DNA of 38,817 nucleotides. It comes from Spirochaetales bacterium. GTDB taxonomy: Bacteria > Spirochaetota > Spirochaetia > JABEVK01. Below the pieces are notes generated by a model. That model ran no database searches and was not told the origin of the DNA. It saw only the letters and a list, made by a program, of their open reading frames with translations. Where the stretch lies: positions 1 through 38,817 of the forward strand of contig JBAXAI010000035.1 of the NCBI GenBank assembly GCA_037142615.1, in the 5' to 3' direction. Shown here piece after piece: positions 1 to 38,817 of this stretch (position 1 is its first letter; the number at the start of each line of letters is the position of its first letter). The position numbers and the translations under genes were made by a program.

Positions 1-502
1 ACTGGCCGCCCGACTGCTGTTTGTTCCGCCACCAGGTAGGACCAGGGGTATCGCCGACCCACCACCCGTTCACCAGCACGGGCTTGTCGGCCGACGCCGC
101 GAACAGGGCCCTCGCGCGGCGAACGCCCTCGCGGTAGCGGTTTTGGTAGGCGACAGCAACCAACGTGCCGGCGCGCTGGAAGGCAGCCAGCGCCGCTTCG
201 GCAGGCTCGGCGCTGTTGGCCAAGGGTTTTTCGACAAGAACGGCCCCGACGTGGTCGGCCAAAAAGAGTTCTACGTCGCCGTGCAGGTGTGGGGGCCACA
301 GAAGCAGCACGGCGTCGGGCTTCTCGGCGTTCACCAGGGCACGGTAGTCCGAGTAGGGCCGGGCGCCGCTTTGTGCCGTGAGTTCTCGCAAACGGGCTTC
401 ATTGCGACCGGCAACACCGACCACCTCGGCTTCGGGGATCTTCGAGAGAGCTTCGAGGTGGGCGGTGGTGACCCAGCCAGTACCGATAAGGGCGATTCGC
501 AT
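1..502 (-). CDS. Gfo/Idh/MocA family oxidoreductase, 3' end runs off the window
   Basis: Manual translation from ATG at 502: MRIALIGTGWVTTAHLEAL...VLVEKPLA...VAYQNRY. Rossmann GxGxx start and EKP motif. Not in the ORF track because it has no stop in the window. Confidence 0.85.
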   Translation of the reverse strand, partial: MRIALIGTGWVTTAHLEALSKIPEAEVVGVAGRNEARLRELTAQSGARPYSDYRALVNAEKPDAVLLLWPPHLHGDVELFLADHVGAVLVEKPLANSAEPAEAALAAFQRAGTLVAVAYQNRYREGVRRARALFAASADKPVLVNGWWVGDTPGPTWWRNKQQSGGQ

Positions 503-548
503 GGGCCCAGCATACACCAGAAGGCCCCTCCGGTCGAAGGCGCGGCCC

Positions 549-577
549 TTGCCTCCTGGGCCGGTGTGCATTACTAT
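549..577 (+). promoter_or_regulatory. sigma70-type promoter of arsR, probably leaderless
   Basis: TTGCCT-17 nt-TACTAT, 6 nt before ATG 584, no Shine-Dalgarno. Confidence 0.55.
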
Positions 578-583
578 CCGCTC

Positions 584-916
584 ATGGACTTGGACGAAAC
601 CCTGAAAGCCTTGGCCGACCCCAACCGCCTTCGCATCCTCAACCTGCTCGCCGATCACGCGTTGTGCGTGTGCGACCTGGAAGAGGTTCTGGGCCTCAAT
701 CAGTCCAACCTGAGCCGCCACTTGGCCAAGCTCAAGCAGACGGGACTGGTTACCGCCACCAAGAAGGGCCTGTTCATTTACTACGCCCGGCGACCGGTCG
801 CGAGCCCCTATGGTGAGGTCGTCGAGTCGCTGTACAAGGCCATGGCCAGCGATGCGCAGTGGGCGCTGGACCGGCAAGCTCTGGCAGCAAAGAAGGGCTC
901 ACCCAGCCCCTGCTGA
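584..916 (+). CDS. arsR: ArsR/SmtB family repressor
   Basis: LKALADPNRLRIL, LCVCDL metal-binding box, QSNLSRHL helix-turn-helix; upstream of acr3/arsC. Confidence 0.92.
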   Translation: MDLDETLKALADPNRLRILNLLADHALCVCDLEEVLGLNQSNLSRHLAKLKQTGLVTATKKGLFIYYARRPVASPYGEVVESLYKAMASDAQWALDRQALAAKKGSPSPC

Positions 917-942
917 GATCTCCGCACCCCGAACCCAGCCTC

Positions 943-971
943 TTGCTCACATGACTGCATGAGTATATAGT
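943..971 (+). promoter_or_regulatory. sigma70-type promoter of acr3 with possible ArsR operator in the spacer
   Basis: TTGCTC-17 nt-TATAGT, 7 nt before ATG 979; imperfect inverted repeat CACATG-ACTG-CATGAG in the spacer. Confidence 0.5.
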
Positions 972-978
972 CATGGAT

Positions 979-2022
979 ATGAAATCCCTTTCGTTTTTGG
1001 ACCGCTGGCTAACTTTGTGGATCGTCGCGGCAATGGCCGTGGGTCTCGCCCTGGGTGCCTGGGCTCCCGGCTGGACCGGCTGGATCTCGTCGCTGAGCGT
1101 CGGGACCACGTCGATCCCGTTGGCGGTCGGGCTGATCCTGATGATGTACCCGCCGCTGGCCAAGGTCCGCTACGAGGCGCTGGGCCGCTCGTTGGGGGGC
1201 AACCGGCGCCTGCTCATCCTGTCGCTGGTGCAGAACTGGCTCGTCGGGCCGTTGCTGATGACGGGTCTGGCCGTGTTGTTCTTGGGGGCGCACCCCGGGT
1301 ACCTGGTCGGCGTCGTGCTCGTGGGCCTGGCGCGTTGCATCGCCATGGTGGTGGTCTGGAACGACCTGGCCGGTGGTCACCGGGAGTTCGGCGTCGGGCT
1401 CGTGGCCCTCAACGCGCTGTTTCAGGTCTTGTTCTACGCCTTCTACATTTGGCTGTTCATCACGGTGTTCCTCGGTTCGACGGGGCTGGTGCCGGGCGTG
1501 CAGGCGGCGGTTTCGTTTTGGGATTCAGCCGCCACGGTGCTCATCTACCTGGGCATTCCATTTGCCGCCGGGGTACTCAGCCGGCTGGTGCTGGTCAAAC
1601 TCAAGGGGCAAGACTGGTACGAGACCAAGTTCACGCCGCGTATCAGCCCGCTGACGCTGATCTTTCTGCTGTTTACCATTGTCGTGATGTTTTCGCTGCA
1701 GGGGAGCTCGTTCCTTCAGCGCCCCGCCGACGTTTTGCTGGTGGCCCTACCCCTGCTGATCTACTTTGTGGTGCTGTGGTTCAGCACGCTTTTCATCGCG
1801 CGCGCCCTGGGCGGCACCTACGCCGAGAGCGCGGCGGCGGCGTTTTCGGCAGCCAGCAACGACTTTGAGCTGGCCATTGCCGTGGCCATCGCACTGTGGG
1901 GAGCCGCCTCGCCCCAGGCCTTTGCCGCCGTGATCGGCCCCCTGATCGAAGTTCCTGTGATGGTCGTCCTCGTCAGGGTCGCCCTCACCCTCAAAACCCG
2001 CCTCTGGAAGGAGAACCTATGA
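979..2022 (+). CDS. acr3: Acr3 family arsenite efflux transporter (alternative start 973)
   Basis: LSFLDRWLTLW, LILMMYPPLAKV, LARCIAMV, ASNDFELAIAVA, GPLIEVPV motifs; many TM segments. Confidence 0.95.
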   Translation: MKSLSFLDRWLTLWIVAAMAVGLALGAWAPGWTGWISSLSVGTTSIPLAVGLILMMYPPLAKVRYEALGRSLGGNRRLLILSLVQNWLVGPLLMTGLAVLFLGAHPGYLVGVVLVGLARCIAMVVVWNDLAGGHREFGVGLVALNALFQVLFYAFYIWLFITVFLGSTGLVPGVQAAVSFWDSAATVLIYLGIPFAAGVLSRLVLVKLKGQDWYETKFTPRISPLTLIFLLFTIVVMFSLQGSSFLQRPADVLLVALPLLIYFVVLWFSTLFIARALGGTYAESAAAAFSAASNDFELAIAVAIALWGAASPQAFAAVIGPLIEVPVMVVLVRVALTLKTRLWKENL

Positions 2023-2453
2023 AACAACGCGTGATTTTTGTCTGCATTCACAACTCGGGCCGCAGCCAGATGGGCGAAGGCTTTTTGCGCCACCTGGCCG
2101 GCGACCGCTTCGAGGTGGCCAGCGCGGGCCTGGAGAGCGGCAAGCTCAACCCGCTGGTGGTGAAGTCGATGGCCGAAGTGGGCATCGACCTCTCGGCCCA
2201 CTACGCCAAAAAAGCGCAGGACCTCATCGACGCCGGTGAAACCTTCGACACCGTGATCACCGTGTGCGACGAGACCAACGCCGAGCGCTGCCCCCTGTTC
2301 CCAGGGCGCGGAACCAAGGCCAACGCCACCCGCCTGCACTGGGGCTTTCCCGATCCGAGTGCGCTGCAAGGCACCGAAGAAGAAAAACTGGCGGGCATCC
2401 GGCCCATCCGCGACGCGATCCGGGCTCGGATCGAGGAGTTCCTCCGTGTTTGA
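2019..2453 (+). CDS. arsC: Arsenate reductase, LMW-PTP type
   Basis: FVCIHNSGRSQM P-loop, ITVCD..CP, HWGFPDP; ATGA overlap with acr3. Confidence 0.92.
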   Translation: MKQRVIFVCIHNSGRSQMGEGFLRHLAGDRFEVASAGLESGKLNPLVVKSMAEVGIDLSAHYAKKAQDLIDAGETFDTVITVCDETNAERCPLFPGRGTKANATRLHWGFPDPSALQGTEEEKLAGIRPIRDAIRARIEEFLRV

Positions 2454-2932
2454 CCTGAAGAACGAAGAGATCCGCAACGCGGTGCGTGACCACTACGGCC
2501 TTATCGCGCGCAGCCAAGGCGAAGTCCACCAACGTGGAGTTCCGGCTCGGCGAGATTGAGCACCTGCCGGTGGCTGATGGCGCTGTGGATGTCATTCTGT
2601 CGAACTGTGTCGTCAACCTCAGCCCCGACAAGGCCCAGGTGTTCCGCGAAGCCTTCCGCGTCCTCCGGCAGGGCGGGCGACTGGCCATCAGCGACATGGT
2701 GGCCTCGGGCGAGCTTCCGGAAGAACTGCTCGGTGATCTTCTGCGGCATTCCCAGTGCATTTCGGGCGCTACGCCTCTGCCTCGGTTGCGCTCGATGCTT
2801 GAGCAGGCAGGGTTCATCGAAGTTCGCATCCAGCCCAAGGCCGAAAGCCGCAGTTTTATCAAGGACTGGGCCCCCGGAACCGGGATCGAGGAGTTCATCT
2901 TGTCGGCCACCATCGAGGGTCGAAAACCCTAA
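2446..2932 (+). pseudogene. arsM: Arsenite methyltransferase remnant with internal deletion and frameshift
   Basis: N-terminus (M)FDLKNEEIRNAVRDHYGLIAR joins out of frame to NVEFRLGEIEHLPVADGAVDVILSNCVVNLSPDK; the SAM-binding LDLGSG region is absent. Confidence 0.8.
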
Positions 2933-2956
2933 GAGCAAGTCGGACTTGGGAGTGGG

Positions 2957-3667
2957 TTACCGGCTGGCCTTGGTTTCGAGGCGTTCAAAGGCGATGTCGG
3001 CCACCAGGGCCATCAGCACCGGGAGCGTGGCTCCCAACACAAGCACCTGCCAGCGGCTGATGTTGTTGCCGGCAATGATGAGGTTGCCCATCCCCCCCCC
3101 ACCCACGAAGGCCGCGAGGATGGCGGAGCCAATGGTGATGGTCACCGCCGTGCGGATGCCGGCGAGGATCAGCGGCGCCGCCAAGGGCAACTCCACCCGG
3201 AACAGAACACGCCGGGGTTTCATTCCCATGCCCCGGGCCGCCTCGGTGATCGCGGGGTCCAGTTCCTGAAAGCCCACCAGCGTGTTGCTCAGAATCGGCA
3301 AGAGCGAGTAGATCCACAGGGCCACGATCGCGGTTTTGGACCCAACTCCCAGCACCCCTACCGTCAGCGCCACCACGGCCAAGCTGGGAACCGTCTGCCC
3401 CACGTTCACTACCGCCAGCACCCGGGGTGCCCAAGCCTTCCAGGCCGGCCTTGTCAGGGCGACCCCCAGGGGCACGGCGGTGACGACGGCCAAGAGCGCC
3501 GACGCCGCCACCAGGTACAGGTGCTGCAACAGGAGCACCCACACCTTGTCGTAGGTCACCAGTCGCGAGACCAGACTGTCCTGGGGGTTTTCGACCACCC
3601 AGACGCACAGGAGTACGCCGACAGCTCCGAGCAGGAGAACTTTGACAAGCGCGCTAAACGACGCCAT
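2957..3667 (-). CDS. Osmoprotectant (OpuBB/OsmW-type) ABC permease
   Basis: QTVPSLA, EAARGMGM EAA loop, VELPLAAPLILAGIR, GGGGMG. Confidence 0.9.
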   Translation of the reverse strand: MASFSALVKVLLLGAVGVLLCVWVVENPQDSLVSRLVTYDKVWVLLLQHLYLVAASALLAVVTAVPLGVALTRPAWKAWAPRVLAVVNVGQTVPSLAVVALTVGVLGVGSKTAIVALWIYSLLPILSNTLVGFQELDPAITEAARGMGMKPRRVLFRVELPLAAPLILAGIRTAVTITIGSAILAAFVGGGGMGNLIIAGNNISRWQVLVLGATLPVLMALVADIAFERLETKASR

Positions 3668-4640
3668 GGCGGCTGGCCCTCTGGAGCAGGTCTTCAAAGT
3701 CGACAAGGCCGACGACCTCGCCCCCTGCGTCTTGAACGTAGGTGAACCGTTCGCCTGTGCGAAGCATCTCGGCCAGCGCATCCTGAGCCGTAGCCCTGAG
3801 ACCCAGGACTCCCTGCTTGGCACCGGCAAGGCCCTTGGGCTCGGCTTCGGTCTTGCCGGCGGGCAGCGGCTTCATGATCTGCCCGCAGCGCATCAGATTC
3901 AGCATTTTGAGGGAGTTTCGGCCCCCGATGAGCTCGGAAACAAACGGATCGTTCGGGTTGGCGAGGATTTCCATCGGCGAGGCGAGCTGAACGATCTGCC
4001 CCCCTTTCAACACTGCGATGGAGTCACCCATCTTGATCGCTTCTTCGATGTCGTGGGTGACGAACACGATGGTCTTGCGGATCTTGTCTTGAATGCTCAA
4101 AAACTCGTCTTGCATCTTGGCGCGGGTGATCGGGTCCAGGGCCCCAAAGGGCTCGTCCATCAGCATGATGGGGGGGTCGGCGGCCAGGGCGCGGGCTACA
4201 CCGACCCGCTGCTTCTGGCCACCGCTGAGCTCGTGGGGGCGTTTGTTGCGGAAGGTCTTGGGGTTGAGGTCGACGAGTTCGAGCAGTTCTTCGATGCGGG
4301 CGTTGACGCGATCCTTCTTCCAGCCGAGTTCGCCGGGAACCACGGCGATGTTTTCGCCCACGGTCATGTGAGGAAACAGCCCCGTGTCCTGAATGATGTA
4401 GCCAATGCTCAAGCGAAGCTCGATCGTATCGACCGTGTCGATGTTGCGCCCGCCAATCCAGATGGCACCGGAAGTCGGCTCGATGAGCTTGTTGATCATC
4501 TTCATCGTCGTCGTCTTGCCGCAACCGGAAGGCCCCACCAGCATGCAGATCGTACCCGCCTGAATCTCAAAGTTGAGGTCGCGGACAGCATCGGAACCTT
4601 CGCCGGGGTAGCGCTTGAACACTTTTTCGAATCGGATCAT
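3654..4640 (-). CDS. Osmoprotectant ABC ATP-binding protein
   Basis: GPSGCGKT, LSGGQKQR, LMDEPFGALDP, FVTHD; CBS-like C-terminus. Confidence 0.93.
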   Translation of the reverse strand: MIRFEKVFKRYPGEGSDAVRDLNFEIQAGTICMLVGPSGCGKTTTMKMINKLIEPTSGAIWIGGRNIDTVDTIELRLSIGYIIQDTGLFPHMTVGENIAVVPGELGWKKDRVNARIEELLELVDLNPKTFRNKRPHELSGGQKQRVGVARALAADPPIMLMDEPFGALDPITRAKMQDEFLSIQDKIRKTIVFVTHDIEEAIKMGDSIAVLKGGQIVQLASPMEILANPNDPFVSELIGGRNSLKMLNLMRCGQIMKPLPAGKTEAEPKGLAGAKQGVLGLRATAQDALAEMLRTGERFTYVQDAGGEVVGLVDFEDLLQRASRHGVV

Positions 4641-5257
4641 CGGTTCAGTTTCCTTTGGACTCGGCCCAGAACCTGGTCCGTGAGAATGGAGATCAGCGAG
4701 ATGATCGCCGCGCCGACGATGATCATTTGGTCGCTGCTGCGGCTGATCCCTTGAAAAATGTACACGCCCAAACCCCCGGCGCCGATGTACCCGGCGATGG
4801 CGCCAATGCCGATGCCCATCACGGTGGCGGTGCGGATGCCCGACATCATGGCCGGCAAAGCGAGCGGGATCTTGATGGACCGCAGGATTTTCTTTTCGGT
4901 GAGACCCATGCCCCGGGCCGCTTCGAGGATGGCGGGGTTGATGGTCATGATACCCGTGTAGACGTTGCGCACGATGGGCAGCTGGGTGTAGGCGACCAGG
5001 CCCACGATAGCAGGAACCTTACCGATCCCGAGGATGGGGATGAGCAGCGAGAACAGCGCCAAGCTCGGAATCGTCATCAGGATGTTCGTCAAGTTGAGGA
5101 CAACCCGGGCGGCGAACCTGTTTCGGGTGATCAAAATGCCGACCACCACGCCGAGCGCGATCGAGACGACCATGGCGACGAACACGATGTAGAGGTGTTC
5201 CAGCGTCAGCGAAAGAATGGTCGACCAGCGGGAAAGCAGAAACTCAAAGAAGTTCAC
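4637..5257 (-). CDS. Osmoprotectant ABC permease
   Basis: TIPSLAL, EAARGMG, IGAGGLG. Confidence 0.9.
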   Translation of the reverse strand: MNFFEFLLSRWSTILSLTLEHLYIVFVAMVVSIALGVVVGILITRNRFAARVVLNLTNILMTIPSLALFSLLIPILGIGKVPAIVGLVAYTQLPIVRNVYTGIMTINPAILEAARGMGLTEKKILRSIKIPLALPAMMSGIRTATVMGIGIGAIAGYIGAGGLGVYIFQGISRSSDQMIIVGAAIISLISILTDQVLGRVQRKLNR

Positions 5258-5284
5258 GGCTGGCCCCCCTAACCCGGAGGCTCA

Positions 5285-6598
5285 TTATACACGAGTTTCC
5301 TGCGCGGCGGCGGTTCTTCCGGCTATTCGCCCAAAAACAAAGCACTCGGTGATCGAGCAGCTGCCCAGGCGGCAGGCCCCGTGAAGCCCACCCGTCACCT
5401 CGCCGGCGGCAAAGAGGCCCGCAAGAGGGCCCCCGGCGGCATCCAGAACCGCGCCATCGGGCCCCACGGCCAGCCCTCCCATGGTGTAGTGCACCTTGGG
5501 CCACAACCTCACGCCGTAGTAAGGCCCAACGCCGAACTTGCCCGAGTGCGCAGCGGTTTGGGCCAGTGCTTCGCGGGGGGCTCCATGGGCGTCGGCCAGC
5601 GCCTCGAGGGTGGCGAACCGGCCAATCACGCCCTTTTTCAGGCCCCGATCCAAACTCCAGCCCGACTTGGCGACGGCGGCGGCGTCGGCGAGGCCGAGGC
5701 AGGGGTGCCCAACGGCCAACAGGGCGTCGGCCAGGGTTTTTCGGTCGGCCATTTCGTTGCAGAACCGCCGTCCGGTGGCCGGATCGACGACGATCCCGAG
5801 GGGAAACACCGTGTAGTCGGCAAACCCGGGAGCCTCGCCGTAGCCCCTTTCGTCGGGAGAGGCCCAAGGGCCAAGCTGAATGTGCTCCAAGTCGACGGCT
5901 GCGGCACCGAGTCGCATCGCCTCGACGAGGGCTTCGGCGGTGGCGAAGGGTTTGTTCGTGGTGGCCACATCGGCCGTCAACCGGGGATCGTGGCGCAGGC
6001 GGAACGCCACGTCGGCGCCAAAGCCTCCGGTGGCCAGCACCACCGCCTTGCGGGCGAGTAGGGTCTGCAGGGTCCCGGCGGTCGGGTCGCGGTGATCGTA
6101 GCCGTCGAGAACGCTTACGCCGACCACCCGGCCCGAGGCGTCAGTTTCGAGCCGTTCCAGCTTGGCACCAAAACGGATCGGCACCCCCAGCTCGTCGAGT
6201 TTGCTCAAAAGAGGGCGCAAAAGCGACGACCCGCTGCGACCCTTGGCCGTGAAGCCGCGAGCCACCGAATGGCCTCCGAACACCTCGAGCCGGTCCAGGT
6301 ACTGCACCCCAAGGAATTCCTTGGACCACTGGAGTGCCTCCTCGGCCGATTCCACCAGAGTTCGGGCGAGCAGGGGCCGGTTGAGGCCCTGCCCCGCGCG
6401 CAACAGGTCCTGGTAAAACAACTCGGTCGAGTCGCCCTGGCCCAAGGCGGCAAAGCCTCCATCGCTGAGGATGGAGTTGCCCCCGGCGGCCCGCATTTTT
6501 TCGACCACCAGCACCGAGGCGCCCGCGGTGGCCGCCTCGAGGGCAGCCACCAGCCCGGCAAACCCGCTGCCGACGACGACAACGTCAGCACTCAGCAT
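5285..6598 (-). CDS. Flavocytochrome c flavin subunit (fumarate/urocanate reductase family)
   Basis: DVVVVGSGFAG, GGNS, GGHS, LATGGF, HYTMGG, AAGEVTGGLHGACRLG. Confidence 0.85.
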   Translation of the reverse strand: MLSADVVVVGSGFAGLVAALEAATAGASVLVVEKMRAAGGNSILSDGGFAALGQGDSTELFYQDLLRAGQGLNRPLLARTLVESAEEALQWSKEFLGVQYLDRLEVFGGHSVARGFTAKGRSGSSLLRPLLSKLDELGVPIRFGAKLERLETDASGRVVGVSVLDGYDHRDPTAGTLQTLLARKAVVLATGGFGADVAFRLRHDPRLTADVATTNKPFATAEALVEAMRLGAAAVDLEHIQLGPWASPDERGYGEAPGFADYTVFPLGIVVDPATGRRFCNEMADRKTLADALLAVGHPCLGLADAAAVAKSGWSLDRGLKKGVIGRFATLEALADAHGAPREALAQTAAHSGKFGVGPYYGVRLWPKVHYTMGGLAVGPDGAVLDAAGGPLAGLFAAGEVTGGLHGACRLGSCSITECFVFGRIAGRTAAAQETRV

Positions 6599-7512
6599 TA
6601 CGGCAGCAGGCCCACTTCCTTCATCCAGGCCTGGGCGACGTCGCGGGGAACCTTCTGCTCGATGTCGACCAGGTAGTTCATTTTCATGATCGCGGCGTTG
6701 TCGAGCTTGGCGGCAATGACACCCAGGAGCTCCACGATCTTCGGGTTCTTGTCGGCAAAATCGGTCCGAACGTTGGGTGAAGGGTTGTAGGCCGGGAAGA
6801 AGGCCTTGTCGTCCTCGATGTTCACCAGACCAAACGCCTGGATGCGGCCGTCGGTCGAGAACCCCATGCCGATGTCGGCCTGGCTTTCCTTGAGCGCTTT
6901 GTAGACGATGGCGTTGTCCATGACGATGGTTTTGTCTTCGGCCATCTTGAACCCGTAGGTGGTCTCAAGGCCCGGCAAACCGTCGGAGCGGGCGGTGAAC
7001 TCGTGATCGACCGCAAACGACAACTTGCCGGGATTCGCGGTCAGGTAGGCCCCCAACTGGCTCAAGGTCTGTATTCCCAAGGCCGCCGCGTGGTCCTTGC
7101 GCATCATCACCGTGTAGGTGTTGTTGAACGGGGCGTACGGCAGCCACTCGATGCCGTTCTTCCGGTCTTCGTCGCGCACGCTCTCGTAACAAACCTGCGA
7201 CTGGGTCAGCGGGTTCGCGTGCTGCAAATGCGACAGCCAGCCCGTGCCGGTGTATTCCCAGTACACGTCGATCTCTTTGGCGATCAGCGCGCTGCGAACC
7301 TTGTTGGAGCCTGCCACGCCAGTCTTGTCCTCGACGGCGTAGCCCGCGTTTTCGAGAGCGAGCAGCGTGATTTGCCCCAGCACCAGCTGTTCGGTGTACT
7401 CCTTGGAGCCAACCCGGATCGTCTCTTTCGTTGGTGCACAGCCGGCCAGCAAAGCTGACCCAGCCAGAACTGCACCCAGCAACAGGACCATGGAACTTCT
7501 GCTCTTTGTCAT
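6598..7512 (-). CDS. Glycine betaine/choline-type ABC substrate-binding lipoprotein
   Basis: Lipobox LAGC, VGSKEYTEQ, YWEYTGT, FNNTY, EFTARSDG, STDGRI. Confidence 0.9.
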   Translation of the reverse strand: MTKSRSSMVLLLGAVLAGSALLAGCAPTKETIRVGSKEYTEQLVLGQITLLALENAGYAVEDKTGVAGSNKVRSALIAKEIDVYWEYTGTGWLSHLQHANPLTQSQVCYESVRDEDRKNGIEWLPYAPFNNTYTVMMRKDHAAALGIQTLSQLGAYLTANPGKLSFAVDHEFTARSDGLPGLETTYGFKMAEDKTIVMDNAIVYKALKESQADIGMGFSTDGRIQAFGLVNIEDDKAFFPAYNPSPNVRTDFADKNPKIVELLGVIAAKLDNAAIMKMNYLVDIEQKVPRDVAQAWMKEVGLLP

Positions 7513-8291
7513 GGTGTACCTTCCTTTCGCGACAGATCCCACCCCAACGGGGTGAGTGAAATGACTTTGTCCACATGGAGTGCGCGGATGTCCGAGCCGG
7601 GCTCCGCCTGGGCCAGGTCAGGATCCGGTTCCGAGTCCAGCTGAAAGCCCGAGTGCCAGGGCCTTGCCCCCGGCCGACGGAACCGCGAACTACTTCGCCC
7701 GCTTTGCCGTGTGAACCAAACCGGTGTGGTTTCGGTGGCCTCGGCGGGAATGTTCAGATTCAGCACCGAGGTTCCGGGGGCCAGCCCTTCGGCCAGCACC
7801 CTGGCCGTCCATTGGGCCGCCACACGCTGGCAGGCCTTCCAGTCCCGAGCAGGGTAGACGGCCGTGTGCTGCTCATCGACCGGCACCTGCAGCGACAGGG
7901 CAATCGCCGGGATTCCATGGCTAAACGCCTCGAAGGCCGCCCCCAGCGTTCCGCTGCAAGTGAGCGACAGCCCGACGTTTTCGCCGTAATTGATGCCGCT
8001 CAGGCAAAGGTCGGGCTTCCGGTGGCAGATTTCGAGGACGGCATGGGCCACCGCCTGCGCCGGTGACCCGGTGACCCCAAAAGCCACCATCGCTTGGCCA
8101 CCGACCAGAACCTCAAAACTTTCGATCGTTCCCGCCGTTTCGTTGCGCGGGAACGATCGTCCCATCGTGGTCTGCTGCCAGCGCGGGGCCACGATCAACA
8201 GCTCACCCTGATCCTGCACCGCCTCGGCGAGCGCGGCCAAACCCGGAGAAGAAACCCCATCGTCGTTGGTCAGCAGGATCAGGGGTCGCAT
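7509..8291 (-). CDS. surE: SurE family 5'/3'-nucleotidase
   Basis: LILLTNDDG, SGINYGEN, SGTLGAA, NLNIP. Confidence 0.88.
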   Translation of the reverse strand: MRPLILLTNDDGVSSPGLAALAEAVQDQGELLIVAPRWQQTTMGRSFPRNETAGTIESFEVLVGGQAMVAFGVTGSPAQAVAHAVLEICHRKPDLCLSGINYGENVGLSLTCSGTLGAAFEAFSHGIPAIALSLQVPVDEQHTAVYPARDWKACQRVAAQWTARVLAEGLAPGTSVLNLNIPAEATETTPVWFTRQSGRSSSRFRRPGARPWHSGFQLDSEPDPDLAQAEPGSDIRALHVDKVISLTPLGWDLSRKEGTP

Positions 8292-8298
8292 AGATTTC

Positions 8299-9735
8299 CT
8301 AACTGCCCAGCCCTTGATGCACGGCCTTGAGAGCCGGTTCGAGCAACCCCGGCAGGTCACGGTAGGCCTTGGTGTTGATCTTTTCGTAGAGTGCGTGCTT
8401 TTTCGGGTCAGGGCTGAACGAGTCCCGTTCTTCCACCATGACCTTCACGGCCTCACCGAAGCTCGGGTACAGGCCCGTGGCCACAGCCACGCAAATCGCG
8501 GACCCCAGCGCCGCTGCACCGTTGACCTTGTTTCGGACGGTTTTGACCCCGTACAGGTCGGCAATCAACTGCATGTACAAATCGCTGTTGGAACCGCCAC
8601 CCGAAACAATGATCTTTCCTGGCGCACTCCCCAGTTCTTCGTTCATCGCGTTGTAGCTGTTGAGCAGCGTCATCGCGATGCCCTCCAGCAACGACCGATA
8701 GATGTGGCCGCGGGTGTGGCGCTCGTCGAAGCCCACCATCACGCCTTTTCGGTACAGTTGCGTGGCGGGCGCCAGCCAATCCGGAATCGTGAGCAGACCC
8801 TCCGACCCCGGCGGCACGTTCTCGGCCTCGCGGGCCAAGTAATCCTCAACCGAGAACCCCTCGCTCTGCGCCTTGGCGGCAAACTCTTCGCCCAGGATGC
8901 TCTTGTACCACGAGATCAGCCACATTCCGCGTCGGATCCCGCCGCTCTCGTACAAGTATTGCTGGGGAACGCACGAAAGGTTGGTGAAGAAACTCTTCGC
9001 CTCGGGAAGATTCTTGGAGCCATACACCATCGAAGTGATGTAGGTTCCCAGCGAAACCAGCCCCGTGTTCGCACTGATCAAGCCAGAACCCAAGGCTTCG
9101 ACAGCCTTGTCGTTCGCGGTCGAAACAACCGGCAGACCCAGCGGCAACCCCGTCTCTTGCGAGGCCTTTTCGTTGACATAGCCGAGGATGGTTCCAGGAA
9201 CTTGAATGTCCATCAGCTTTTCGCGGGGGATGCCAAAGCCCTGGAAATACGCCTGCTCATTCGACCAGTTCCACGTTTCCATATCGACAGGAAACTGCCA
9301 CTGATACGCGTTGGCCGACATCTCTTTAAAGGTCCCCGTCAAGCGAAACGTCAGGTAGCCGGAAGTGGAACAAGTGTAGGCGATTTCGGGGCTATCCTCG
9401 AACTTTTCATAAGCCCGGATATCCATCCAACTCATCACAGGAGCAGCCAACGTGCCATCTGCTTTCATGAACACGCGGCAACAGCGAATCGAGCACAGCC
9501 CGACACCGAGAATCGCGGCGGGGTCACCTTTGAACTCTTTCATCACCTTGCCCAGAACCACGCGTAGACTGTCCCACAAGTCGTCGTCAGGATGTTCTAC
9601 AAACCCCGGCTTGCGACTGATCATGGGCCTCAGGCCTTCACTCGCCATGCAGACCACTTCACCCCGTGCGTTAAAAATGTAGACCTTCGTGCTCTGAGAT
9701 CCGCTGTCTACCCCGATCAGGTATTTTTCGCTCAT
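8299..9735 (-). CDS. FGGY family carbohydrate kinase (YgcE-like)
   Basis: IGVDSGSQSTK, SWMD.R, SLGT, SGGGSNS, ALGSA. Confidence 0.88.
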   Translation of the reverse strand: MSEKYLIGVDSGSQSTKVYIFNARGEVVCMASEGLRPMISRKPGFVEHPDDDLWDSLRVVLGKVMKEFKGDPAAILGVGLCSIRCCRVFMKADGTLAAPVMSWMDIRAYEKFEDSPEIAYTCSTSGYLTFRLTGTFKEMSANAYQWQFPVDMETWNWSNEQAYFQGFGIPREKLMDIQVPGTILGYVNEKASQETGLPLGLPVVSTANDKAVEALGSGLISANTGLVSLGTYITSMVYGSKNLPEAKSFFTNLSCVPQQYLYESGGIRRGMWLISWYKSILGEEFAAKAQSEGFSVEDYLAREAENVPPGSEGLLTIPDWLAPATQLYRKGVMVGFDERHTRGHIYRSLLEGIAMTLLNSYNAMNEELGSAPGKIIVSGGGSNSDLYMQLIADLYGVKTVRNKVNGAAALGSAICVAVATGLYPSFGEAVKVMVEERDSFSPDPKKHALYEKINTKAYRDLPGLLEPALKAVHQGLGS

Positions 9736-9744
9736 AGCTTCTCC

Positions 9745-10524
9745 TTAGCGCATCAGATAGCCACCGTCCACTGTCAGGACGTGACCATTCACGTAATTCG
9801 AGGCGTCGCTGGAAAGGAAGACACAGGTTCCCATCAGGTCGGCCAGCCAGCCCCAGCGGTTCGCCGGGATGTGCGACAAAATCTTGTTGTTGCGCTCAGG
9901 ATCGCTGCGGGTCTTTTCCGTCAGCTTGGTGGCAAAATAGCCGGGTGCGATCGCATTCACCTGAATATCAAACTGCGCGAGCTCATCGCACATCGACTTG
10001 GTCAAACCGGCAATCCCGTGTTTGGTGGCGGCGTAGGCCGGCGACCACTGTCCGCCCAAGAACGAGAACAGCGAGCCGATGTTGATCACTTTGCCTCGGC
10101 GCTGAGGGATCATAAACTGAAGGGCCTCGTGGGTCATTTCAAAGGCAGCCGTCAGGTTAACCGACACCATCTTGTCCCATTCTTTTCGCCCAAACTGCGT
10201 GACATCTTCGATGTTGATGCAGATGCCGGCGCAATTGACCAGAATATCGATGTGGCCCCAAGTCGTCACACAGTCTTGAACAACGCGCTTGCATTCGCCA
10301 TCGGTGGTGATGTCGGCGCGGAGGTACTTGTACTGCTGACCTGCGGCTTCGACAATCCCCTTCGCCTCGCCATCGTCTTCCATTATGCTCACGGCCATCA
10401 CGTTAGCGCCAGCTTTGGCGAGCGCGGATGTAAAGGCCAAACCGAGACCGCTGTTGCCGCCGGTCACGATGGCATTCTTTCCCTTGAGCGAAAACCAATT
10501 CATGTTGAAATCGCGAATATCCAT
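9745..10524 (-). CDS. SDR oxidoreductase (YgcW/KduD-like)
   Basis: TGGNSGLG, YAATK, NAIAPG, VDGGYL. Confidence 0.9.
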   Translation of the reverse strand: MDIRDFNMNWFSLKGKNAIVTGGNSGLGLAFTSALAKAGANVMAVSIMEDDGEAKGIVEAAGQQYKYLRADITTDGECKRVVQDCVTTWGHIDILVNCAGICINIEDVTQFGRKEWDKMVSVNLTAAFEMTHEALQFMIPQRRGKVINIGSLFSFLGGQWSPAYAATKHGIAGLTKSMCDELAQFDIQVNAIAPGYFATKLTEKTRSDPERNNKILSHIPANRWGWLADLMGTCVFLSSDASNYVNGHVLTVDGGYLMR

Positions 10525-10525
10525 A

Positions 10526-11473
10526 TCAGCCTCCTGAAGCTTTGTGTAACTGAATTCTCTCTACTAGACGCTCAATAAACTCGAGGGCATCGCCCTCTAC
10601 CACCATATCGGCCAAGCTGCACAGGGGAGCGTCCGGGTCGGTATTGACAACAATAAGGTGCTCGACATTTCTAAGCCCTTCGAGGTGTTGCACCGAGCCC
10701 GAAATCCCGAGCGCCAAGTACAACCGTGGGCTCACCGTTTTGCCCGATTGGCCGACCTGAAGGGCCCGCTGGGCACCACCGCTGTCAACCACGCGACGAC
10801 TGGCAGAAACCTGCCCCCCGAGGGCCTGGGCCAACGCTTCCAACTTGGAAAACTGCCCAAGGACGCCACCGCCACCCGAAACAAGGATCTCGCTGTCGCG
10901 GATGTCGCGCCCCGCCGACTTTTCGCGGGACCCAAGGTAGGTGATTCCCGAGGGCTTACGCGGGGCGAAATCGATCACAAGTCGTTCGGTCGTGAGGGCT
11001 GTTCGCTCGCGTGCCGGGAACACGTTTGGGCGGACCGTCATCATCCAGGGTCCGGGCCCTTTTTTGACGATCCCGGCCATCAACCGCCCGCTGTAGGCGG
11101 GACGGATCATTTGCAGTTCCCCGTCACTTTCCAGGGCCGTCACGTCGGCGACAAGCCCGACACCCAGGCGCATCGCGAGCCGGGGGGCCAGCATCCTTCC
11201 AAACAGACTCGCTGGTATCAGAATGCTGTCCAGCTCGTAACGTTCGTGAAGTCTCACGATGCCAGCCGCGAGGTTGGCCACATCGTGACGAGGAATGACG
11301 TCACCACTAAACTCGACCAGCGCATCGAACGACCGCGAAGGGACTTGGGGTTCCTGACCCAGCTGGAGACCCAAAGTGTACACCGGAGAATCCCGGTACA
11401 GCAGCCTTGCGACCTCCAGAAGTTCCAGATCCGCAAGCGGATCACCTTCTCTCAGGATAAGGCATCGTTTCAT
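10526..11473 (-). CDS. Electron transfer flavoprotein alpha subunit
   Basis: RPAYSG, QVGQSGKTVSP, GISGSVQH, NTDPDAP. Confidence 0.9.
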   Translation of the reverse strand: MKRCLILREGDPLADLELLEVARLLYRDSPVYTLGLQLGQEPQVPSRSFDALVEFSGDVIPRHDVANLAAGIVRLHERYELDSILIPASLFGRMLAPRLAMRLGVGLVADVTALESDGELQMIRPAYSGRLMAGIVKKGPGPWMMTVRPNVFPARERTALTTERLVIDFAPRKPSGITYLGSREKSAGRDIRDSEILVSGGGGVLGQFSKLEALAQALGGQVSASRRVVDSGGAQRALQVGQSGKTVSPRLYLALGISGSVQHLEGLRNVEHLIVVNTDPDAPLCSLADMVVEGDALEFIERLVERIQLHKASGG

Positions 11474-12267
11474 GGTAAGAGTCCGTTCTTTTCGAGATAA
11501 CGGAACACGATTTCGATGCCTTGAGTGTCGCATTTCAGAAGCGTCTTGGTCTTCGCAGGCCAAGTTTTCGTGAACGTCCGTTTGACCCTGGTCCGCGAAC
11601 CTGTCAGGCCTACAGTCCCGCGGTCCAGACCGAGTTCGCCATTCGAAAGGACGCGCAACTGCGACGCCACGTCTTTTTCGAGATCCGCGTAGGCGACATA
11701 GGGGAGCTTGTAGCCACTGTCTTTGCTCAGGCTCAAGATCGCGGGAAGGGCGATTCGATAGCGCAGGATTTCGCGGTCCTGATCCACCTCAATTTCCGGC
11801 TCACCCTTCCAAAAGGAAGCGGGGTCAATTGCAACGATGTTGGACATTTGCGCAAGACCGCAGGCTTCGGCCACCTGGGACGGCACGTGAGAAGTATCTC
11901 CGTCGAGGCTATGCGTCCCGGTAAGGATGACGTCATAGCGCACCGACTGAAGATACCGGGCCAGAATCCCGGCCGTTGCCAATGTGTCGCTTCCGGCAAA
12001 ACTGGTGTCGGACAGCAACGTCGCCGTGTCCAGGTTACGCCGCAGGAGATCCTCAAGCTGCCCCTTCACGGTGCCGGGGGCCATGGTCACCACTTCAATG
12101 ACGGTTTCCGGATGACCCCGTTTGATCAAAAGGGCAAAGGCCAAGGCGCACGCATCGTCTGGGTTCAGGATTTGGGTCGAGTTTTCGCGCACCAAAGCCT
12201 GGTTGGCGTGGTCGTACTTGAACTCCTCGACATCCGGAACAAACTTGATCAGACAGACAATACGCAT
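11470..12267 (-). CDS. Electron transfer flavoprotein beta subunit
   Basis: MRIVCLIKFVPD, LNPDD, GSDTLAT, DGDT. Confidence 0.9.
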   Translation of the reverse strand: MRIVCLIKFVPDVEEFKYDHANQALVRENSTQILNPDDACALAFALLIKRGHPETVIEVVTMAPGTVKGQLEDLLRRNLDTATLLSDTSFAGSDTLATAGILARYLQSVRYDVILTGTHSLDGDTSHVPSQVAEACGLAQMSNIVAIDPASFWKGEPEIEVDQDREILRYRIALPAILSLSKDSGYKLPYVAYADLEKDVASQLRVLSNGELGLDRGTVGLTGSRTRVKRTFTKTWPAKTKTLLKCDTQGIEIVFRYLEKNGLLP

Positions 12268-12289
12268 TCCTTCGCCCTTGCTTCCGCGC

Positions 12290-13570
12290 TTACTTGCCCG
12301 CTGCCTTGTCTTTCTTGACCATGACACCGAAGATGAATACCAGCACGACACCGATCAAGCCAAGTACTGCGCTTGAAAGGAAATAGGCGTTGTAGCCGCC
12401 CTTCGCGCCGAAGGTGGTCCAAAGCATGGAGTTGAAGCCGGGGAGAATGATGTCGGGCAGGTAGCCAAAGAACGAGATCAAGCCGATGGCCGTTCCCAAA
12501 ATCAGGGCGTCGATCTTGTAGTCACCCAAGAGCGACCAGTAGGTACCGCGGATGGCGTACAGGAAGATGCCCAAGAGAACAATCAGGCTCGAGAAGAACA
12601 GCGCACCCGAGGTGACAGGAAGCACGGCCGTCAGGATAAGGCAAATTGCCGCACCGGCCAAAGCACCCATCTGGACCTTGTCTTTGCCCAGCTTGTCAGC
12701 CAGGAAGCCCCCGATGAAGCCGCCAACGGGACGCATCCAGAGCACAATGACCATCACGAGAGCGACGGTAACGGCATCGACGCCGACGTTGCTTTCGAGG
12801 AACCCACCCAGGTAGTAAACAGTCCAGAACACCGAGTAGCCCATGAAAATGATTCCACCATGGAGGTAGATGTTGCGGTTCTTGAAGAGCACCTTCAGGT
12901 CGCTGAAACGGAAGGCGGGCGCCTTGACGGCCTCCCTTTTGGCTTCGTCATTGGCAAGGGCTTTCTTGTCGTCTTTGACGAACACCATGACCAAAACTGC
13001 CGTGACAATGAGCACAATGGAGTACATGTAGATGACGGCGATCAACGCGGTGCGCTTGTCAACCAGTTCCAAGCTTCCACCCAGAATGGTCGAGAAGATG
13101 AGCAACGCAATGCTGGCCAACACGGCCTCGACAACGCCACGCCCACCGTCCAAAATGCCGAAGAAGGTCCCCTGCTCGTTCTCGTTGGCCAAGAGCTTGA
13201 CCAACTTCATGTGGGCGCTCCAGAAGGTGAACACCGAGAAGAAGCCCCAGATCGCGAAGATATAGGGAACCATCTGCGTGTTGGGAACCTGGGCAAACCA
13301 CAAGCCACCAAGACCGGTAAAGAAGAGCGAAATTGCCAGCAACTTCTTGGCAGAGAACTTGTCACTCAAGAAACCGCTGGGAAGATACCCGATCACGAAC
13401 ACCCAGCCGAGGACGGTGTACATCATGTTCAGGTCGGTCATCGACATGCCGAAGACCGCCAGAATTGTCTCTTGATAGTTGCTCTTGAGGTAGATCAACG
13501 GGTAGATCGATCCGGCCGCCAAGACGATTAAAAAGAACTGAAAATACTTTGCCAACTTATCCTTGTTCAT
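12290..13570 (-). CDS. MFS transporter (YqcE-like)
   Basis: About 12 hydrophobic segments, GFLSDKF and GFLADKLG motifs, FGILDGGRG. Confidence 0.88.
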   Translation of the reverse strand: MNKDKLAKYFQFFLIVLAAGSIYPLIYLKSNYQETILAVFGMSMTDLNMMYTVLGWVFVIGYLPSGFLSDKFSAKKLLAISLFFTGLGGLWFAQVPNTQMVPYIFAIWGFFSVFTFWSAHMKLVKLLANENEQGTFFGILDGGRGVVEAVLASIALLIFSTILGGSLELVDKRTALIAVIYMYSIVLIVTAVLVMVFVKDDKKALANDEAKREAVKAPAFRFSDLKVLFKNRNIYLHGGIIFMGYSVFWTVYYLGGFLESNVGVDAVTVALVMVIVLWMRPVGGFIGGFLADKLGKDKVQMGALAGAAICLILTAVLPVTSGALFFSSLIVLLGIFLYAIRGTYWSLLGDYKIDALILGTAIGLISFFGYLPDIILPGFNSMLWTTFGAKGGYNAYFLSSAVLGLIGVVLVFIFGVMVKKDKAAGK

Positions 13571-13605
13571 AAAAACTCCTTTATTGATTTGAACAGATGC
13601 ATCGT

Positions 13606-15078
13606 TTATTTCTGATACTTTTTACCGTCCTCCTGCGGGTAGATAGTGCCGAAATTCATGATACCTTGGGGATCGAACGCACTCTTGAGTGTTTCGAGCA
13701 TGTAGTACGCTGAGCCGTGCTCCTGTTTGGTCCACTCACTGCGGTATTTTCCGATACCGTGGTGGTGACACATCGAGCCGCCCAGTTTGAGGGTTTCTTC
13801 GACAATGATGGTCTGCAGCGGATGATGGTAGATGCGCATTTCATCTTCCGGATTGCAGTGAATCTTGTAGTTGTAGACGAAATACATATTGGTGCCATTG
13901 CTGTAGCTATGCGAGGAATGCCCACCCAGCATCGTCAAGTCGTTCGCTCTCGGAAAGCTGGATCGGATGCGTTTCATGACATTGTTGTAGATCTTGGGAA
14001 TGGTCTCCCAATCGGCAGAAATCTCGGTAGTGAAGCCGGCGTGCGAGTCGTTAACCTTCATGCCTTCAAACTCGTCGTCGATGTCTTTTTGCGACCAGTT
14101 GAGATGGTTGAACCACGCTTGAATGAGTTTGCTGTCGACTTTTTCCAGAATGCCGTCGGCAAACTTGGCCACTGCGGCTTCGATGCCCTTGGCCGTGGCG
14201 GCCACCAGGTCGCTGTTGCCCTCGGCCATGAAAATCAGCACGCACTTGCCTTTGTGGAAGTGGTAGAAATGTTGGGCTGCATCTCCTTCGGAGTAGGTGC
14301 GAGCCACCGAGGGTCGGTAGCCGTTTACCATCACTTCGCGCAACATCTTCACACCGGCTTCCACATCCTTGATCAGATAACCGAAGAACTGATGATTCTC
14401 GGGGAAGTAGCGGAAGAGCTTCACCGTGACTTCGGTGATATAGCAAAGGGTCCCTTCATTACCAATCGCCAGATGACGGATATCCGGACCGCCGGCGCGA
14501 CGCGACACGTTCTTGATCCGCGAAATATGACCGTTGGGGAACACGCACTCGAGGCCCACGACCATGTCTTCAATGCCGCCGTAGAGGGTTGAGAACTGGC
14601 CGATGCTGCGGGTCGCGACCAAGCCACCGAGTTTGGCGACGGGTTTGGACTGAGGGGAGTGACCGGTGGTCAGGCCCTGCTTGCGAACAAGGTCTTCCAG
14701 TTGCTGCAAAGGCACCCCTGCCTGCACCGTCGCCTGCATGTTGTAGTCGTCGATCTTCAGGATCTTGTCCAGGTGAAGCGCATCGACAACCAACGTGACT
14801 TCTTTCCAGTTCTCAAGTCCGCCTTCGGTGGCCGTCTTTCCGCCGCGAGCGATGACGTTGATGTTGTTCTTGTTGCAGAACAGCAGCACACGGGCGACTT
14901 CTTCGGTGGAAGCCGGATAGACGATGGCTACAGGAAGCGGAACGTCAAGCACCTTGCGCGCCTTGGCGTATTTCTTATAGCGGTCCGCCGAGGCATCGTA
15001 CAGTTCTTCGTGGTCGGTATTGATCTGGTCCACTTTGAGAAAAGTCGACAGTTCTTCCAACACAGATTCGCGATTCAT
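13606..15078 (-). CDS. FAD-binding oxidoreductase, VAO/PCMH family (YgcU/alkyl-DHAP synthase-like)
   Basis: GHSPQS, STLYGGIED, GNEGTL, HSSHSY, HHHGIGK; AGGAG 7 nt before ATG 15078. Confidence 0.88.
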   Translation of the reverse strand: MNRESVLEELSTFLKVDQINTDHEELYDASADRYKKYAKARKVLDVPLPVAIVYPASTEEVARVLLFCNKNNINVIARGGKTATEGGLENWKEVTLVVDALHLDKILKIDDYNMQATVQAGVPLQQLEDLVRKQGLTTGHSPQSKPVAKLGGLVATRSIGQFSTLYGGIEDMVVGLECVFPNGHISRIKNVSRRAGGPDIRHLAIGNEGTLCYITEVTVKLFRYFPENHQFFGYLIKDVEAGVKMLREVMVNGYRPSVARTYSEGDAAQHFYHFHKGKCVLIFMAEGNSDLVAATAKGIEAAVAKFADGILEKVDSKLIQAWFNHLNWSQKDIDDEFEGMKVNDSHAGFTTEISADWETIPKIYNNVMKRIRSSFPRANDLTMLGGHSSHSYSNGTNMYFVYNYKIHCNPEDEMRIYHHPLQTIIVEETLKLGGSMCHHHGIGKYRSEWTKQEHGSAYYMLETLKSAFDPQGIMNFGTIYPQEDGKKYQK

Positions 15079-15118
15079 ACTCAAACTCCTTCTGATCGTC
15101 TTGAGAACATTTTTGAGC

Positions 15119-15222
15119 AAAAAAAAAGAGCACAGAGAACAATATTCCCCGGGAAAAGATCGCGTCGCGTCGAAAACAACGGAAACGAACTCTTGAAAGG
15201 GAATTACTGTTCTCTGTGCTCT
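15119..15222 (-). terminator. Leader terminator/attenuator hairpin upstream of the ygcU-like gene
   Basis: Perfect 15 bp inverted repeat AGAGCACAGAGAACA (15127-15141) / TGTTCTCTGTGCTCT (15208-15222), followed on the minus strand by a T run; lies next to a GlpP-type antiterminator gene. Confidence 0.75.
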
Positions 15223-15236
15223 AGTAATTCGAGGTA

Positions 15237-15265
15237 ATGCTATATCGAGTCTTGAAAGCCGTCAA
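15237..15265 (-). promoter_or_regulatory. sigma70-type promoter of the ygc-like operon
   Basis: Minus strand TTGACG-17 nt-TAGCAT, just upstream of the leader hairpin. Confidence 0.6.
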
Positions 15266-15279
15266 GGACTTTATTCGAG

Positions 15280-15846
15280 TTAAATTGCCCAGACGATGGG
15301 ATTGGTCGAGGATACGGCCGTCGCTCCGGCCTTGAGGGCGGCTTCCGCGTCCTCACGGTCGCAGACCAACCCTCCGGCGATGACGGGAATGCTCACTTCG
15401 GCGACCACCCAACCGATCACTTTCGGCATGCATCCAGGCATGATCTCGATGCAGTCGGGCTGGGAAATCTCGACCTGACGGCCCAGATTCTGGTAGGAAA
15501 ACGAGTCGATCAGGAAGAAACGATGAATCGTAAACAAGCCGTGGGCCTTGGCGGCCTTGATGATCGACGCCTTGGAACTGAGGATACCGTCGGCCTGGGT
15601 CTGCTGCTTCAAAAACTGAACGGCAATGTCTTTGTTGGAAAGGCCGTCGATCAGGTCGACGTTGATGAAGACCATCTTGCCGTGTTCCTTGAGCTTTTGC
15701 ACAATCGCCACGATGTTCAGCAGGTCCCCGTACAAGACGAAGACAATTCTGCAGTCGGACTGCAAAACGAGTTGGAGGCCGTTGTCGTCCTTGATGCCGG
15801 CGATGCTGGGTTTCTTCGCGATACTCGCCAAAAGCCAATTACTCAT
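15280..15846 (-). CDS. GlpP/YgcP family RNA-binding antiterminator
   Basis: VFINVDLIDGL, ADGILSS, TIHRFFLIDS, IEIMPG, PVIAGGL, AVSSTN. Confidence 0.9.
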   Translation of the reverse strand: MSNWLLASIAKKPSIAGIKDDNGLQLVLQSDCRIVFVLYGDLLNIVAIVQKLKEHGKMVFINVDLIDGLSNKDIAVQFLKQQTQADGILSSKASIIKAAKAHGLFTIHRFFLIDSFSYQNLGRQVEISQPDCIEIMPGCMPKVIGWVVAEVSIPVIAGGLVCDREDAEAALKAGATAVSSTNPIVWAI

Positions 15847-15934
15847 GCGCGGCCCACCCTTCTGAATCACTATCCGTCGTGTAAAGGGTGCTGTCAAGTT
15901 TGGGGCCCGGCGAGCTCAGCTCGCCAAGGCTCCC

Positions 15935-16801
15935 CTACAGCAGGTTCTTGCGCACAAACACCACAGCGTCACGGGCCAGCGCGTCGAGGTCGGGGTTGGC
16001 CACGATGGGGCGCCAAACCCCGATGTCGCGGCCGATCTGCCCGCCGGGAACGACGAACGGCTCCATCACCAGCGGCCCTTGGTACGAAATGTCGCGCAGC
16101 GCCTGGCGGATCTCGGCCCAAGGCATTCGCCCCATGCCTGGCGGTTTGCGGTTGGTTTCGCCCAGGTGCAGCGAGGCCAGGTAGGGGCCCGCGTCGCGGA
16201 TGGCCCCGCCGATGGAATCCTCTTCGATGTTCATGTGAAACGTGTCGAGCAAGATTTTGCACCGCGGACTGTTCACTTCTTTGACGTAGGCCAGGGCCTC
16301 GGCGCAGGTGTTGAGCAGGTACTGCTCGAACCGGTTGATCACCTCGACGTTGAGCGTGACGTTTTGGTCCTCAGCGACTTTCACCAGTTCTTTGACGCTC
16401 AGCAGGCTCTTTTCGAGGTAGGGGCGCTTGTCGACCGCACCGGGGGGCAGCGTCGAGGGCCAGCAACTGTGGATGGTGCCGCCGATCATGCCGCCGCCCA
16501 TTTCGCCCATGGCCTTGACGACGGTTTTCATGAAGGCGACGGCATTTTTGCGCACCGTTTCGTCGGTGGACGACATATCATGGTCGGCGGTGAGGCCGAT
16601 GCCGTAGGACAGGAGAATCTGCTGGTCTTCGGCTTCCTTGCGCAGACGCTGCCTGTCGGCGGCCGACAGACTGGCCAAGCCGGCCCCGTGAATCTCGAGC
16701 TGGTCGAAGCCTAAACTCTTGACCTTCTTGATGTAGGGGAAGAAGTCGACTTCCCACTCGCGGGTCCAGTAGGCGTAAAAAATCCCGATGGTCGATGGCA
16801 T
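15935..16801 (-). CDS. D-psicose/D-tagatose 3-epimerase family protein
   Basis: GIFYAYWTREW, EVINRFE, LDTFHMNIEE, HLGETNRKPPG, MEPFV..GG. Confidence 0.88.
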   Translation of the reverse strand: MPSTIGIFYAYWTREWEVDFFPYIKKVKSLGFDQLEIHGAGLASLSAADRQRLRKEAEDQQILLSYGIGLTADHDMSSTDETVRKNAVAFMKTVVKAMGEMGGGMIGGTIHSCWPSTLPPGAVDKRPYLEKSLLSVKELVKVAEDQNVTLNVEVINRFEQYLLNTCAEALAYVKEVNSPRCKILLDTFHMNIEEDSIGGAIRDAGPYLASLHLGETNRKPPGMGRMPWAEIRQALRDISYQGPLVMEPFVVPGGQIGRDIGVWRPIVANPDLDALARDAVVFVRKNLL

Positions 16802-16910
16802 GGAAAACCTCCGTGTGACATACGCCTTATCTTGCAGCAAATCGCCGGACGGCGCCAGTAGTGGGTGCAACCTGTGGTACCCTACCCGCCAGTACTTCGG
16901 AGGAACCTTT

Positions 16911-17831
16911 ATGTTTGCCCTGTTGCCTGACTTGCTGCCAATTCTCGTTCTGATCGCCTTGGGGGCGCTCTTGGGGCGCAGGGGCTTTCTGCAGGCCCCG
17001 GCCGTGGAAGGTTTCAAGAAACTGATTGCATCGGTTACGTTGCCGGTGCTGCTCTTCACGGCGTTCTCGCGGATGACGCTGCAGAGTTCGCTCTACGCCG
17101 AAGCGGCTCTGGTGTTTGCCGCTTGTGGGGCTTTGGGTTTGGCGGGGGTGGGTCTGTCGCGTGTACTGAAGCTGCCTCGTCCGGCAACTGGGCTGTTGTT
17201 TCAGGGCTTCGAGGCCGGCATGTTGGGCTACGCGCTGTTCACCACCTTTTTCGGCGTGGCGAACATCCCGGCGTTTGCGTCGGCCGATCTGGGTCAGGTG
17301 CTGTTCGTGTTCACCGTGCTCATGGCGCAGCTGCTGGCCGGCGAGAAAGGGACAAAGATGCGCTTGGCCGAGGTGGTCGGCAACACCCTCCGGTCCCCTG
17401 TCATTTGGTCGATCGGGCTCGGTTTGCTTTCGTCAGCGCTTTTTCCGCAAGCTTCGGGACTCGCGTGGGGCAAAGGCGGACTGCTGGACCCAACTTTGGC
17501 TCTGGTAGGCGGGGCCACGACACCGCTGGTTGGTCTGGTGGTCGGGTTTGGGCTCAAAGACGGCATTCCGGCGCTACGATCGTGCCTGTTGGTCGTTGCC
17601 CTGAGGCTGGCGCTGACGGCCGCCTTGGGAGCCGTGCTCGCGTACGTGGTGCTTCCCGCTCTGGGTCTGCTGTATTCCAAGGCCCTGATGATCCTGTTCC
17701 TGCTGCCGCCGCCGTTTGTCATTCCGGTGTTCCGCACCAAAGCCGAAGACGGCCCCTACATAGCCAGTACGCTTTCGTTGCATACCCTCGCCTCGTTGAC
17801 GGTCATTGTGGCGCTGGTCTTGCTGACCTAG
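16911..17831 (+). CDS. AEC (auxin efflux carrier) family permease
   Basis: Multi-TM, VTLPVLLF, GFEAGMLGY, LPPPFVIP. Confidence 0.7.
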   Translation: MFALLPDLLPILVLIALGALLGRRGFLQAPAVEGFKKLIASVTLPVLLFTAFSRMTLQSSLYAEAALVFAACGALGLAGVGLSRVLKLPRPATGLLFQGFEAGMLGYALFTTFFGVANIPAFASADLGQVLFVFTVLMAQLLAGEKGTKMRLAEVVGNTLRSPVIWSIGLGLLSSALFPQASGLAWGKGGLLDPTLALVGGATTPLVGLVVGFGLKDGIPALRSCLLVVALRLALTAALGAVLAYVVLPALGLLYSKALMILFLLPPPFVIPVFRTKAEDGPYIASTLSLHTLASLTVIVALVLLT

Positions 17832-19363
17832 GGCGTAAACCGGAAATCGCCGCGGCCAGCTTGTTTGATGTTGTACATGGCCCGGTCGGCCAGGGTCAAA
17901 AGGTTGTCGGGGTCAAGCCCGTTGTCGGGATAAAAGCTGATACCGATGCTGACGCCGATGGTCACCACCAAACCATCGAGACGGAAAGGGGTCTGCAAAG
18001 ACTGGACGATTTTTTCGGCAACCGCGCTCAAGGCCTCTTGGGTGCCAACCTCGGGGCAGACGGCGACAAACTCGTCTCCACCGACCCGGGCCACGGTATC
18101 GGAGTCTCGTATGCAGCCCTTGAGCCGCGAGGCGACCTGCACGAGCAGCGCGTCGCCCACGGCGTGACCGTGAAGATCGTTGACCGCCTTGAAGCGGTCC
18201 AGGTCCATGTAGAGCACGGCAAACTTACGGCTTTCGCGGGAAGACAGCGCAATCAGGTGACTCATGCGGTCAAACAGCAGTACCCGGTTGGGGAGTCCCG
18301 TGAGCGCATCGTGAAGGGCGAGGACCTCCAGTCGGGTTTGGGATTCCTTGAGCGCCGTCAAGTCGTACGCCGCGAAAATCGTCCCCAACGGAGTCCCCCT
18401 CGCGTCGGTCAGGAGGGAGGAAGAAAGCGAAAGCGTCACGACGGTTCCTTCCTTTTCCAAGCGATATTCCACGTCGGAAAAGGGCACCGGCGGAAGCGCA
18501 CCCGGCAGGACGGAACTGATGGGACTTTCGAGGACAGGCTGCCCGGCCGTGCGAAGCAGTTGGAGCGCTCCGTCGTTGGCAACTCGAACCACCCCCTCGA
18601 GGTCGGCCACAACCACCGGACTCCGCAAAGTCTTGAGGATCTGGGAGGCGGCCAGTTCCGGCGTGATGTCCACCAGGCGGTAGCGTCGCAACACAACGCC
18701 AATCGACAGGACGAACAGAAAAATGGGGACATAGCCGAAGGCATAGACTTCGATGCCCAGCGTCGGTAGATAGTCAACGGCGCCGAAGTAGCCGATGCCC
18801 AGCGCGAGCATCAACCCCCGGAGGCGGCGGCGGTGCGTCGTGGAACGGCTCTTGCGGTAGTCCCGGATATAGAGGACGTAAATGGCCCCGAGAACAACCA
18901 CAAAGAAGAGCACATTGACGATTCCCAGAAGCCCGTAGCTCGGGTAGTACCCCCAAGACGCGAGAAAGTTCGAGGCCACCACCAAATTGGTCAACCCCGA
19001 AGCCAAGGCCATGAGAAGTGAAACCAACCCGATCGCAACCGAGAAGCGGAAGTACCGCCGGACTTTACCCAAGATCAGAGCGGTGACAACGAAGAAAGTC
19101 CCCGGGATCAGCGAGACCCCGACGTGGGCAAACCGCTCCCAAGCCAAGGCGTAGTGAGGCTCGAGAGCGGCATACGAGAAGCCAGCCCCGAGGCAGTAGA
19201 CCCCCACGGACCACGAAAAAGCCAAGTACCAGAAACCGAGGGCGGAAGCCCGCTCCTGCAAGGTGACGAGCATTCCCAAGACGATCAGCAGTCCACCGAC
19301 GCCCAAGACCGGAAGAGAGCGGGCATCAAACTGGTACAGACTGGGATCGAAAAGGGTTTCCAT
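17828..19363 (-). CDS. Diguanylate cyclase with N-terminal 7TM region and PAS-like linker
   Basis: HDALTGLPNR, DLDRFKAVND, RVGGDEF, ADRAMY; hydrophobic N-terminal half. Confidence 0.9.
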   Translation of the reverse strand: METLFDPSLYQFDARSLPVLGVGGLLIVLGMLVTLQERASALGFWYLAFSWSVGVYCLGAGFSYAALEPHYALAWERFAHVGVSLIPGTFFVVTALILGKVRRYFRFSVAIGLVSLLMALASGLTNLVVASNFLASWGYYPSYGLLGIVNVLFFVVVLGAIYVLYIRDYRKSRSTTHRRRLRGLMLALGIGYFGAVDYLPTLGIEVYAFGYVPIFLFVLSIGVVLRRYRLVDITPELAASQILKTLRSPVVVADLEGVVRVANDGALQLLRTAGQPVLESPISSVLPGALPPVPFSDVEYRLEKEGTVVTLSLSSSLLTDARGTPLGTIFAAYDLTALKESQTRLEVLALHDALTGLPNRVLLFDRMSHLIALSSRESRKFAVLYMDLDRFKAVNDLHGHAVGDALLVQVASRLKGCIRDSDTVARVGGDEFVAVCPEVGTQEALSAVAEKIVQSLQTPFRLDGLVVTIGVSIGISFYPDNGLDPDNLLTLADRAMYNIKQAGRGDFRFTP

Positions 19364-19485
19364 GGGCTTGGGTCCGAAAGTACTGCGGCTACCAAGTACC
19401 GGCAAGGTATTGTCGAACTTTTCAACAGTTGCGGTAGCTAACCCGACGAACGATTCGAGGGCTGTTTCTCAATATGTAAAACAAC

Positions 19486-19514
19486 TTGACAAAGTGGGCA
19501 ACCGGCTCCACGAT
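19486..19514 (+). promoter_or_regulatory. sigma70-type promoter of the kinase-HAD operon
   Basis: TTGACA-17 nt-CACGAT, then AGGAG and GTG 19536. Confidence 0.55.
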
Positions 19515-19535
19515 GGAAGGACTCAGGAGCCCCAC

Positions 19536-21422
19536 GTGGACAGTGCCGACTTGCGAACCAGAATTTCCCAGTTGTCTGTCGCCGTCATCGGGGATATTTG
19601 CCTCGACGCTTACTACTTCCTTCGGGAAGAATCGGGCCCGGTTTCGATCGAAACCGGAAAACGGACCAGAGCTGTCGAAACCTACCGCTTCGATGGTGGG
19701 GGCGCCGCGAACGTCGCTCTGAACCTCAAAAGCCTGGGGGTGGGAACGGTCGACCTCTTCGGCGTCGTCGGTGAGGACAGCTACGCGCTCGTGCTGGGTT
19801 CGGTTTTGGAGCAAGCCGGCGTTTCGAACCGGGCGGTCACTCAAAAGACCCAGTGGTCCACCCATGTGTACAACAAGTTTTATTCCGGCGGAGTCGAAGA
19901 ACCCCGGGTGGACATCGGAAACTTCAATGTGGCGGCCGACGGCACCATCGACCTCCTGCTGGCCGCGCTCCAAAGCCGGCTGGAAGCCTACGATTTGGTC
20001 CTTTTGAACCAGCAGGTGGTCGAAAGTTATCAGACGGTGCGCTTCCAACAGGCCCTCAACGCCCTGGTCGAGCAGACGAGGGGAAAAACCCTGTGGTTCT
20101 GCGATTGCCGCGACCTGAATGACGTGTATTTTTCGACAATCCACAAGCTGAACCGAGACGAAGGCCTGAGAATCTACGGGGCCCACCATCCCGACAACCC
20201 CCCGATTGCGCTTTCGGACCTTGACCTCATCGGTTGGCTGTTCTCGCACTGGAACAACCCGGTCGTCCTGACCGACGGCGACGCTGGGGCGCTGGTCACC
20301 GACGGCAAACAGACCCGCGAGGTTCCCGGAGTCCACGTGATCCACCAGGTCGATACCGTCGGCGCAGGCGATGCGTTCTTGGCAGCGTTCGCCTGCGCGT
20401 ACACCGTCGGCGTGAGCGGCCACGAAGCCACGAATCTCGGCAATGTGGCCGCCTCAGTCGCGGTGCAGAAGCTGTTCCAAACCGGTCACCCCACGTGGGA
20501 CGAAGTCCAAGCCGGGTTGGTGTCGACCGACTACCGCTACCATACCGAGCTCGCCGCCCATCCTCAGCTCGCCAAGTACCTGCCCGGAACGGAAATCGAG
20601 CTCATCACGAAGCCCGTCGGCGAGGGTCCTCAGGTGGCCATCTTCGACCACGACGGGACGATTTCGACGCTCCGGAGGGGCTGGGAAGCGATCATGGAGC
20701 CGATGATGGTGGCGGCTGTTGTGGGGGACGGTCCAGCACCCGGTGCGGAGCCTCTGGCGCAGATCCAGGCCGCCGTGGCCAGCCTGATCGCCCGCACCAC
20801 GGGAGTACAGACGCTGTTGCAAATGCACGCCCTGGGAAAACTGGTTCGAGACTTTGGACGGGTCGCTGAGGCACAGATTCGTTCGCCACAAGAGTACAAA
20901 GCCATCTACAACCAAGAATTGCTGAATCTCATCCGGGAAAGGACGGTAGGCGTCGCTTCGGGGCGTCTGTCGGTGAGTGATGTGACGCTCAAGGGGTCGG
21001 TGGAGTTCCTCCACAGGCTCCACCAAGCCGGAGTGACCCTGTACCTGGCCAGCGGAACCGATGTGAACGACGTCGTCGCGGAAGCCACGCTGCTGGGCTA
21101 TGCCCACCTGTTCGAGGGCCGAATCTTCGGTTCCGTGGGCAACCTCGACCAAGACCCCAAACGCTTGGTCTTTGAGCAGCTCCTCGGTGACGTTTCCCGA
21201 GCGCGTGGCCTGCGGTGCGCCGTGTTTGGCGACGGCCCGGTGGAACTGCGGGAAGGCAAAAAGTTCGGGGCGACGACGATCGGTCTGGTGAGCGACGAGC
21301 GCCAGCGCTACGGACTCAACCCCGCCAAGCGCAGCCGCTTGGTTCTCGCCGGCGCCGACGTCCTGATACCGGATTTCTCGTGGCACCGAGAGCTGACGAC
21401 CTACCTCGGCTGGAACCTCTAG
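19536..21422 (+). CDS. Bifunctional PfkB (RfaE-like) sugar kinase / HAD hydrolase
   Basis: VIGDICLD, GGAANVA, DTVGAGDAF; second domain IFDHDGT, LASGT, FGDGPVE. Confidence 0.82.
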   Translation: MDSADLRTRISQLSVAVIGDICLDAYYFLREESGPVSIETGKRTRAVETYRFDGGGAANVALNLKSLGVGTVDLFGVVGEDSYALVLGSVLEQAGVSNRAVTQKTQWSTHVYNKFYSGGVEEPRVDIGNFNVAADGTIDLLLAALQSRLEAYDLVLLNQQVVESYQTVRFQQALNALVEQTRGKTLWFCDCRDLNDVYFSTIHKLNRDEGLRIYGAHHPDNPPIALSDLDLIGWLFSHWNNPVVLTDGDAGALVTDGKQTREVPGVHVIHQVDTVGAGDAFLAAFACAYTVGVSGHEATNLGNVAASVAVQKLFQTGHPTWDEVQAGLVSTDYRYHTELAAHPQLAKYLPGTEIELITKPVGEGPQVAIFDHDGTISTLRRGWEAIMEPMMVAAVVGDGPAPGAEPLAQIQAAVASLIARTTGVQTLLQMHALGKLVRDFGRVAEAQIRSPQEYKAIYNQELLNLIRERTVGVASGRLSVSDVTLKGSVEFLHRLHQAGVTLYLASGTDVNDVVAEATLLGYAHLFEGRIFGSVGNLDQDPKRLVFEQLLGDVSRARGLRCAVFGDGPVELREGKKFGATTIGLVSDERQRYGLNPAKRSRLVLAGADVLIPDFSWHRELTTYLGWNL

Positions 21423-21431
21423 GAGACGACG

Positions 21432-22565
21432 ATGACGCTTTTCGACCGCTCCGAAATGCAGTTTTTCCCCTTGGCTTCGCGAAAGAACAAGGTGGAGATT
21501 GTTTCGTCCTCCCGCGCTGTCCTCGAAGACAGGTCTGCGCTTCCTGCCGAGTTGGACGCCCGGACCTACCAGATCGCGCAACAGATCCTGAAGGCCCGAG
21601 AGACTTCGGCGAGCGTAATTCTCGCCTTTGGCGCCCACACGATCAAAAACTCGCTTGGGGTGCTGCTGATCGAGTTTATCAAGCGCGGCTGGTTGACCCA
21701 TCTGGCGACCAACGGTGCAGGCGTCATCCACGACTGGGAGTTTGCGTTTCAGGGGTTGAGCAGCGAAGACGTGAGGGAGAATGTGGACCAGGGCCGGTTT
21801 GGGACCTGGCACGAGACCTGCCTCACCCTCAACCTCGCCTTGGCCGTGGGGGCGTTTGAGGGCCGTGGGTACGGCGAGTCAGTCGGCTCGATGATCCTTC
21901 AGAACGGGCTGGAGCTGCCTTCGCGCGAAAACTTGACCAGCCTGATTTCGGCACCCCTGCTCAGCCTCGATGCGGAAACCCTGGCCACCCGCGCGGCGGC
22001 GGCCGACCTTTTGTCGCTTCTGGTCGACCTGGACCTTCCGTCGGGCTGGTACCCGGTGGCCCACCGGTTTGCCGAGTACAGCGTGCAGAAGGCGGCTCTC
22101 ACCGCGAGGGTGCCCTTTACCAGCCACCCGATGTTTGGTTGCGACATCATCTATACGCACCCGGCCAACCACGGGGCCGCGCTGGGAAGAACCGCGGAAC
22201 GCGACTTTTTGAGCTTTGCCCACAGCGTGGCCAACCTGGAAGGCGGCGTGTACCTGAGCGTGGGTTCGGCCGTCATGTCGCCCATGATTTTCGAAAAGTC
22301 CCTGTCGATGGCGCGCAACGTGGCCCAGCAGCGGGGAAAAGACATCCGCGACTGTCACATCCATGTGGTCGACCTTGCCGAGGCCGCCTGGGACTGGAGC
22401 CAGGGGGAACCCCCGCTGGACAATCCCGCGTACTACCACCGGTTCATGAAAACCTTCCACCGGATGGGGTGCGATCTGGACTACACGGCGACCGACAACC
22501 GCCTGTTCTTTTTGGCTCTCTACAGAAACTTGCTCAAGCTCGATGCGACGAGCGAACGGAACTAA
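21432..22565 (+). CDS. Conserved hypothetical protein, deoxyhypusine-synthase-like fold
   Basis: GAHTIKN, LATNGAGVIHD, GGVYLSVGSAVMSP. Fold assignment is from motif recall only. Confidence 0.6.
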   Translation: MTLFDRSEMQFFPLASRKNKVEIVSSSRAVLEDRSALPAELDARTYQIAQQILKARETSASVILAFGAHTIKNSLGVLLIEFIKRGWLTHLATNGAGVIHDWEFAFQGLSSEDVRENVDQGRFGTWHETCLTLNLALAVGAFEGRGYGESVGSMILQNGLELPSRENLTSLISAPLLSLDAETLATRAAAADLLSLLVDLDLPSGWYPVAHRFAEYSVQKAALTARVPFTSHPMFGCDIIYTHPANHGAALGRTAERDFLSFAHSVANLEGGVYLSVGSAVMSPMIFEKSLSMARNVAQQRGKDIRDCHIHVVDLAEAAWDWSQGEPPLDNPAYYHRFMKTFHRMGCDLDYTATDNRLFFLALYRNLLKLDATSERN

Positions 22566-22579
22566 ACGGGGGGATCTCC

Positions 22580-23650
22580 ATGCCAACGAAGTCTGCTGAA
22601 CTGGCCAGTCGGCCCGTCTTTTTTGAACAGAACCGTGTGTTGCGGGTGTACGAAGGGGGCAAGCTGTTTGCCGACTTTTTCGGCGACCAATCGACCGACG
22701 GCAATCTGCCGGAAGAGTGGATTGCCTCGCGTGTGAAGGCCCTGAACCGCGACTCCAGCGACCCCAACGAGGGCTTGAGCACCATCCGGGGCGAAGCCCT
22801 GAAGTTTGCGGAACTGCTGAAGCTGGAACCTGAACTGATGTTGGGAAAAGGCGGCAACTTCGAAGTTCTGGTCAAGATTCTCGACAGCGCGATCCGCTTA
22901 CCCATCCAGGCTCATCCCGACAAAGCCTTTTCGCAGAAGCACTTCCATAGCGATCACGGCAAAACAGAAATGTGGCTGGTCCTCGCGACCAGGCCGGGTG
23001 CGAGAATCTATTTTGGCTTTGACCGGGCCCTCACCAAGGAGCAGTTTGCCCAGGCCGTCGAACGGACTTTGGACGACAAACAGGCGCTGACGGGCCTGCT
23101 CAACGAGGTCAAAGTGACCCCCGGCGAAGTCTACCTGATCCCGGCCAGGACGGTGCACGCGATCGGGTACGGTTGTTTGATCCTGGAAGTCCAGGAACCC
23201 ACCGACTTCACGATTCAGCCCGAGTATTGGTGCGGCGACTACCGGCTCAACGACTACGAGATGTACCTCGGGTTGACGAAAGACATCGCCCTCGACTGCT
23301 TTGACTTTTCGGTGTTTGGGCCTGACTGCATTTCCCTTTCGCGCAGGGTCCCCAAGGTCAAAGCCTCTGCGCCGGGGGTTCTGCTCGAAGATCTGATTGA
23401 CCACACGGACACACCCTGCTTTTCGGTGAAGAGGGTCACGCTCGAGCGGGCCTCACACGTGATCGAGGCTTGTCGGTGCGTCTGCATCGTGGTCGAAGGC
23501 CAAGGAGAGCTTCGCTTGGTTTCCGACGCTACGAAAGTCGACAAACTCAAAAAGGGTGACTACTTCTTCCTGCCACACGCAACGCAAAGGCAATACCAAC
23601 TGGTGACGGATTCGCGGCTCCAGGTGGTGTTCTGCTACCCGCCGGTTTGA
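22580..23650 (+). CDS. Class I mannose-6-phosphate isomerase-like cupin
   Basis: PEEW, LVKILD, IQAHPD, GKTEMW, VHAIG, EVQEPTD. Confidence 0.82.
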   Translation: MPTKSAELASRPVFFEQNRVLRVYEGGKLFADFFGDQSTDGNLPEEWIASRVKALNRDSSDPNEGLSTIRGEALKFAELLKLEPELMLGKGGNFEVLVKILDSAIRLPIQAHPDKAFSQKHFHSDHGKTEMWLVLATRPGARIYFGFDRALTKEQFAQAVERTLDDKQALTGLLNEVKVTPGEVYLIPARTVHAIGYGCLILEVQEPTDFTIQPEYWCGDYRLNDYEMYLGLTKDIALDCFDFSVFGPDCISLSRRVPKVKASAPGVLLEDLIDHTDTPCFSVKRVTLERASHVIEACRCVCIVVEGQGELRLVSDATKVDKLKKGDYFFLPHATQRQYQLVTDSRLQVVFCYPPV

Positions 23651-23659
23651 AGGGGCCTC

Positions 23660-24850
23660 TCAGACGAGACTCTTCCACAGCGGTCCTCGGCCGCCCAGGA
23701 AGTGCTCTACCACCAGGTTGGCGCTCGAGAGCACCTGGGGGCTGGCTTCGAGGCCAGACTGCAGAATCGAGACCTGGCGGCTCCCCCGGGAAATCACCTG
23801 GGAGTTCACCTTGGCGCTGATGCTCTGCCTCAAGTCGATGGCCTCGGGACCGATTTCGCCGCACAGCACCACAACCGGCAAATCCAGAATGTTGACCGCC
23901 GTCACCAGCAGGGCGGCCAGATAGCTGGCTTCGCGCTCCACCGCGCCCTTTGCCGGCGGGTGGCCCGCTTTTGCCAACGAAATGATTTGCCCCCAGTCGG
24001 ATAGCTCGGGATGGTCGCGCCCAACGGTGGCTACGAGGTTCGGGATAGACGCGTAAAGTTCGAAACAACCTCGGTTTCCGCAGCTGCAAAGAGGTCCGTC
24101 GGCAGCCAGGCTGATATGGCCGAACTCGTTGCCGAAACCCGTGGCGCCCTTGGTCAACTCGCCGTTCAGAATCAACCCGGCCCCAATGCCCGAATCGACC
24201 ACCAGTTGCAGGAAGGTTTCGTGCTCGCGCCCCAGTCCAAAGCTCTTTTCGGCCAAAGCCAAGGCGTTGGCGATGTTCTCGAGCAACACCAGGCAGCCCA
24301 GGCGTTCGGTGAAGAACTTGGCGATTTCGACGTTGTGCCAGCTGCCGAGGTTGGGCGGCGACAGGATGACTCCGTTCTTCACGTCCAGCGGACCGGGTGC
24401 AGTAATCCCGAGACCCAGAAGAACGCCGGCAGGAGCACTGTTGGCCACCAAGCCCCTGAGTTCCGCCTCCATGTGTTCCAGTGTTCGTTGATAGGGCAGC
24501 TCGAGGTTAAGCGGCTGATGAACCCGCGCGCCGACGTTTCCGGCGAAGTCCACGATACCCAGCGAGTAACCACTGCGCGAAATGTCGATTCCCAAGCAGT
24601 AGCCGAGCCGGGGATTGTACGCCAAACTCACCGAAGGCCTGCCCACACCCTGCCCTCTCGGGGCACCTTCGAGCAGCATTTGCTTTTCGAGCAGTTGGTC
24701 GACCAGCAAACCGATGGCGGCCCTGCTGAGACCAGTTCTGCGAGCCAGATCGGCCCGCGAATAGGGGTGCCGCCTAAGCAGGCGCAAAAGCCTCAGCCGG
24801 TTTTGATTCCTCATCGCGGCGGCGTTGTTCGGACCCATGGAACGAACCAT
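23660..24850 (-). CDS. ROK family transcriptional regulator
   Basis: SRADLARRTGLS HTH, GIGAG, EFGH, CSCGNRGCFE. Confidence 0.92.
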   Translation of the reverse strand: MVRSMGPNNAAAMRNQNRLRLLRLLRRHPYSRADLARRTGLSRAAIGLLVDQLLEKQMLLEGAPRGQGVGRPSVSLAYNPRLGYCLGIDISRSGYSLGIVDFAGNVGARVHQPLNLELPYQRTLEHMEAELRGLVANSAPAGVLLGLGITAPGPLDVKNGVILSPPNLGSWHNVEIAKFFTERLGCLVLLENIANALALAEKSFGLGREHETFLQLVVDSGIGAGLILNGELTKGATGFGNEFGHISLAADGPLCSCGNRGCFELYASIPNLVATVGRDHPELSDWGQIISLAKAGHPPAKGAVEREASYLAALLVTAVNILDLPVVVLCGEIGPEAIDLRQSISAKVNSQVISRGSRQVSILQSGLEASPQVLSSANLVVEHFLGGRGPLWKSLV

Positions 24851-24900
24851 AGTGAATCCTGACCAAGAAGTAAATCATCCCGACGCCGACGCTGGGGGAT

Positions 24901-24933
24901 CGGGTAACGCGTCAGGACGTTTGTCCTCGGATA
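24901..24933 (+). repeat. Array repeat, leftmost degenerate copy
   Basis: CGCGTCAGGACGTTTGTCCTCG matches 20/22 nt of the copy at 28411-28432; marks the left edge of the accessory region. Confidence 0.65.
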
Positions 24934-24992
24934 GTTGCGCAGCTTGACGACTGTAGCCGAAATGCCTGCGGTTGAATTGCTGGAGGATGACC

Positions 24993-25160
24993 ATGAGGCA
25001 AGTTTCTTTGCGAGAGTTCCGGACCCGCGGTGCTAAAGCCAGCCTCCGCGAGAGTTGGCGTCTGGCTCGGGAAGTGGGAGTGGATACTTTGACCGACGAA
25101 CAGATGGGCGAAGAAATCCAGTTAGCCCGAAGAACCATCCGAAACACGCCGACCCCATGA
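24993..25160 (+). pseudogene. Antitoxin (Phd-like start), probably internally deleted
   Basis: MRQVSLREFRTRGAKASLRESW...; short; ATGA overlap with a PIN gene. Confidence 0.55.
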
Positions 25161-25400
25161 GAGTGGTGGTTCTTGACACCAATGTCCTGATCTCTGCGGG
25201 AATCAACCCGGTTGGTCCACCGGGCAAGATCGTCAAGTCTTCGGCCGACCCAAGTTTCAAGCCTACGGTTTTCCACCCTATTGGCTGGAATTTCTCATTG
25301 CGAACAGTCTGATGGTGGACGAACCGCAACCTTGGCCTATTTCCCGGTTGAAATCAGGCAGAACGTTGCGGTCGTGCCTCCGTCACAGTACCTTGATGTT
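25157..25400 (+). pseudogene. PIN-domain toxin remnant
   Basis: MRVVVLDTNVLISAGINPVGPPGKIV, then loses frame; 3' end approximate. Confidence 0.65.
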
Positions 25401-25641
25401 GTCTGTTCCACCTCTTCCCGTCGTGCTACCAGAAGAGAACCGAGTACCTGGCCAAGGGTCGTCCCCGGGTACATTTTGCCCCGGTTGGTCGAAAACCACG
25501 GCTTGCGCCGAGATCACAGTTCCTATCATTTTTTTCATCGTACGAACTTAGGCTCTGGTTTGCCCAGAGGCAAATCTCCCTTTGCCGGAATCCGGTTTAT
25601 AATCACACGGAAGAGTGGAGACTTACTTCCGGAGGAAAGCG

Positions 25642-27528
25642 ATGCAGACGCAAAGAAACTACCTGAGACTGGCGTTGTTCCTGGGTGCCCTGATGCTCCT
25701 GAGCGGGACGGCAGGCGCCCAGGCTCGCGACTGGACGGTCCTGGTCTACCTGATGGCCGACAACAACCTTGAAACCGCGGCCATGACCGATATTGCCGAA
25801 ATGACCCAGGCTGATACCGGCACCAAGGCCTCGATTGTGATGCAGGTCACGGCCAGCGGCGACAACAATGATGAGCCCAAGGTGGTCAACCTCAACCGGA
25901 TCACGACGACCAAACGGCTCGAAGCCCGCAAGGGAAGCCTCAAGGAACTTGCCGACCTTGGAAAAATCAATTCCGCAGACCCGAAGAAACTGGCCGAGTT
26001 CATTTCGTGGGGAATCAAGACCTACCCGGCGCAGCATTATGCGCTGGTCTTGTGGGACCACGGCGGAGCCTGGCCCGGCTACGGAGAAGACGACGCCCAC
26101 GATGGTGCAGGCTTCGACCTGGCCGGCCTGACCAGCGCGATCACGGATGGCCTCAAGGGCGGTGCGGTCAAGCAACTGGATCTTTTGGGCTTCGATGCCT
26201 GCCTGATGGCCACCTATGAGGTCGCGCGCGCCGTCCGTCCGCTCGCCAAGTACCTGCTGGCCAGCGAAGAATTGGAGCCTGGACACGGCTGGGATTACTC
26301 CGTACTGACGGCTTTGGCAAAGAACCCCAATACCGAGGCACTGGGCAAGACCATCATCAAGGGGTTTGCCGACTCGTCGACCGCCGAGGGCGACCGTGAG
26401 GAGGTCACGCTTTCGCTGCTCAACCTGCAGAAGATGGACGCCCTCGATGCAGCCGTCAGCGCCTTCGCTACCTACGGCCGCACCAAGATCAGCCAGATAG
26501 CACCGCAACTCGGCCGCATCCAGAACAAGACCCAGGGCTTCGGAAAGTCCGCCAAACCGGAAGAAGACACCAACATGATCGACCTCGGGCAGTTCGTCAG
26601 CCTCTACGCCGAAACCGACACGGGTGCCGGCGCGATCAAGAAGCAGTTTGACGCCGCTCTGGCAGCGCTCGTGGTCGATAAGATCAGCGGAAACCTGACG
26701 AAAGGTTCTACCGGCCTGTCGATCTACTTTCCCAACCAGAAGCGCTACTACAGTGCCCCCTACGACGCCATCGACTCCGGGCCGTGGAAAGCCCTCTTGG
26801 CCGACTACTACAAGGGCGGCTCCAGCCTCTCGCCTGCCAAGAGCACCGGAACCTACAATCTCGCCTTCACCAACGCCGACAACACCGGCGACCTGTCGGT
26901 TGACGCCGACGGCATGGTCACCCTCACGGGCACCCTCCCCAAGGACGTTGTGACCAAAGTGGTCGAGGGCCTGTTCTCGTTTGGCATGATCGATGGTGAG
27001 GACCTGGTCTTCCTCGGCGACACCGAAGTCTTCATCGACGACGAGACCGGCGAAGTGAGCGGAACCTGGGACCTGCAGATCCTCAAGATGAAGCAAGGGA
27101 AGAACGAGGCCTACTGCTACAGCAGCGAAACCGGAAAGGAAGACGGCGGCTTCGAGTACACGATTCCCCTGCGCTACTACGAGAAGGGCAAGATCAGCGG
27201 CGACGGCGAAGACATCAGTTTGGTCCTGAATACCGATGCCGAGTACAACGTCACCGGCCAGGAGTACTTCAGCACCGTCCACGACAAGTGGGGGGCTTTT
27301 ACCCCGCGCAAGGGATCCGTCGTTGTTCCCACCTGGGAACGCGCCACCGGCGACGGTGAAAGCGTGACCGAGGCCACCACCGACGTCGGTTTTGACCCGA
27401 CAAAAGGCCTCACCTACGACTACGAAGCCATCGACACCGAAACCACCGACATCTACCTCGAACTGGAGGTCTACGACGTGGGCGACAATTCCGATTACGT
27501 CAGCTATGAGGGATCGGCGGCTAAATAA
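25642..27528 (+). CDS. Secreted clostripain-family (peptidase C11) cysteine peptidase
   Basis: Signal peptide, WTVLVYLMADNNLE, WDHGGAW (His), FDACLM (Cys), GLSIYFP; acidic C-terminal region; GGAGG RBS. Confidence 0.88.
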   Translation: MQTQRNYLRLALFLGALMLLSGTAGAQARDWTVLVYLMADNNLETAAMTDIAEMTQADTGTKASIVMQVTASGDNNDEPKVVNLNRITTTKRLEARKGSLKELADLGKINSADPKKLAEFISWGIKTYPAQHYALVLWDHGGAWPGYGEDDAHDGAGFDLAGLTSAITDGLKGGAVKQLDLLGFDACLMATYEVARAVRPLAKYLLASEELEPGHGWDYSVLTALAKNPNTEALGKTIIKGFADSSTAEGDREEVTLSLLNLQKMDALDAAVSAFATYGRTKISQIAPQLGRIQNKTQGFGKSAKPEEDTNMIDLGQFVSLYAETDTGAGAIKKQFDAALAALVVDKISGNLTKGSTGLSIYFPNQKRYYSAPYDAIDSGPWKALLADYYKGGSSLSPAKSTGTYNLAFTNADNTGDLSVDADGMVTLTGTLPKDVVTKVVEGLFSFGMIDGEDLVFLGDTEVFIDDETGEVSGTWDLQILKMKQGKNEAYCYSSETGKEDGGFEYTIPLRYYEKGKISGDGEDISLVLNTDAEYNVTGQEYFSTVHDKWGAFTPRKGSVVVPTWERATGDGESVTEATTDVGFDPTKGLTYDYEAIDTETTDIYLELEVYDVGDNSDYVSYEGSAAK

Positions 27529-27540
27529 GGATGTTTCCAA

Positions 27541-27730
27541 GGATATGCGGTGGTCGATCGGCTTTGGAAAGAAGGCGACACAGTCAACCTCGACCTGCCC
27601 ATGGAAGTGGGTGTCCCCGGTAGCCAGCCGCGGGTGCGGGCTACCTTCGGCAAGGTGGCGGTTGCTCACGGTCCGCTGGTGTACTGGGCGGAGCAAGTAG
27701 ACAACGGGGCCCAGTTTAATGGTCTGGCTC
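27541..27730 (+). pseudogene. C-terminal fragment of a GH127-like glycoside hydrolase
   Basis: GYAVVDRLWKEGDTVNLDLPM...GKVAVAHGPLVYWAEQVDN; no start or catalytic domain. Confidence 0.65.
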
Positions 27731-27786
27731 TCGGGTCGGCTTCCTTGGCCCGGAGGGAAAAGAACAACGTGGTAGTCGACCTGTGT

Positions 27787-28015
27787 GTGCTGGTGGTGTC
27801 GCCTGCCGAGTTCAACGAAGCAACCAAGGTGCCCGTGATTTGTCCCAACACAAGTGTTGGAACTTTCGCCAAGCGCCTTGGATTTGCTGTTCCCCTTCAT
27901 GGAATCACGACAACGGGCGTGGTTCGTTGTGATCAGCCACGCGAGAAAAGTCGATACCCTGCCAATGCCCATTATGGAAGAGGTACTGGCAAGGCTCGCA
28001 GCCATCTTTGAGTGA
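27787..28015 (+). pseudogene. PemK/MazF toxin remnant
   Basis: VLVVSPAEFNEATKVPVICP...GFAVPL...TGVVRCDQPR, then frameshift to KVDTLPMPIMEEVLARLAAIFE*. Confidence 0.75.
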
Positions 28016-28071
28016 ACCATAATCCACTGGCATGCCCTATCGTTGAGTAAGGGACCTGAAAACCAACTGCA

Positions 28072-28104
28072 CCACCCAACAAACCCGAACTCTGCGCCCA
28101 CGGC
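28072..28104 (+). repeat. Array repeat, 5' part only
   Basis: CCACCCAACAAACCCGAACTCTGCGCCCACGGC resembles 34760-34793 (PNKPKLGADG codons). Confidence 0.65.
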
Positions 28105-28115
28105 GTCTTCGAAAC

Positions 28116-28366
28116 GGCGACACTGACAATCCGGGGCTTCGATGAGACTCTGGCGAAGACCCTTCGGGGCGAAAGCCACAAGCGGAAAGACACCAACGCC
28201 TACTCCGACTTCAAGCGCGGGGCACAAAACCTCAAGCACATCGTTGCTGAAGCACAAGAGATCCTGGTGCCGATCCCTGTGCTGGCGGTGCCCAGGAAAC
28301 TAGAAACCTCGCGGAGCTGGAGCAATTCTTGGCTACCCCGCGAGTCCACGTGCCACCGATGGGCGA
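28116..28366 (+). pseudogene. Deleted duplicate of the antitoxin-vapC pair at 33669-34312
   Basis: Three near-identical blocks of 33671-34137 joined by internal deletions. Confidence 0.85.
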
Positions 28367-28388
28367 CCATCCCGCGCACTCCTAGTGA

Positions 28389-28458
28389 CCCCAAACTCGC
28401 TGACGGCAAGCGCGTCAAGACGTTCGTCCTCGACACCAAGGTGTCCGGTCAATCAGTT
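28389..28458 (+). repeat. Array repeat with palindromic core
   Basis: Encodes PKL-ADGKRVKTFVLDTKVS; core GACACCAAGGTGTC at 28432-28445. Confidence 0.9.
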
Positions 28459-28472
28459 CCTCTGGACGAAGT

Positions 28473-28886
28473 TCATCGATCCAGCCAATTCTCGACTGCC
28501 AATCCCGGCACCCGGCCGAACTCGCTCGAGTTGTCGGTAACGACAGTCAGTCCGAGGCTACGAGCGTGGGCGGCGATGAGCAGATCATTCGGGCCGATCG
28601 GCGTGCCGTTGTTTTCGAGTCTCCAGCGGATGTCGGCGTAGTGTAGGTCGACACCGGGTTCAAAGGGAAGGATTTCCAGAGCGGTCAGCATGAGTTCAAG
28701 GCGCTCGCGAAGCGCCATCGAAACACCTTTTGCCAGCCCAAAACGAATCTCGGCGGCGACAATGAGACTAGTGCAAACGCAACCATCTCCAACACGCCTC
28801 AGGTGCTGCCCAACTAGCCCTTCGGGATCCTTTGCCAGCGAACTCAAGATGTTGGTGTCCAAAAGGTAGAGCAGCCCAACCGTCAT
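28473..28886 (-). CDS. vapC: VapC PIN-domain toxin
   Basis: YLLDTNILS, AEIRFG, PIGPNDLLIAAHA, VTDNSSEF.RVPGL. Confidence 0.92.
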   Translation of the reverse strand: MTVGLLYLLDTNILSSLAKDPEGLVGQHLRRVGDGCVCTSLIVAAEIRFGLAKGVSMALRERLELMLTALEILPFEPGVDLHYADIRWRLENNGTPIGPNDLLIAAHARSLGLTVVTDNSSEFGRVPGLAVENWLDR

Positions 28887-29125
28887 AGCCGGATGTCATC
28901 CACAGGCGGCAAACCCTTGTCCACGTCGGGAAAGGAATCGCTCAGCGGTGGCAGGCTTTCGAGCAGAGCCAGAAGGCCGCGCGGAGCTATGACCGGCTCG
29001 ACAATGAGGCGGTGTCCCTCTCGATGGATCAGCACTTCCTTGCCCGGAAGTTCCATTTCCCGGGGAATCCGCACCGCTTGATTGCGGCCGTTGCGAAATA
29101 GGCTGGCATGACGGATGATCGGCAT
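28883..29125 (-). CDS. vapB: VapB antitoxin, AbrB fold
   Basis: ASLFRNGRNQAVRIPRE; overlaps the vapC start. Confidence 0.9.
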   Translation of the reverse strand: MPIIRHASLFRNGRNQAVRIPREMELPGKEVLIHREGHRLIVEPVIAPRGLLALLESLPPLSDSFPDVDKGLPPVDDIRL

Positions 29126-29174
29126 AGGTCAAGAATAGGCCCGTCTTTGCTGGCCGTCAAGTTCGGGTTGATGT

Positions 29175-29204
29175 GCCGACGACAAGCGCGTGAAGACGTT
29201 CGTC
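29175..29204 (+). repeat. Array repeat, truncated before the core
   Basis: GCCGACGACAAGCGCGTGAAGACGTTCGTC (ADDKRVKTFV). Confidence 0.8.
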
Positions 29205-29244
29205 GGAGTTCCTCCACCAGGGTTGACCCGCAGTACGGCCCCAA

Positions 29245-29268
29245 CTCGGCGCCGGTGGTCTTGAAGGT
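29245..29268 (+). repeat. Array repeat, short 5' fragment
   Basis: ACGGCCCCAACTCGGCGCCGGTGG; 12 nt exact match AACTCGGCGCCG to the copies at 34752 and 38653. Confidence 0.5.
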
Positions 29269-29295
29269 TTTTGCCAATTTCGTTACCATTTTGCC

Positions 29296-29562
29296 ATGCA
29301 GGTTACCATAGACAAATTGGGTCGAATCCTCGTTCCGAAGTCCCTCCGGGAGAAGTATCACTTGACCGCAGGGACGTTGCTGGACTTGGAGGCGGACTCC
29401 AAGGGCGTTCAGTTCTCGCTGCGACTCCCCAAGAGCACCCTTGTGGAGAAAGAGGGAATCCTTGTCCTTCAAGGAGGCCCGGTGATCGACCTCGACGTGA
29501 CGGCCCTGATCAACCAGGAACGCGAAAGCCGGAACGTCGCCAGCCTGGGGAGCAGTTCGTGA
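29296..29562 (+). CDS. AbrB/MazE family antitoxin
   Basis: VTIDKLGRILVPKSLRE; GTGA overlap with a PIN gene. Confidence 0.85.
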   Translation: MQVTIDKLGRILVPKSLREKYHLTAGTLLDLEADSKGVQFSLRLPKSTLVEKEGILVLQGGPVIDLDVTALINQERESRNVASLGSSS

Positions 29563-29990
29563 AGGTTCTGTTTGACACATCGGTTCTCGTGCCCGCCCTC
29601 GTTGAACAGCTATCGAACCATGCGGTTTGTTTTGAGACGTTGAGAACCTACACTTCGGGCGGCAACATCGGAGTCTGCTCAACCCACTGCCTTGCGGAAT
29701 GCTATTCCACCCTGACCGCTTTGCCCTTGCCCCGCAGGGTCACCCCCCAGGAAGCGTTTGCCCTCATCGAAAGAAGCGTGAGGGGAAGGCTCGAAGTCAT
29801 CGAACTGGATACAGCCGACTACCGTGCCGCTCTTGCCAAGGTGGTCGAAGGCGGGCTGACCAGCGGCATCATCTACGACGCCCTGCACGCAAGGGTTGCC
29901 GAGAAGGCTGGTTGCCAGCGCATCTACACGTACAACCTCAATCACTTCCGCCCGCTGTGTCCTGCCAACGTCCTGGTCTCTGCACCCTGA
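29559..29990 (+). CDS. PIN-domain toxin
   Basis: (M)KVLFDTSVL, LAECYSTLT, IYDALH, IYTYNLNHF. Confidence 0.88.
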   Translation: MKVLFDTSVLVPALVEQLSNHAVCFETLRTYTSGGNIGVCSTHCLAECYSTLTALPLPRRVTPQEAFALIERSVRGRLEVIELDTADYRAALAKVVEGGLTSGIIYDALHARVAEKAGCQRIYTYNLNHFRPLCPANVLVSAP

Positions 29991-29992
29991 TT

Positions 29993-30055
29993 GGCGGCGA
30001 CGGCAAGCGCGTCAAAACTTTCGTCCTCGATACCGAGGTGTCTGTAGAATTGACA
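29993..30055 (+). repeat. Array repeat with palindromic core
   Basis: Encodes GGDGKRVKTFVLDTEVS; core GATACCGAGGTGTC at 30029-30042. Confidence 0.9.
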
Positions 30056-30090
30056 CCCAACGAAGCCGATTCTATCCTTACCGTAAGGAT
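30050..30090 (+). promoter_or_regulatory. sigma70 promoter and operator palindrome of the abrB-mazF pair
   Basis: TTGACA-17 nt-TATCCT; perfect inverted repeat ATCCTTAC-C-GTAAGGAT (30074-30090) over the -10/+1 region. Confidence 0.75.
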
Positions 30091-30098
30091 GTAAGAAC

Positions 30099-30317
30099 AT
30101 GTCGCCTGTCGTTGCCATCGTCTCCAGCAAAGGCCAGATCACCCTTCCCCAGACCGTTCGCCAAACTCTTGGGCTCCACCAAGGGGATCCGGTCCTCTTC
30201 GAGGAAAAAGATGGGGTCGTCGTTCTCCGGAAGCGCCCGAAGGTTGACGCAACCTGGGCGGCGGGGCTCGCAGCGACGTTGAGCGAATGGGAAGACAACC
30301 TCGATGACGACCTTTGA
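30099..30317 (+). CDS. AbrB/MazE family antitoxin
   Basis: VSSKGQITLPQTVRQTLGL; acidic tail. Confidence 0.88.
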   Translation: MSPVVAIVSSKGQITLPQTVRQTLGLHQGDPVLFEEKDGVVVLRKRPKVDATWAAGLAATLSEWEDNLDDDL

Positions 30318-30657
30318 GTCCGGGGACCTTGTCGAGGTTCCTTTTCCCTTCATCGACTCACAAAACACCAAGTTGCGCCCGGCGCTCGTGCTTTCCACTC
30401 CCGACTTTCAACGTCAGTCCGGAGCCTGCATTCTTGCGATGATCACCAGCGCCGAGCGCAACCGCTGGGGGAATGATTTTGTCCTGGAATCGTGGGCAGA
30501 AGCAGGTCTGCAAAAGCCTTCGTTGGTCCGTTGGAAGGTCTTCACGCTCGACGACTCCTTGATTGTCCGGCGCCGTGGCCGTTTGAAGGACAACGATCTT
30601 GCCAGGATTCGGGATGCTTTGGCCCAGGTGTTTTCGGGCTGGTCGCTTCCTGGATAG
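30304..30657 (+). CDS. PemK/MazF family toxin
   Basis: GDLVEVPFPF, KLRPALVLS, AMITS, AGLQKPS. Confidence 0.88.
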   Translation: MTTFESGDLVEVPFPFIDSQNTKLRPALVLSTPDFQRQSGACILAMITSAERNRWGNDFVLESWAEAGLQKPSLVRWKVFTLDDSLIVRRRGRLKDNDLARIRDALAQVFSGWSLPG

Positions 30658-30663
30658 GTTGGA

Positions 30664-31035
30664 GTCGAGCCGAGGTTTCATGCGTTGGGGAAGACTGAAA
30701 AAGGTCGCCTCCTCCTGTTGGTCTACACCGTTCGGAGCCAAAAGGTCCGGGTGATCTCGGCACGGAACCTGAGCAAATACCCAATTCCTGAGTTTGCCAA
30801 CGAAGCCGAGGAAGCTTTGTTCTGGCAGACCCATGACTCAACGGACTATGTTGAATGGTCCAAGGCCATGGCGAAGCCTGTGACGTTCGCGAACCTGCAA
30901 CCCAGTCTGAAAAGCATATCGCTGCGGCTACCCGAGCCCATGCTCGCGCGGCTCAAATCGCTCGCCAACGAACGCGATGTGCCTTACCAATCGCTGATCA
31001 AGATGATTCTGGCCGACCACCTCGCTCACTCCTGA
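30664..31035 (+). pseudogene. 5'-truncated copy of the BrnT-BrnA fusion at 38128-38640
   Basis: Colinear with 38275-38640 and has the same ISARNLSKYPIPEF junction; antitoxin part intact. Confidence 0.8.
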
Positions 31036-31037
31036 AG

Positions 31038-31058
31038 ACCAAAACTCGGCGACGCCGC
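31038..31058 (+). repeat. Array repeat, short 5' fragment
   Basis: ACCAAAACTCGGCGACGCCGC; follows the fusion gene just as the 38653 copy follows its paralogue. Confidence 0.55.
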
Positions 31059-31329
31059 TATGCGGCTTGTATCGCCTGCGCCGCGTGGATTCCCCGGTTG
31101 ACGACTCGACGGATTCCGCGCATTTTGTTCGTCTTCTGCCTTGGGGCCCTGTCGCATGCCGCTCTTGCCTTCTTCGCAGGTACCGTCTTCGCTCTGGTGC
31201 CCGTGATCGGCATCGTGGCGGCGATCGCGGGCGAGGCCTTCGACCTTTCCCGCCAGCTCAGTCGCTTGCGGACCCACTCTCCCACCGAGGTTCCCCTCGT
31301 CTTCCCCGATTTCTCGGCATTCTGACAGC

Positions 31330-31863
31330 ATGAAAACTCTTTTGTGGTCTGTCTTGGTTGCCCTGGCGCTGTTCTTCCCCGTGGCGGCTCAGCCCGTGTA
31401 CTGGGGCGTCCTTCCCAGTGTGCTGGTGGAGCCCTACGACGATGTCGAGGCTCTTGAAGTCAACCTCATTCCGCTCATCCTCGGTTTTGAACTCTCGCCC
31501 GGGCTACGTTTGGAGGTTCGTCCCTTGGTGGATCTGCAACTGCTCGAAGGTCGGTCGCCGGCCTTGAGCCATCTCGGTGGAACCTTCGCGTTGACCAAGA
31601 CATTCTTTGGTGAGAGCCCAGGGGTGTCGTGGCACCTCGGTCGGTTTTTTTCGGCAAACGTCAATGCCATCGACGGTGGCGTCGTCGTGATCTCGGGGGT
31701 CGAGCCCGGAGTCACGTGGACTGCGGATGATCAGTTCTCTCTCACGCTTTCACCTCAGCCGGGCGTCGATTGGTTTCTGCGGCCCGGTGCAGGTCAGGCG
31801 CCTTTGCTTCCCCACTTGGGACTCGTGGTCCACTTCGGCTGGACAACAGGAGAAACCAACTAG
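31330..31863 (+). CDS. Hypothetical exported protein, possibly beta-barrel-like
   Basis: Signal-peptide-like N-terminus, alternating hydrophobic strands, terminal HFGW. Confidence 0.6.
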   Translation: MKTLLWSVLVALALFFPVAAQPVYWGVLPSVLVEPYDDVEALEVNLIPLILGFELSPGLRLEVRPLVDLQLLEGRSPALSHLGGTFALTKTFFGESPGVSWHLGRFFSANVNAIDGGVVVISGVEPGVTWTADDQFSLTLSPQPGVDWFLRPGAGQAPLLPHLGLVVHFGWTTGETN

Positions 31864-31879
31864 TGTGGTGACGGGAGCT

Positions 31880-31901
31880 CCGGGGAACGAGTGAAGACGT
31901 T
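31880..31901 (+). repeat. Array repeat, weak degenerate copy
   Basis: CGGGGAACGAGTGAAGACGTTT (GERVKTF), 17/22 nt to a consensus of the repeat variants; sits at a gene/remnant junction. Confidence 0.4.
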
Positions 31902-31902
31902 T

Positions 31903-32050
31903 TTGAGGGTTCGAATAGATGCACAAGGTCGCCTTGAGAAAGACTCGGACCTGCTCATCGATCAGCTACGCGCCATCGACAATTCGCGACTGACTTCGGG
32001 GGGTGCCGAGGCGCTGGGACAGTTCGATCTGAAGTTCAAGCAGGTTACCG
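31903..32050 (+). pseudogene. PemK/MazF C-terminal remnant
   Basis: LRVRIDAQGRLEKDSDLLIDQLRAIDNSRL. Confidence 0.65.
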
Positions 32051-32078
32051 GCAAGCGACCCCGGCATTTTCGTCCTTC

Positions 32079-32138
32079 GACTTTTGTGTAATCCAGTCAC
32101 AAAAGTCCTTTGACTTTTGTGTGATGTGCGTCTATTCT
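32079..32138 (+). promoter_or_regulatory. Promoter and repeated operator-like motif upstream of the ATPase
   Basis: TTGACT-17 nt-TATTCT, 6 nt before ATG 32145; GACTTTTGTG occurs at 32079 and 32112 and inverted at 32098. Confidence 0.6.
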
Positions 32139-32144
32139 GGGTCA

Positions 32145-33509
32145 ATGCAACGTCACTCACTCGAGCAACTGCTGGAATGGAAACTCCGCCCCGACCGAAA
32201 GCCGCTCATTCTTCAAGGAGCTCGCCAGGTGGGGAAGACTTGGATACTCAAGGAACTTGGGCGGTTGCACTACACCAACGTTGCCTACATCAACTTCGAA
32301 TCCAACGAACGCATGGAACGGCTTTTCACTGGGAATCTGGACCCCTCGCGCTTGCTGGCGGGGCTCCGCATCGAAGCCCGTTGTTCCATTGTCCCTGGAG
32401 CCACCCTGCTGATTTTCGATGAGATTCAGGCTTGTCCACCCGCGCTCACATCGCTGAAGTATTTTGCCGAAAACGCTCCCGAGTACCATGTGGCTGCGGC
32501 CGGGTCCCTGTTGGGGGTTGCCATGCACCGAGGTGTTTCTTTTCCGGTCGGCAAAGTGGAGTTTGTCCCGTTGTTCCCCTTGTCGTTTATGGAGTTCTTG
32601 GAGGCACTGGGCCAAGCCGACTTGGCCGTCGCCGTTTCCAGTAGTCAATGGGACTTGATGACGGCGTTACGCGAGCAGTTGACGGAGCACCTTCGAACCT
32701 ACCTCGCCTTGGGAGGAATGCCCGAAGTCGTGGCCTGCTACCTCGCCAGCCGGGACTGGGCTCAAGTGCGCCGCCTACAGCGGGCCCTGTTGCAGGCCTA
32801 CGAGCAAGATTTTTCCAAGTACGCTGAACCTTCCTTGGTCCCACGGCTACGGGCACTCTGGAACTCGATCCCGGCGCAACTGGCCCGGGAACAGAAAAAG
32901 TTTGTCTATGGCCTGATCAAGGCTGGTGCACGTGCCCGTGAGTTTGAGTTGGCCATCCAGTGGCTATGCGATGCGGGGCTCACCCATAAACTGATGCGTG
33001 CCTCCAAACCTGGAATGCCGCTGAAGGCCTACCATGACCCTTCCGCGTTCAAGCTGTTCTTTGTCGACTGCGGACTGCTCGCGGCGCATGCCGGGCTCGA
33101 ACTGGAGTCACTGCTGAAAGGCAATGCGTTGTTCGAAGAGTTCAAAGGTGCCTTGGCCGAACAATACGTGAGTCAGGAACTCCGCCTTCGGCAGACCTGG
33201 GAGGTGGCGTACTGGTCAAGCGACACATCGCAGGCCGAGGTCGACTTTTTGCTCCAAGCCTCGGGCCAGATCTTCCCTGTGGAAGTCAAGGCCGCCGAAA
33301 ACTTGCAGGCCAAAAGCCTCAAAGTGTTTCACGAAAAGTTCCAGCCGCCGGGTTGCTTTCGCTTCTCGCTCTCGAACTACCGACAAGAAACCTGGCTCAC
33401 CAACGTGCCACTGTACGCTTTGGCTAGCCTAAGTAGAGAACTCACCCCCGCCTCAGCTCCCTTGGCGCCTTCCCCGAATGGCCTCTGTGAATTGCCCCGG
33501 GTTCCCTGA
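32145..33509 (+). CDS. AAA_14 ATPase with DUF4143 C-terminus
   Basis: GARQVGKT, LIFDEIQ, AAGSLLG, GGMPEVV, KLFFVDCGLL, EVDFLL..PVEVK (PD-(D/E)xK-like). Confidence 0.88.
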   Translation: MQRHSLEQLLEWKLRPDRKPLILQGARQVGKTWILKELGRLHYTNVAYINFESNERMERLFTGNLDPSRLLAGLRIEARCSIVPGATLLIFDEIQACPPALTSLKYFAENAPEYHVAAAGSLLGVAMHRGVSFPVGKVEFVPLFPLSFMEFLEALGQADLAVAVSSSQWDLMTALREQLTEHLRTYLALGGMPEVVACYLASRDWAQVRRLQRALLQAYEQDFSKYAEPSLVPRLRALWNSIPAQLAREQKKFVYGLIKAGARAREFELAIQWLCDAGLTHKLMRASKPGMPLKAYHDPSAFKLFFVDCGLLAAHAGLELESLLKGNALFEEFKGALAEQYVSQELRLRQTWEVAYWSSDTSQAEVDFLLQASGQIFPVEVKAAENLQAKSLKVFHEKFQPPGCFRFSLSNYRQETWLTNVPLYALASLSRELTPASAPLAPSPNGLCELPRVP

Positions 33510-33529
33510 GATCAAAAAAAGATAGGAGA

Positions 33530-33580
33530 AGGATTAAAACACTCTGTTTGGACACCAAGGTGTCTGTATCATTGATTGAC
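33530..33580 (+). repeat. Array repeat with palindromic core, divergent left arm
   Basis: Encodes RIKTLCLDTKVS; core GACACCAAGGTGTC at 33551-33564, then TGTATCATTGATTGAC. Confidence 0.8.
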
Positions 33581-33668
33581 CTACTACTCGCCTTCCGACC
33601 AGCGGTAACCCGGTTGAATTTGCTGGCATCCTCAGCTAGCATTATGATGCAGAACATGGAGGCAACTC

Positions 33669-33920
33669 ATGGCGACACTGACAATCCGGGGCTTCGATGA
33701 GACTCTGGCGAAGACCCTTAGGGGTGAAAGCCACAAGCGGAATATCAGCATGAACCGGCTCGTGCTCGACATTTTAGGCGAGGCCCTCAAGGTGGGGAGC
33801 AGTAAGCGGCACTTTGACGATCTTGACCACTTGGCCGGCACGTGGTCCGAGGCCGAGTCCCGGGAGTTCGATGACAAAGTCGTAGACCTGGGAAAGGTCG
33901 ATCCGGCGGACTGGAAATGA
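33669..33920 (+). CDS. Ribbon-helix-helix (FitA-like) antitoxin
   Basis: MATLTIRGFD...ISMNRLVLDIL...LAGTWS; ATGA overlap with vapC. Confidence 0.82.
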   Translation: MATLTIRGFDETLAKTLRGESHKRNISMNRLVLDILGEALKVGSSKRHFDDLDHLAGTWSEAESREFDDKVVDLGKVDPADWK

Positions 33921-34312
33921 TTCGGATCCTGCTGGACACCAACGCCTACTCCGACTTCAAGCGCGGGGCACAAAACCTCAAGCACATCGTTGCTGAAGCC
34001 CAAGAGATCTTGGTTCCGATCCCTGTGCTGGCGGAGCTGAGGGTAGGCTTCCTTGGCGGTGCCCAGGAAACGAGAAACCTCGCGGAGCTGGAGCAATTCT
34101 TGGCTACGCCGCGAGTCCACGTGCCACCGATGGGCGAACAGACCGCACTGTTCTATGCCAGAATCTACTCGGATCTCAAGCGAGCCGGGACTCCCATTCC
34201 GATGAACGACGTCTGGATCGCCGCTTCCTCCATGGAAGCCGGTGCGGTTCTGATAACCAGCGACGCACATTTTCCGCATATTGCCGGCTTGCTGGTGAAA
34301 AGCGGCGCTTAA
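33917..34312 (+). CDS. vapC: VapC PIN-domain toxin
   Basis: ILLDTNAYS, LAELRVGF, PIPMNDVWIAA, ITSDAHF. Confidence 0.9.
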   Translation: MIRILLDTNAYSDFKRGAQNLKHIVAEAQEILVPIPVLAELRVGFLGGAQETRNLAELEQFLATPRVHVPPMGEQTALFYARIYSDLKRAGTPIPMNDVWIAASSMEAGAVLITSDAHFPHIAGLLVKSGA

Positions 34313-34388
34313 AAAGCCCCGTCCGGAACACCCACACTGGTTGCCAACGAATCGACCAAGGAACGAATCCAGTGTTTTTGAAGGAACC

Positions 34389-34682
34389 ATGATCACGATG
34401 CAGACGCCGGTGTCGGCGGAAGTACAGCAAGACCTTGATTGCCTCGTCACTGCCCTCGGAACCCGCCGGGCGTCGAGCGATATTGATCTGCTTGTCCTGA
34501 CGAACTCGGGTCTGACCGATCCGTCGGTACTCAACAAGGCCCTCCGACTAGACACCTTTGGCAAACTCAAACTTCCCCTCGATCTCATCGTCGAAGACCT
34601 GCAGACTTTTGAGGAGCGCCGACTGCTCCCCACGCTCGAACGGAAGATCGCTCGTCAAGGGAGAGTTGTTTATGCGACTTGA
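34389..34682 (+). pseudogene. Minimal nucleotidyltransferase (MNT antitoxin-like), catalytic GS motif missing
   Basis: SDIDLLVL, PLDLIV, IARQGRVVY present; the LFGSxARG segment is absent. Confidence 0.65.
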
Positions 34683-34738
34683 GTCCTTGGCAAGTTCGGC
34701 GGTTGAGCTCGTTGGCTCACGACTTCCCCCGATTTCAT

Positions 34739-34846
34739 AGGAGTGACTCCCATGCCAACCACACCCAACAAACCCAAACTCGGCGCCGACGGCAAGCGCG
34801 TCAAAACTTTCGTGCTCGATACAATTGTATCCCCTCGATTAGTTAC
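34739..34846 (+). repeat. Array repeat, full-length copy with RBS and ATG
   Basis: AGGAG, ATG 34752, MPTTPNKPKLGADGKRVKTFVLDTIVS; perfect palindrome GATACAATTGTATC at 34818-34831. Confidence 0.92.
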
Positions 34847-34872
34847 TCTGCGAGAGATTAGCGCGATTGAAG

Positions 34873-35775
34873 TCACCGGTTTCGATAGTCTGAGGGGGTA
34901 ACTCCTGTCTTGACCTTGAAGAGTTTACTGAAGTGCTGCGGATACTCAAAACCCAAAGAGTATGCCACCTCACCTACGGTCAGATTGGTGCCCAAAAGCC
35001 TGTTCTTCGCCTGATCAATAACATAGTCATGGATGTGTTCTTTCGCGCTCTTGCCTGTTTCAAGCCTCAACAGGTCACTCAAATAGGGACCGGACATATT
35101 CATGGCATCGCCACATTGACTGATTGTAGGAATTCCTGCGGTCAGTTGCTCGTCGGAAGTAAAGTAGGCTTCCAGATATTCCTCAAATCTGGCAACGAAA
35201 TCCTTGTTAAGGTTGCTTCTCGTGAAGAATTGACGATCGTAATAGCGACGGCAGTACTTCAGAATGGACTCCAAGTTCACAATGATCAATTCCTGCGAGT
35301 GCGTATCAATGTTCTGCCGGAGTTCCATATCGATTTTCTCAACCAAATCATTCAACATCGCTTTTTCGTTGTCAGACACATGGAGTGCTTCGTTGGCGAC
35401 GTAATCGAAGAAGGCGAACTGGCGAATCTTCCTGGCGAGTTCAGACTTCCTGAGCAGGTCAGGATGAAAGAACATCGACCAGCCCGCATCCGACTGATCT
35501 TTCACAGGATTTTCAAAACTCGCTACTTGGCCGGGCCCCATGAAGACCAGCGTTCCATCCTCAAAGTCATAGGAACTCCGCCCATACTGGATGACTCCTT
35601 CGAAGTTTTCCTTCAGGGAGACCACATACAAGTCGCTCGTCAGCCGAAACTTCCCAAAATCAAAATCCGACTTTGGCCATTTCCGAACGATGGAGATCAG
35701 AGGGTGACTCGGTTTCGGGAGGCCAAACGTCTTGTGGAGCGCCGAGATACTCCCTATCGGAAAGATGTCTTTCAT
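34873..35775 (-). CDS. AraC family transcriptional regulator
   Basis: YLSDLLRLETG, VAYSLGFEYPQHFSKLFK...TPSDYR. Confidence 0.92.
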   Translation of the reverse strand: MKDIFPIGSISALHKTFGLPKPSHPLISIVRKWPKSDFDFGKFRLTSDLYVVSLKENFEGVIQYGRSSYDFEDGTLVFMGPGQVASFENPVKDQSDAGWSMFFHPDLLRKSELARKIRQFAFFDYVANEALHVSDNEKAMLNDLVEKIDMELRQNIDTHSQELIIVNLESILKYCRRYYDRQFFTRSNLNKDFVARFEEYLEAYFTSDEQLTAGIPTISQCGDAMNMSGPYLSDLLRLETGKSAKEHIHDYVIDQAKNRLLGTNLTVGEVAYSLGFEYPQHFSKLFKVKTGVTPSDYRNR

Positions 35776-35816
35776 CGCACGTTACCTCTCTTGTCTTCTC
35801 TTTCTTTTGGGCGACA

Positions 35817-36716
35817 CTAGTACTTGACCCCAGTCATTTCTTCCGACAATACCCACAGGCGTTTTGCAGCGTCCTCATCATAAGAACGGGCGCTGGAGCG
35901 CACGACTACGGGGGCGCCTCTGAGTTCCATCAGTCCAGAAGGGCCATAGTAGTCTCCACTCGTCGCTTGGGGGTCGGTCGCCGCACGGAGTGTGGGCAAT
36001 GCTCCCGCTTCGGCGGCTTGCGAAAAGAAGGGGTTTAGGATCTGGAACATCATCGAATGCCGTTGCAACTCTGTTCGTGCTCAGCCCGGATGCGCGGCGG
36101 TCACCACGGGAGCATTGGTCTCCTTTTTGAGTTTTCGCGACAACTCATAGGCAAAATATAGATTGGCCAGCTTGCTGTCACCATAGGCATTGCCCGTGTT
36201 GTACTCGCGTTCTTTCCAGTTGATGTCGGAAAAATCGATAATTCCTTGGCTGTGGGCAATGCTGGAGGTTGCCACCACACGCGAGGCTCTTGTCTTCATC
36301 AATAGTGGCATCAAGAGACCGGTCAGCGCAAAATGTCCCAGATGATTGGTTCCCATTTGAATCTCAAAACCGTCCTTCGTTCTCGCGAAAGGACTGGCCA
36401 TTATGCCCGCATTGTTGATCAAGACGTCGATGCGAACGCGGCTCGTCAAGATTCCCTGAGCAAACGTTCGAACCGACTCCAAACTCGAGAGATCTAGATA
36501 CCTGATGTCGAATTGAGCCTGGGGGAAAGCCCGCCGGATCTCCTGAACAACGCCTTCCGCTTTTTGGATATCTCTGACGGCCAAGACAAGGGTTCCGTTT
36601 TTGCTGGCCAGGACTTTTGCGGCCTGTTTGCCGAGACCACTGGTTGCCCCAGTGATGACAATCACTTTGCCGTCTTGTGGTGGAACGTCGTTAGCTCCCT
36701 ATTTTTCTCTTGCCAT
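35817..36716 (-). pseudogene. SDR oxidoreductase (retinol dehydrogenase-like) with two in-frame stops
   Basis: One frame from ATG 36716: MAREK*GANDVPPQDGK..TGATSGLG..NNAG..YGDSK..AAHPG*ARTELQRH; TAG at 36699-36701 and TGA at 36081-36083. Confidence 0.85.
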
Positions 36717-36781
36717 GTACTGCGACTCCCCAAGAATTGATAAGGACATCATAGCTTAGACCAAAAAAATCAAGATACAGT

Positions 36782-36812
36782 TTTCGCAGAAGTTTGGATA
36801 TATTTCGCAGAA
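36782..36812. promoter_or_regulatory. Probable AraC-type tandem binding site
   Basis: TTTCGCAGAA twice with a 21 bp period, upstream of the SDR-araC unit. Confidence 0.5.
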
Positions 36813-36861
36813 TGCTAAGTGGAGCAGTTGCAGTTCTACCCCAATTGTGTTACGAGCAAGC

Positions 36862-37383
36862 ATGAACAATACAGACCGAAGAAACGAACTACTCAATCTG
36901 TTTCAGCAATGGGCCAATCACTTCGGCTATCTCGACGGGAAAATTCAGATTGCCTCCGACGAGGAACTGCAAGCCTTTGCAACCACCGACTGCACGTTGA
37001 CGTCACATCCTCCGCTTTGGGGAGCAAGACCGGGCCTGGAAAAGGCGGTGCCAGCAACGACGGTCCGCCGGAGCCTCCAGGGCCTGCTAAGGTCGTTCAA
37101 GGTGACACGACTCGAGATGCACGTCGCCGTGAACGAAACCAAGCTGTGCCTGTATTTCGTCGTCAAGGGACGGCTCAAGCTTTTTCCGTTCTTTGATGTC
37201 ATGAACGTCCCACTGGCCTTTGTGCTCGGCGCGGTCGAGACGCCCCAAGGTCTGCGAATCGACGAAGTTCATGAATGGCCCGCTGCTTCCCCCACAGACG
37301 CGCTGAAGGTCCTGGTGGCGCAGCATGCTTGGCCAGCAACGGCACGATTCGAGCAGCATGTCGCTTTTGGGGCTGTGTCGTAG
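36862..37383 (+). CDS. Hypothetical protein, possibly NTF2/SnoaL-like
   Basis: 173-codon ORF with plausible composition; no recognised motif. Confidence 0.5.
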   Translation: MNNTDRRNELLNLFQQWANHFGYLDGKIQIASDEELQAFATTDCTLTSHPPLWGARPGLEKAVPATTVRRSLQGLLRSFKVTRLEMHVAVNETKLCLYFVVKGRLKLFPFFDVMNVPLAFVLGAVETPQGLRIDEVHEWPAASPTDALKVLVAQHAWPATARFEQHVAFGAVS

Positions 37384-37403
37384 GGACTAACGCTATCGAA
37401 GGC

Positions 37404-37452
37404 CACGTCAACATGTTCGTGGTCGGCACAACGGTGGGCGGCAAATTGATTG
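37404..37452 (+). repeat. Array repeat, degenerate copy
   Basis: 33/49 ungapped match by hand to 38017-38065, including ATTGATTG at identical spacing. Confidence 0.55.
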
Positions 37453-37524
37453 TTCTGCATTGAACCGGGGACTCGATTGCCCTCTTGCTGCTGTTGCGTC
37501 ATACTTGTCAAGCAGGGGTACATT

Positions 37525-37897
37525 ATGCTGGCTGTCCGACTGGATCCGACGATGGGTGAGAAGCTCACCCGCCTGGCCCAAGAGACAGGCCGAAGTAAAA
37601 GTTACTACGTCAAACAGGCCATTTCTGACTTTCTCGACGAAAGGGAAGACTACCGGCTGGCCTTGGCCTGGAACGCTGAAGCTTCGGAAGTGGCTGGCAG
37701 CGATCTTGGACTATCTGGAGGACGAGATCGCTCCGCTTCCCGATCTGCGGTCCAAAGGGAAAGCCCTCGTGGGAGACAAAAAGGGCCTCTGGCGCTTCCG
37801 GGTGGCCGATTTCCGGATCATCTGCGAAGTTGAGGACACCCAGCTTGTTATCTTGGCCGTTGCGATCGGTCATCGCAAGAATGTCTATGAATGCTGA
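37525..37897 (+). pseudogene. RelB/RelE-type pair fused and frameshifted by deletions
   Basis: MLAVRLD...ETGRSKSYYVKQAI...EDYRLA runs directly into LAW; RelE body GKALVG..GLWRFRVADFRII..IGHRKNVY lies in another frame. Confidence 0.8.
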
Positions 37898-37928
37898 ATC
37901 TCACGTATACTCTTGAGCTGGAGCCCGG

Positions 37929-38003
37929 CCACGCCACTTCGTGGCTTAGGCCCCCACGCAGCGTTGCGGCTTACGCCCCCACGCCACTTCGTGGCTTAGG
38001 CCC
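37929..38003. repeat. Three tandem 25 bp hairpin units
   Basis: CCACGCCACTTCGTGGCTTAGGCCC at 37929 and 37979, with variant CCACGCAGCGTTGCGGCTTACGCCC between them. Confidence 0.85.
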
Positions 38004-38004
38004 C

Positions 38005-38067
38005 GCCGACGGCAAGCGCGTCAAAACTTTCGTGCTCGACACCAATGTGTCTGTAGGATTGATTGAC
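38005..38067 (+). repeat. Array repeat with palindromic core
   Basis: Encodes ADGKRVKTFVLDTNVS; core GACACCAATGTGTC at 38038-38051, then TGTAGGATTGATTGAC. Confidence 0.92.
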
Positions 38068-38092
38068 TTTTTGGTCGCGTGACACGCGCCGA

Positions 38093-38121
38093 TTGACGTC
38101 TGTATATTTCTGCAACATACT
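38093..38121 (+). promoter_or_regulatory. sigma70-type promoter, probably leaderless
   Basis: TTGACG-17 nt-CATACT, 6 nt before ATG 38128. Confidence 0.6.
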
Positions 38122-38127
38122 TTCATC

Positions 38128-38640
38128 ATGATCAATGCCGAGTTGGCTGGCTTCGATTGGGACGAGCACAACTCCGACAAGAACCGGAACAAGCATGGCG
38201 TCGAACCGACGGAATGCGAGGAAGTCTTCTTTCACCAACCACTCGTGGTGAGCCCAGACGTCAAGCATTCGCAGGTCGAGCCGAGGTTTCATGCGTTTGG
38301 ACCGACCGACAAAGGACGCCTGCTTATGTTGGTTTACACCGTTCGGAGCCAGAAGGTCCGGGTGATCTCAGCACGGAACCTGAGCAAATACCCAATTCCT
38401 GAGTTTGCCACGGAAGCCGAGGAGGCTCTGTTCTGGCAAGCCCACGACACTGTGGACTACGTTGATTGGTCCATGGCGAAGCCTGTGACGTTCGCGAACC
38501 TGCAACCCAGTCTTAAGAGCATATCGCTACGGCTCCCCGAACCCATGCTCGCGCGGCTCAAATCGCTCGCCAACGAGCGCGATGTGCCGTACCAGTCTCT
38601 GATCAAGATGATTCTTGCCGACCATCTCGCCCACTCCTGA
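38128..38640 (+). CDS. In-frame fusion of BrnT (DUF497) toxin and BrnA/CopG-like antitoxin
   Basis: GFDWDEHNSDKNRNKHGV...RVISAR joined to IPEFATEAEEALFW..HD..DY...ISLRLP...DVPYQSLIK. Confidence 0.82.
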   Translation: MINAELAGFDWDEHNSDKNRNKHGVEPTECEEVFFHQPLVVSPDVKHSQVEPRFHAFGPTDKGRLLMLVYTVRSQKVRVISARNLSKYPIPEFATEAEEALFWQAHDTVDYVDWSMAKPVTFANLQPSLKSISLRLPEPMLARLKSLANERDVPYQSLIKMILADHLAHS

Positions 38641-38751
38641 AGGAGACTACCCATGCCAACCACAACACACGGCCGACCCAAACTCGGCGCCGACGGCAAG
38701 CGCGTCAAAACTTTCGTTTTGGATACAAATGTGTCCCTTTAATTCATTGAC
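38641..38751 (+). repeat. Array repeat, most intact copy, with RBS, ATG and a 29-codon ORF
   Basis: AGGAG, ATG 38653, MPTTTHGRPKLGADGKRVKTFVLDTNVSL* (stop 38742); core GATACAAATGTGTC at 38722-38735. Confidence 0.92.
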
Positions 38752-38817
38752 GAATACGAGCCCTAGGAGCCTGTCGGAGTAGCGGACGCGAATTCCCACT
38801 AATGCTGAACGGTGATA

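Follow-up and report, generated by a model that had tools for sequence, protein, structure and literature searches.

Among comparable tandem systems are the SCCmec and pseudo-SCC composites at rlmH. Sedentary chromosomal integrons are one-directional arrays of small units with many toxin-antitoxin (TA) pairs and duplicated units, which differ between close relatives. Islands in dusA reportedly integrate in the 5' part of a protein-coding gene and supply a replacement 5' end. Islands with dusA-specific integrases are described in the available part of one report (PMC8409611). At ssrA of Dehalococcoides, arrays of target-gene fragments delimit tandem islands, some of them without an integrase; according to the accessible sections of that study, the integrase is a large serine recombinase adjoining attL, and islands without an integration module are discussed as cis-mobilisable (PMC3146451). 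For streptococcal ICEs and IMEs, the excerpted text describes site-specific accretion and CIMEs, leading to tandems of elements without recombinase genes that have two or three members and lie at 3' ends or tRNA genes (PMC5704250). Arrays of tRNA-gene fragments also delimit the tandem tycheposon islands of Prochlorococcus, which in the available part of the preprint have a tRNA gene as target, a tyrosine recombinase and few elements per genome (bioRxiv 10.1101/2020.12.28.424599).

The island studied here belongs to an uncultured freshwater spirochaete, represented by a metagenome bin of 76 contigs (G000). The window, i.e. the whole stretch of 38,817 nt that was analysed, is an entire contig (C35), and the array therefore runs off the contig end. 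The island, situated at the PIN-PhoH gene phoH2, resembles those at SCC, ssrA and the tycheposon sites, but has a 5' end as target and integron-sized units. As at ssrA and in SCC, a series of tandem islands in a highly variable region is bounded by numerous direct repeats of one end of a conserved single-copy gene. The ssrA and SCC islands have the 3' end as target and a short repeat (at ssrA it measures 20 bp), whereas at phoH2 it is the 5' end that is replaced, and an element must therefore provide a ribosome site, a start codon and 25-34 codons. Those islands range from several kb to tens of kb and contain integration modules that can be recognised, while at phoH2 the repeats are 60-140 nt long, many units measure 0.6-1.3 kb, and a single recombinase gene was found, a broken one in the sister species G002. 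With more than ten junctions per genome the phoH2 island exceeds the streptococcal tandems, and with the tycheposons, as far as the source extract goes, it shares growth at one end by repeated integration beside a fixed gene (bioRxiv 10.1101/2020.12.28.424599). Islands in dusA differ in their tyrosine recombinases and in being single large islands or prophages, with no arrays of mini-units. The functional likeness to integrons lies in a one-directional, TA-rich array of small units, some duplicated, that differs between close relatives; the island lacks, however, intI, attI and a single-strand-folded attC, its repeat is double-stranded coding DNA, and its cargo genes occupy both strands and in many cases seem capable of their own expression. 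Since tandem islands delimited by target-gene fragments are described for ssrA and tRNA genes, the reading of the array as a kind of its own in the first-pass annotation is not supported.

The repeat is real, and its strong copies are found at one locus only, which consists of the window and the end of contig C14 (Table 1). Thirteen repeat positions had been listed beforehand. In a search with an nhmmer profile built from eight copies, five of these correspond to strong copies, all on the + strand (E 1e-23 to 6e-33). Four are significant fragments, three of them matched by the profile and the fourth, at 28073-28104, recognised by its similarity to another copy; the remaining four (24901, 29245, 31880 and 37404) are no better than chance, including a 19-nt core with four mismatches at 31880 and an unscored fragment of about 20 nt at 29245. 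A 26-nt repeat pattern matched six times in the window against 0.00 expected (100 shuffles). With up to five mismatches it has nine matches in the whole genome, six on C35 (+) and three on C14 (-), and none on any further G000 contig; on contigs other than these two, the best profile matches had E values of at least 0.26. The copies are thus limited to one locus and one orientation, with no scatter in both orientations. Among 12 genomes of the order, a degenerate core pattern is present in two, G000 and its sister species G002.

Table 1. Repeat copies and cargo genes of the phoH2 island in the window
Feature	Position	Strand	Evidence
Doubtful leftmost repeat copy, 21/30 bases	24896..24925	+	Family D4; no nhmmer match at E<=10
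Clostripain-family peptidase (Peptidase_C11)	25615..27528	+	Pfam E 1e-47
Fragment, first half of repeat (codons after ATG), 32 nt	28073..28104	+	91% to 34762-34793, family D11
Decayed, internally deleted duplicate of vapBC unit 33669-34312	28116..28384	+	Families D9, D6, D7, 91-97%
Repeat, second half, core and element-side arm, without ATG part	28344..28468	+	nhmmer E 1.4e-23
VapC (PIN) and MazE/AbrB-type antitoxin	28473..29125	-	Pfam; 90% over 781 nt to G002 unit
Repeat copy, truncated, without core	29175..29203	+	nhmmer E 1e-3
AbrB-type antitoxin and PIN toxin	29296..29990	+	Pfam; missing between same two neighbours in G002
Repeat copy without ATG part, beginning 8 nt past PIN gene stop	29957..30065	+	nhmmer E 3.6e-23
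MazE-MazF/PemK pair	30099..30657	+	Pfam; 87% over 666 nt to G002
Truncated duplicate of BrnT-BrnA unit 38128-38640	30664..31037	+	Families D3, D5, 87-93%; Pfam
Fragment, first half of repeat	30999..31073	+	nhmmer E 0.066; 28-nt family D10
177-aa protein, no Pfam family	31330..31863	+	
AAA_14-DUF4143 ATPase	32121..33509	+	Pfam; 32475-33580 98.9% identical to G002
Repeat fragment, core and element-side arm	33537..33586	+	nhmmer E 4.9e-4
FitA-like RHH antitoxin and VapC (PIN)	33669..34312	+	Pfam; 95.9% over 713 nt to G002
Weak nucleotidyltransferase-like ORF	34341..34682	+	E 9e-4, under Pfam cut-off
Full repeat copy with AGGAG and ATG; core a perfect 5+4+5 palindrome	34741..34854	+	nhmmer E 6e-25
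AraC-family regulator	34873..35775	-	Pfam
Short-chain dehydrogenase as two ORFs (probably broken)	35817..36665	-	Pfam
178-aa protein, no Pfam family	36847..37383	+	
Doubtful decayed repeat copy	37405..37456	+	nhmmer E 0.65
RHH antitoxin and ParE-family toxin	37525..37897	+	Pfam
Three tandem 25-nt hairpin units, dispersed REP-like repeat, inside repeat copy	37929..38004	+	Family D12
Repeat copy, consensus core and element-side arm	37934..38075	+	nhmmer E 5.7e-33
BrnT toxin and CopG/BrnA antitoxin, single 170-aa ORF	38128..38640	+	Pfam; 85% over 777 nt to G002
Last copy before contig end, full-length, including AGGAG and ATG	38646..38758	+	nhmmer E 3.9e-29

The two fullest copies carry AGGAG and ATG and read MPTT...DGKRVKTFVLDT(N/I)V, and in all copies the homology to the gene stops sharply at the same N-V codons, in agreement with the first reading of the window. 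Over 13 codons shared by 11 copies, 40 of 53 differences from the consensus are at third positions, and 30 changed codons are synonymous against 13 that are not; the copies have therefore diverged as working coding sequence. Past the gene-homologous part follows an element-side arm of about 20 nt, which is common to 6-10 of 10 cassette copies and lies outside any phoH2 coding constraint. Between the copies, Pfam confirmed the TA pairs and accessory genes seen earlier. The accessory units of G000 are mostly TA pairs, and most units are very small, with one TA operon and no recombinase; no conjugation-type Pfam family was found among the ORFs scanned.

The intact PIN-PhoH gene with this N-terminus that had been predicted to end the array is present on C14 of G000. 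It encodes a PIN_4-PhoH protein of 475 aa, its 5' end is itself one repeat copy, and the copies on C35 and C14, which are unjoined in the assembly, point towards it. Empty sites could be identified in four related island-free genomes (G003 and three of a sister genus), where a conserved neighbour, homologous to the gene ending contig C20 of G000, lies directly upstream of phoH2, with a gap of 133 nt at the two loci L039 and L040. In G002 the same homologue is located at 0.1-7.3 kb of contig C14 and phoH2 at 90.5 kb, so that about 83 kb lie between them. A same-strand repeat of the phoH2 5' end was found at 0 of 75 relatives' loci with enough upstream sequence, and neither G002 nor the C20 end showed the junction expected to be the oldest, in which a native 5' end would adjoin the conserved neighbour. 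Another assembly (P0002) has a near-identical phoH2 with five differences past the junction, but a different short 5' end, which resembles the copy one unit upstream in G000.

The G002 array comprises 10 profile matches, all on the + strand, at 62,756-88,883 of its contig C14, and is physically joined to its phoH2, as this contig and the one starting with phoH2 overlap by 149 nt. Units shared with G000 are 98.9%, 98.6%, 95.9%, 90%, 87% and 85% identical, against 80.8% for phoH2 and 84.7% for the 9.4 kb downstream, and they stand in a different order in the two genomes. Breakpoints between strains had been expected at the core. For several whole units they do coincide with the repeat; the unit 29197-29993, for example, stands in G000 between two units that adjoin each other in G002, and the breakpoints lie in the repeat. 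Elsewhere they do not. Contig X5, which comes from another study, connects 34320 straight to 38004, as in G002, and the breakpoint at 34320 is outside any repeat and has no shared letters; the end of the 98.6% block is not in a repeat either. At 82,244-82,330 of G002, a native-type 5' end (MSN...) with a promoter-like upstream stretch is displaced inside the array and followed by core and element-side arm, which bears out the proposal that an old 5' end is pushed into the array.

A recombinase near the array had been anticipated as well, and only a relic was found. In G002, a broken large-serine-recombinase gene begins about 50 nt past the junction 84,082-84,170 and has the same orientation; the closest of its intact relatives measure about 500 aa and carry Resolvase and Recombinase domains. 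The arm beside it departs from the consensus arm and this copy retains about 8 more gene bases, and the relic may therefore represent another element family. Neither the G000 nor the G002 array contains an intact recombinase, and the 14 kb and 7 kb of the G000 array contain none at all; a relative of the relic was not found in the G000 assembly (best E 1.8), where 10 Phage_integrase matches and a single resolvase are all on other contigs. No excised circle or empty-site read was seen among the contigs compared.

We consider it likely that serial site-specific integration into phoH2, with each element bringing a substitute 5' end, has built a flexible genomic island upstream of this gene, of which the window would be the gene-proximal part. 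Integration would occur at the D-T-N-V codons, at the start of the PIN_4 domain. The incoming element would carry the substitute 5' end at its right end, in some cases apparently limited to ribosome site, ATG and 25-34 codons and in others with an added promoter-like stretch. In this way phoH2 would be kept whole, and the previous 5' end would be shifted upstream and persist as a direct repeat, with the left arm of the element itself after it. The recombination site probably measures about 50-60 bp, with the imperfect palindrome GAYAC-N4-GTRTC as its putative centre, and a large serine recombinase is the most likely enzyme, with about an even chance. Integration chemistry, enzyme identity and present-day mobility are what we infer here. 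Small units may be leftovers of decay, or else non-autonomous and mobilised by an enzyme whose gene lies elsewhere, and deletion, truncation and homologous exchange between copies would have scrambled the array afterwards. The truncation of many copies falls at a single internal point, a 10-bp palindrome that is the site of REP-like units, and this common cut point is left unexplained by a simple integration model. The observation made in the first-pass annotation was thus partly confirmed and its interpretation partly supported; each check that it had named gave a favourable result.

A possible, though clearly less probable, alternative is a true non-autonomous cassette system, in which mini-units of 0.6-1.3 kb, each made up of one operon and a site of about 60 bp, have at no time been autonomous and are captured and shuffled singly by a recombinase in trans. 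It is favoured by units of 684, 701 and 580 nt with just one TA operon, by substitute 5' ends starting 8-15 nt past the last stop codon, by the same units in another order in another species, by duplicated units within one array (families D3, D5, D6, D7 and D9), by the conserved element-side arm and by the lack of a recombinase in the G000 array. The same arrays hold, however, larger units with operons and a recombinase relic, so that decay of ordinary elements can give the same picture; in addition, many copies are truncated, some boundaries have no site, and neither circles nor a trans-acting enzyme were found. The units of the platform without recombinase and mobilised in trans that was first proposed could also be decayed remnants.

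Homologous recombination alone, i.e. a single old duplication of the 5' end and, after it, exchange, deletion and Campbell-type insertion via 60-120 nt of homology with no site-specific enzyme, is improbable. The copies are long enough for RecA-dependent exchange, some breakpoints lie away from the core, and both unit loss between copies and the 5'-end switch in P0002 could arise so, but it leaves unexplained why unrelated cargo lies between copies, why an arm is conserved beyond the homologous part, why homology breaks off sharply at the same codons in every copy, why a displaced native 5' end is joined to the arm, and why a serine-recombinase relic stands beside a junction. A classical integron or an integrase-less attC cluster is already contradicted and very improbable: the array is dense, TA-rich and made of small units like chromosomal integrons, but no integron integrase was found (best TIGR02249 score 78 bits, cut-off 265), the folding of eight junction strands does not surpass that of shuffled sequence (z -1.5 to +0.5), which supports the earlier view that the repeats are not attC-like, the junctions have no inverted repeats, and the repeat is coding sequence diverged at synonymous sites. 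An assembly or binning artefact with false repeats could be suspected in a metagenome bin whose contigs break at the repeat, but has next to no probability, as public runs of at least two studies yield independent contigs that bridge junctions without differences, the window is matched at 100% identity by three metagenome contigs, and a second species has the same architecture.

Serial integration into phoH2 remains the preferred reading of this locus. If instead the units do form a true cassette system, the island would be a functional analogue of the integron, with a double-stranded site that originated as a gene's 5' end.

Copies of the 5' end of phoH2, a PIN_4-PhoH gene, recur in the window between about 28.0 kb and its end, all on the plus strand. 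The genome is a metagenome bin of 76 contigs (4.27 Mb), of which the window is the complete contig C35. The nucleotide profile for the repeat searches was made from eight copies. Nine of the 13 positions listed as repeat copies in the first-pass annotation could be substantiated, but those at 24901, 29245, 31880 and 37404 were no better than chance. A 26-nt repeat pattern matched six times in the window, against 0.00 matches expected from shuffled sequence. The first 25 kb carry ordinary sugar and redox genes with patchy conservation within the genus. A short repeat (about 55-80 nt) is located at 25452-25532 and also occurs on contigs C39, C33, C9 and C60 (88-92% identity); all four public sequencing runs have contigs that end there.

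Repeat copies of the window and order of features on contig C14 of the same genome, towards phoH2
Contig	Position or order	Strand	Feature	Basis
C35 (window)	28073-28104	+	32-nt repeat fragment	within-window repeat comparison
C35 (window)	28344-28468	+	strong repeat copy	profile match, E within 1e-23 to 6e-33
C35 (window)	29175-29203	+	repeat fragment	profile match
C35 (window)	29957-30065	+	strong repeat copy	profile match, E within 1e-23 to 6e-33
C35 (window)	30999-31073	+	repeat fragment	profile match
C35 (window)	33537-33586	+	repeat fragment	profile match
C35 (window)	34741-34854	+	strong repeat copy	profile match, E within 1e-23 to 6e-33
C35 (window)	37934-38075	+	strong repeat copy	profile match, E within 1e-23 to 6e-33
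C35 (window)	38646-38758	+	strong repeat copy	profile match, E within 1e-23 to 6e-33
C14	1st		BrnT/BrnA-like unit	
C14	2nd		truncated repeat copy	
C14	3rd		4.5-kb stretch with histidine kinase, LuxR-type regulator and DUF5122 protein	
C14	4th		IS110-family relic	
C14	5th on		copy, RHH-ParE unit (701 nt), copy, BrnA-like unit (580 nt), phoH2	

The cargo between the copies of the window includes three PIN/antitoxin pairs and a decayed fourth, one MazEF pair, one RHH-ParE pair and a BrnT-BrnA unit with a truncated duplicate. An AAA_14-DUF4143 ATPase, a clostripain-family peptidase, an AraC regulator with a split dehydrogenase and two ORFs without a Pfam family were also found. A BrnT toxin and a CopG/BrnA antitoxin domain are fused in one ORF of 170 aa (38128-38640), and the BrnT/BrnA copy at 30685-31035 has lost most of its toxin part. 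The short-chain dehydrogenase beside the AraC regulator (35817-36665, minus strand) falls into two ORFs and probably represents a pseudogene. The AbrB/PIN unit at 29254-29993 has a second copy outside the array on contig C29 (6172-6678, 79-86% identity), about 1.2 kb from a REP-like unit.

A full copy of the repeat comprises a ribosome site, the ATG and 25-34 codons up to the D-T-N-V codons (the core), where homology to phoH2 ends. The element-side arm of about 20 nt that follows the core in 6-10 of 10 cassette copies, with the consensus GTGTCTGTA-NN-ATTGATTGAC, is absent from the phoH2 gene. The end of homology falls within an imperfect 5+4+5 palindrome, GAYAC-N4-GTRTC; in the copy at 34788 the palindrome is perfect and its sequence different. 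A putative outer half-site, TTGAC, read by eye, lies 11 nt from the palindrome in 6 of 11 copies. Over the 13 codons shared by 11 copies from two species, third codon positions hold 40 of the 53 differences from the consensus, and 30 of the changed codons are synonymous while 13 are not. Divergence of the copies thus took place while they were serving as coding sequence; a structural DNA repeat would be expected to show another pattern. Many copies share an internal cut point, a 10-bp palindrome, at which individual copies carry a 25-nt hairpin unit zero, one or three times. This hairpin unit is dispersed (window 37929-38004 and contigs C2, C5, C29, C37, C39 and C72) and looks like a REP-type element targeting the 10-bp palindrome. 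In the intact phoH2 gene, one hairpin unit plus 2 bases gives nine extra in-frame codons.

Outside the window, a genome-wide search revealed the repeat on contig C14 only, in three minus-strand copies near the contig end. The copies lead to an intact phoH2 gene and the innermost is its 5' end, which confirms the earlier proposal that the array is directed at an intact PIN-PhoH gene. Its product of 475 aa carries PIN_4 at residues 49-185 (E 2e-30) and PhoH at residues 264-463 (E 1e-48) in a single protein. The array of this genome is split across the two contigs, between which no overlap and no bridging homology via the sister species was found. The substitute 5' end of phoH2 starts 13 nt past the stop codon of the upstream antitoxin gene (locus L001 on C14, 11949-13376 and upstream) and lacks a promoter-like stretch, so transcription of the gene may start from the upstream toxin-antitoxin (TA) unit.

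PhoH2 is present in 37 of 41 sampled genomes. Of the related loci, 75 had 300 nt or more of upstream sequence, and none of these showed a same-strand copy of its own phoH2 5' end (five further loci with too short upstream sequence were left out); one related locus showed an opposite-strand 26-nt match. The degenerate core pattern was detected in two of 12 genomes of the order, namely the present one (G000) and a sister species of the same genus (G002), both of them metagenome bins. The ten profile matches in G002 are all on the plus strand, at 62.8-88.9 kb of its own contig C14, the end of which overlaps by 149 nt with the contig beginning with phoH2. Island-free phoH2 sites were found in the relative G003 and three sister-genus genomes; the direct upstream neighbour of phoH2 in these four is a homologue of the gene at the end of G000 contig C20. 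In G002 this homologue is situated at 0.1-7.3 kb of the array-carrying contig, so about 83 kb accumulated between it and phoH2, of which a 17-kb part is a carbohydrate-use cluster without recombinase. Recognisable copies are confined to the gene-proximal 28 kb in G002 and to 14 kb plus 7 kb in G000. The phoH2 of G003 (locus L037 9911-12922, contig C104) matches over residues 36-381 only, within an open frame that continues to a total of 1004 aa, and the sequence 3' of it is not syntenic; either the gene is fused, the region is rearranged or the contig is chimeric.

The array is best read as the product of serial site-specific integration, with the first codons of the PIN domain as the target. 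Each element would bring a substitute start for phoH2 and push the old start inwards, and decay and homologous exchange would follow integration. Two types of start could be distinguished. The phoH2 genes of G002, G003 and a further relative, G004, start with MSN and have about 65 nt of upstream sequence in common, with a -10-like motif. The MPTT type was carried by no other phoH2 gene among the 50 other loci listed (several of these being the same genomes twice) and is also found on three database proteins of the same clade. Inside the G002 array, at 82,244-82,330, there is an MSN-type 5' end together with its upstream stretch, followed by the core and the consensus arm, as would be expected of an old 5' end under the displacement model. 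In a further G002 copy, the same promoter-like stretch is fused to an MPTT-type start. In our view both types are natural starts of phoH2 that belong to different lineages and are transported by elements. The MSN start that the G002 gene has at present may itself have come with an element and would then be compatible with the model.

Units common to G000 and G002 showed 98.9% (1106 nt), 98.6% (1001 nt), 95.9%, 90%, 87% and 85% identity, compared to 80.8% for phoH2 and 84.7% for the 9.4 kb downstream. The order of the units differs between the two genomes. The G000 unit at 29197-29993 splits two units that are adjacent in G002, with both breakpoints inside the repeat. A vapBC unit and the BrnT-BrnA unit following it are directly adjacent in G002 and 3.7 kb apart in G000; a contig of the public run X5 joins 34320 to 38004, giving the G002-like adjacency. 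Strain differences had been expected to fall at the repeat: island content does vary with breakpoints at repeats, but two breakpoints lie outside any repeat. The junctions of the window are bridged by contigs of public runs from at least two studies. This comparison covered assembled contigs, a type of data in which circles and rare variants are invisible, and several joints with sides of 29-32 letters, or with C14 copies aligned to the window, were left out. Coverage gaps were seen at 35016-37405 in X5 and at 34538-37883 in a second run, X10; the joining contig backs the X5 gap only, and the X10 gap was therefore set aside as evidence. A metagenome scan gave three contigs, which are not independent since all are 100% identical to the window. 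There were no matches in a scan of viral contigs, and none to window 37900-38817 in plasmid and phage collections. Five short ORFs in other assemblies run from the repeat into the arm. P0002, a phoH2 protein from another assembly, has five differences from that of G000 after the junction, and its 5' end is short, like the copy one unit upstream in G000.

In several respects the locus is like the tandem islands of the accretion or CIME type: target-gene fragments are present at the unit boundaries in the orientation of the gene, with the intact gene at one end, the site is empty in relatives, and content varies between strains with breakpoints at repeats. The same logic applies to tandem accretion with cis-mobilisable elements (PMC5704250), to the Dehalococcoides ssrA islands (PMC3146451) and to tycheposon islands (bioRxiv 10.1101/2020.12.28.424599); closer parallels are possible in the supplementary documents on the latter two. 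Unlike tycheposons, which use a tyrosine recombinase and a tRNA-gene target, the locus has no tRNA gene in the window and no Phage_integrase match on C35 or C14. None of the matches listed from the PhoH2 literature describes phoH2 as an integration hot spot; a 2026 preprint on PhoH2-associated non-coding RNAs concerns a different subject.

Searches for Phage_integrase and resolvase domains gave no tyrosine or serine recombinase on either array contig of G000. In the G002 array, the junction at 84,082-84,170 is followed at a distance of about 50 nt by the relic of a serine-recombinase gene in the same orientation. The relic has kept its Resolvase domain (residues 18-161, E 5e-22), is interrupted by an in-frame TAG and breaks off after about 200 residues. 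The suggestion of a recombinase near the array thus holds for the sister species, in the form of this broken gene, but not for the array of G000. The nearest intact relatives of the relic are about 500 aa long with 44-50% identity, and all three that were tested have Resolvase and Recombinase domains; matches to its nearest relative at E<=1e-30 occur in 7 of 401 genomes of the class, all at 30% identity or less except the relic itself. In serine-integrase elements, the integrase gene is usually located beside attL. Elements of the large-serine-recombinase type typically encode there a protein with Resolvase and Recombinase domains (plus zinc ribbon) and have att sites of about 40-50 bp whose imperfect dyad symmetry centres on a dinucleotide. 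An integrase gene beside attL is also described for the Dehalococcoides ssrA islands (PMC3146451). A link of the relic's enzyme family to the small cargo segments, or mini-units, is suggestive only, because the relic's junction keeps about 8 more bases of phoH2, its arm departs from the consensus and no relative of the relic was found in G000.

That the mini-units are true cassettes moved in trans, and not debris of autonomous elements, is possible but less likely than not. Equally tentative is the wider reading of a second, integron-independent capture system, in which units would be inserted at the start of phoH2 by a recombinase whose gene lies elsewhere, probably one of the large serine type. 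TA and accessory cassettes with promoters would then enter one by one through a double-stranded site of about 60 bp. The platform would never be inactivated, since each cassette would carry a substitute phoH2 start, and cassettes would travel between species, as units are 99% identical where core genes differ by 15-20%.

The resident tyrosine recombinases of G000 (contigs C1, C2, C7, C8, C40 and C71) and its 199-aa resolvase (C57) have no repeat copy nearby, so nothing ties them to the site. An intact serine recombinase of 575 aa in G002 (locus L138 4668-6392, contig C1), with Resolvase, Recombinase and zinc ribbon domains, is 29% identical to the relic and likewise has no repeat copy near; it directly follows a putative RadC-like ORF (judged by eye), and this locus may be another integrative element. 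IS110 was rejected as the driver: the sole Transposase_20 match in G000 is a 145-aa C-terminal relic in the C14 array (L001 14601-15038, corresponding to C14:87200-87637), adjoining a repeat copy and a 28-nt fragment of the end of a PIN gene. As it is truncated, runs in the opposite direction and lies beside the PIN gene fragment, it is read as a secondary insertion. An integron with attC sites was rejected as well: the best TIGR02249 match in G000 reached 78 bits against a cut-off of 265 and lies on C8, away from the locus. Folding of four junctions on both strands was no better than that of shuffled sequences (z -1.47 to +0.51) and no inverted repeats were present at the junctions, in agreement with the initial impression that the repeats do not resemble attC sites. 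A CRISPR, tRNA or known RNA family was dismissed with no Rfam match at gathering score and no tRNA gene in the window.

What stands out, under serial integration at the PIN codons, is the location at the 5' end of a gene, a repeat of unusual length and coding character, units whose size and TA content recall integrons, and the near-identity of these units across species. Tandem islands marked by target-gene leftovers are a known principle at tRNA, tmRNA and rlmH targets. Under the same reading it applies here to a protein-coding gene, and to its 5' end, which obliges every element to supply a working translation start; the invariant DNA encoding the PIN motif is pointed to as an integration target. 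The array resembles a chromosomal integron in look and behaviour without any integron machinery. The locus provides a tangible example of convergent gene capture in uncultured freshwater Spirochaetales, members of a phylum about which little is known, together with a defined candidate site for recombination, about 60 bp long. Should the enzyme be identified, a site-specific recombinase would become available whose natural target is known and whose natural donor sites are numerous; this would be useful for the study of cassette exchange and would account for the accumulation of TA pairs at the phoH2 locus.

Follow-up and report, generated by a model that had tools for sequence, protein, structure and literature searches.

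Stacked integrase-less cassettes, probably inserted site-specifically at the start of a PIN-PhoH gene in a spirochaete

Layout of the cassette array

The window, which is the whole stretch of DNA that was analysed (38,817 bases), contains part of an array in which integrase-less cassettes, each of 0.6-3.5 kb, follow one another in tandem. Seven toxin-antitoxin loci are located between 28.4 and 38.8 kb. Each junction consists of the surrogate 5' end of the left-hand cassette (left arm) and the conserved non-coding arm of the next cassette (right arm). A preliminary description had confined the repeat to positions 28411 to 38751. However, the feature continues past both limits, with a decayed arm already at 24896, and the contig ends within the array, which continues on contig C14 of the same assembly. 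The features of the window are listed below, together with matches in the sister genome G002.

24896..24925, plus strand: left-arm copy, decayed and frame-shifted (70% identity with the reference arm, 3 mismatches in 20)
28063..28384, plus strand: remnant of a surrogate 5' end (28063-28104), then a decayed FitA-like/PIN cassette, found by repeat families; intact copy at 33669-34309, blastn match to G002 82720-83197
28398..28466, plus strand: junction with left arm ..DGKRVKTFVLDT, core 28432-28445 and right arm of family B
28476..29125, minus strand: cargo, PIN toxin (28476-28886; Pfam PIN 2.5e-19) and MazE/AbrB-type antitoxin (28886-29125; MazE_antitoxin 2.5e-06), 90% identical to G002 62756-63536
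29175..29204, plus strand: truncated left arm (..KRVKTFV), 90% identical to the reference arm, 0 mismatches to the 20-nt pattern, stopping about 10 nt short of the usual core
29296..29987, plus strand: cargo, MazE/AbrB-type antitoxin and PIN toxin (Pfam MazE_antitoxin 1e-04, PIN 1.1e-08)
29995..30060, plus strand: junction with left arm, core 30029-30042 (centre GA) and short right arm of family A
30099..30654, plus strand: cargo, MazE antitoxin and PemK/MazF toxin (Pfam 1.1e-11 and 1.3e-15)
30664..31064, plus strand: truncated second copy of the BrnT/BrnA cassette (Pfam CopG_antitoxin 8.5e-31), then remnant of a surrogate 5' end (31037-31064)
31888..31912, plus strand: truncated left arm (repeat family match)
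32121..33506, plus strand: cargo, AAA_14/DUF4143 ATPase (Pfam 7.6e-26 and 2.6e-37); cassette 98.9% identical to G002 87769-88874
33536..33585, plus strand: junction with diverged non-coding left arm (AAAACACTCTGTTTG), core 33551-33564 and right arm of family A
33669..34679, plus strand: cargo, FitA-like antitoxin (Pfam 4.3e-06), PIN toxin (1.9e-11) and a weak nucleotidyltransferase-like ORF (34341-34679; 9.2e-04)
34753..34850, plus strand: junction with complete surrogate 5' end (ATG 34753, MPTTPNKPKLGADGKRVKTFVLDT, translation read from the near-identical contig L072), core 34818-34831 (centre AT) and right arm of family B
34876..36665, minus strand: cargo, AraC-type regulator (34876-35775) and short-chain dehydrogenase ORF (36084-36665) matching no more than positions 1-146 of the 195-position profile (Pfam)
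37450..37894, plus strand: decayed RHH antitoxin/ParE toxin pair (Pfam RHH_1 2.2e-05, ParE_toxin 2.5e-10), domains in overlapping frames; intact copy on C14
37929..38074, plus strand: three tandem 25-nt units (37929-38004), then junction with left arm, core 38038-38051 and right arm of family A
38128..38637, plus strand: cargo, one 170-aa frame with both BrnT toxin and BrnA (CopG) antitoxin domains (Pfam 1e-22 and 8.4e-31); two separate genes in G002
38653..38757, plus strand: junction with complete surrogate 5' end (MPTTTHGRPKLGADGKRVKTFVLDTNV followed by SL and a stop), core at 38722-38735 and TTGAC at the end of the right arm

Truncated or decayed left arms are thus present at 24896-24925, 28063-28104, 29175-29204, 31037-31064 and 31888-31912. 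The first of these might possibly be the oldest junction of the window; it adjoins a divergent ROK gene (23663-24850, minus strand).

Anatomy of the junctions and position of the exchange

Searching the window with the pattern GAYACNNNNGTRTC yielded six matches, all on the plus strand. These GAYAC-N4-GTRTC cores lie exactly where they had been reported (28432, 30029, 33551, 34818, 38038 and 38722), as compared to a mean of 0.07 matches expected by chance, and none of 100 shuffles reached six. The pattern also occurs at three unrelated places of this genome (G000) outside the array. The further details of the site given in the preliminary description were largely recovered. The central dinucleotide is AA in four of the six cores, GA at 30029 and AT at 34818. 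On the 3' side, AT(T/C) stands at +7 to +9 in every copy, TT at +12 to +13 in five copies (CA at 30029), and TTGAC is present in the right arms of 33551, 38038 and 38722. The GTCAA motif of the left arm was found in five of the six copies; the exception is 33551, which reads TTAAAAC. The site thus combines an inner mirrored motif, GACAC/GTGTC, with an outer one, GTCAA/TTGAC, of which GTCAA is located 25 to 21 bases left and TTGAC 19 to 23 bases right of the centre. The inner GAYAC/GTRTC pair is symmetric and the outer pair spans about 48-50 bp, in agreement with the proposed imperfect inverted repeat of about 48 bp.

The left arm, which had been considered to be coding, corresponds to the first approximately 36 codons of a PIN-PhoH (YlaK-type) gene. 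The intact target is a 456-aa PIN_4+PhoH gene that is located on another contig, C14, of the same assembly. A 20-nt left-arm pattern matches seven times in the window, while 0.09 matches are expected. The arm itself is real; however, it is longer than had been claimed, as it extends up to about 80 nt and, in the copies at 34753 and 38653, comprises a ribosome-binding site and an ATG. A fragment of this one single-copy gene is repeated at every element boundary and the intact gene lies at one end. When the copies were aligned with the intact gene, identity stopped directly after ..AATGT, within the core as had been anticipated, and the right arm does not follow in the intact gene: CTTCATCC stands at this point, whereas the copies read GTGTC...

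The right arm was compared among 16 distinct junctions of the window lineage, of which 11 form one family, whatever their cargo. The 55 pairs of this family have a mean identity of 0.69 over the first 21 nt as compared to 0.28 at +26 to +100, and the arm is still 68% identical over the 50 pairs with unrelated cargo. Moreover, the sequences of two strains, which share 96.8% identity over 3.5 kb, part exactly past the TTGAC of the right arm.

The junction centre is AA in 14 of the 16 junctions of this lineage and in all six of a second Spirochaetia lineage. The GA centre of 30029 is a later change, as shown by its counterpart at G002 82323, which has the same right arm and carries AA. Three cassette groups comprise 7 junctions, and in all 7 of them the base 3' of AA tracks the right-hand cassette. 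For instance, the left arm of 33551 recurs at G002 88845, where it is joined to another cassette, and this one arm carries G or T after AA depending on the right partner. The bases 5' of AA vary within the VapBC(-) cassette group, which is one of the three groups. Thus, a non-palindromic AA centre is common to nearly all partner sites, and the flanking bases segregate with either the left or the right partner. This linkage bounds the exchange between the bases flanking the central AA, and the exchange can be tentatively placed in the AA, positions 1 and 2 of the Asn codon in which the crossover had been suspected, by an argument that draws on few junctions and whose pattern later mutation could mimic. 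The conserved right arm, its absence from the intact gene and the exchange in AA all support the view that the junctions are of the attL/attP type.

Related arrays and a possible mode of insertion

Among 12 genomes of the order, arrays are present only in G000 and G002; in the relatives the gene is present once, and the 3-19 kb inspected upstream of it contain no further copy. The G002 array is contiguous with the intact target gene. Its cassettes are 85-98.9% identical to those of G000 and differently ordered, and the target genes of both genomes are 80.8% identical. In run X5, one contig connects 34320 with 38004 and thus skips the block 34321-38003. Judged from these comparisons, the cassettes have been reshuffled and exchanged horizontally between species. 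G025 (seven surrogate starts) and G401, two fragmented assemblies of which the former is 84% complete, show this design with other sequences. The core of this second lineage is a near-perfect inverted repeat, its two halves of 11-13 bp being separated by 4 bases, and its outer pair, CCGGT/ACCGG, gives a site of about 54 bp.

These observations bear on the idea that no site-specific recombination is involved and that a variable region has acquired its copies of the gene start through duplication together with illegitimate or homologous recombination. Truncated arms (29204, 31912) and the many decayed cassettes would fit such an origin. However, the break point is the same base in all 16 junctions, the non-coding arm stays conserved where the cargo is unrelated, the second lineage shows the same architecture with a different sequence, and the cassettes are far more alike between the species than is the target gene. 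We therefore regard this explanation as very improbable.

We are rather inclined to think that the palindromes are junctions of stacked integrase-less cassettes that have been inserted site-specifically at the start of the PIN-PhoH gene, likely by a large serine recombinase. Cassettes would be inserted one by one into codon 36 (the Asn of a DTNV motif) of the single-copy gene. Each cassette would consist of a non-coding P' arm of about 22 nt, the cargo and a P arm copying the first approximately 36 target codons; complete P arms would also bring a ribosome-binding site and an ATG. Since the P arm copies the gene start, insertion would keep the gene whole, with a new start, and leave behind a junction of the old 5' end and the P' arm of the newcomer. 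Because the P arm resembles the left half of the gene, the gene-proximal site would stay usable and further cassettes could stack, each internal junction resembling a complete attP of about 50 bp. The exchange would occur in the central AA, presumably by a 2-bp crossover, and the enzyme most likely is a large serine recombinase that acts in trans or has since been lost. At the level of sequence, the junction anatomy, the identity break, the cargo-independent right arm, the reshuffling and interspecies exchange of cassettes and the recurrence of this layout in a second lineage are established. Continued mobility of the cassettes can be inferred; as many of them are decayed, the array may no longer move.

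It is rather doubtful whether the locus goes as far as a self-renewing, integron-like cassette platform that is run by a large serine recombinase and in which the last cassette supplies the gene start. As every left arm copies the left half of the gene, each internal junction would be a full attP and the gene-proximal site an attB. If this were true, the integrase alone could insert cassettes or excise and re-insert gene-proximal blocks without a directionality factor. Moreover, the last cassette, usually a toxin-antitoxin operon oriented towards the gene, would give the start codon and probably transcription to the target, a conserved PIN-PhoH RNA enzyme.

Candidate recombinases and known systems

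Large serine recombinases act on imperfect inverted repeats of 40-50 bp around a 2-bp crossover. In G002, a decayed large serine recombinase gene begins 70 nt past the junction G002 84144. An intact 520-aa relative, P0001, is 84% identical to it and has Resolvase, Recombinase and zinc-ribbon domains. The unit at G002 84144 is the one decayed recombinase-bearing unit; cassettes elsewhere have no recombinase, and the cyclic-nucleotide-binding cargo gene of this unit has a homologue in a recombinase-less cassette. The right arm of this junction is different, has no GTRTC and resembles the intact gene about 8 bases further; as it is unlike the others, the junction may use a neighbouring crossover. 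None of three distant P0001 relatives (26-32% identical) adjoins a PIN-PhoH fragment. Except for an IS110-family transposase fragment, no recombinase of any kind was found in the window part of the array or in its C14 part. The G000 proteins include no Recombinase-domain protein and no trace of P0001; the sole serine recombinase is a 199-aa resolvase, whose contig is bounded by terminal inverted repeats of about 55 nt and looks like a transposon. No serine recombinase was found in the fragmented genomes G025 (84% complete) and G401. Given the site geometry and the decayed G002 gene beside one junction, a large serine recombinase is probably the best reading; the enzyme class can only be inferred because G000 has no such enzyme.

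The same array could have been built by a tyrosine recombinase encoded elsewhere, either Xer-like or a phage-type integrase, that acts in trans and has the palindrome as its core site; this is possible, although we consider it unlikely. The inverted repeat of the second lineage would allow a division into 10-6-10 or 9-8-9, and Phage_integrase matches are present both in G000, which has 10, and in G025, where many lie on small contigs. However, tyrosine recombinases need an overlap of 6-8 bp; since the partner sites differ on both sides of AA, the shared overlap would be only 2-4 bp and too short for them. The conserved site also spans about 50 bp. Moreover, none of the 10 G000 matches is located on C35 or C14, the array motif is absent from all recombinase-bearing contigs, and a scan of the ORFs revealed no integrase in the flanks of any junction locus. 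In favour of such an enzyme, it is usually a tyrosine integrase that builds an island restoring the end of its target gene (PMC4383910).

The transposase fragment mentioned above (Transposase_20, 5.8e-17) lies inside the C14 array part beside a junction, and a classical recombinase was not found in three of the four array-bearing genomes. It is nevertheless quite improbable that an unrecognised or RNA-guided recombinase, e.g. of the IS110 family, moves the cassettes, as the fragment is single, lies on the opposite strand and cuts a cassette short, while the cassettes themselves carry no such gene.

As in integron and CALIN arrays, many small cassettes, often carrying toxin-antitoxin genes and mostly co-directional, alternate with short sites, and their order is shuffled between strains. 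The array is devoid of an integrase, as are CALIN clusters. The junctions could then be attC-like sites that are folded as single strands and recombined by IntI. This explanation is close to refuted. The NCBIfam cut-off for integron integrases (TIGR02249, 265 bits) is reached in none of the four array-bearing genomes (best score 119.6). Eight single-strand folds (four junctions, both strands) gave z values of -0.65 to +0.43, no better than shuffles, and show only a 5-bp stem. The R-box-like pair of integrons, GTTRRRY/RYYYAAC, is absent from the junctions. Unlike integrons, the array has no IntI, no folded attC and no attI/Pc; its repeat is the coding start of a gene, so that the double-stranded att-like site overlaps this start, and the cassettes are positioned so as to drive the target gene and not vice versa.

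Elements of this kind are already known, namely SCC and the Dehalococcoides ssrA islands. SCCmec, pseudo-SCC and composite islands are moved by CcrAB at rlmH (orfX). In SCC, which the present array resembles in this respect, serine-recombinase elements and their recombinase-less relatives form tandem stacks at one conserved gene, with repeated integration sites between them and mobilisation in trans. SCC elements differ from the array in that they occupy the 3' end of the target, are large, carry drug-resistance cargo and normally have Ccr genes in the array. The dusA-specific integrases and similar islands restore the 5' end of a protein target gene, and the cassettes likewise insert at such an end and supply a replacement. 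However, dusA-type elements are large prophages or islands with tyrosine integrases, whereas mini-cassettes are stacked here.

According to the sections of McMurdie et al. (2011; PMC3146451) that describe them, the ssrA islands are arranged in tandem at one single-copy conserved gene, carry at each boundary a repeated copy of the end of the target, in direct orientation and next to further conserved bases, have a CcrB-like large serine recombinase next to attL and, where the integration module is missing, are read as cis-mobilizable elements. Tandem elements at one conserved gene, target-fragment boundaries and integrase-less members are thus shared with the present array (PMC3146451). In contrast, the islands use the 3' end of an RNA gene rather than the 5' end of a protein gene, have a 20 bp repeat and about 10 kb or more rather than units of 0.6-3.5 kb, and half of them keep the integrase module, whereas no working recombinase is found here in cis (PMC3146451). 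Moreover, each unit here brings a new start codon and N-terminus. The Tycheposons of Prochlorococcus are also site-specific variable islands with tandem repeat junctions, and a minority use a large serine recombinase; in the portion of the preprint on their integrases, all 937 of 937 have their own, 910 being of the tyrosine type (bioRxiv 10.1101/2020.12.28.424599). Unlike the cassettes described here, they encode an integrase, and they often carry replication genes as well (bioRxiv 10.1101/2020.12.28.424599).

The same design in two Spirochaetia lineages and the exchange of cassettes between species suggest a family of mini-elements, which annotation pipelines miss because no recombinase is encoded. 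The locus would represent a way to bank small accessory genes, mainly toxin-antitoxin modules, without an integron. As the att site overlies a conserved gene start, each unit rewrites the N-terminus and probably also expression. About 22 natural hybrid sites and the candidate enzyme P0001 could serve as a ready specificity map for a new serine recombinase. The host of the array is a freshwater spirochaete, and its cassettes are mostly toxin-antitoxin pairs.

Junctions at the start of a PIN-PhoH gene

A scan of the window, which is contig C35 taken whole from the G000 assembly (4.27 Mb, 76 contigs), returned six GAYAC-N4-GTRTC cores, all on the plus strand and exactly at the positions of the preliminary description (28432, 30029, 33551, 34818, 38038 and 38722). 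Shuffled sequences gave a mean expectation of 0.07 for this pattern and none of 100 shuffles reached six. The finer features that had been claimed were also found: the centre is AA in four of the six copies, AT(T/C) occupies +7 to +9 after the core in all six and is followed by TT in five, TTGAC follows in three, and GTCAA lies within the left arm of five. The repeat exceeds the length first stated, with families of 67 and 83 nt in a repeat search of the window. A 20-nt left-arm pattern matched seven times against an expectation of 0.09; one of these copies is truncated (29184) and another is weak (24905). Contig C14 of the same assembly has three more matches close to its end, on the minus strand, and the array motifs in G000 are confined to these two contigs.

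The last left-arm copy on C14 runs on into an open gene of 456 aa with PIN_4 (2e-30) and PhoH (9e-49) domains. The copies at 34753 and 38653 open with a ribosome-binding site and an ATG, and read MPTT..PKLGADGKRVKTFVLDT(N)V. Alignment with the C14 gene revealed that all copies match the intact gene up to ..AATGT, after which the gene continues with CTTCATCC (..FIHRPDAL) and the copies with GTGTC or GTATC, followed by non-coding sequence. Because gene and copies diverge at this point, the gene does not include the right half of the palindrome. That the intact gene does not continue with the right-arm sequence is the outcome that the preliminary description had named as support for its recombination-site reading. 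The working G000 gene has the element-type start MPTT... In the sister species G002, the leftmost junction of the stretch that is contiguous with the intact gene has a native-type start (..KDKKQPKVFVLDT), as in array-free relatives.

Matches of the gene-start pattern in viral_contigs were rejected as junctions, since all 27 loci (L078-L104) are intact PIN-PhoH genes. Each of the 27 proteins begins within a few codons of ..KTFVLDTNV..; the recombination site here is therefore right at the N-terminus that typifies the family. Literature searches, supplementary files apart, found no description of integration at a PIN-PhoH gene. As a separate observation, the left arm at 38004 comes directly after three tandem 25-nt units (window 37929-38004), all of which contain a small GCCAC..GTGGC hairpin. 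A related unit occurs in frame in the N-terminal extension of the intact PIN-PhoH gene (..NSATPLHGLRP..; locus L001 on C14, about 11840-11880, minus strand), and the unit is absent from the surrogate starts, i.e. the replacement 5' ends borne by cassettes, at 34753 and 38653.

The right arm and the point of exchange

Sixteen distinct junctions were compiled from G000, G002 and three metagenome contigs. The motif claimed for the right arm is conserved in this larger alignment: eleven arms have the form GTGTC-TGTAtnATTGATTGAC, four belong to a second form and one fits neither. In the 55 pairwise comparisons within the first family, identity is 69% in the first 21 nt vs 28% in the next 75 nt, and in the 50 pairs with unrelated cargo the arms are still 68% identical. 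Moreover, G002 and a metagenome contig, at 96.8% identity over 3.5 kb, differ in the third cassette, and the two diverge directly after the TTGAC of the common arm. Judged from these alignments, the right arm is a site and not cargo. In the element-borne left arms of this lineage and of a second Spirochaetia lineage (G025 and G401), the outer motif is mirrored in the right arm two bases closer to the centre (GTCAA/TTGAC and CCGGT/ACCGG, respectively). The native-type arms of the first lineage (n=3) lack the GT of the outer motif.

For locating the exchange, the core may be written GA-Y-AC-N1-N2N3-N4-GTRTC. N2N3 is AA in 14 of the 16 junctions; the GA at 30029 is a later change, because a G002 junction with the same right arm has AA. 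N4 tracks the right-hand cassette, being T before three of three BrnTA-type cassettes and G before two of two VapBC(-) cassettes and two of two MazEF-type arms. The left arm of the ATPase cassette is 98.9% alike in G000 and G002, yet N4 differs: it is G in G000, where a FitA/PIN cassette comes next, and T in G002, where a BrnTA-type cassette follows. Y and N1 vary among junctions with a common right partner. Exchange is thus placed between N1 and N4, which would be the AA opening the Asn codon, although the sample is small and later mutation is possible. The linkage of the polymorphisms therefore fits the crossover in the Asn codon proposed earlier.

The candidate enzyme and the proposed mechanism

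No recombinase was found in or beside the G000 array (window and C14 array parts), and no Recombinase-domain protein in G000. The only serine recombinase of this genome is a 199-aa resolvase at one end of contig C57 (15,138 bases). Inverted copies of about 55 nt form both ends of this contig, which is probably a Tn3-like transposon that assembled separately. The small resolvase was rejected as the array enzyme because the contig is transposon-like and has no array motif. An integron reading was also rejected, since no integron integrase occurs in any of the four array-bearing genomes and the junctions fold no better than shuffles and form no attC-like structure.

The only positive lead comes from G002, where a junction with a full surrogate start as its left arm is followed, after 70 bases, by the beginning of a serine recombinase gene. 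The gene is decayed, with an in-frame TAG and a cut within the second domain. An intact relative in a protein collection, P0001 (520 aa, 84% identical), has Resolvase, Recombinase and zinc-ribbon domains. The right arm of the recombinase-adjacent junction lacks GTRTC; in our reading the junction keeps the geometry, the outer GTTTAAAC mirroring the left-arm GTCAAAAC at an offset of two bases. One recombinase-less cassette, which has the common right arm, contains a homologue of the neighbouring cyclic-nucleotide-binding gene (74.8% identical over 333 nt). P0001 was found neither in viral_contigs nor among 12 genomes of the order beyond G002, and 401 genomes of the class contain only three distant relatives (26-32% identical), none of them near a PIN-PhoH fragment. 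No serine recombinase was seen in the fragmented assemblies G025 and G401.

G000 has ten tyrosine recombinase matches, all on contigs other than the array contigs, and those on contig ends (C2, C40, C71) were rejected because these contigs carry no array motif. A tyrosine enzyme acting in trans seems rather unlikely, as it is a poorer match for a site of this size, for a dyad that has both inner and outer motifs, for an AA that is invariant and non-palindromic, and for an exchange window of 2-4 bp. By these properties, a large serine recombinase is on balance the candidate that we favour. According to the proposed mechanism, a circular cassette with the site P-AA-P' would recombine with the gene site B-AA-B', which would yield a rebuilt gene with P-AA-B' and leave the old start behind with B-AA-P'. 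The rebuilt site could accept the next cassette because P is a copy of B, and the array would grow at its gene-proximal end. Blocks may also be cut out and reinserted, which would lead to the different cassette orders observed. As many cassettes are decayed, the array may no longer be mobile.

The tandem accretion of serine-recombinase elements and their recombinase-less relatives at one conserved gene is of a kind already known. SCC elements accrete likewise at one gene. Such accretion is also described for the ssrA islands of Dehalococcoides (PMC3146451). New here are the target, which is the 5' end of a protein gene, the replacement start brought by every unit, the integron-cassette size of the units, which are mostly toxin-antitoxin modules, and the presence of the design in two Spirochaetia lineages.

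Distribution and cargo of the arrays

Among 41 relatives scanned, only G000 and G002 match the left-arm pattern. Eight relatives (two of the same genus, four of the same family and two of the same class) have a single PIN-PhoH gene and no upstream copy of the gene start within the 3-19 kb examined. Between G000 and G002 the cassettes are 85.1-98.9% identical and the PIN-PhoH gene 80.8%; the cassette order differs, and the G002 array joins the intact gene without a break. Part of the window stretch is contained in 20 runs, which come from 11 freshwater or lake metagenome studies. One contig from run X5 joins 34320 to 38004, so that 3.7 kb of the array is missing, as it is in G002. Runs X5 and X10 have zero cover at about 34.9-37.3 kb, which was taken into account only where the gap is bridged by the X5 contig. 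The repeated arms and the C14 copies explain the loose ends at 38732 and 33580 as well as the joints 29991>37981 and 37953>34770, and these were rejected as excision evidence.

The second lineage was found by a pattern scan of 401 Spirochaetia genomes, all species genomes and metagenomes. Its surrogate start reads MQNGK..KTFVIDT (seven copies in G025), its core is GAYAC-N4-GTATC with AA at the centre in six of six, and its conserved right arm ends GTAAAYACCGG. Junction-pattern matches in Clostridia, Gammaproteobacteria and two metagenome contigs (L049, L050, L066, L067) and in G380 were discarded as ordinary genes.

The units between cores measure 0.67 to 3.5 kb, and some are subdivided by truncated arms.

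Truncated arms (repeat search) and toxin-antitoxin loci (Pfam) in the window array
29175-29204: truncated arm
31037-31064: truncated arm
31888-31912: truncated arm
28.4 to 38.8 kb, six of seven loci on the plus strand: PIN/MazE (two), PemK/MazE (one), BrnT/BrnA (two), FitA/PIN (one), ParE/RHH (one)

Apart from these loci, the array carries an AAA_14/DUF4143 ATPase, a short-chain dehydrogenase, an AraC regulator and another copy of FitA/PIN that is decayed. Further to the left in the window are a clostripain-family peptidase gene (25615-27525), toxin-antitoxin debris and a decayed arm at 24896 adjoining a divergent ROK gene. A chimeric ORF (27550-28008), consisting of a C-terminal glycoside hydrolase 127 piece and a PemK toxin fragment, is debris between the peptidase gene and the first clear junction. 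In G003, a relative that has no array, the PIN-PhoH upstream genes (G003:C104) match the end of another G000 contig (C20:64804-67632), not C35. Thus, the island may be larger than the portion described, both assemblies breaking within the array, and by this comparison C35 in its entirety, with its metabolic genes, may separate the PIN-PhoH gene from its ancestral neighbour.

In G002, a 17-kb carbohydrate-gene block (C14:64700-81400; L012, L013) with GHL6, two GH9, an ABC sugar transporter, an aldo-keto reductase and a histidine kinase with an AraC-type regulator is located between two junction-bearing stretches; such arrays may include very large cargo, or the block may be a rearrangement. At 38128-38637 of the window, BrnT toxin and BrnA antitoxin domains share one 170-aa frame, and the G002 counterpart consists of two overlapping genes (107 and 88 aa); the frame is a toxin-antitoxin fusion or, alternatively, a pair that has decayed. 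The C14 part of the G000 array, before the intact gene, carries a two-component system, a secreted protein, an IS110-family transposase fragment, a ParE/RHH cassette and a CopG-type cassette. The IS110-family fragment is C-terminal (L001:13200-13634, plus strand; C14 about 87200-87634) and directly adjoins the final 27 nt of a PIN toxin gene, a full copy of which ends at window 29990.
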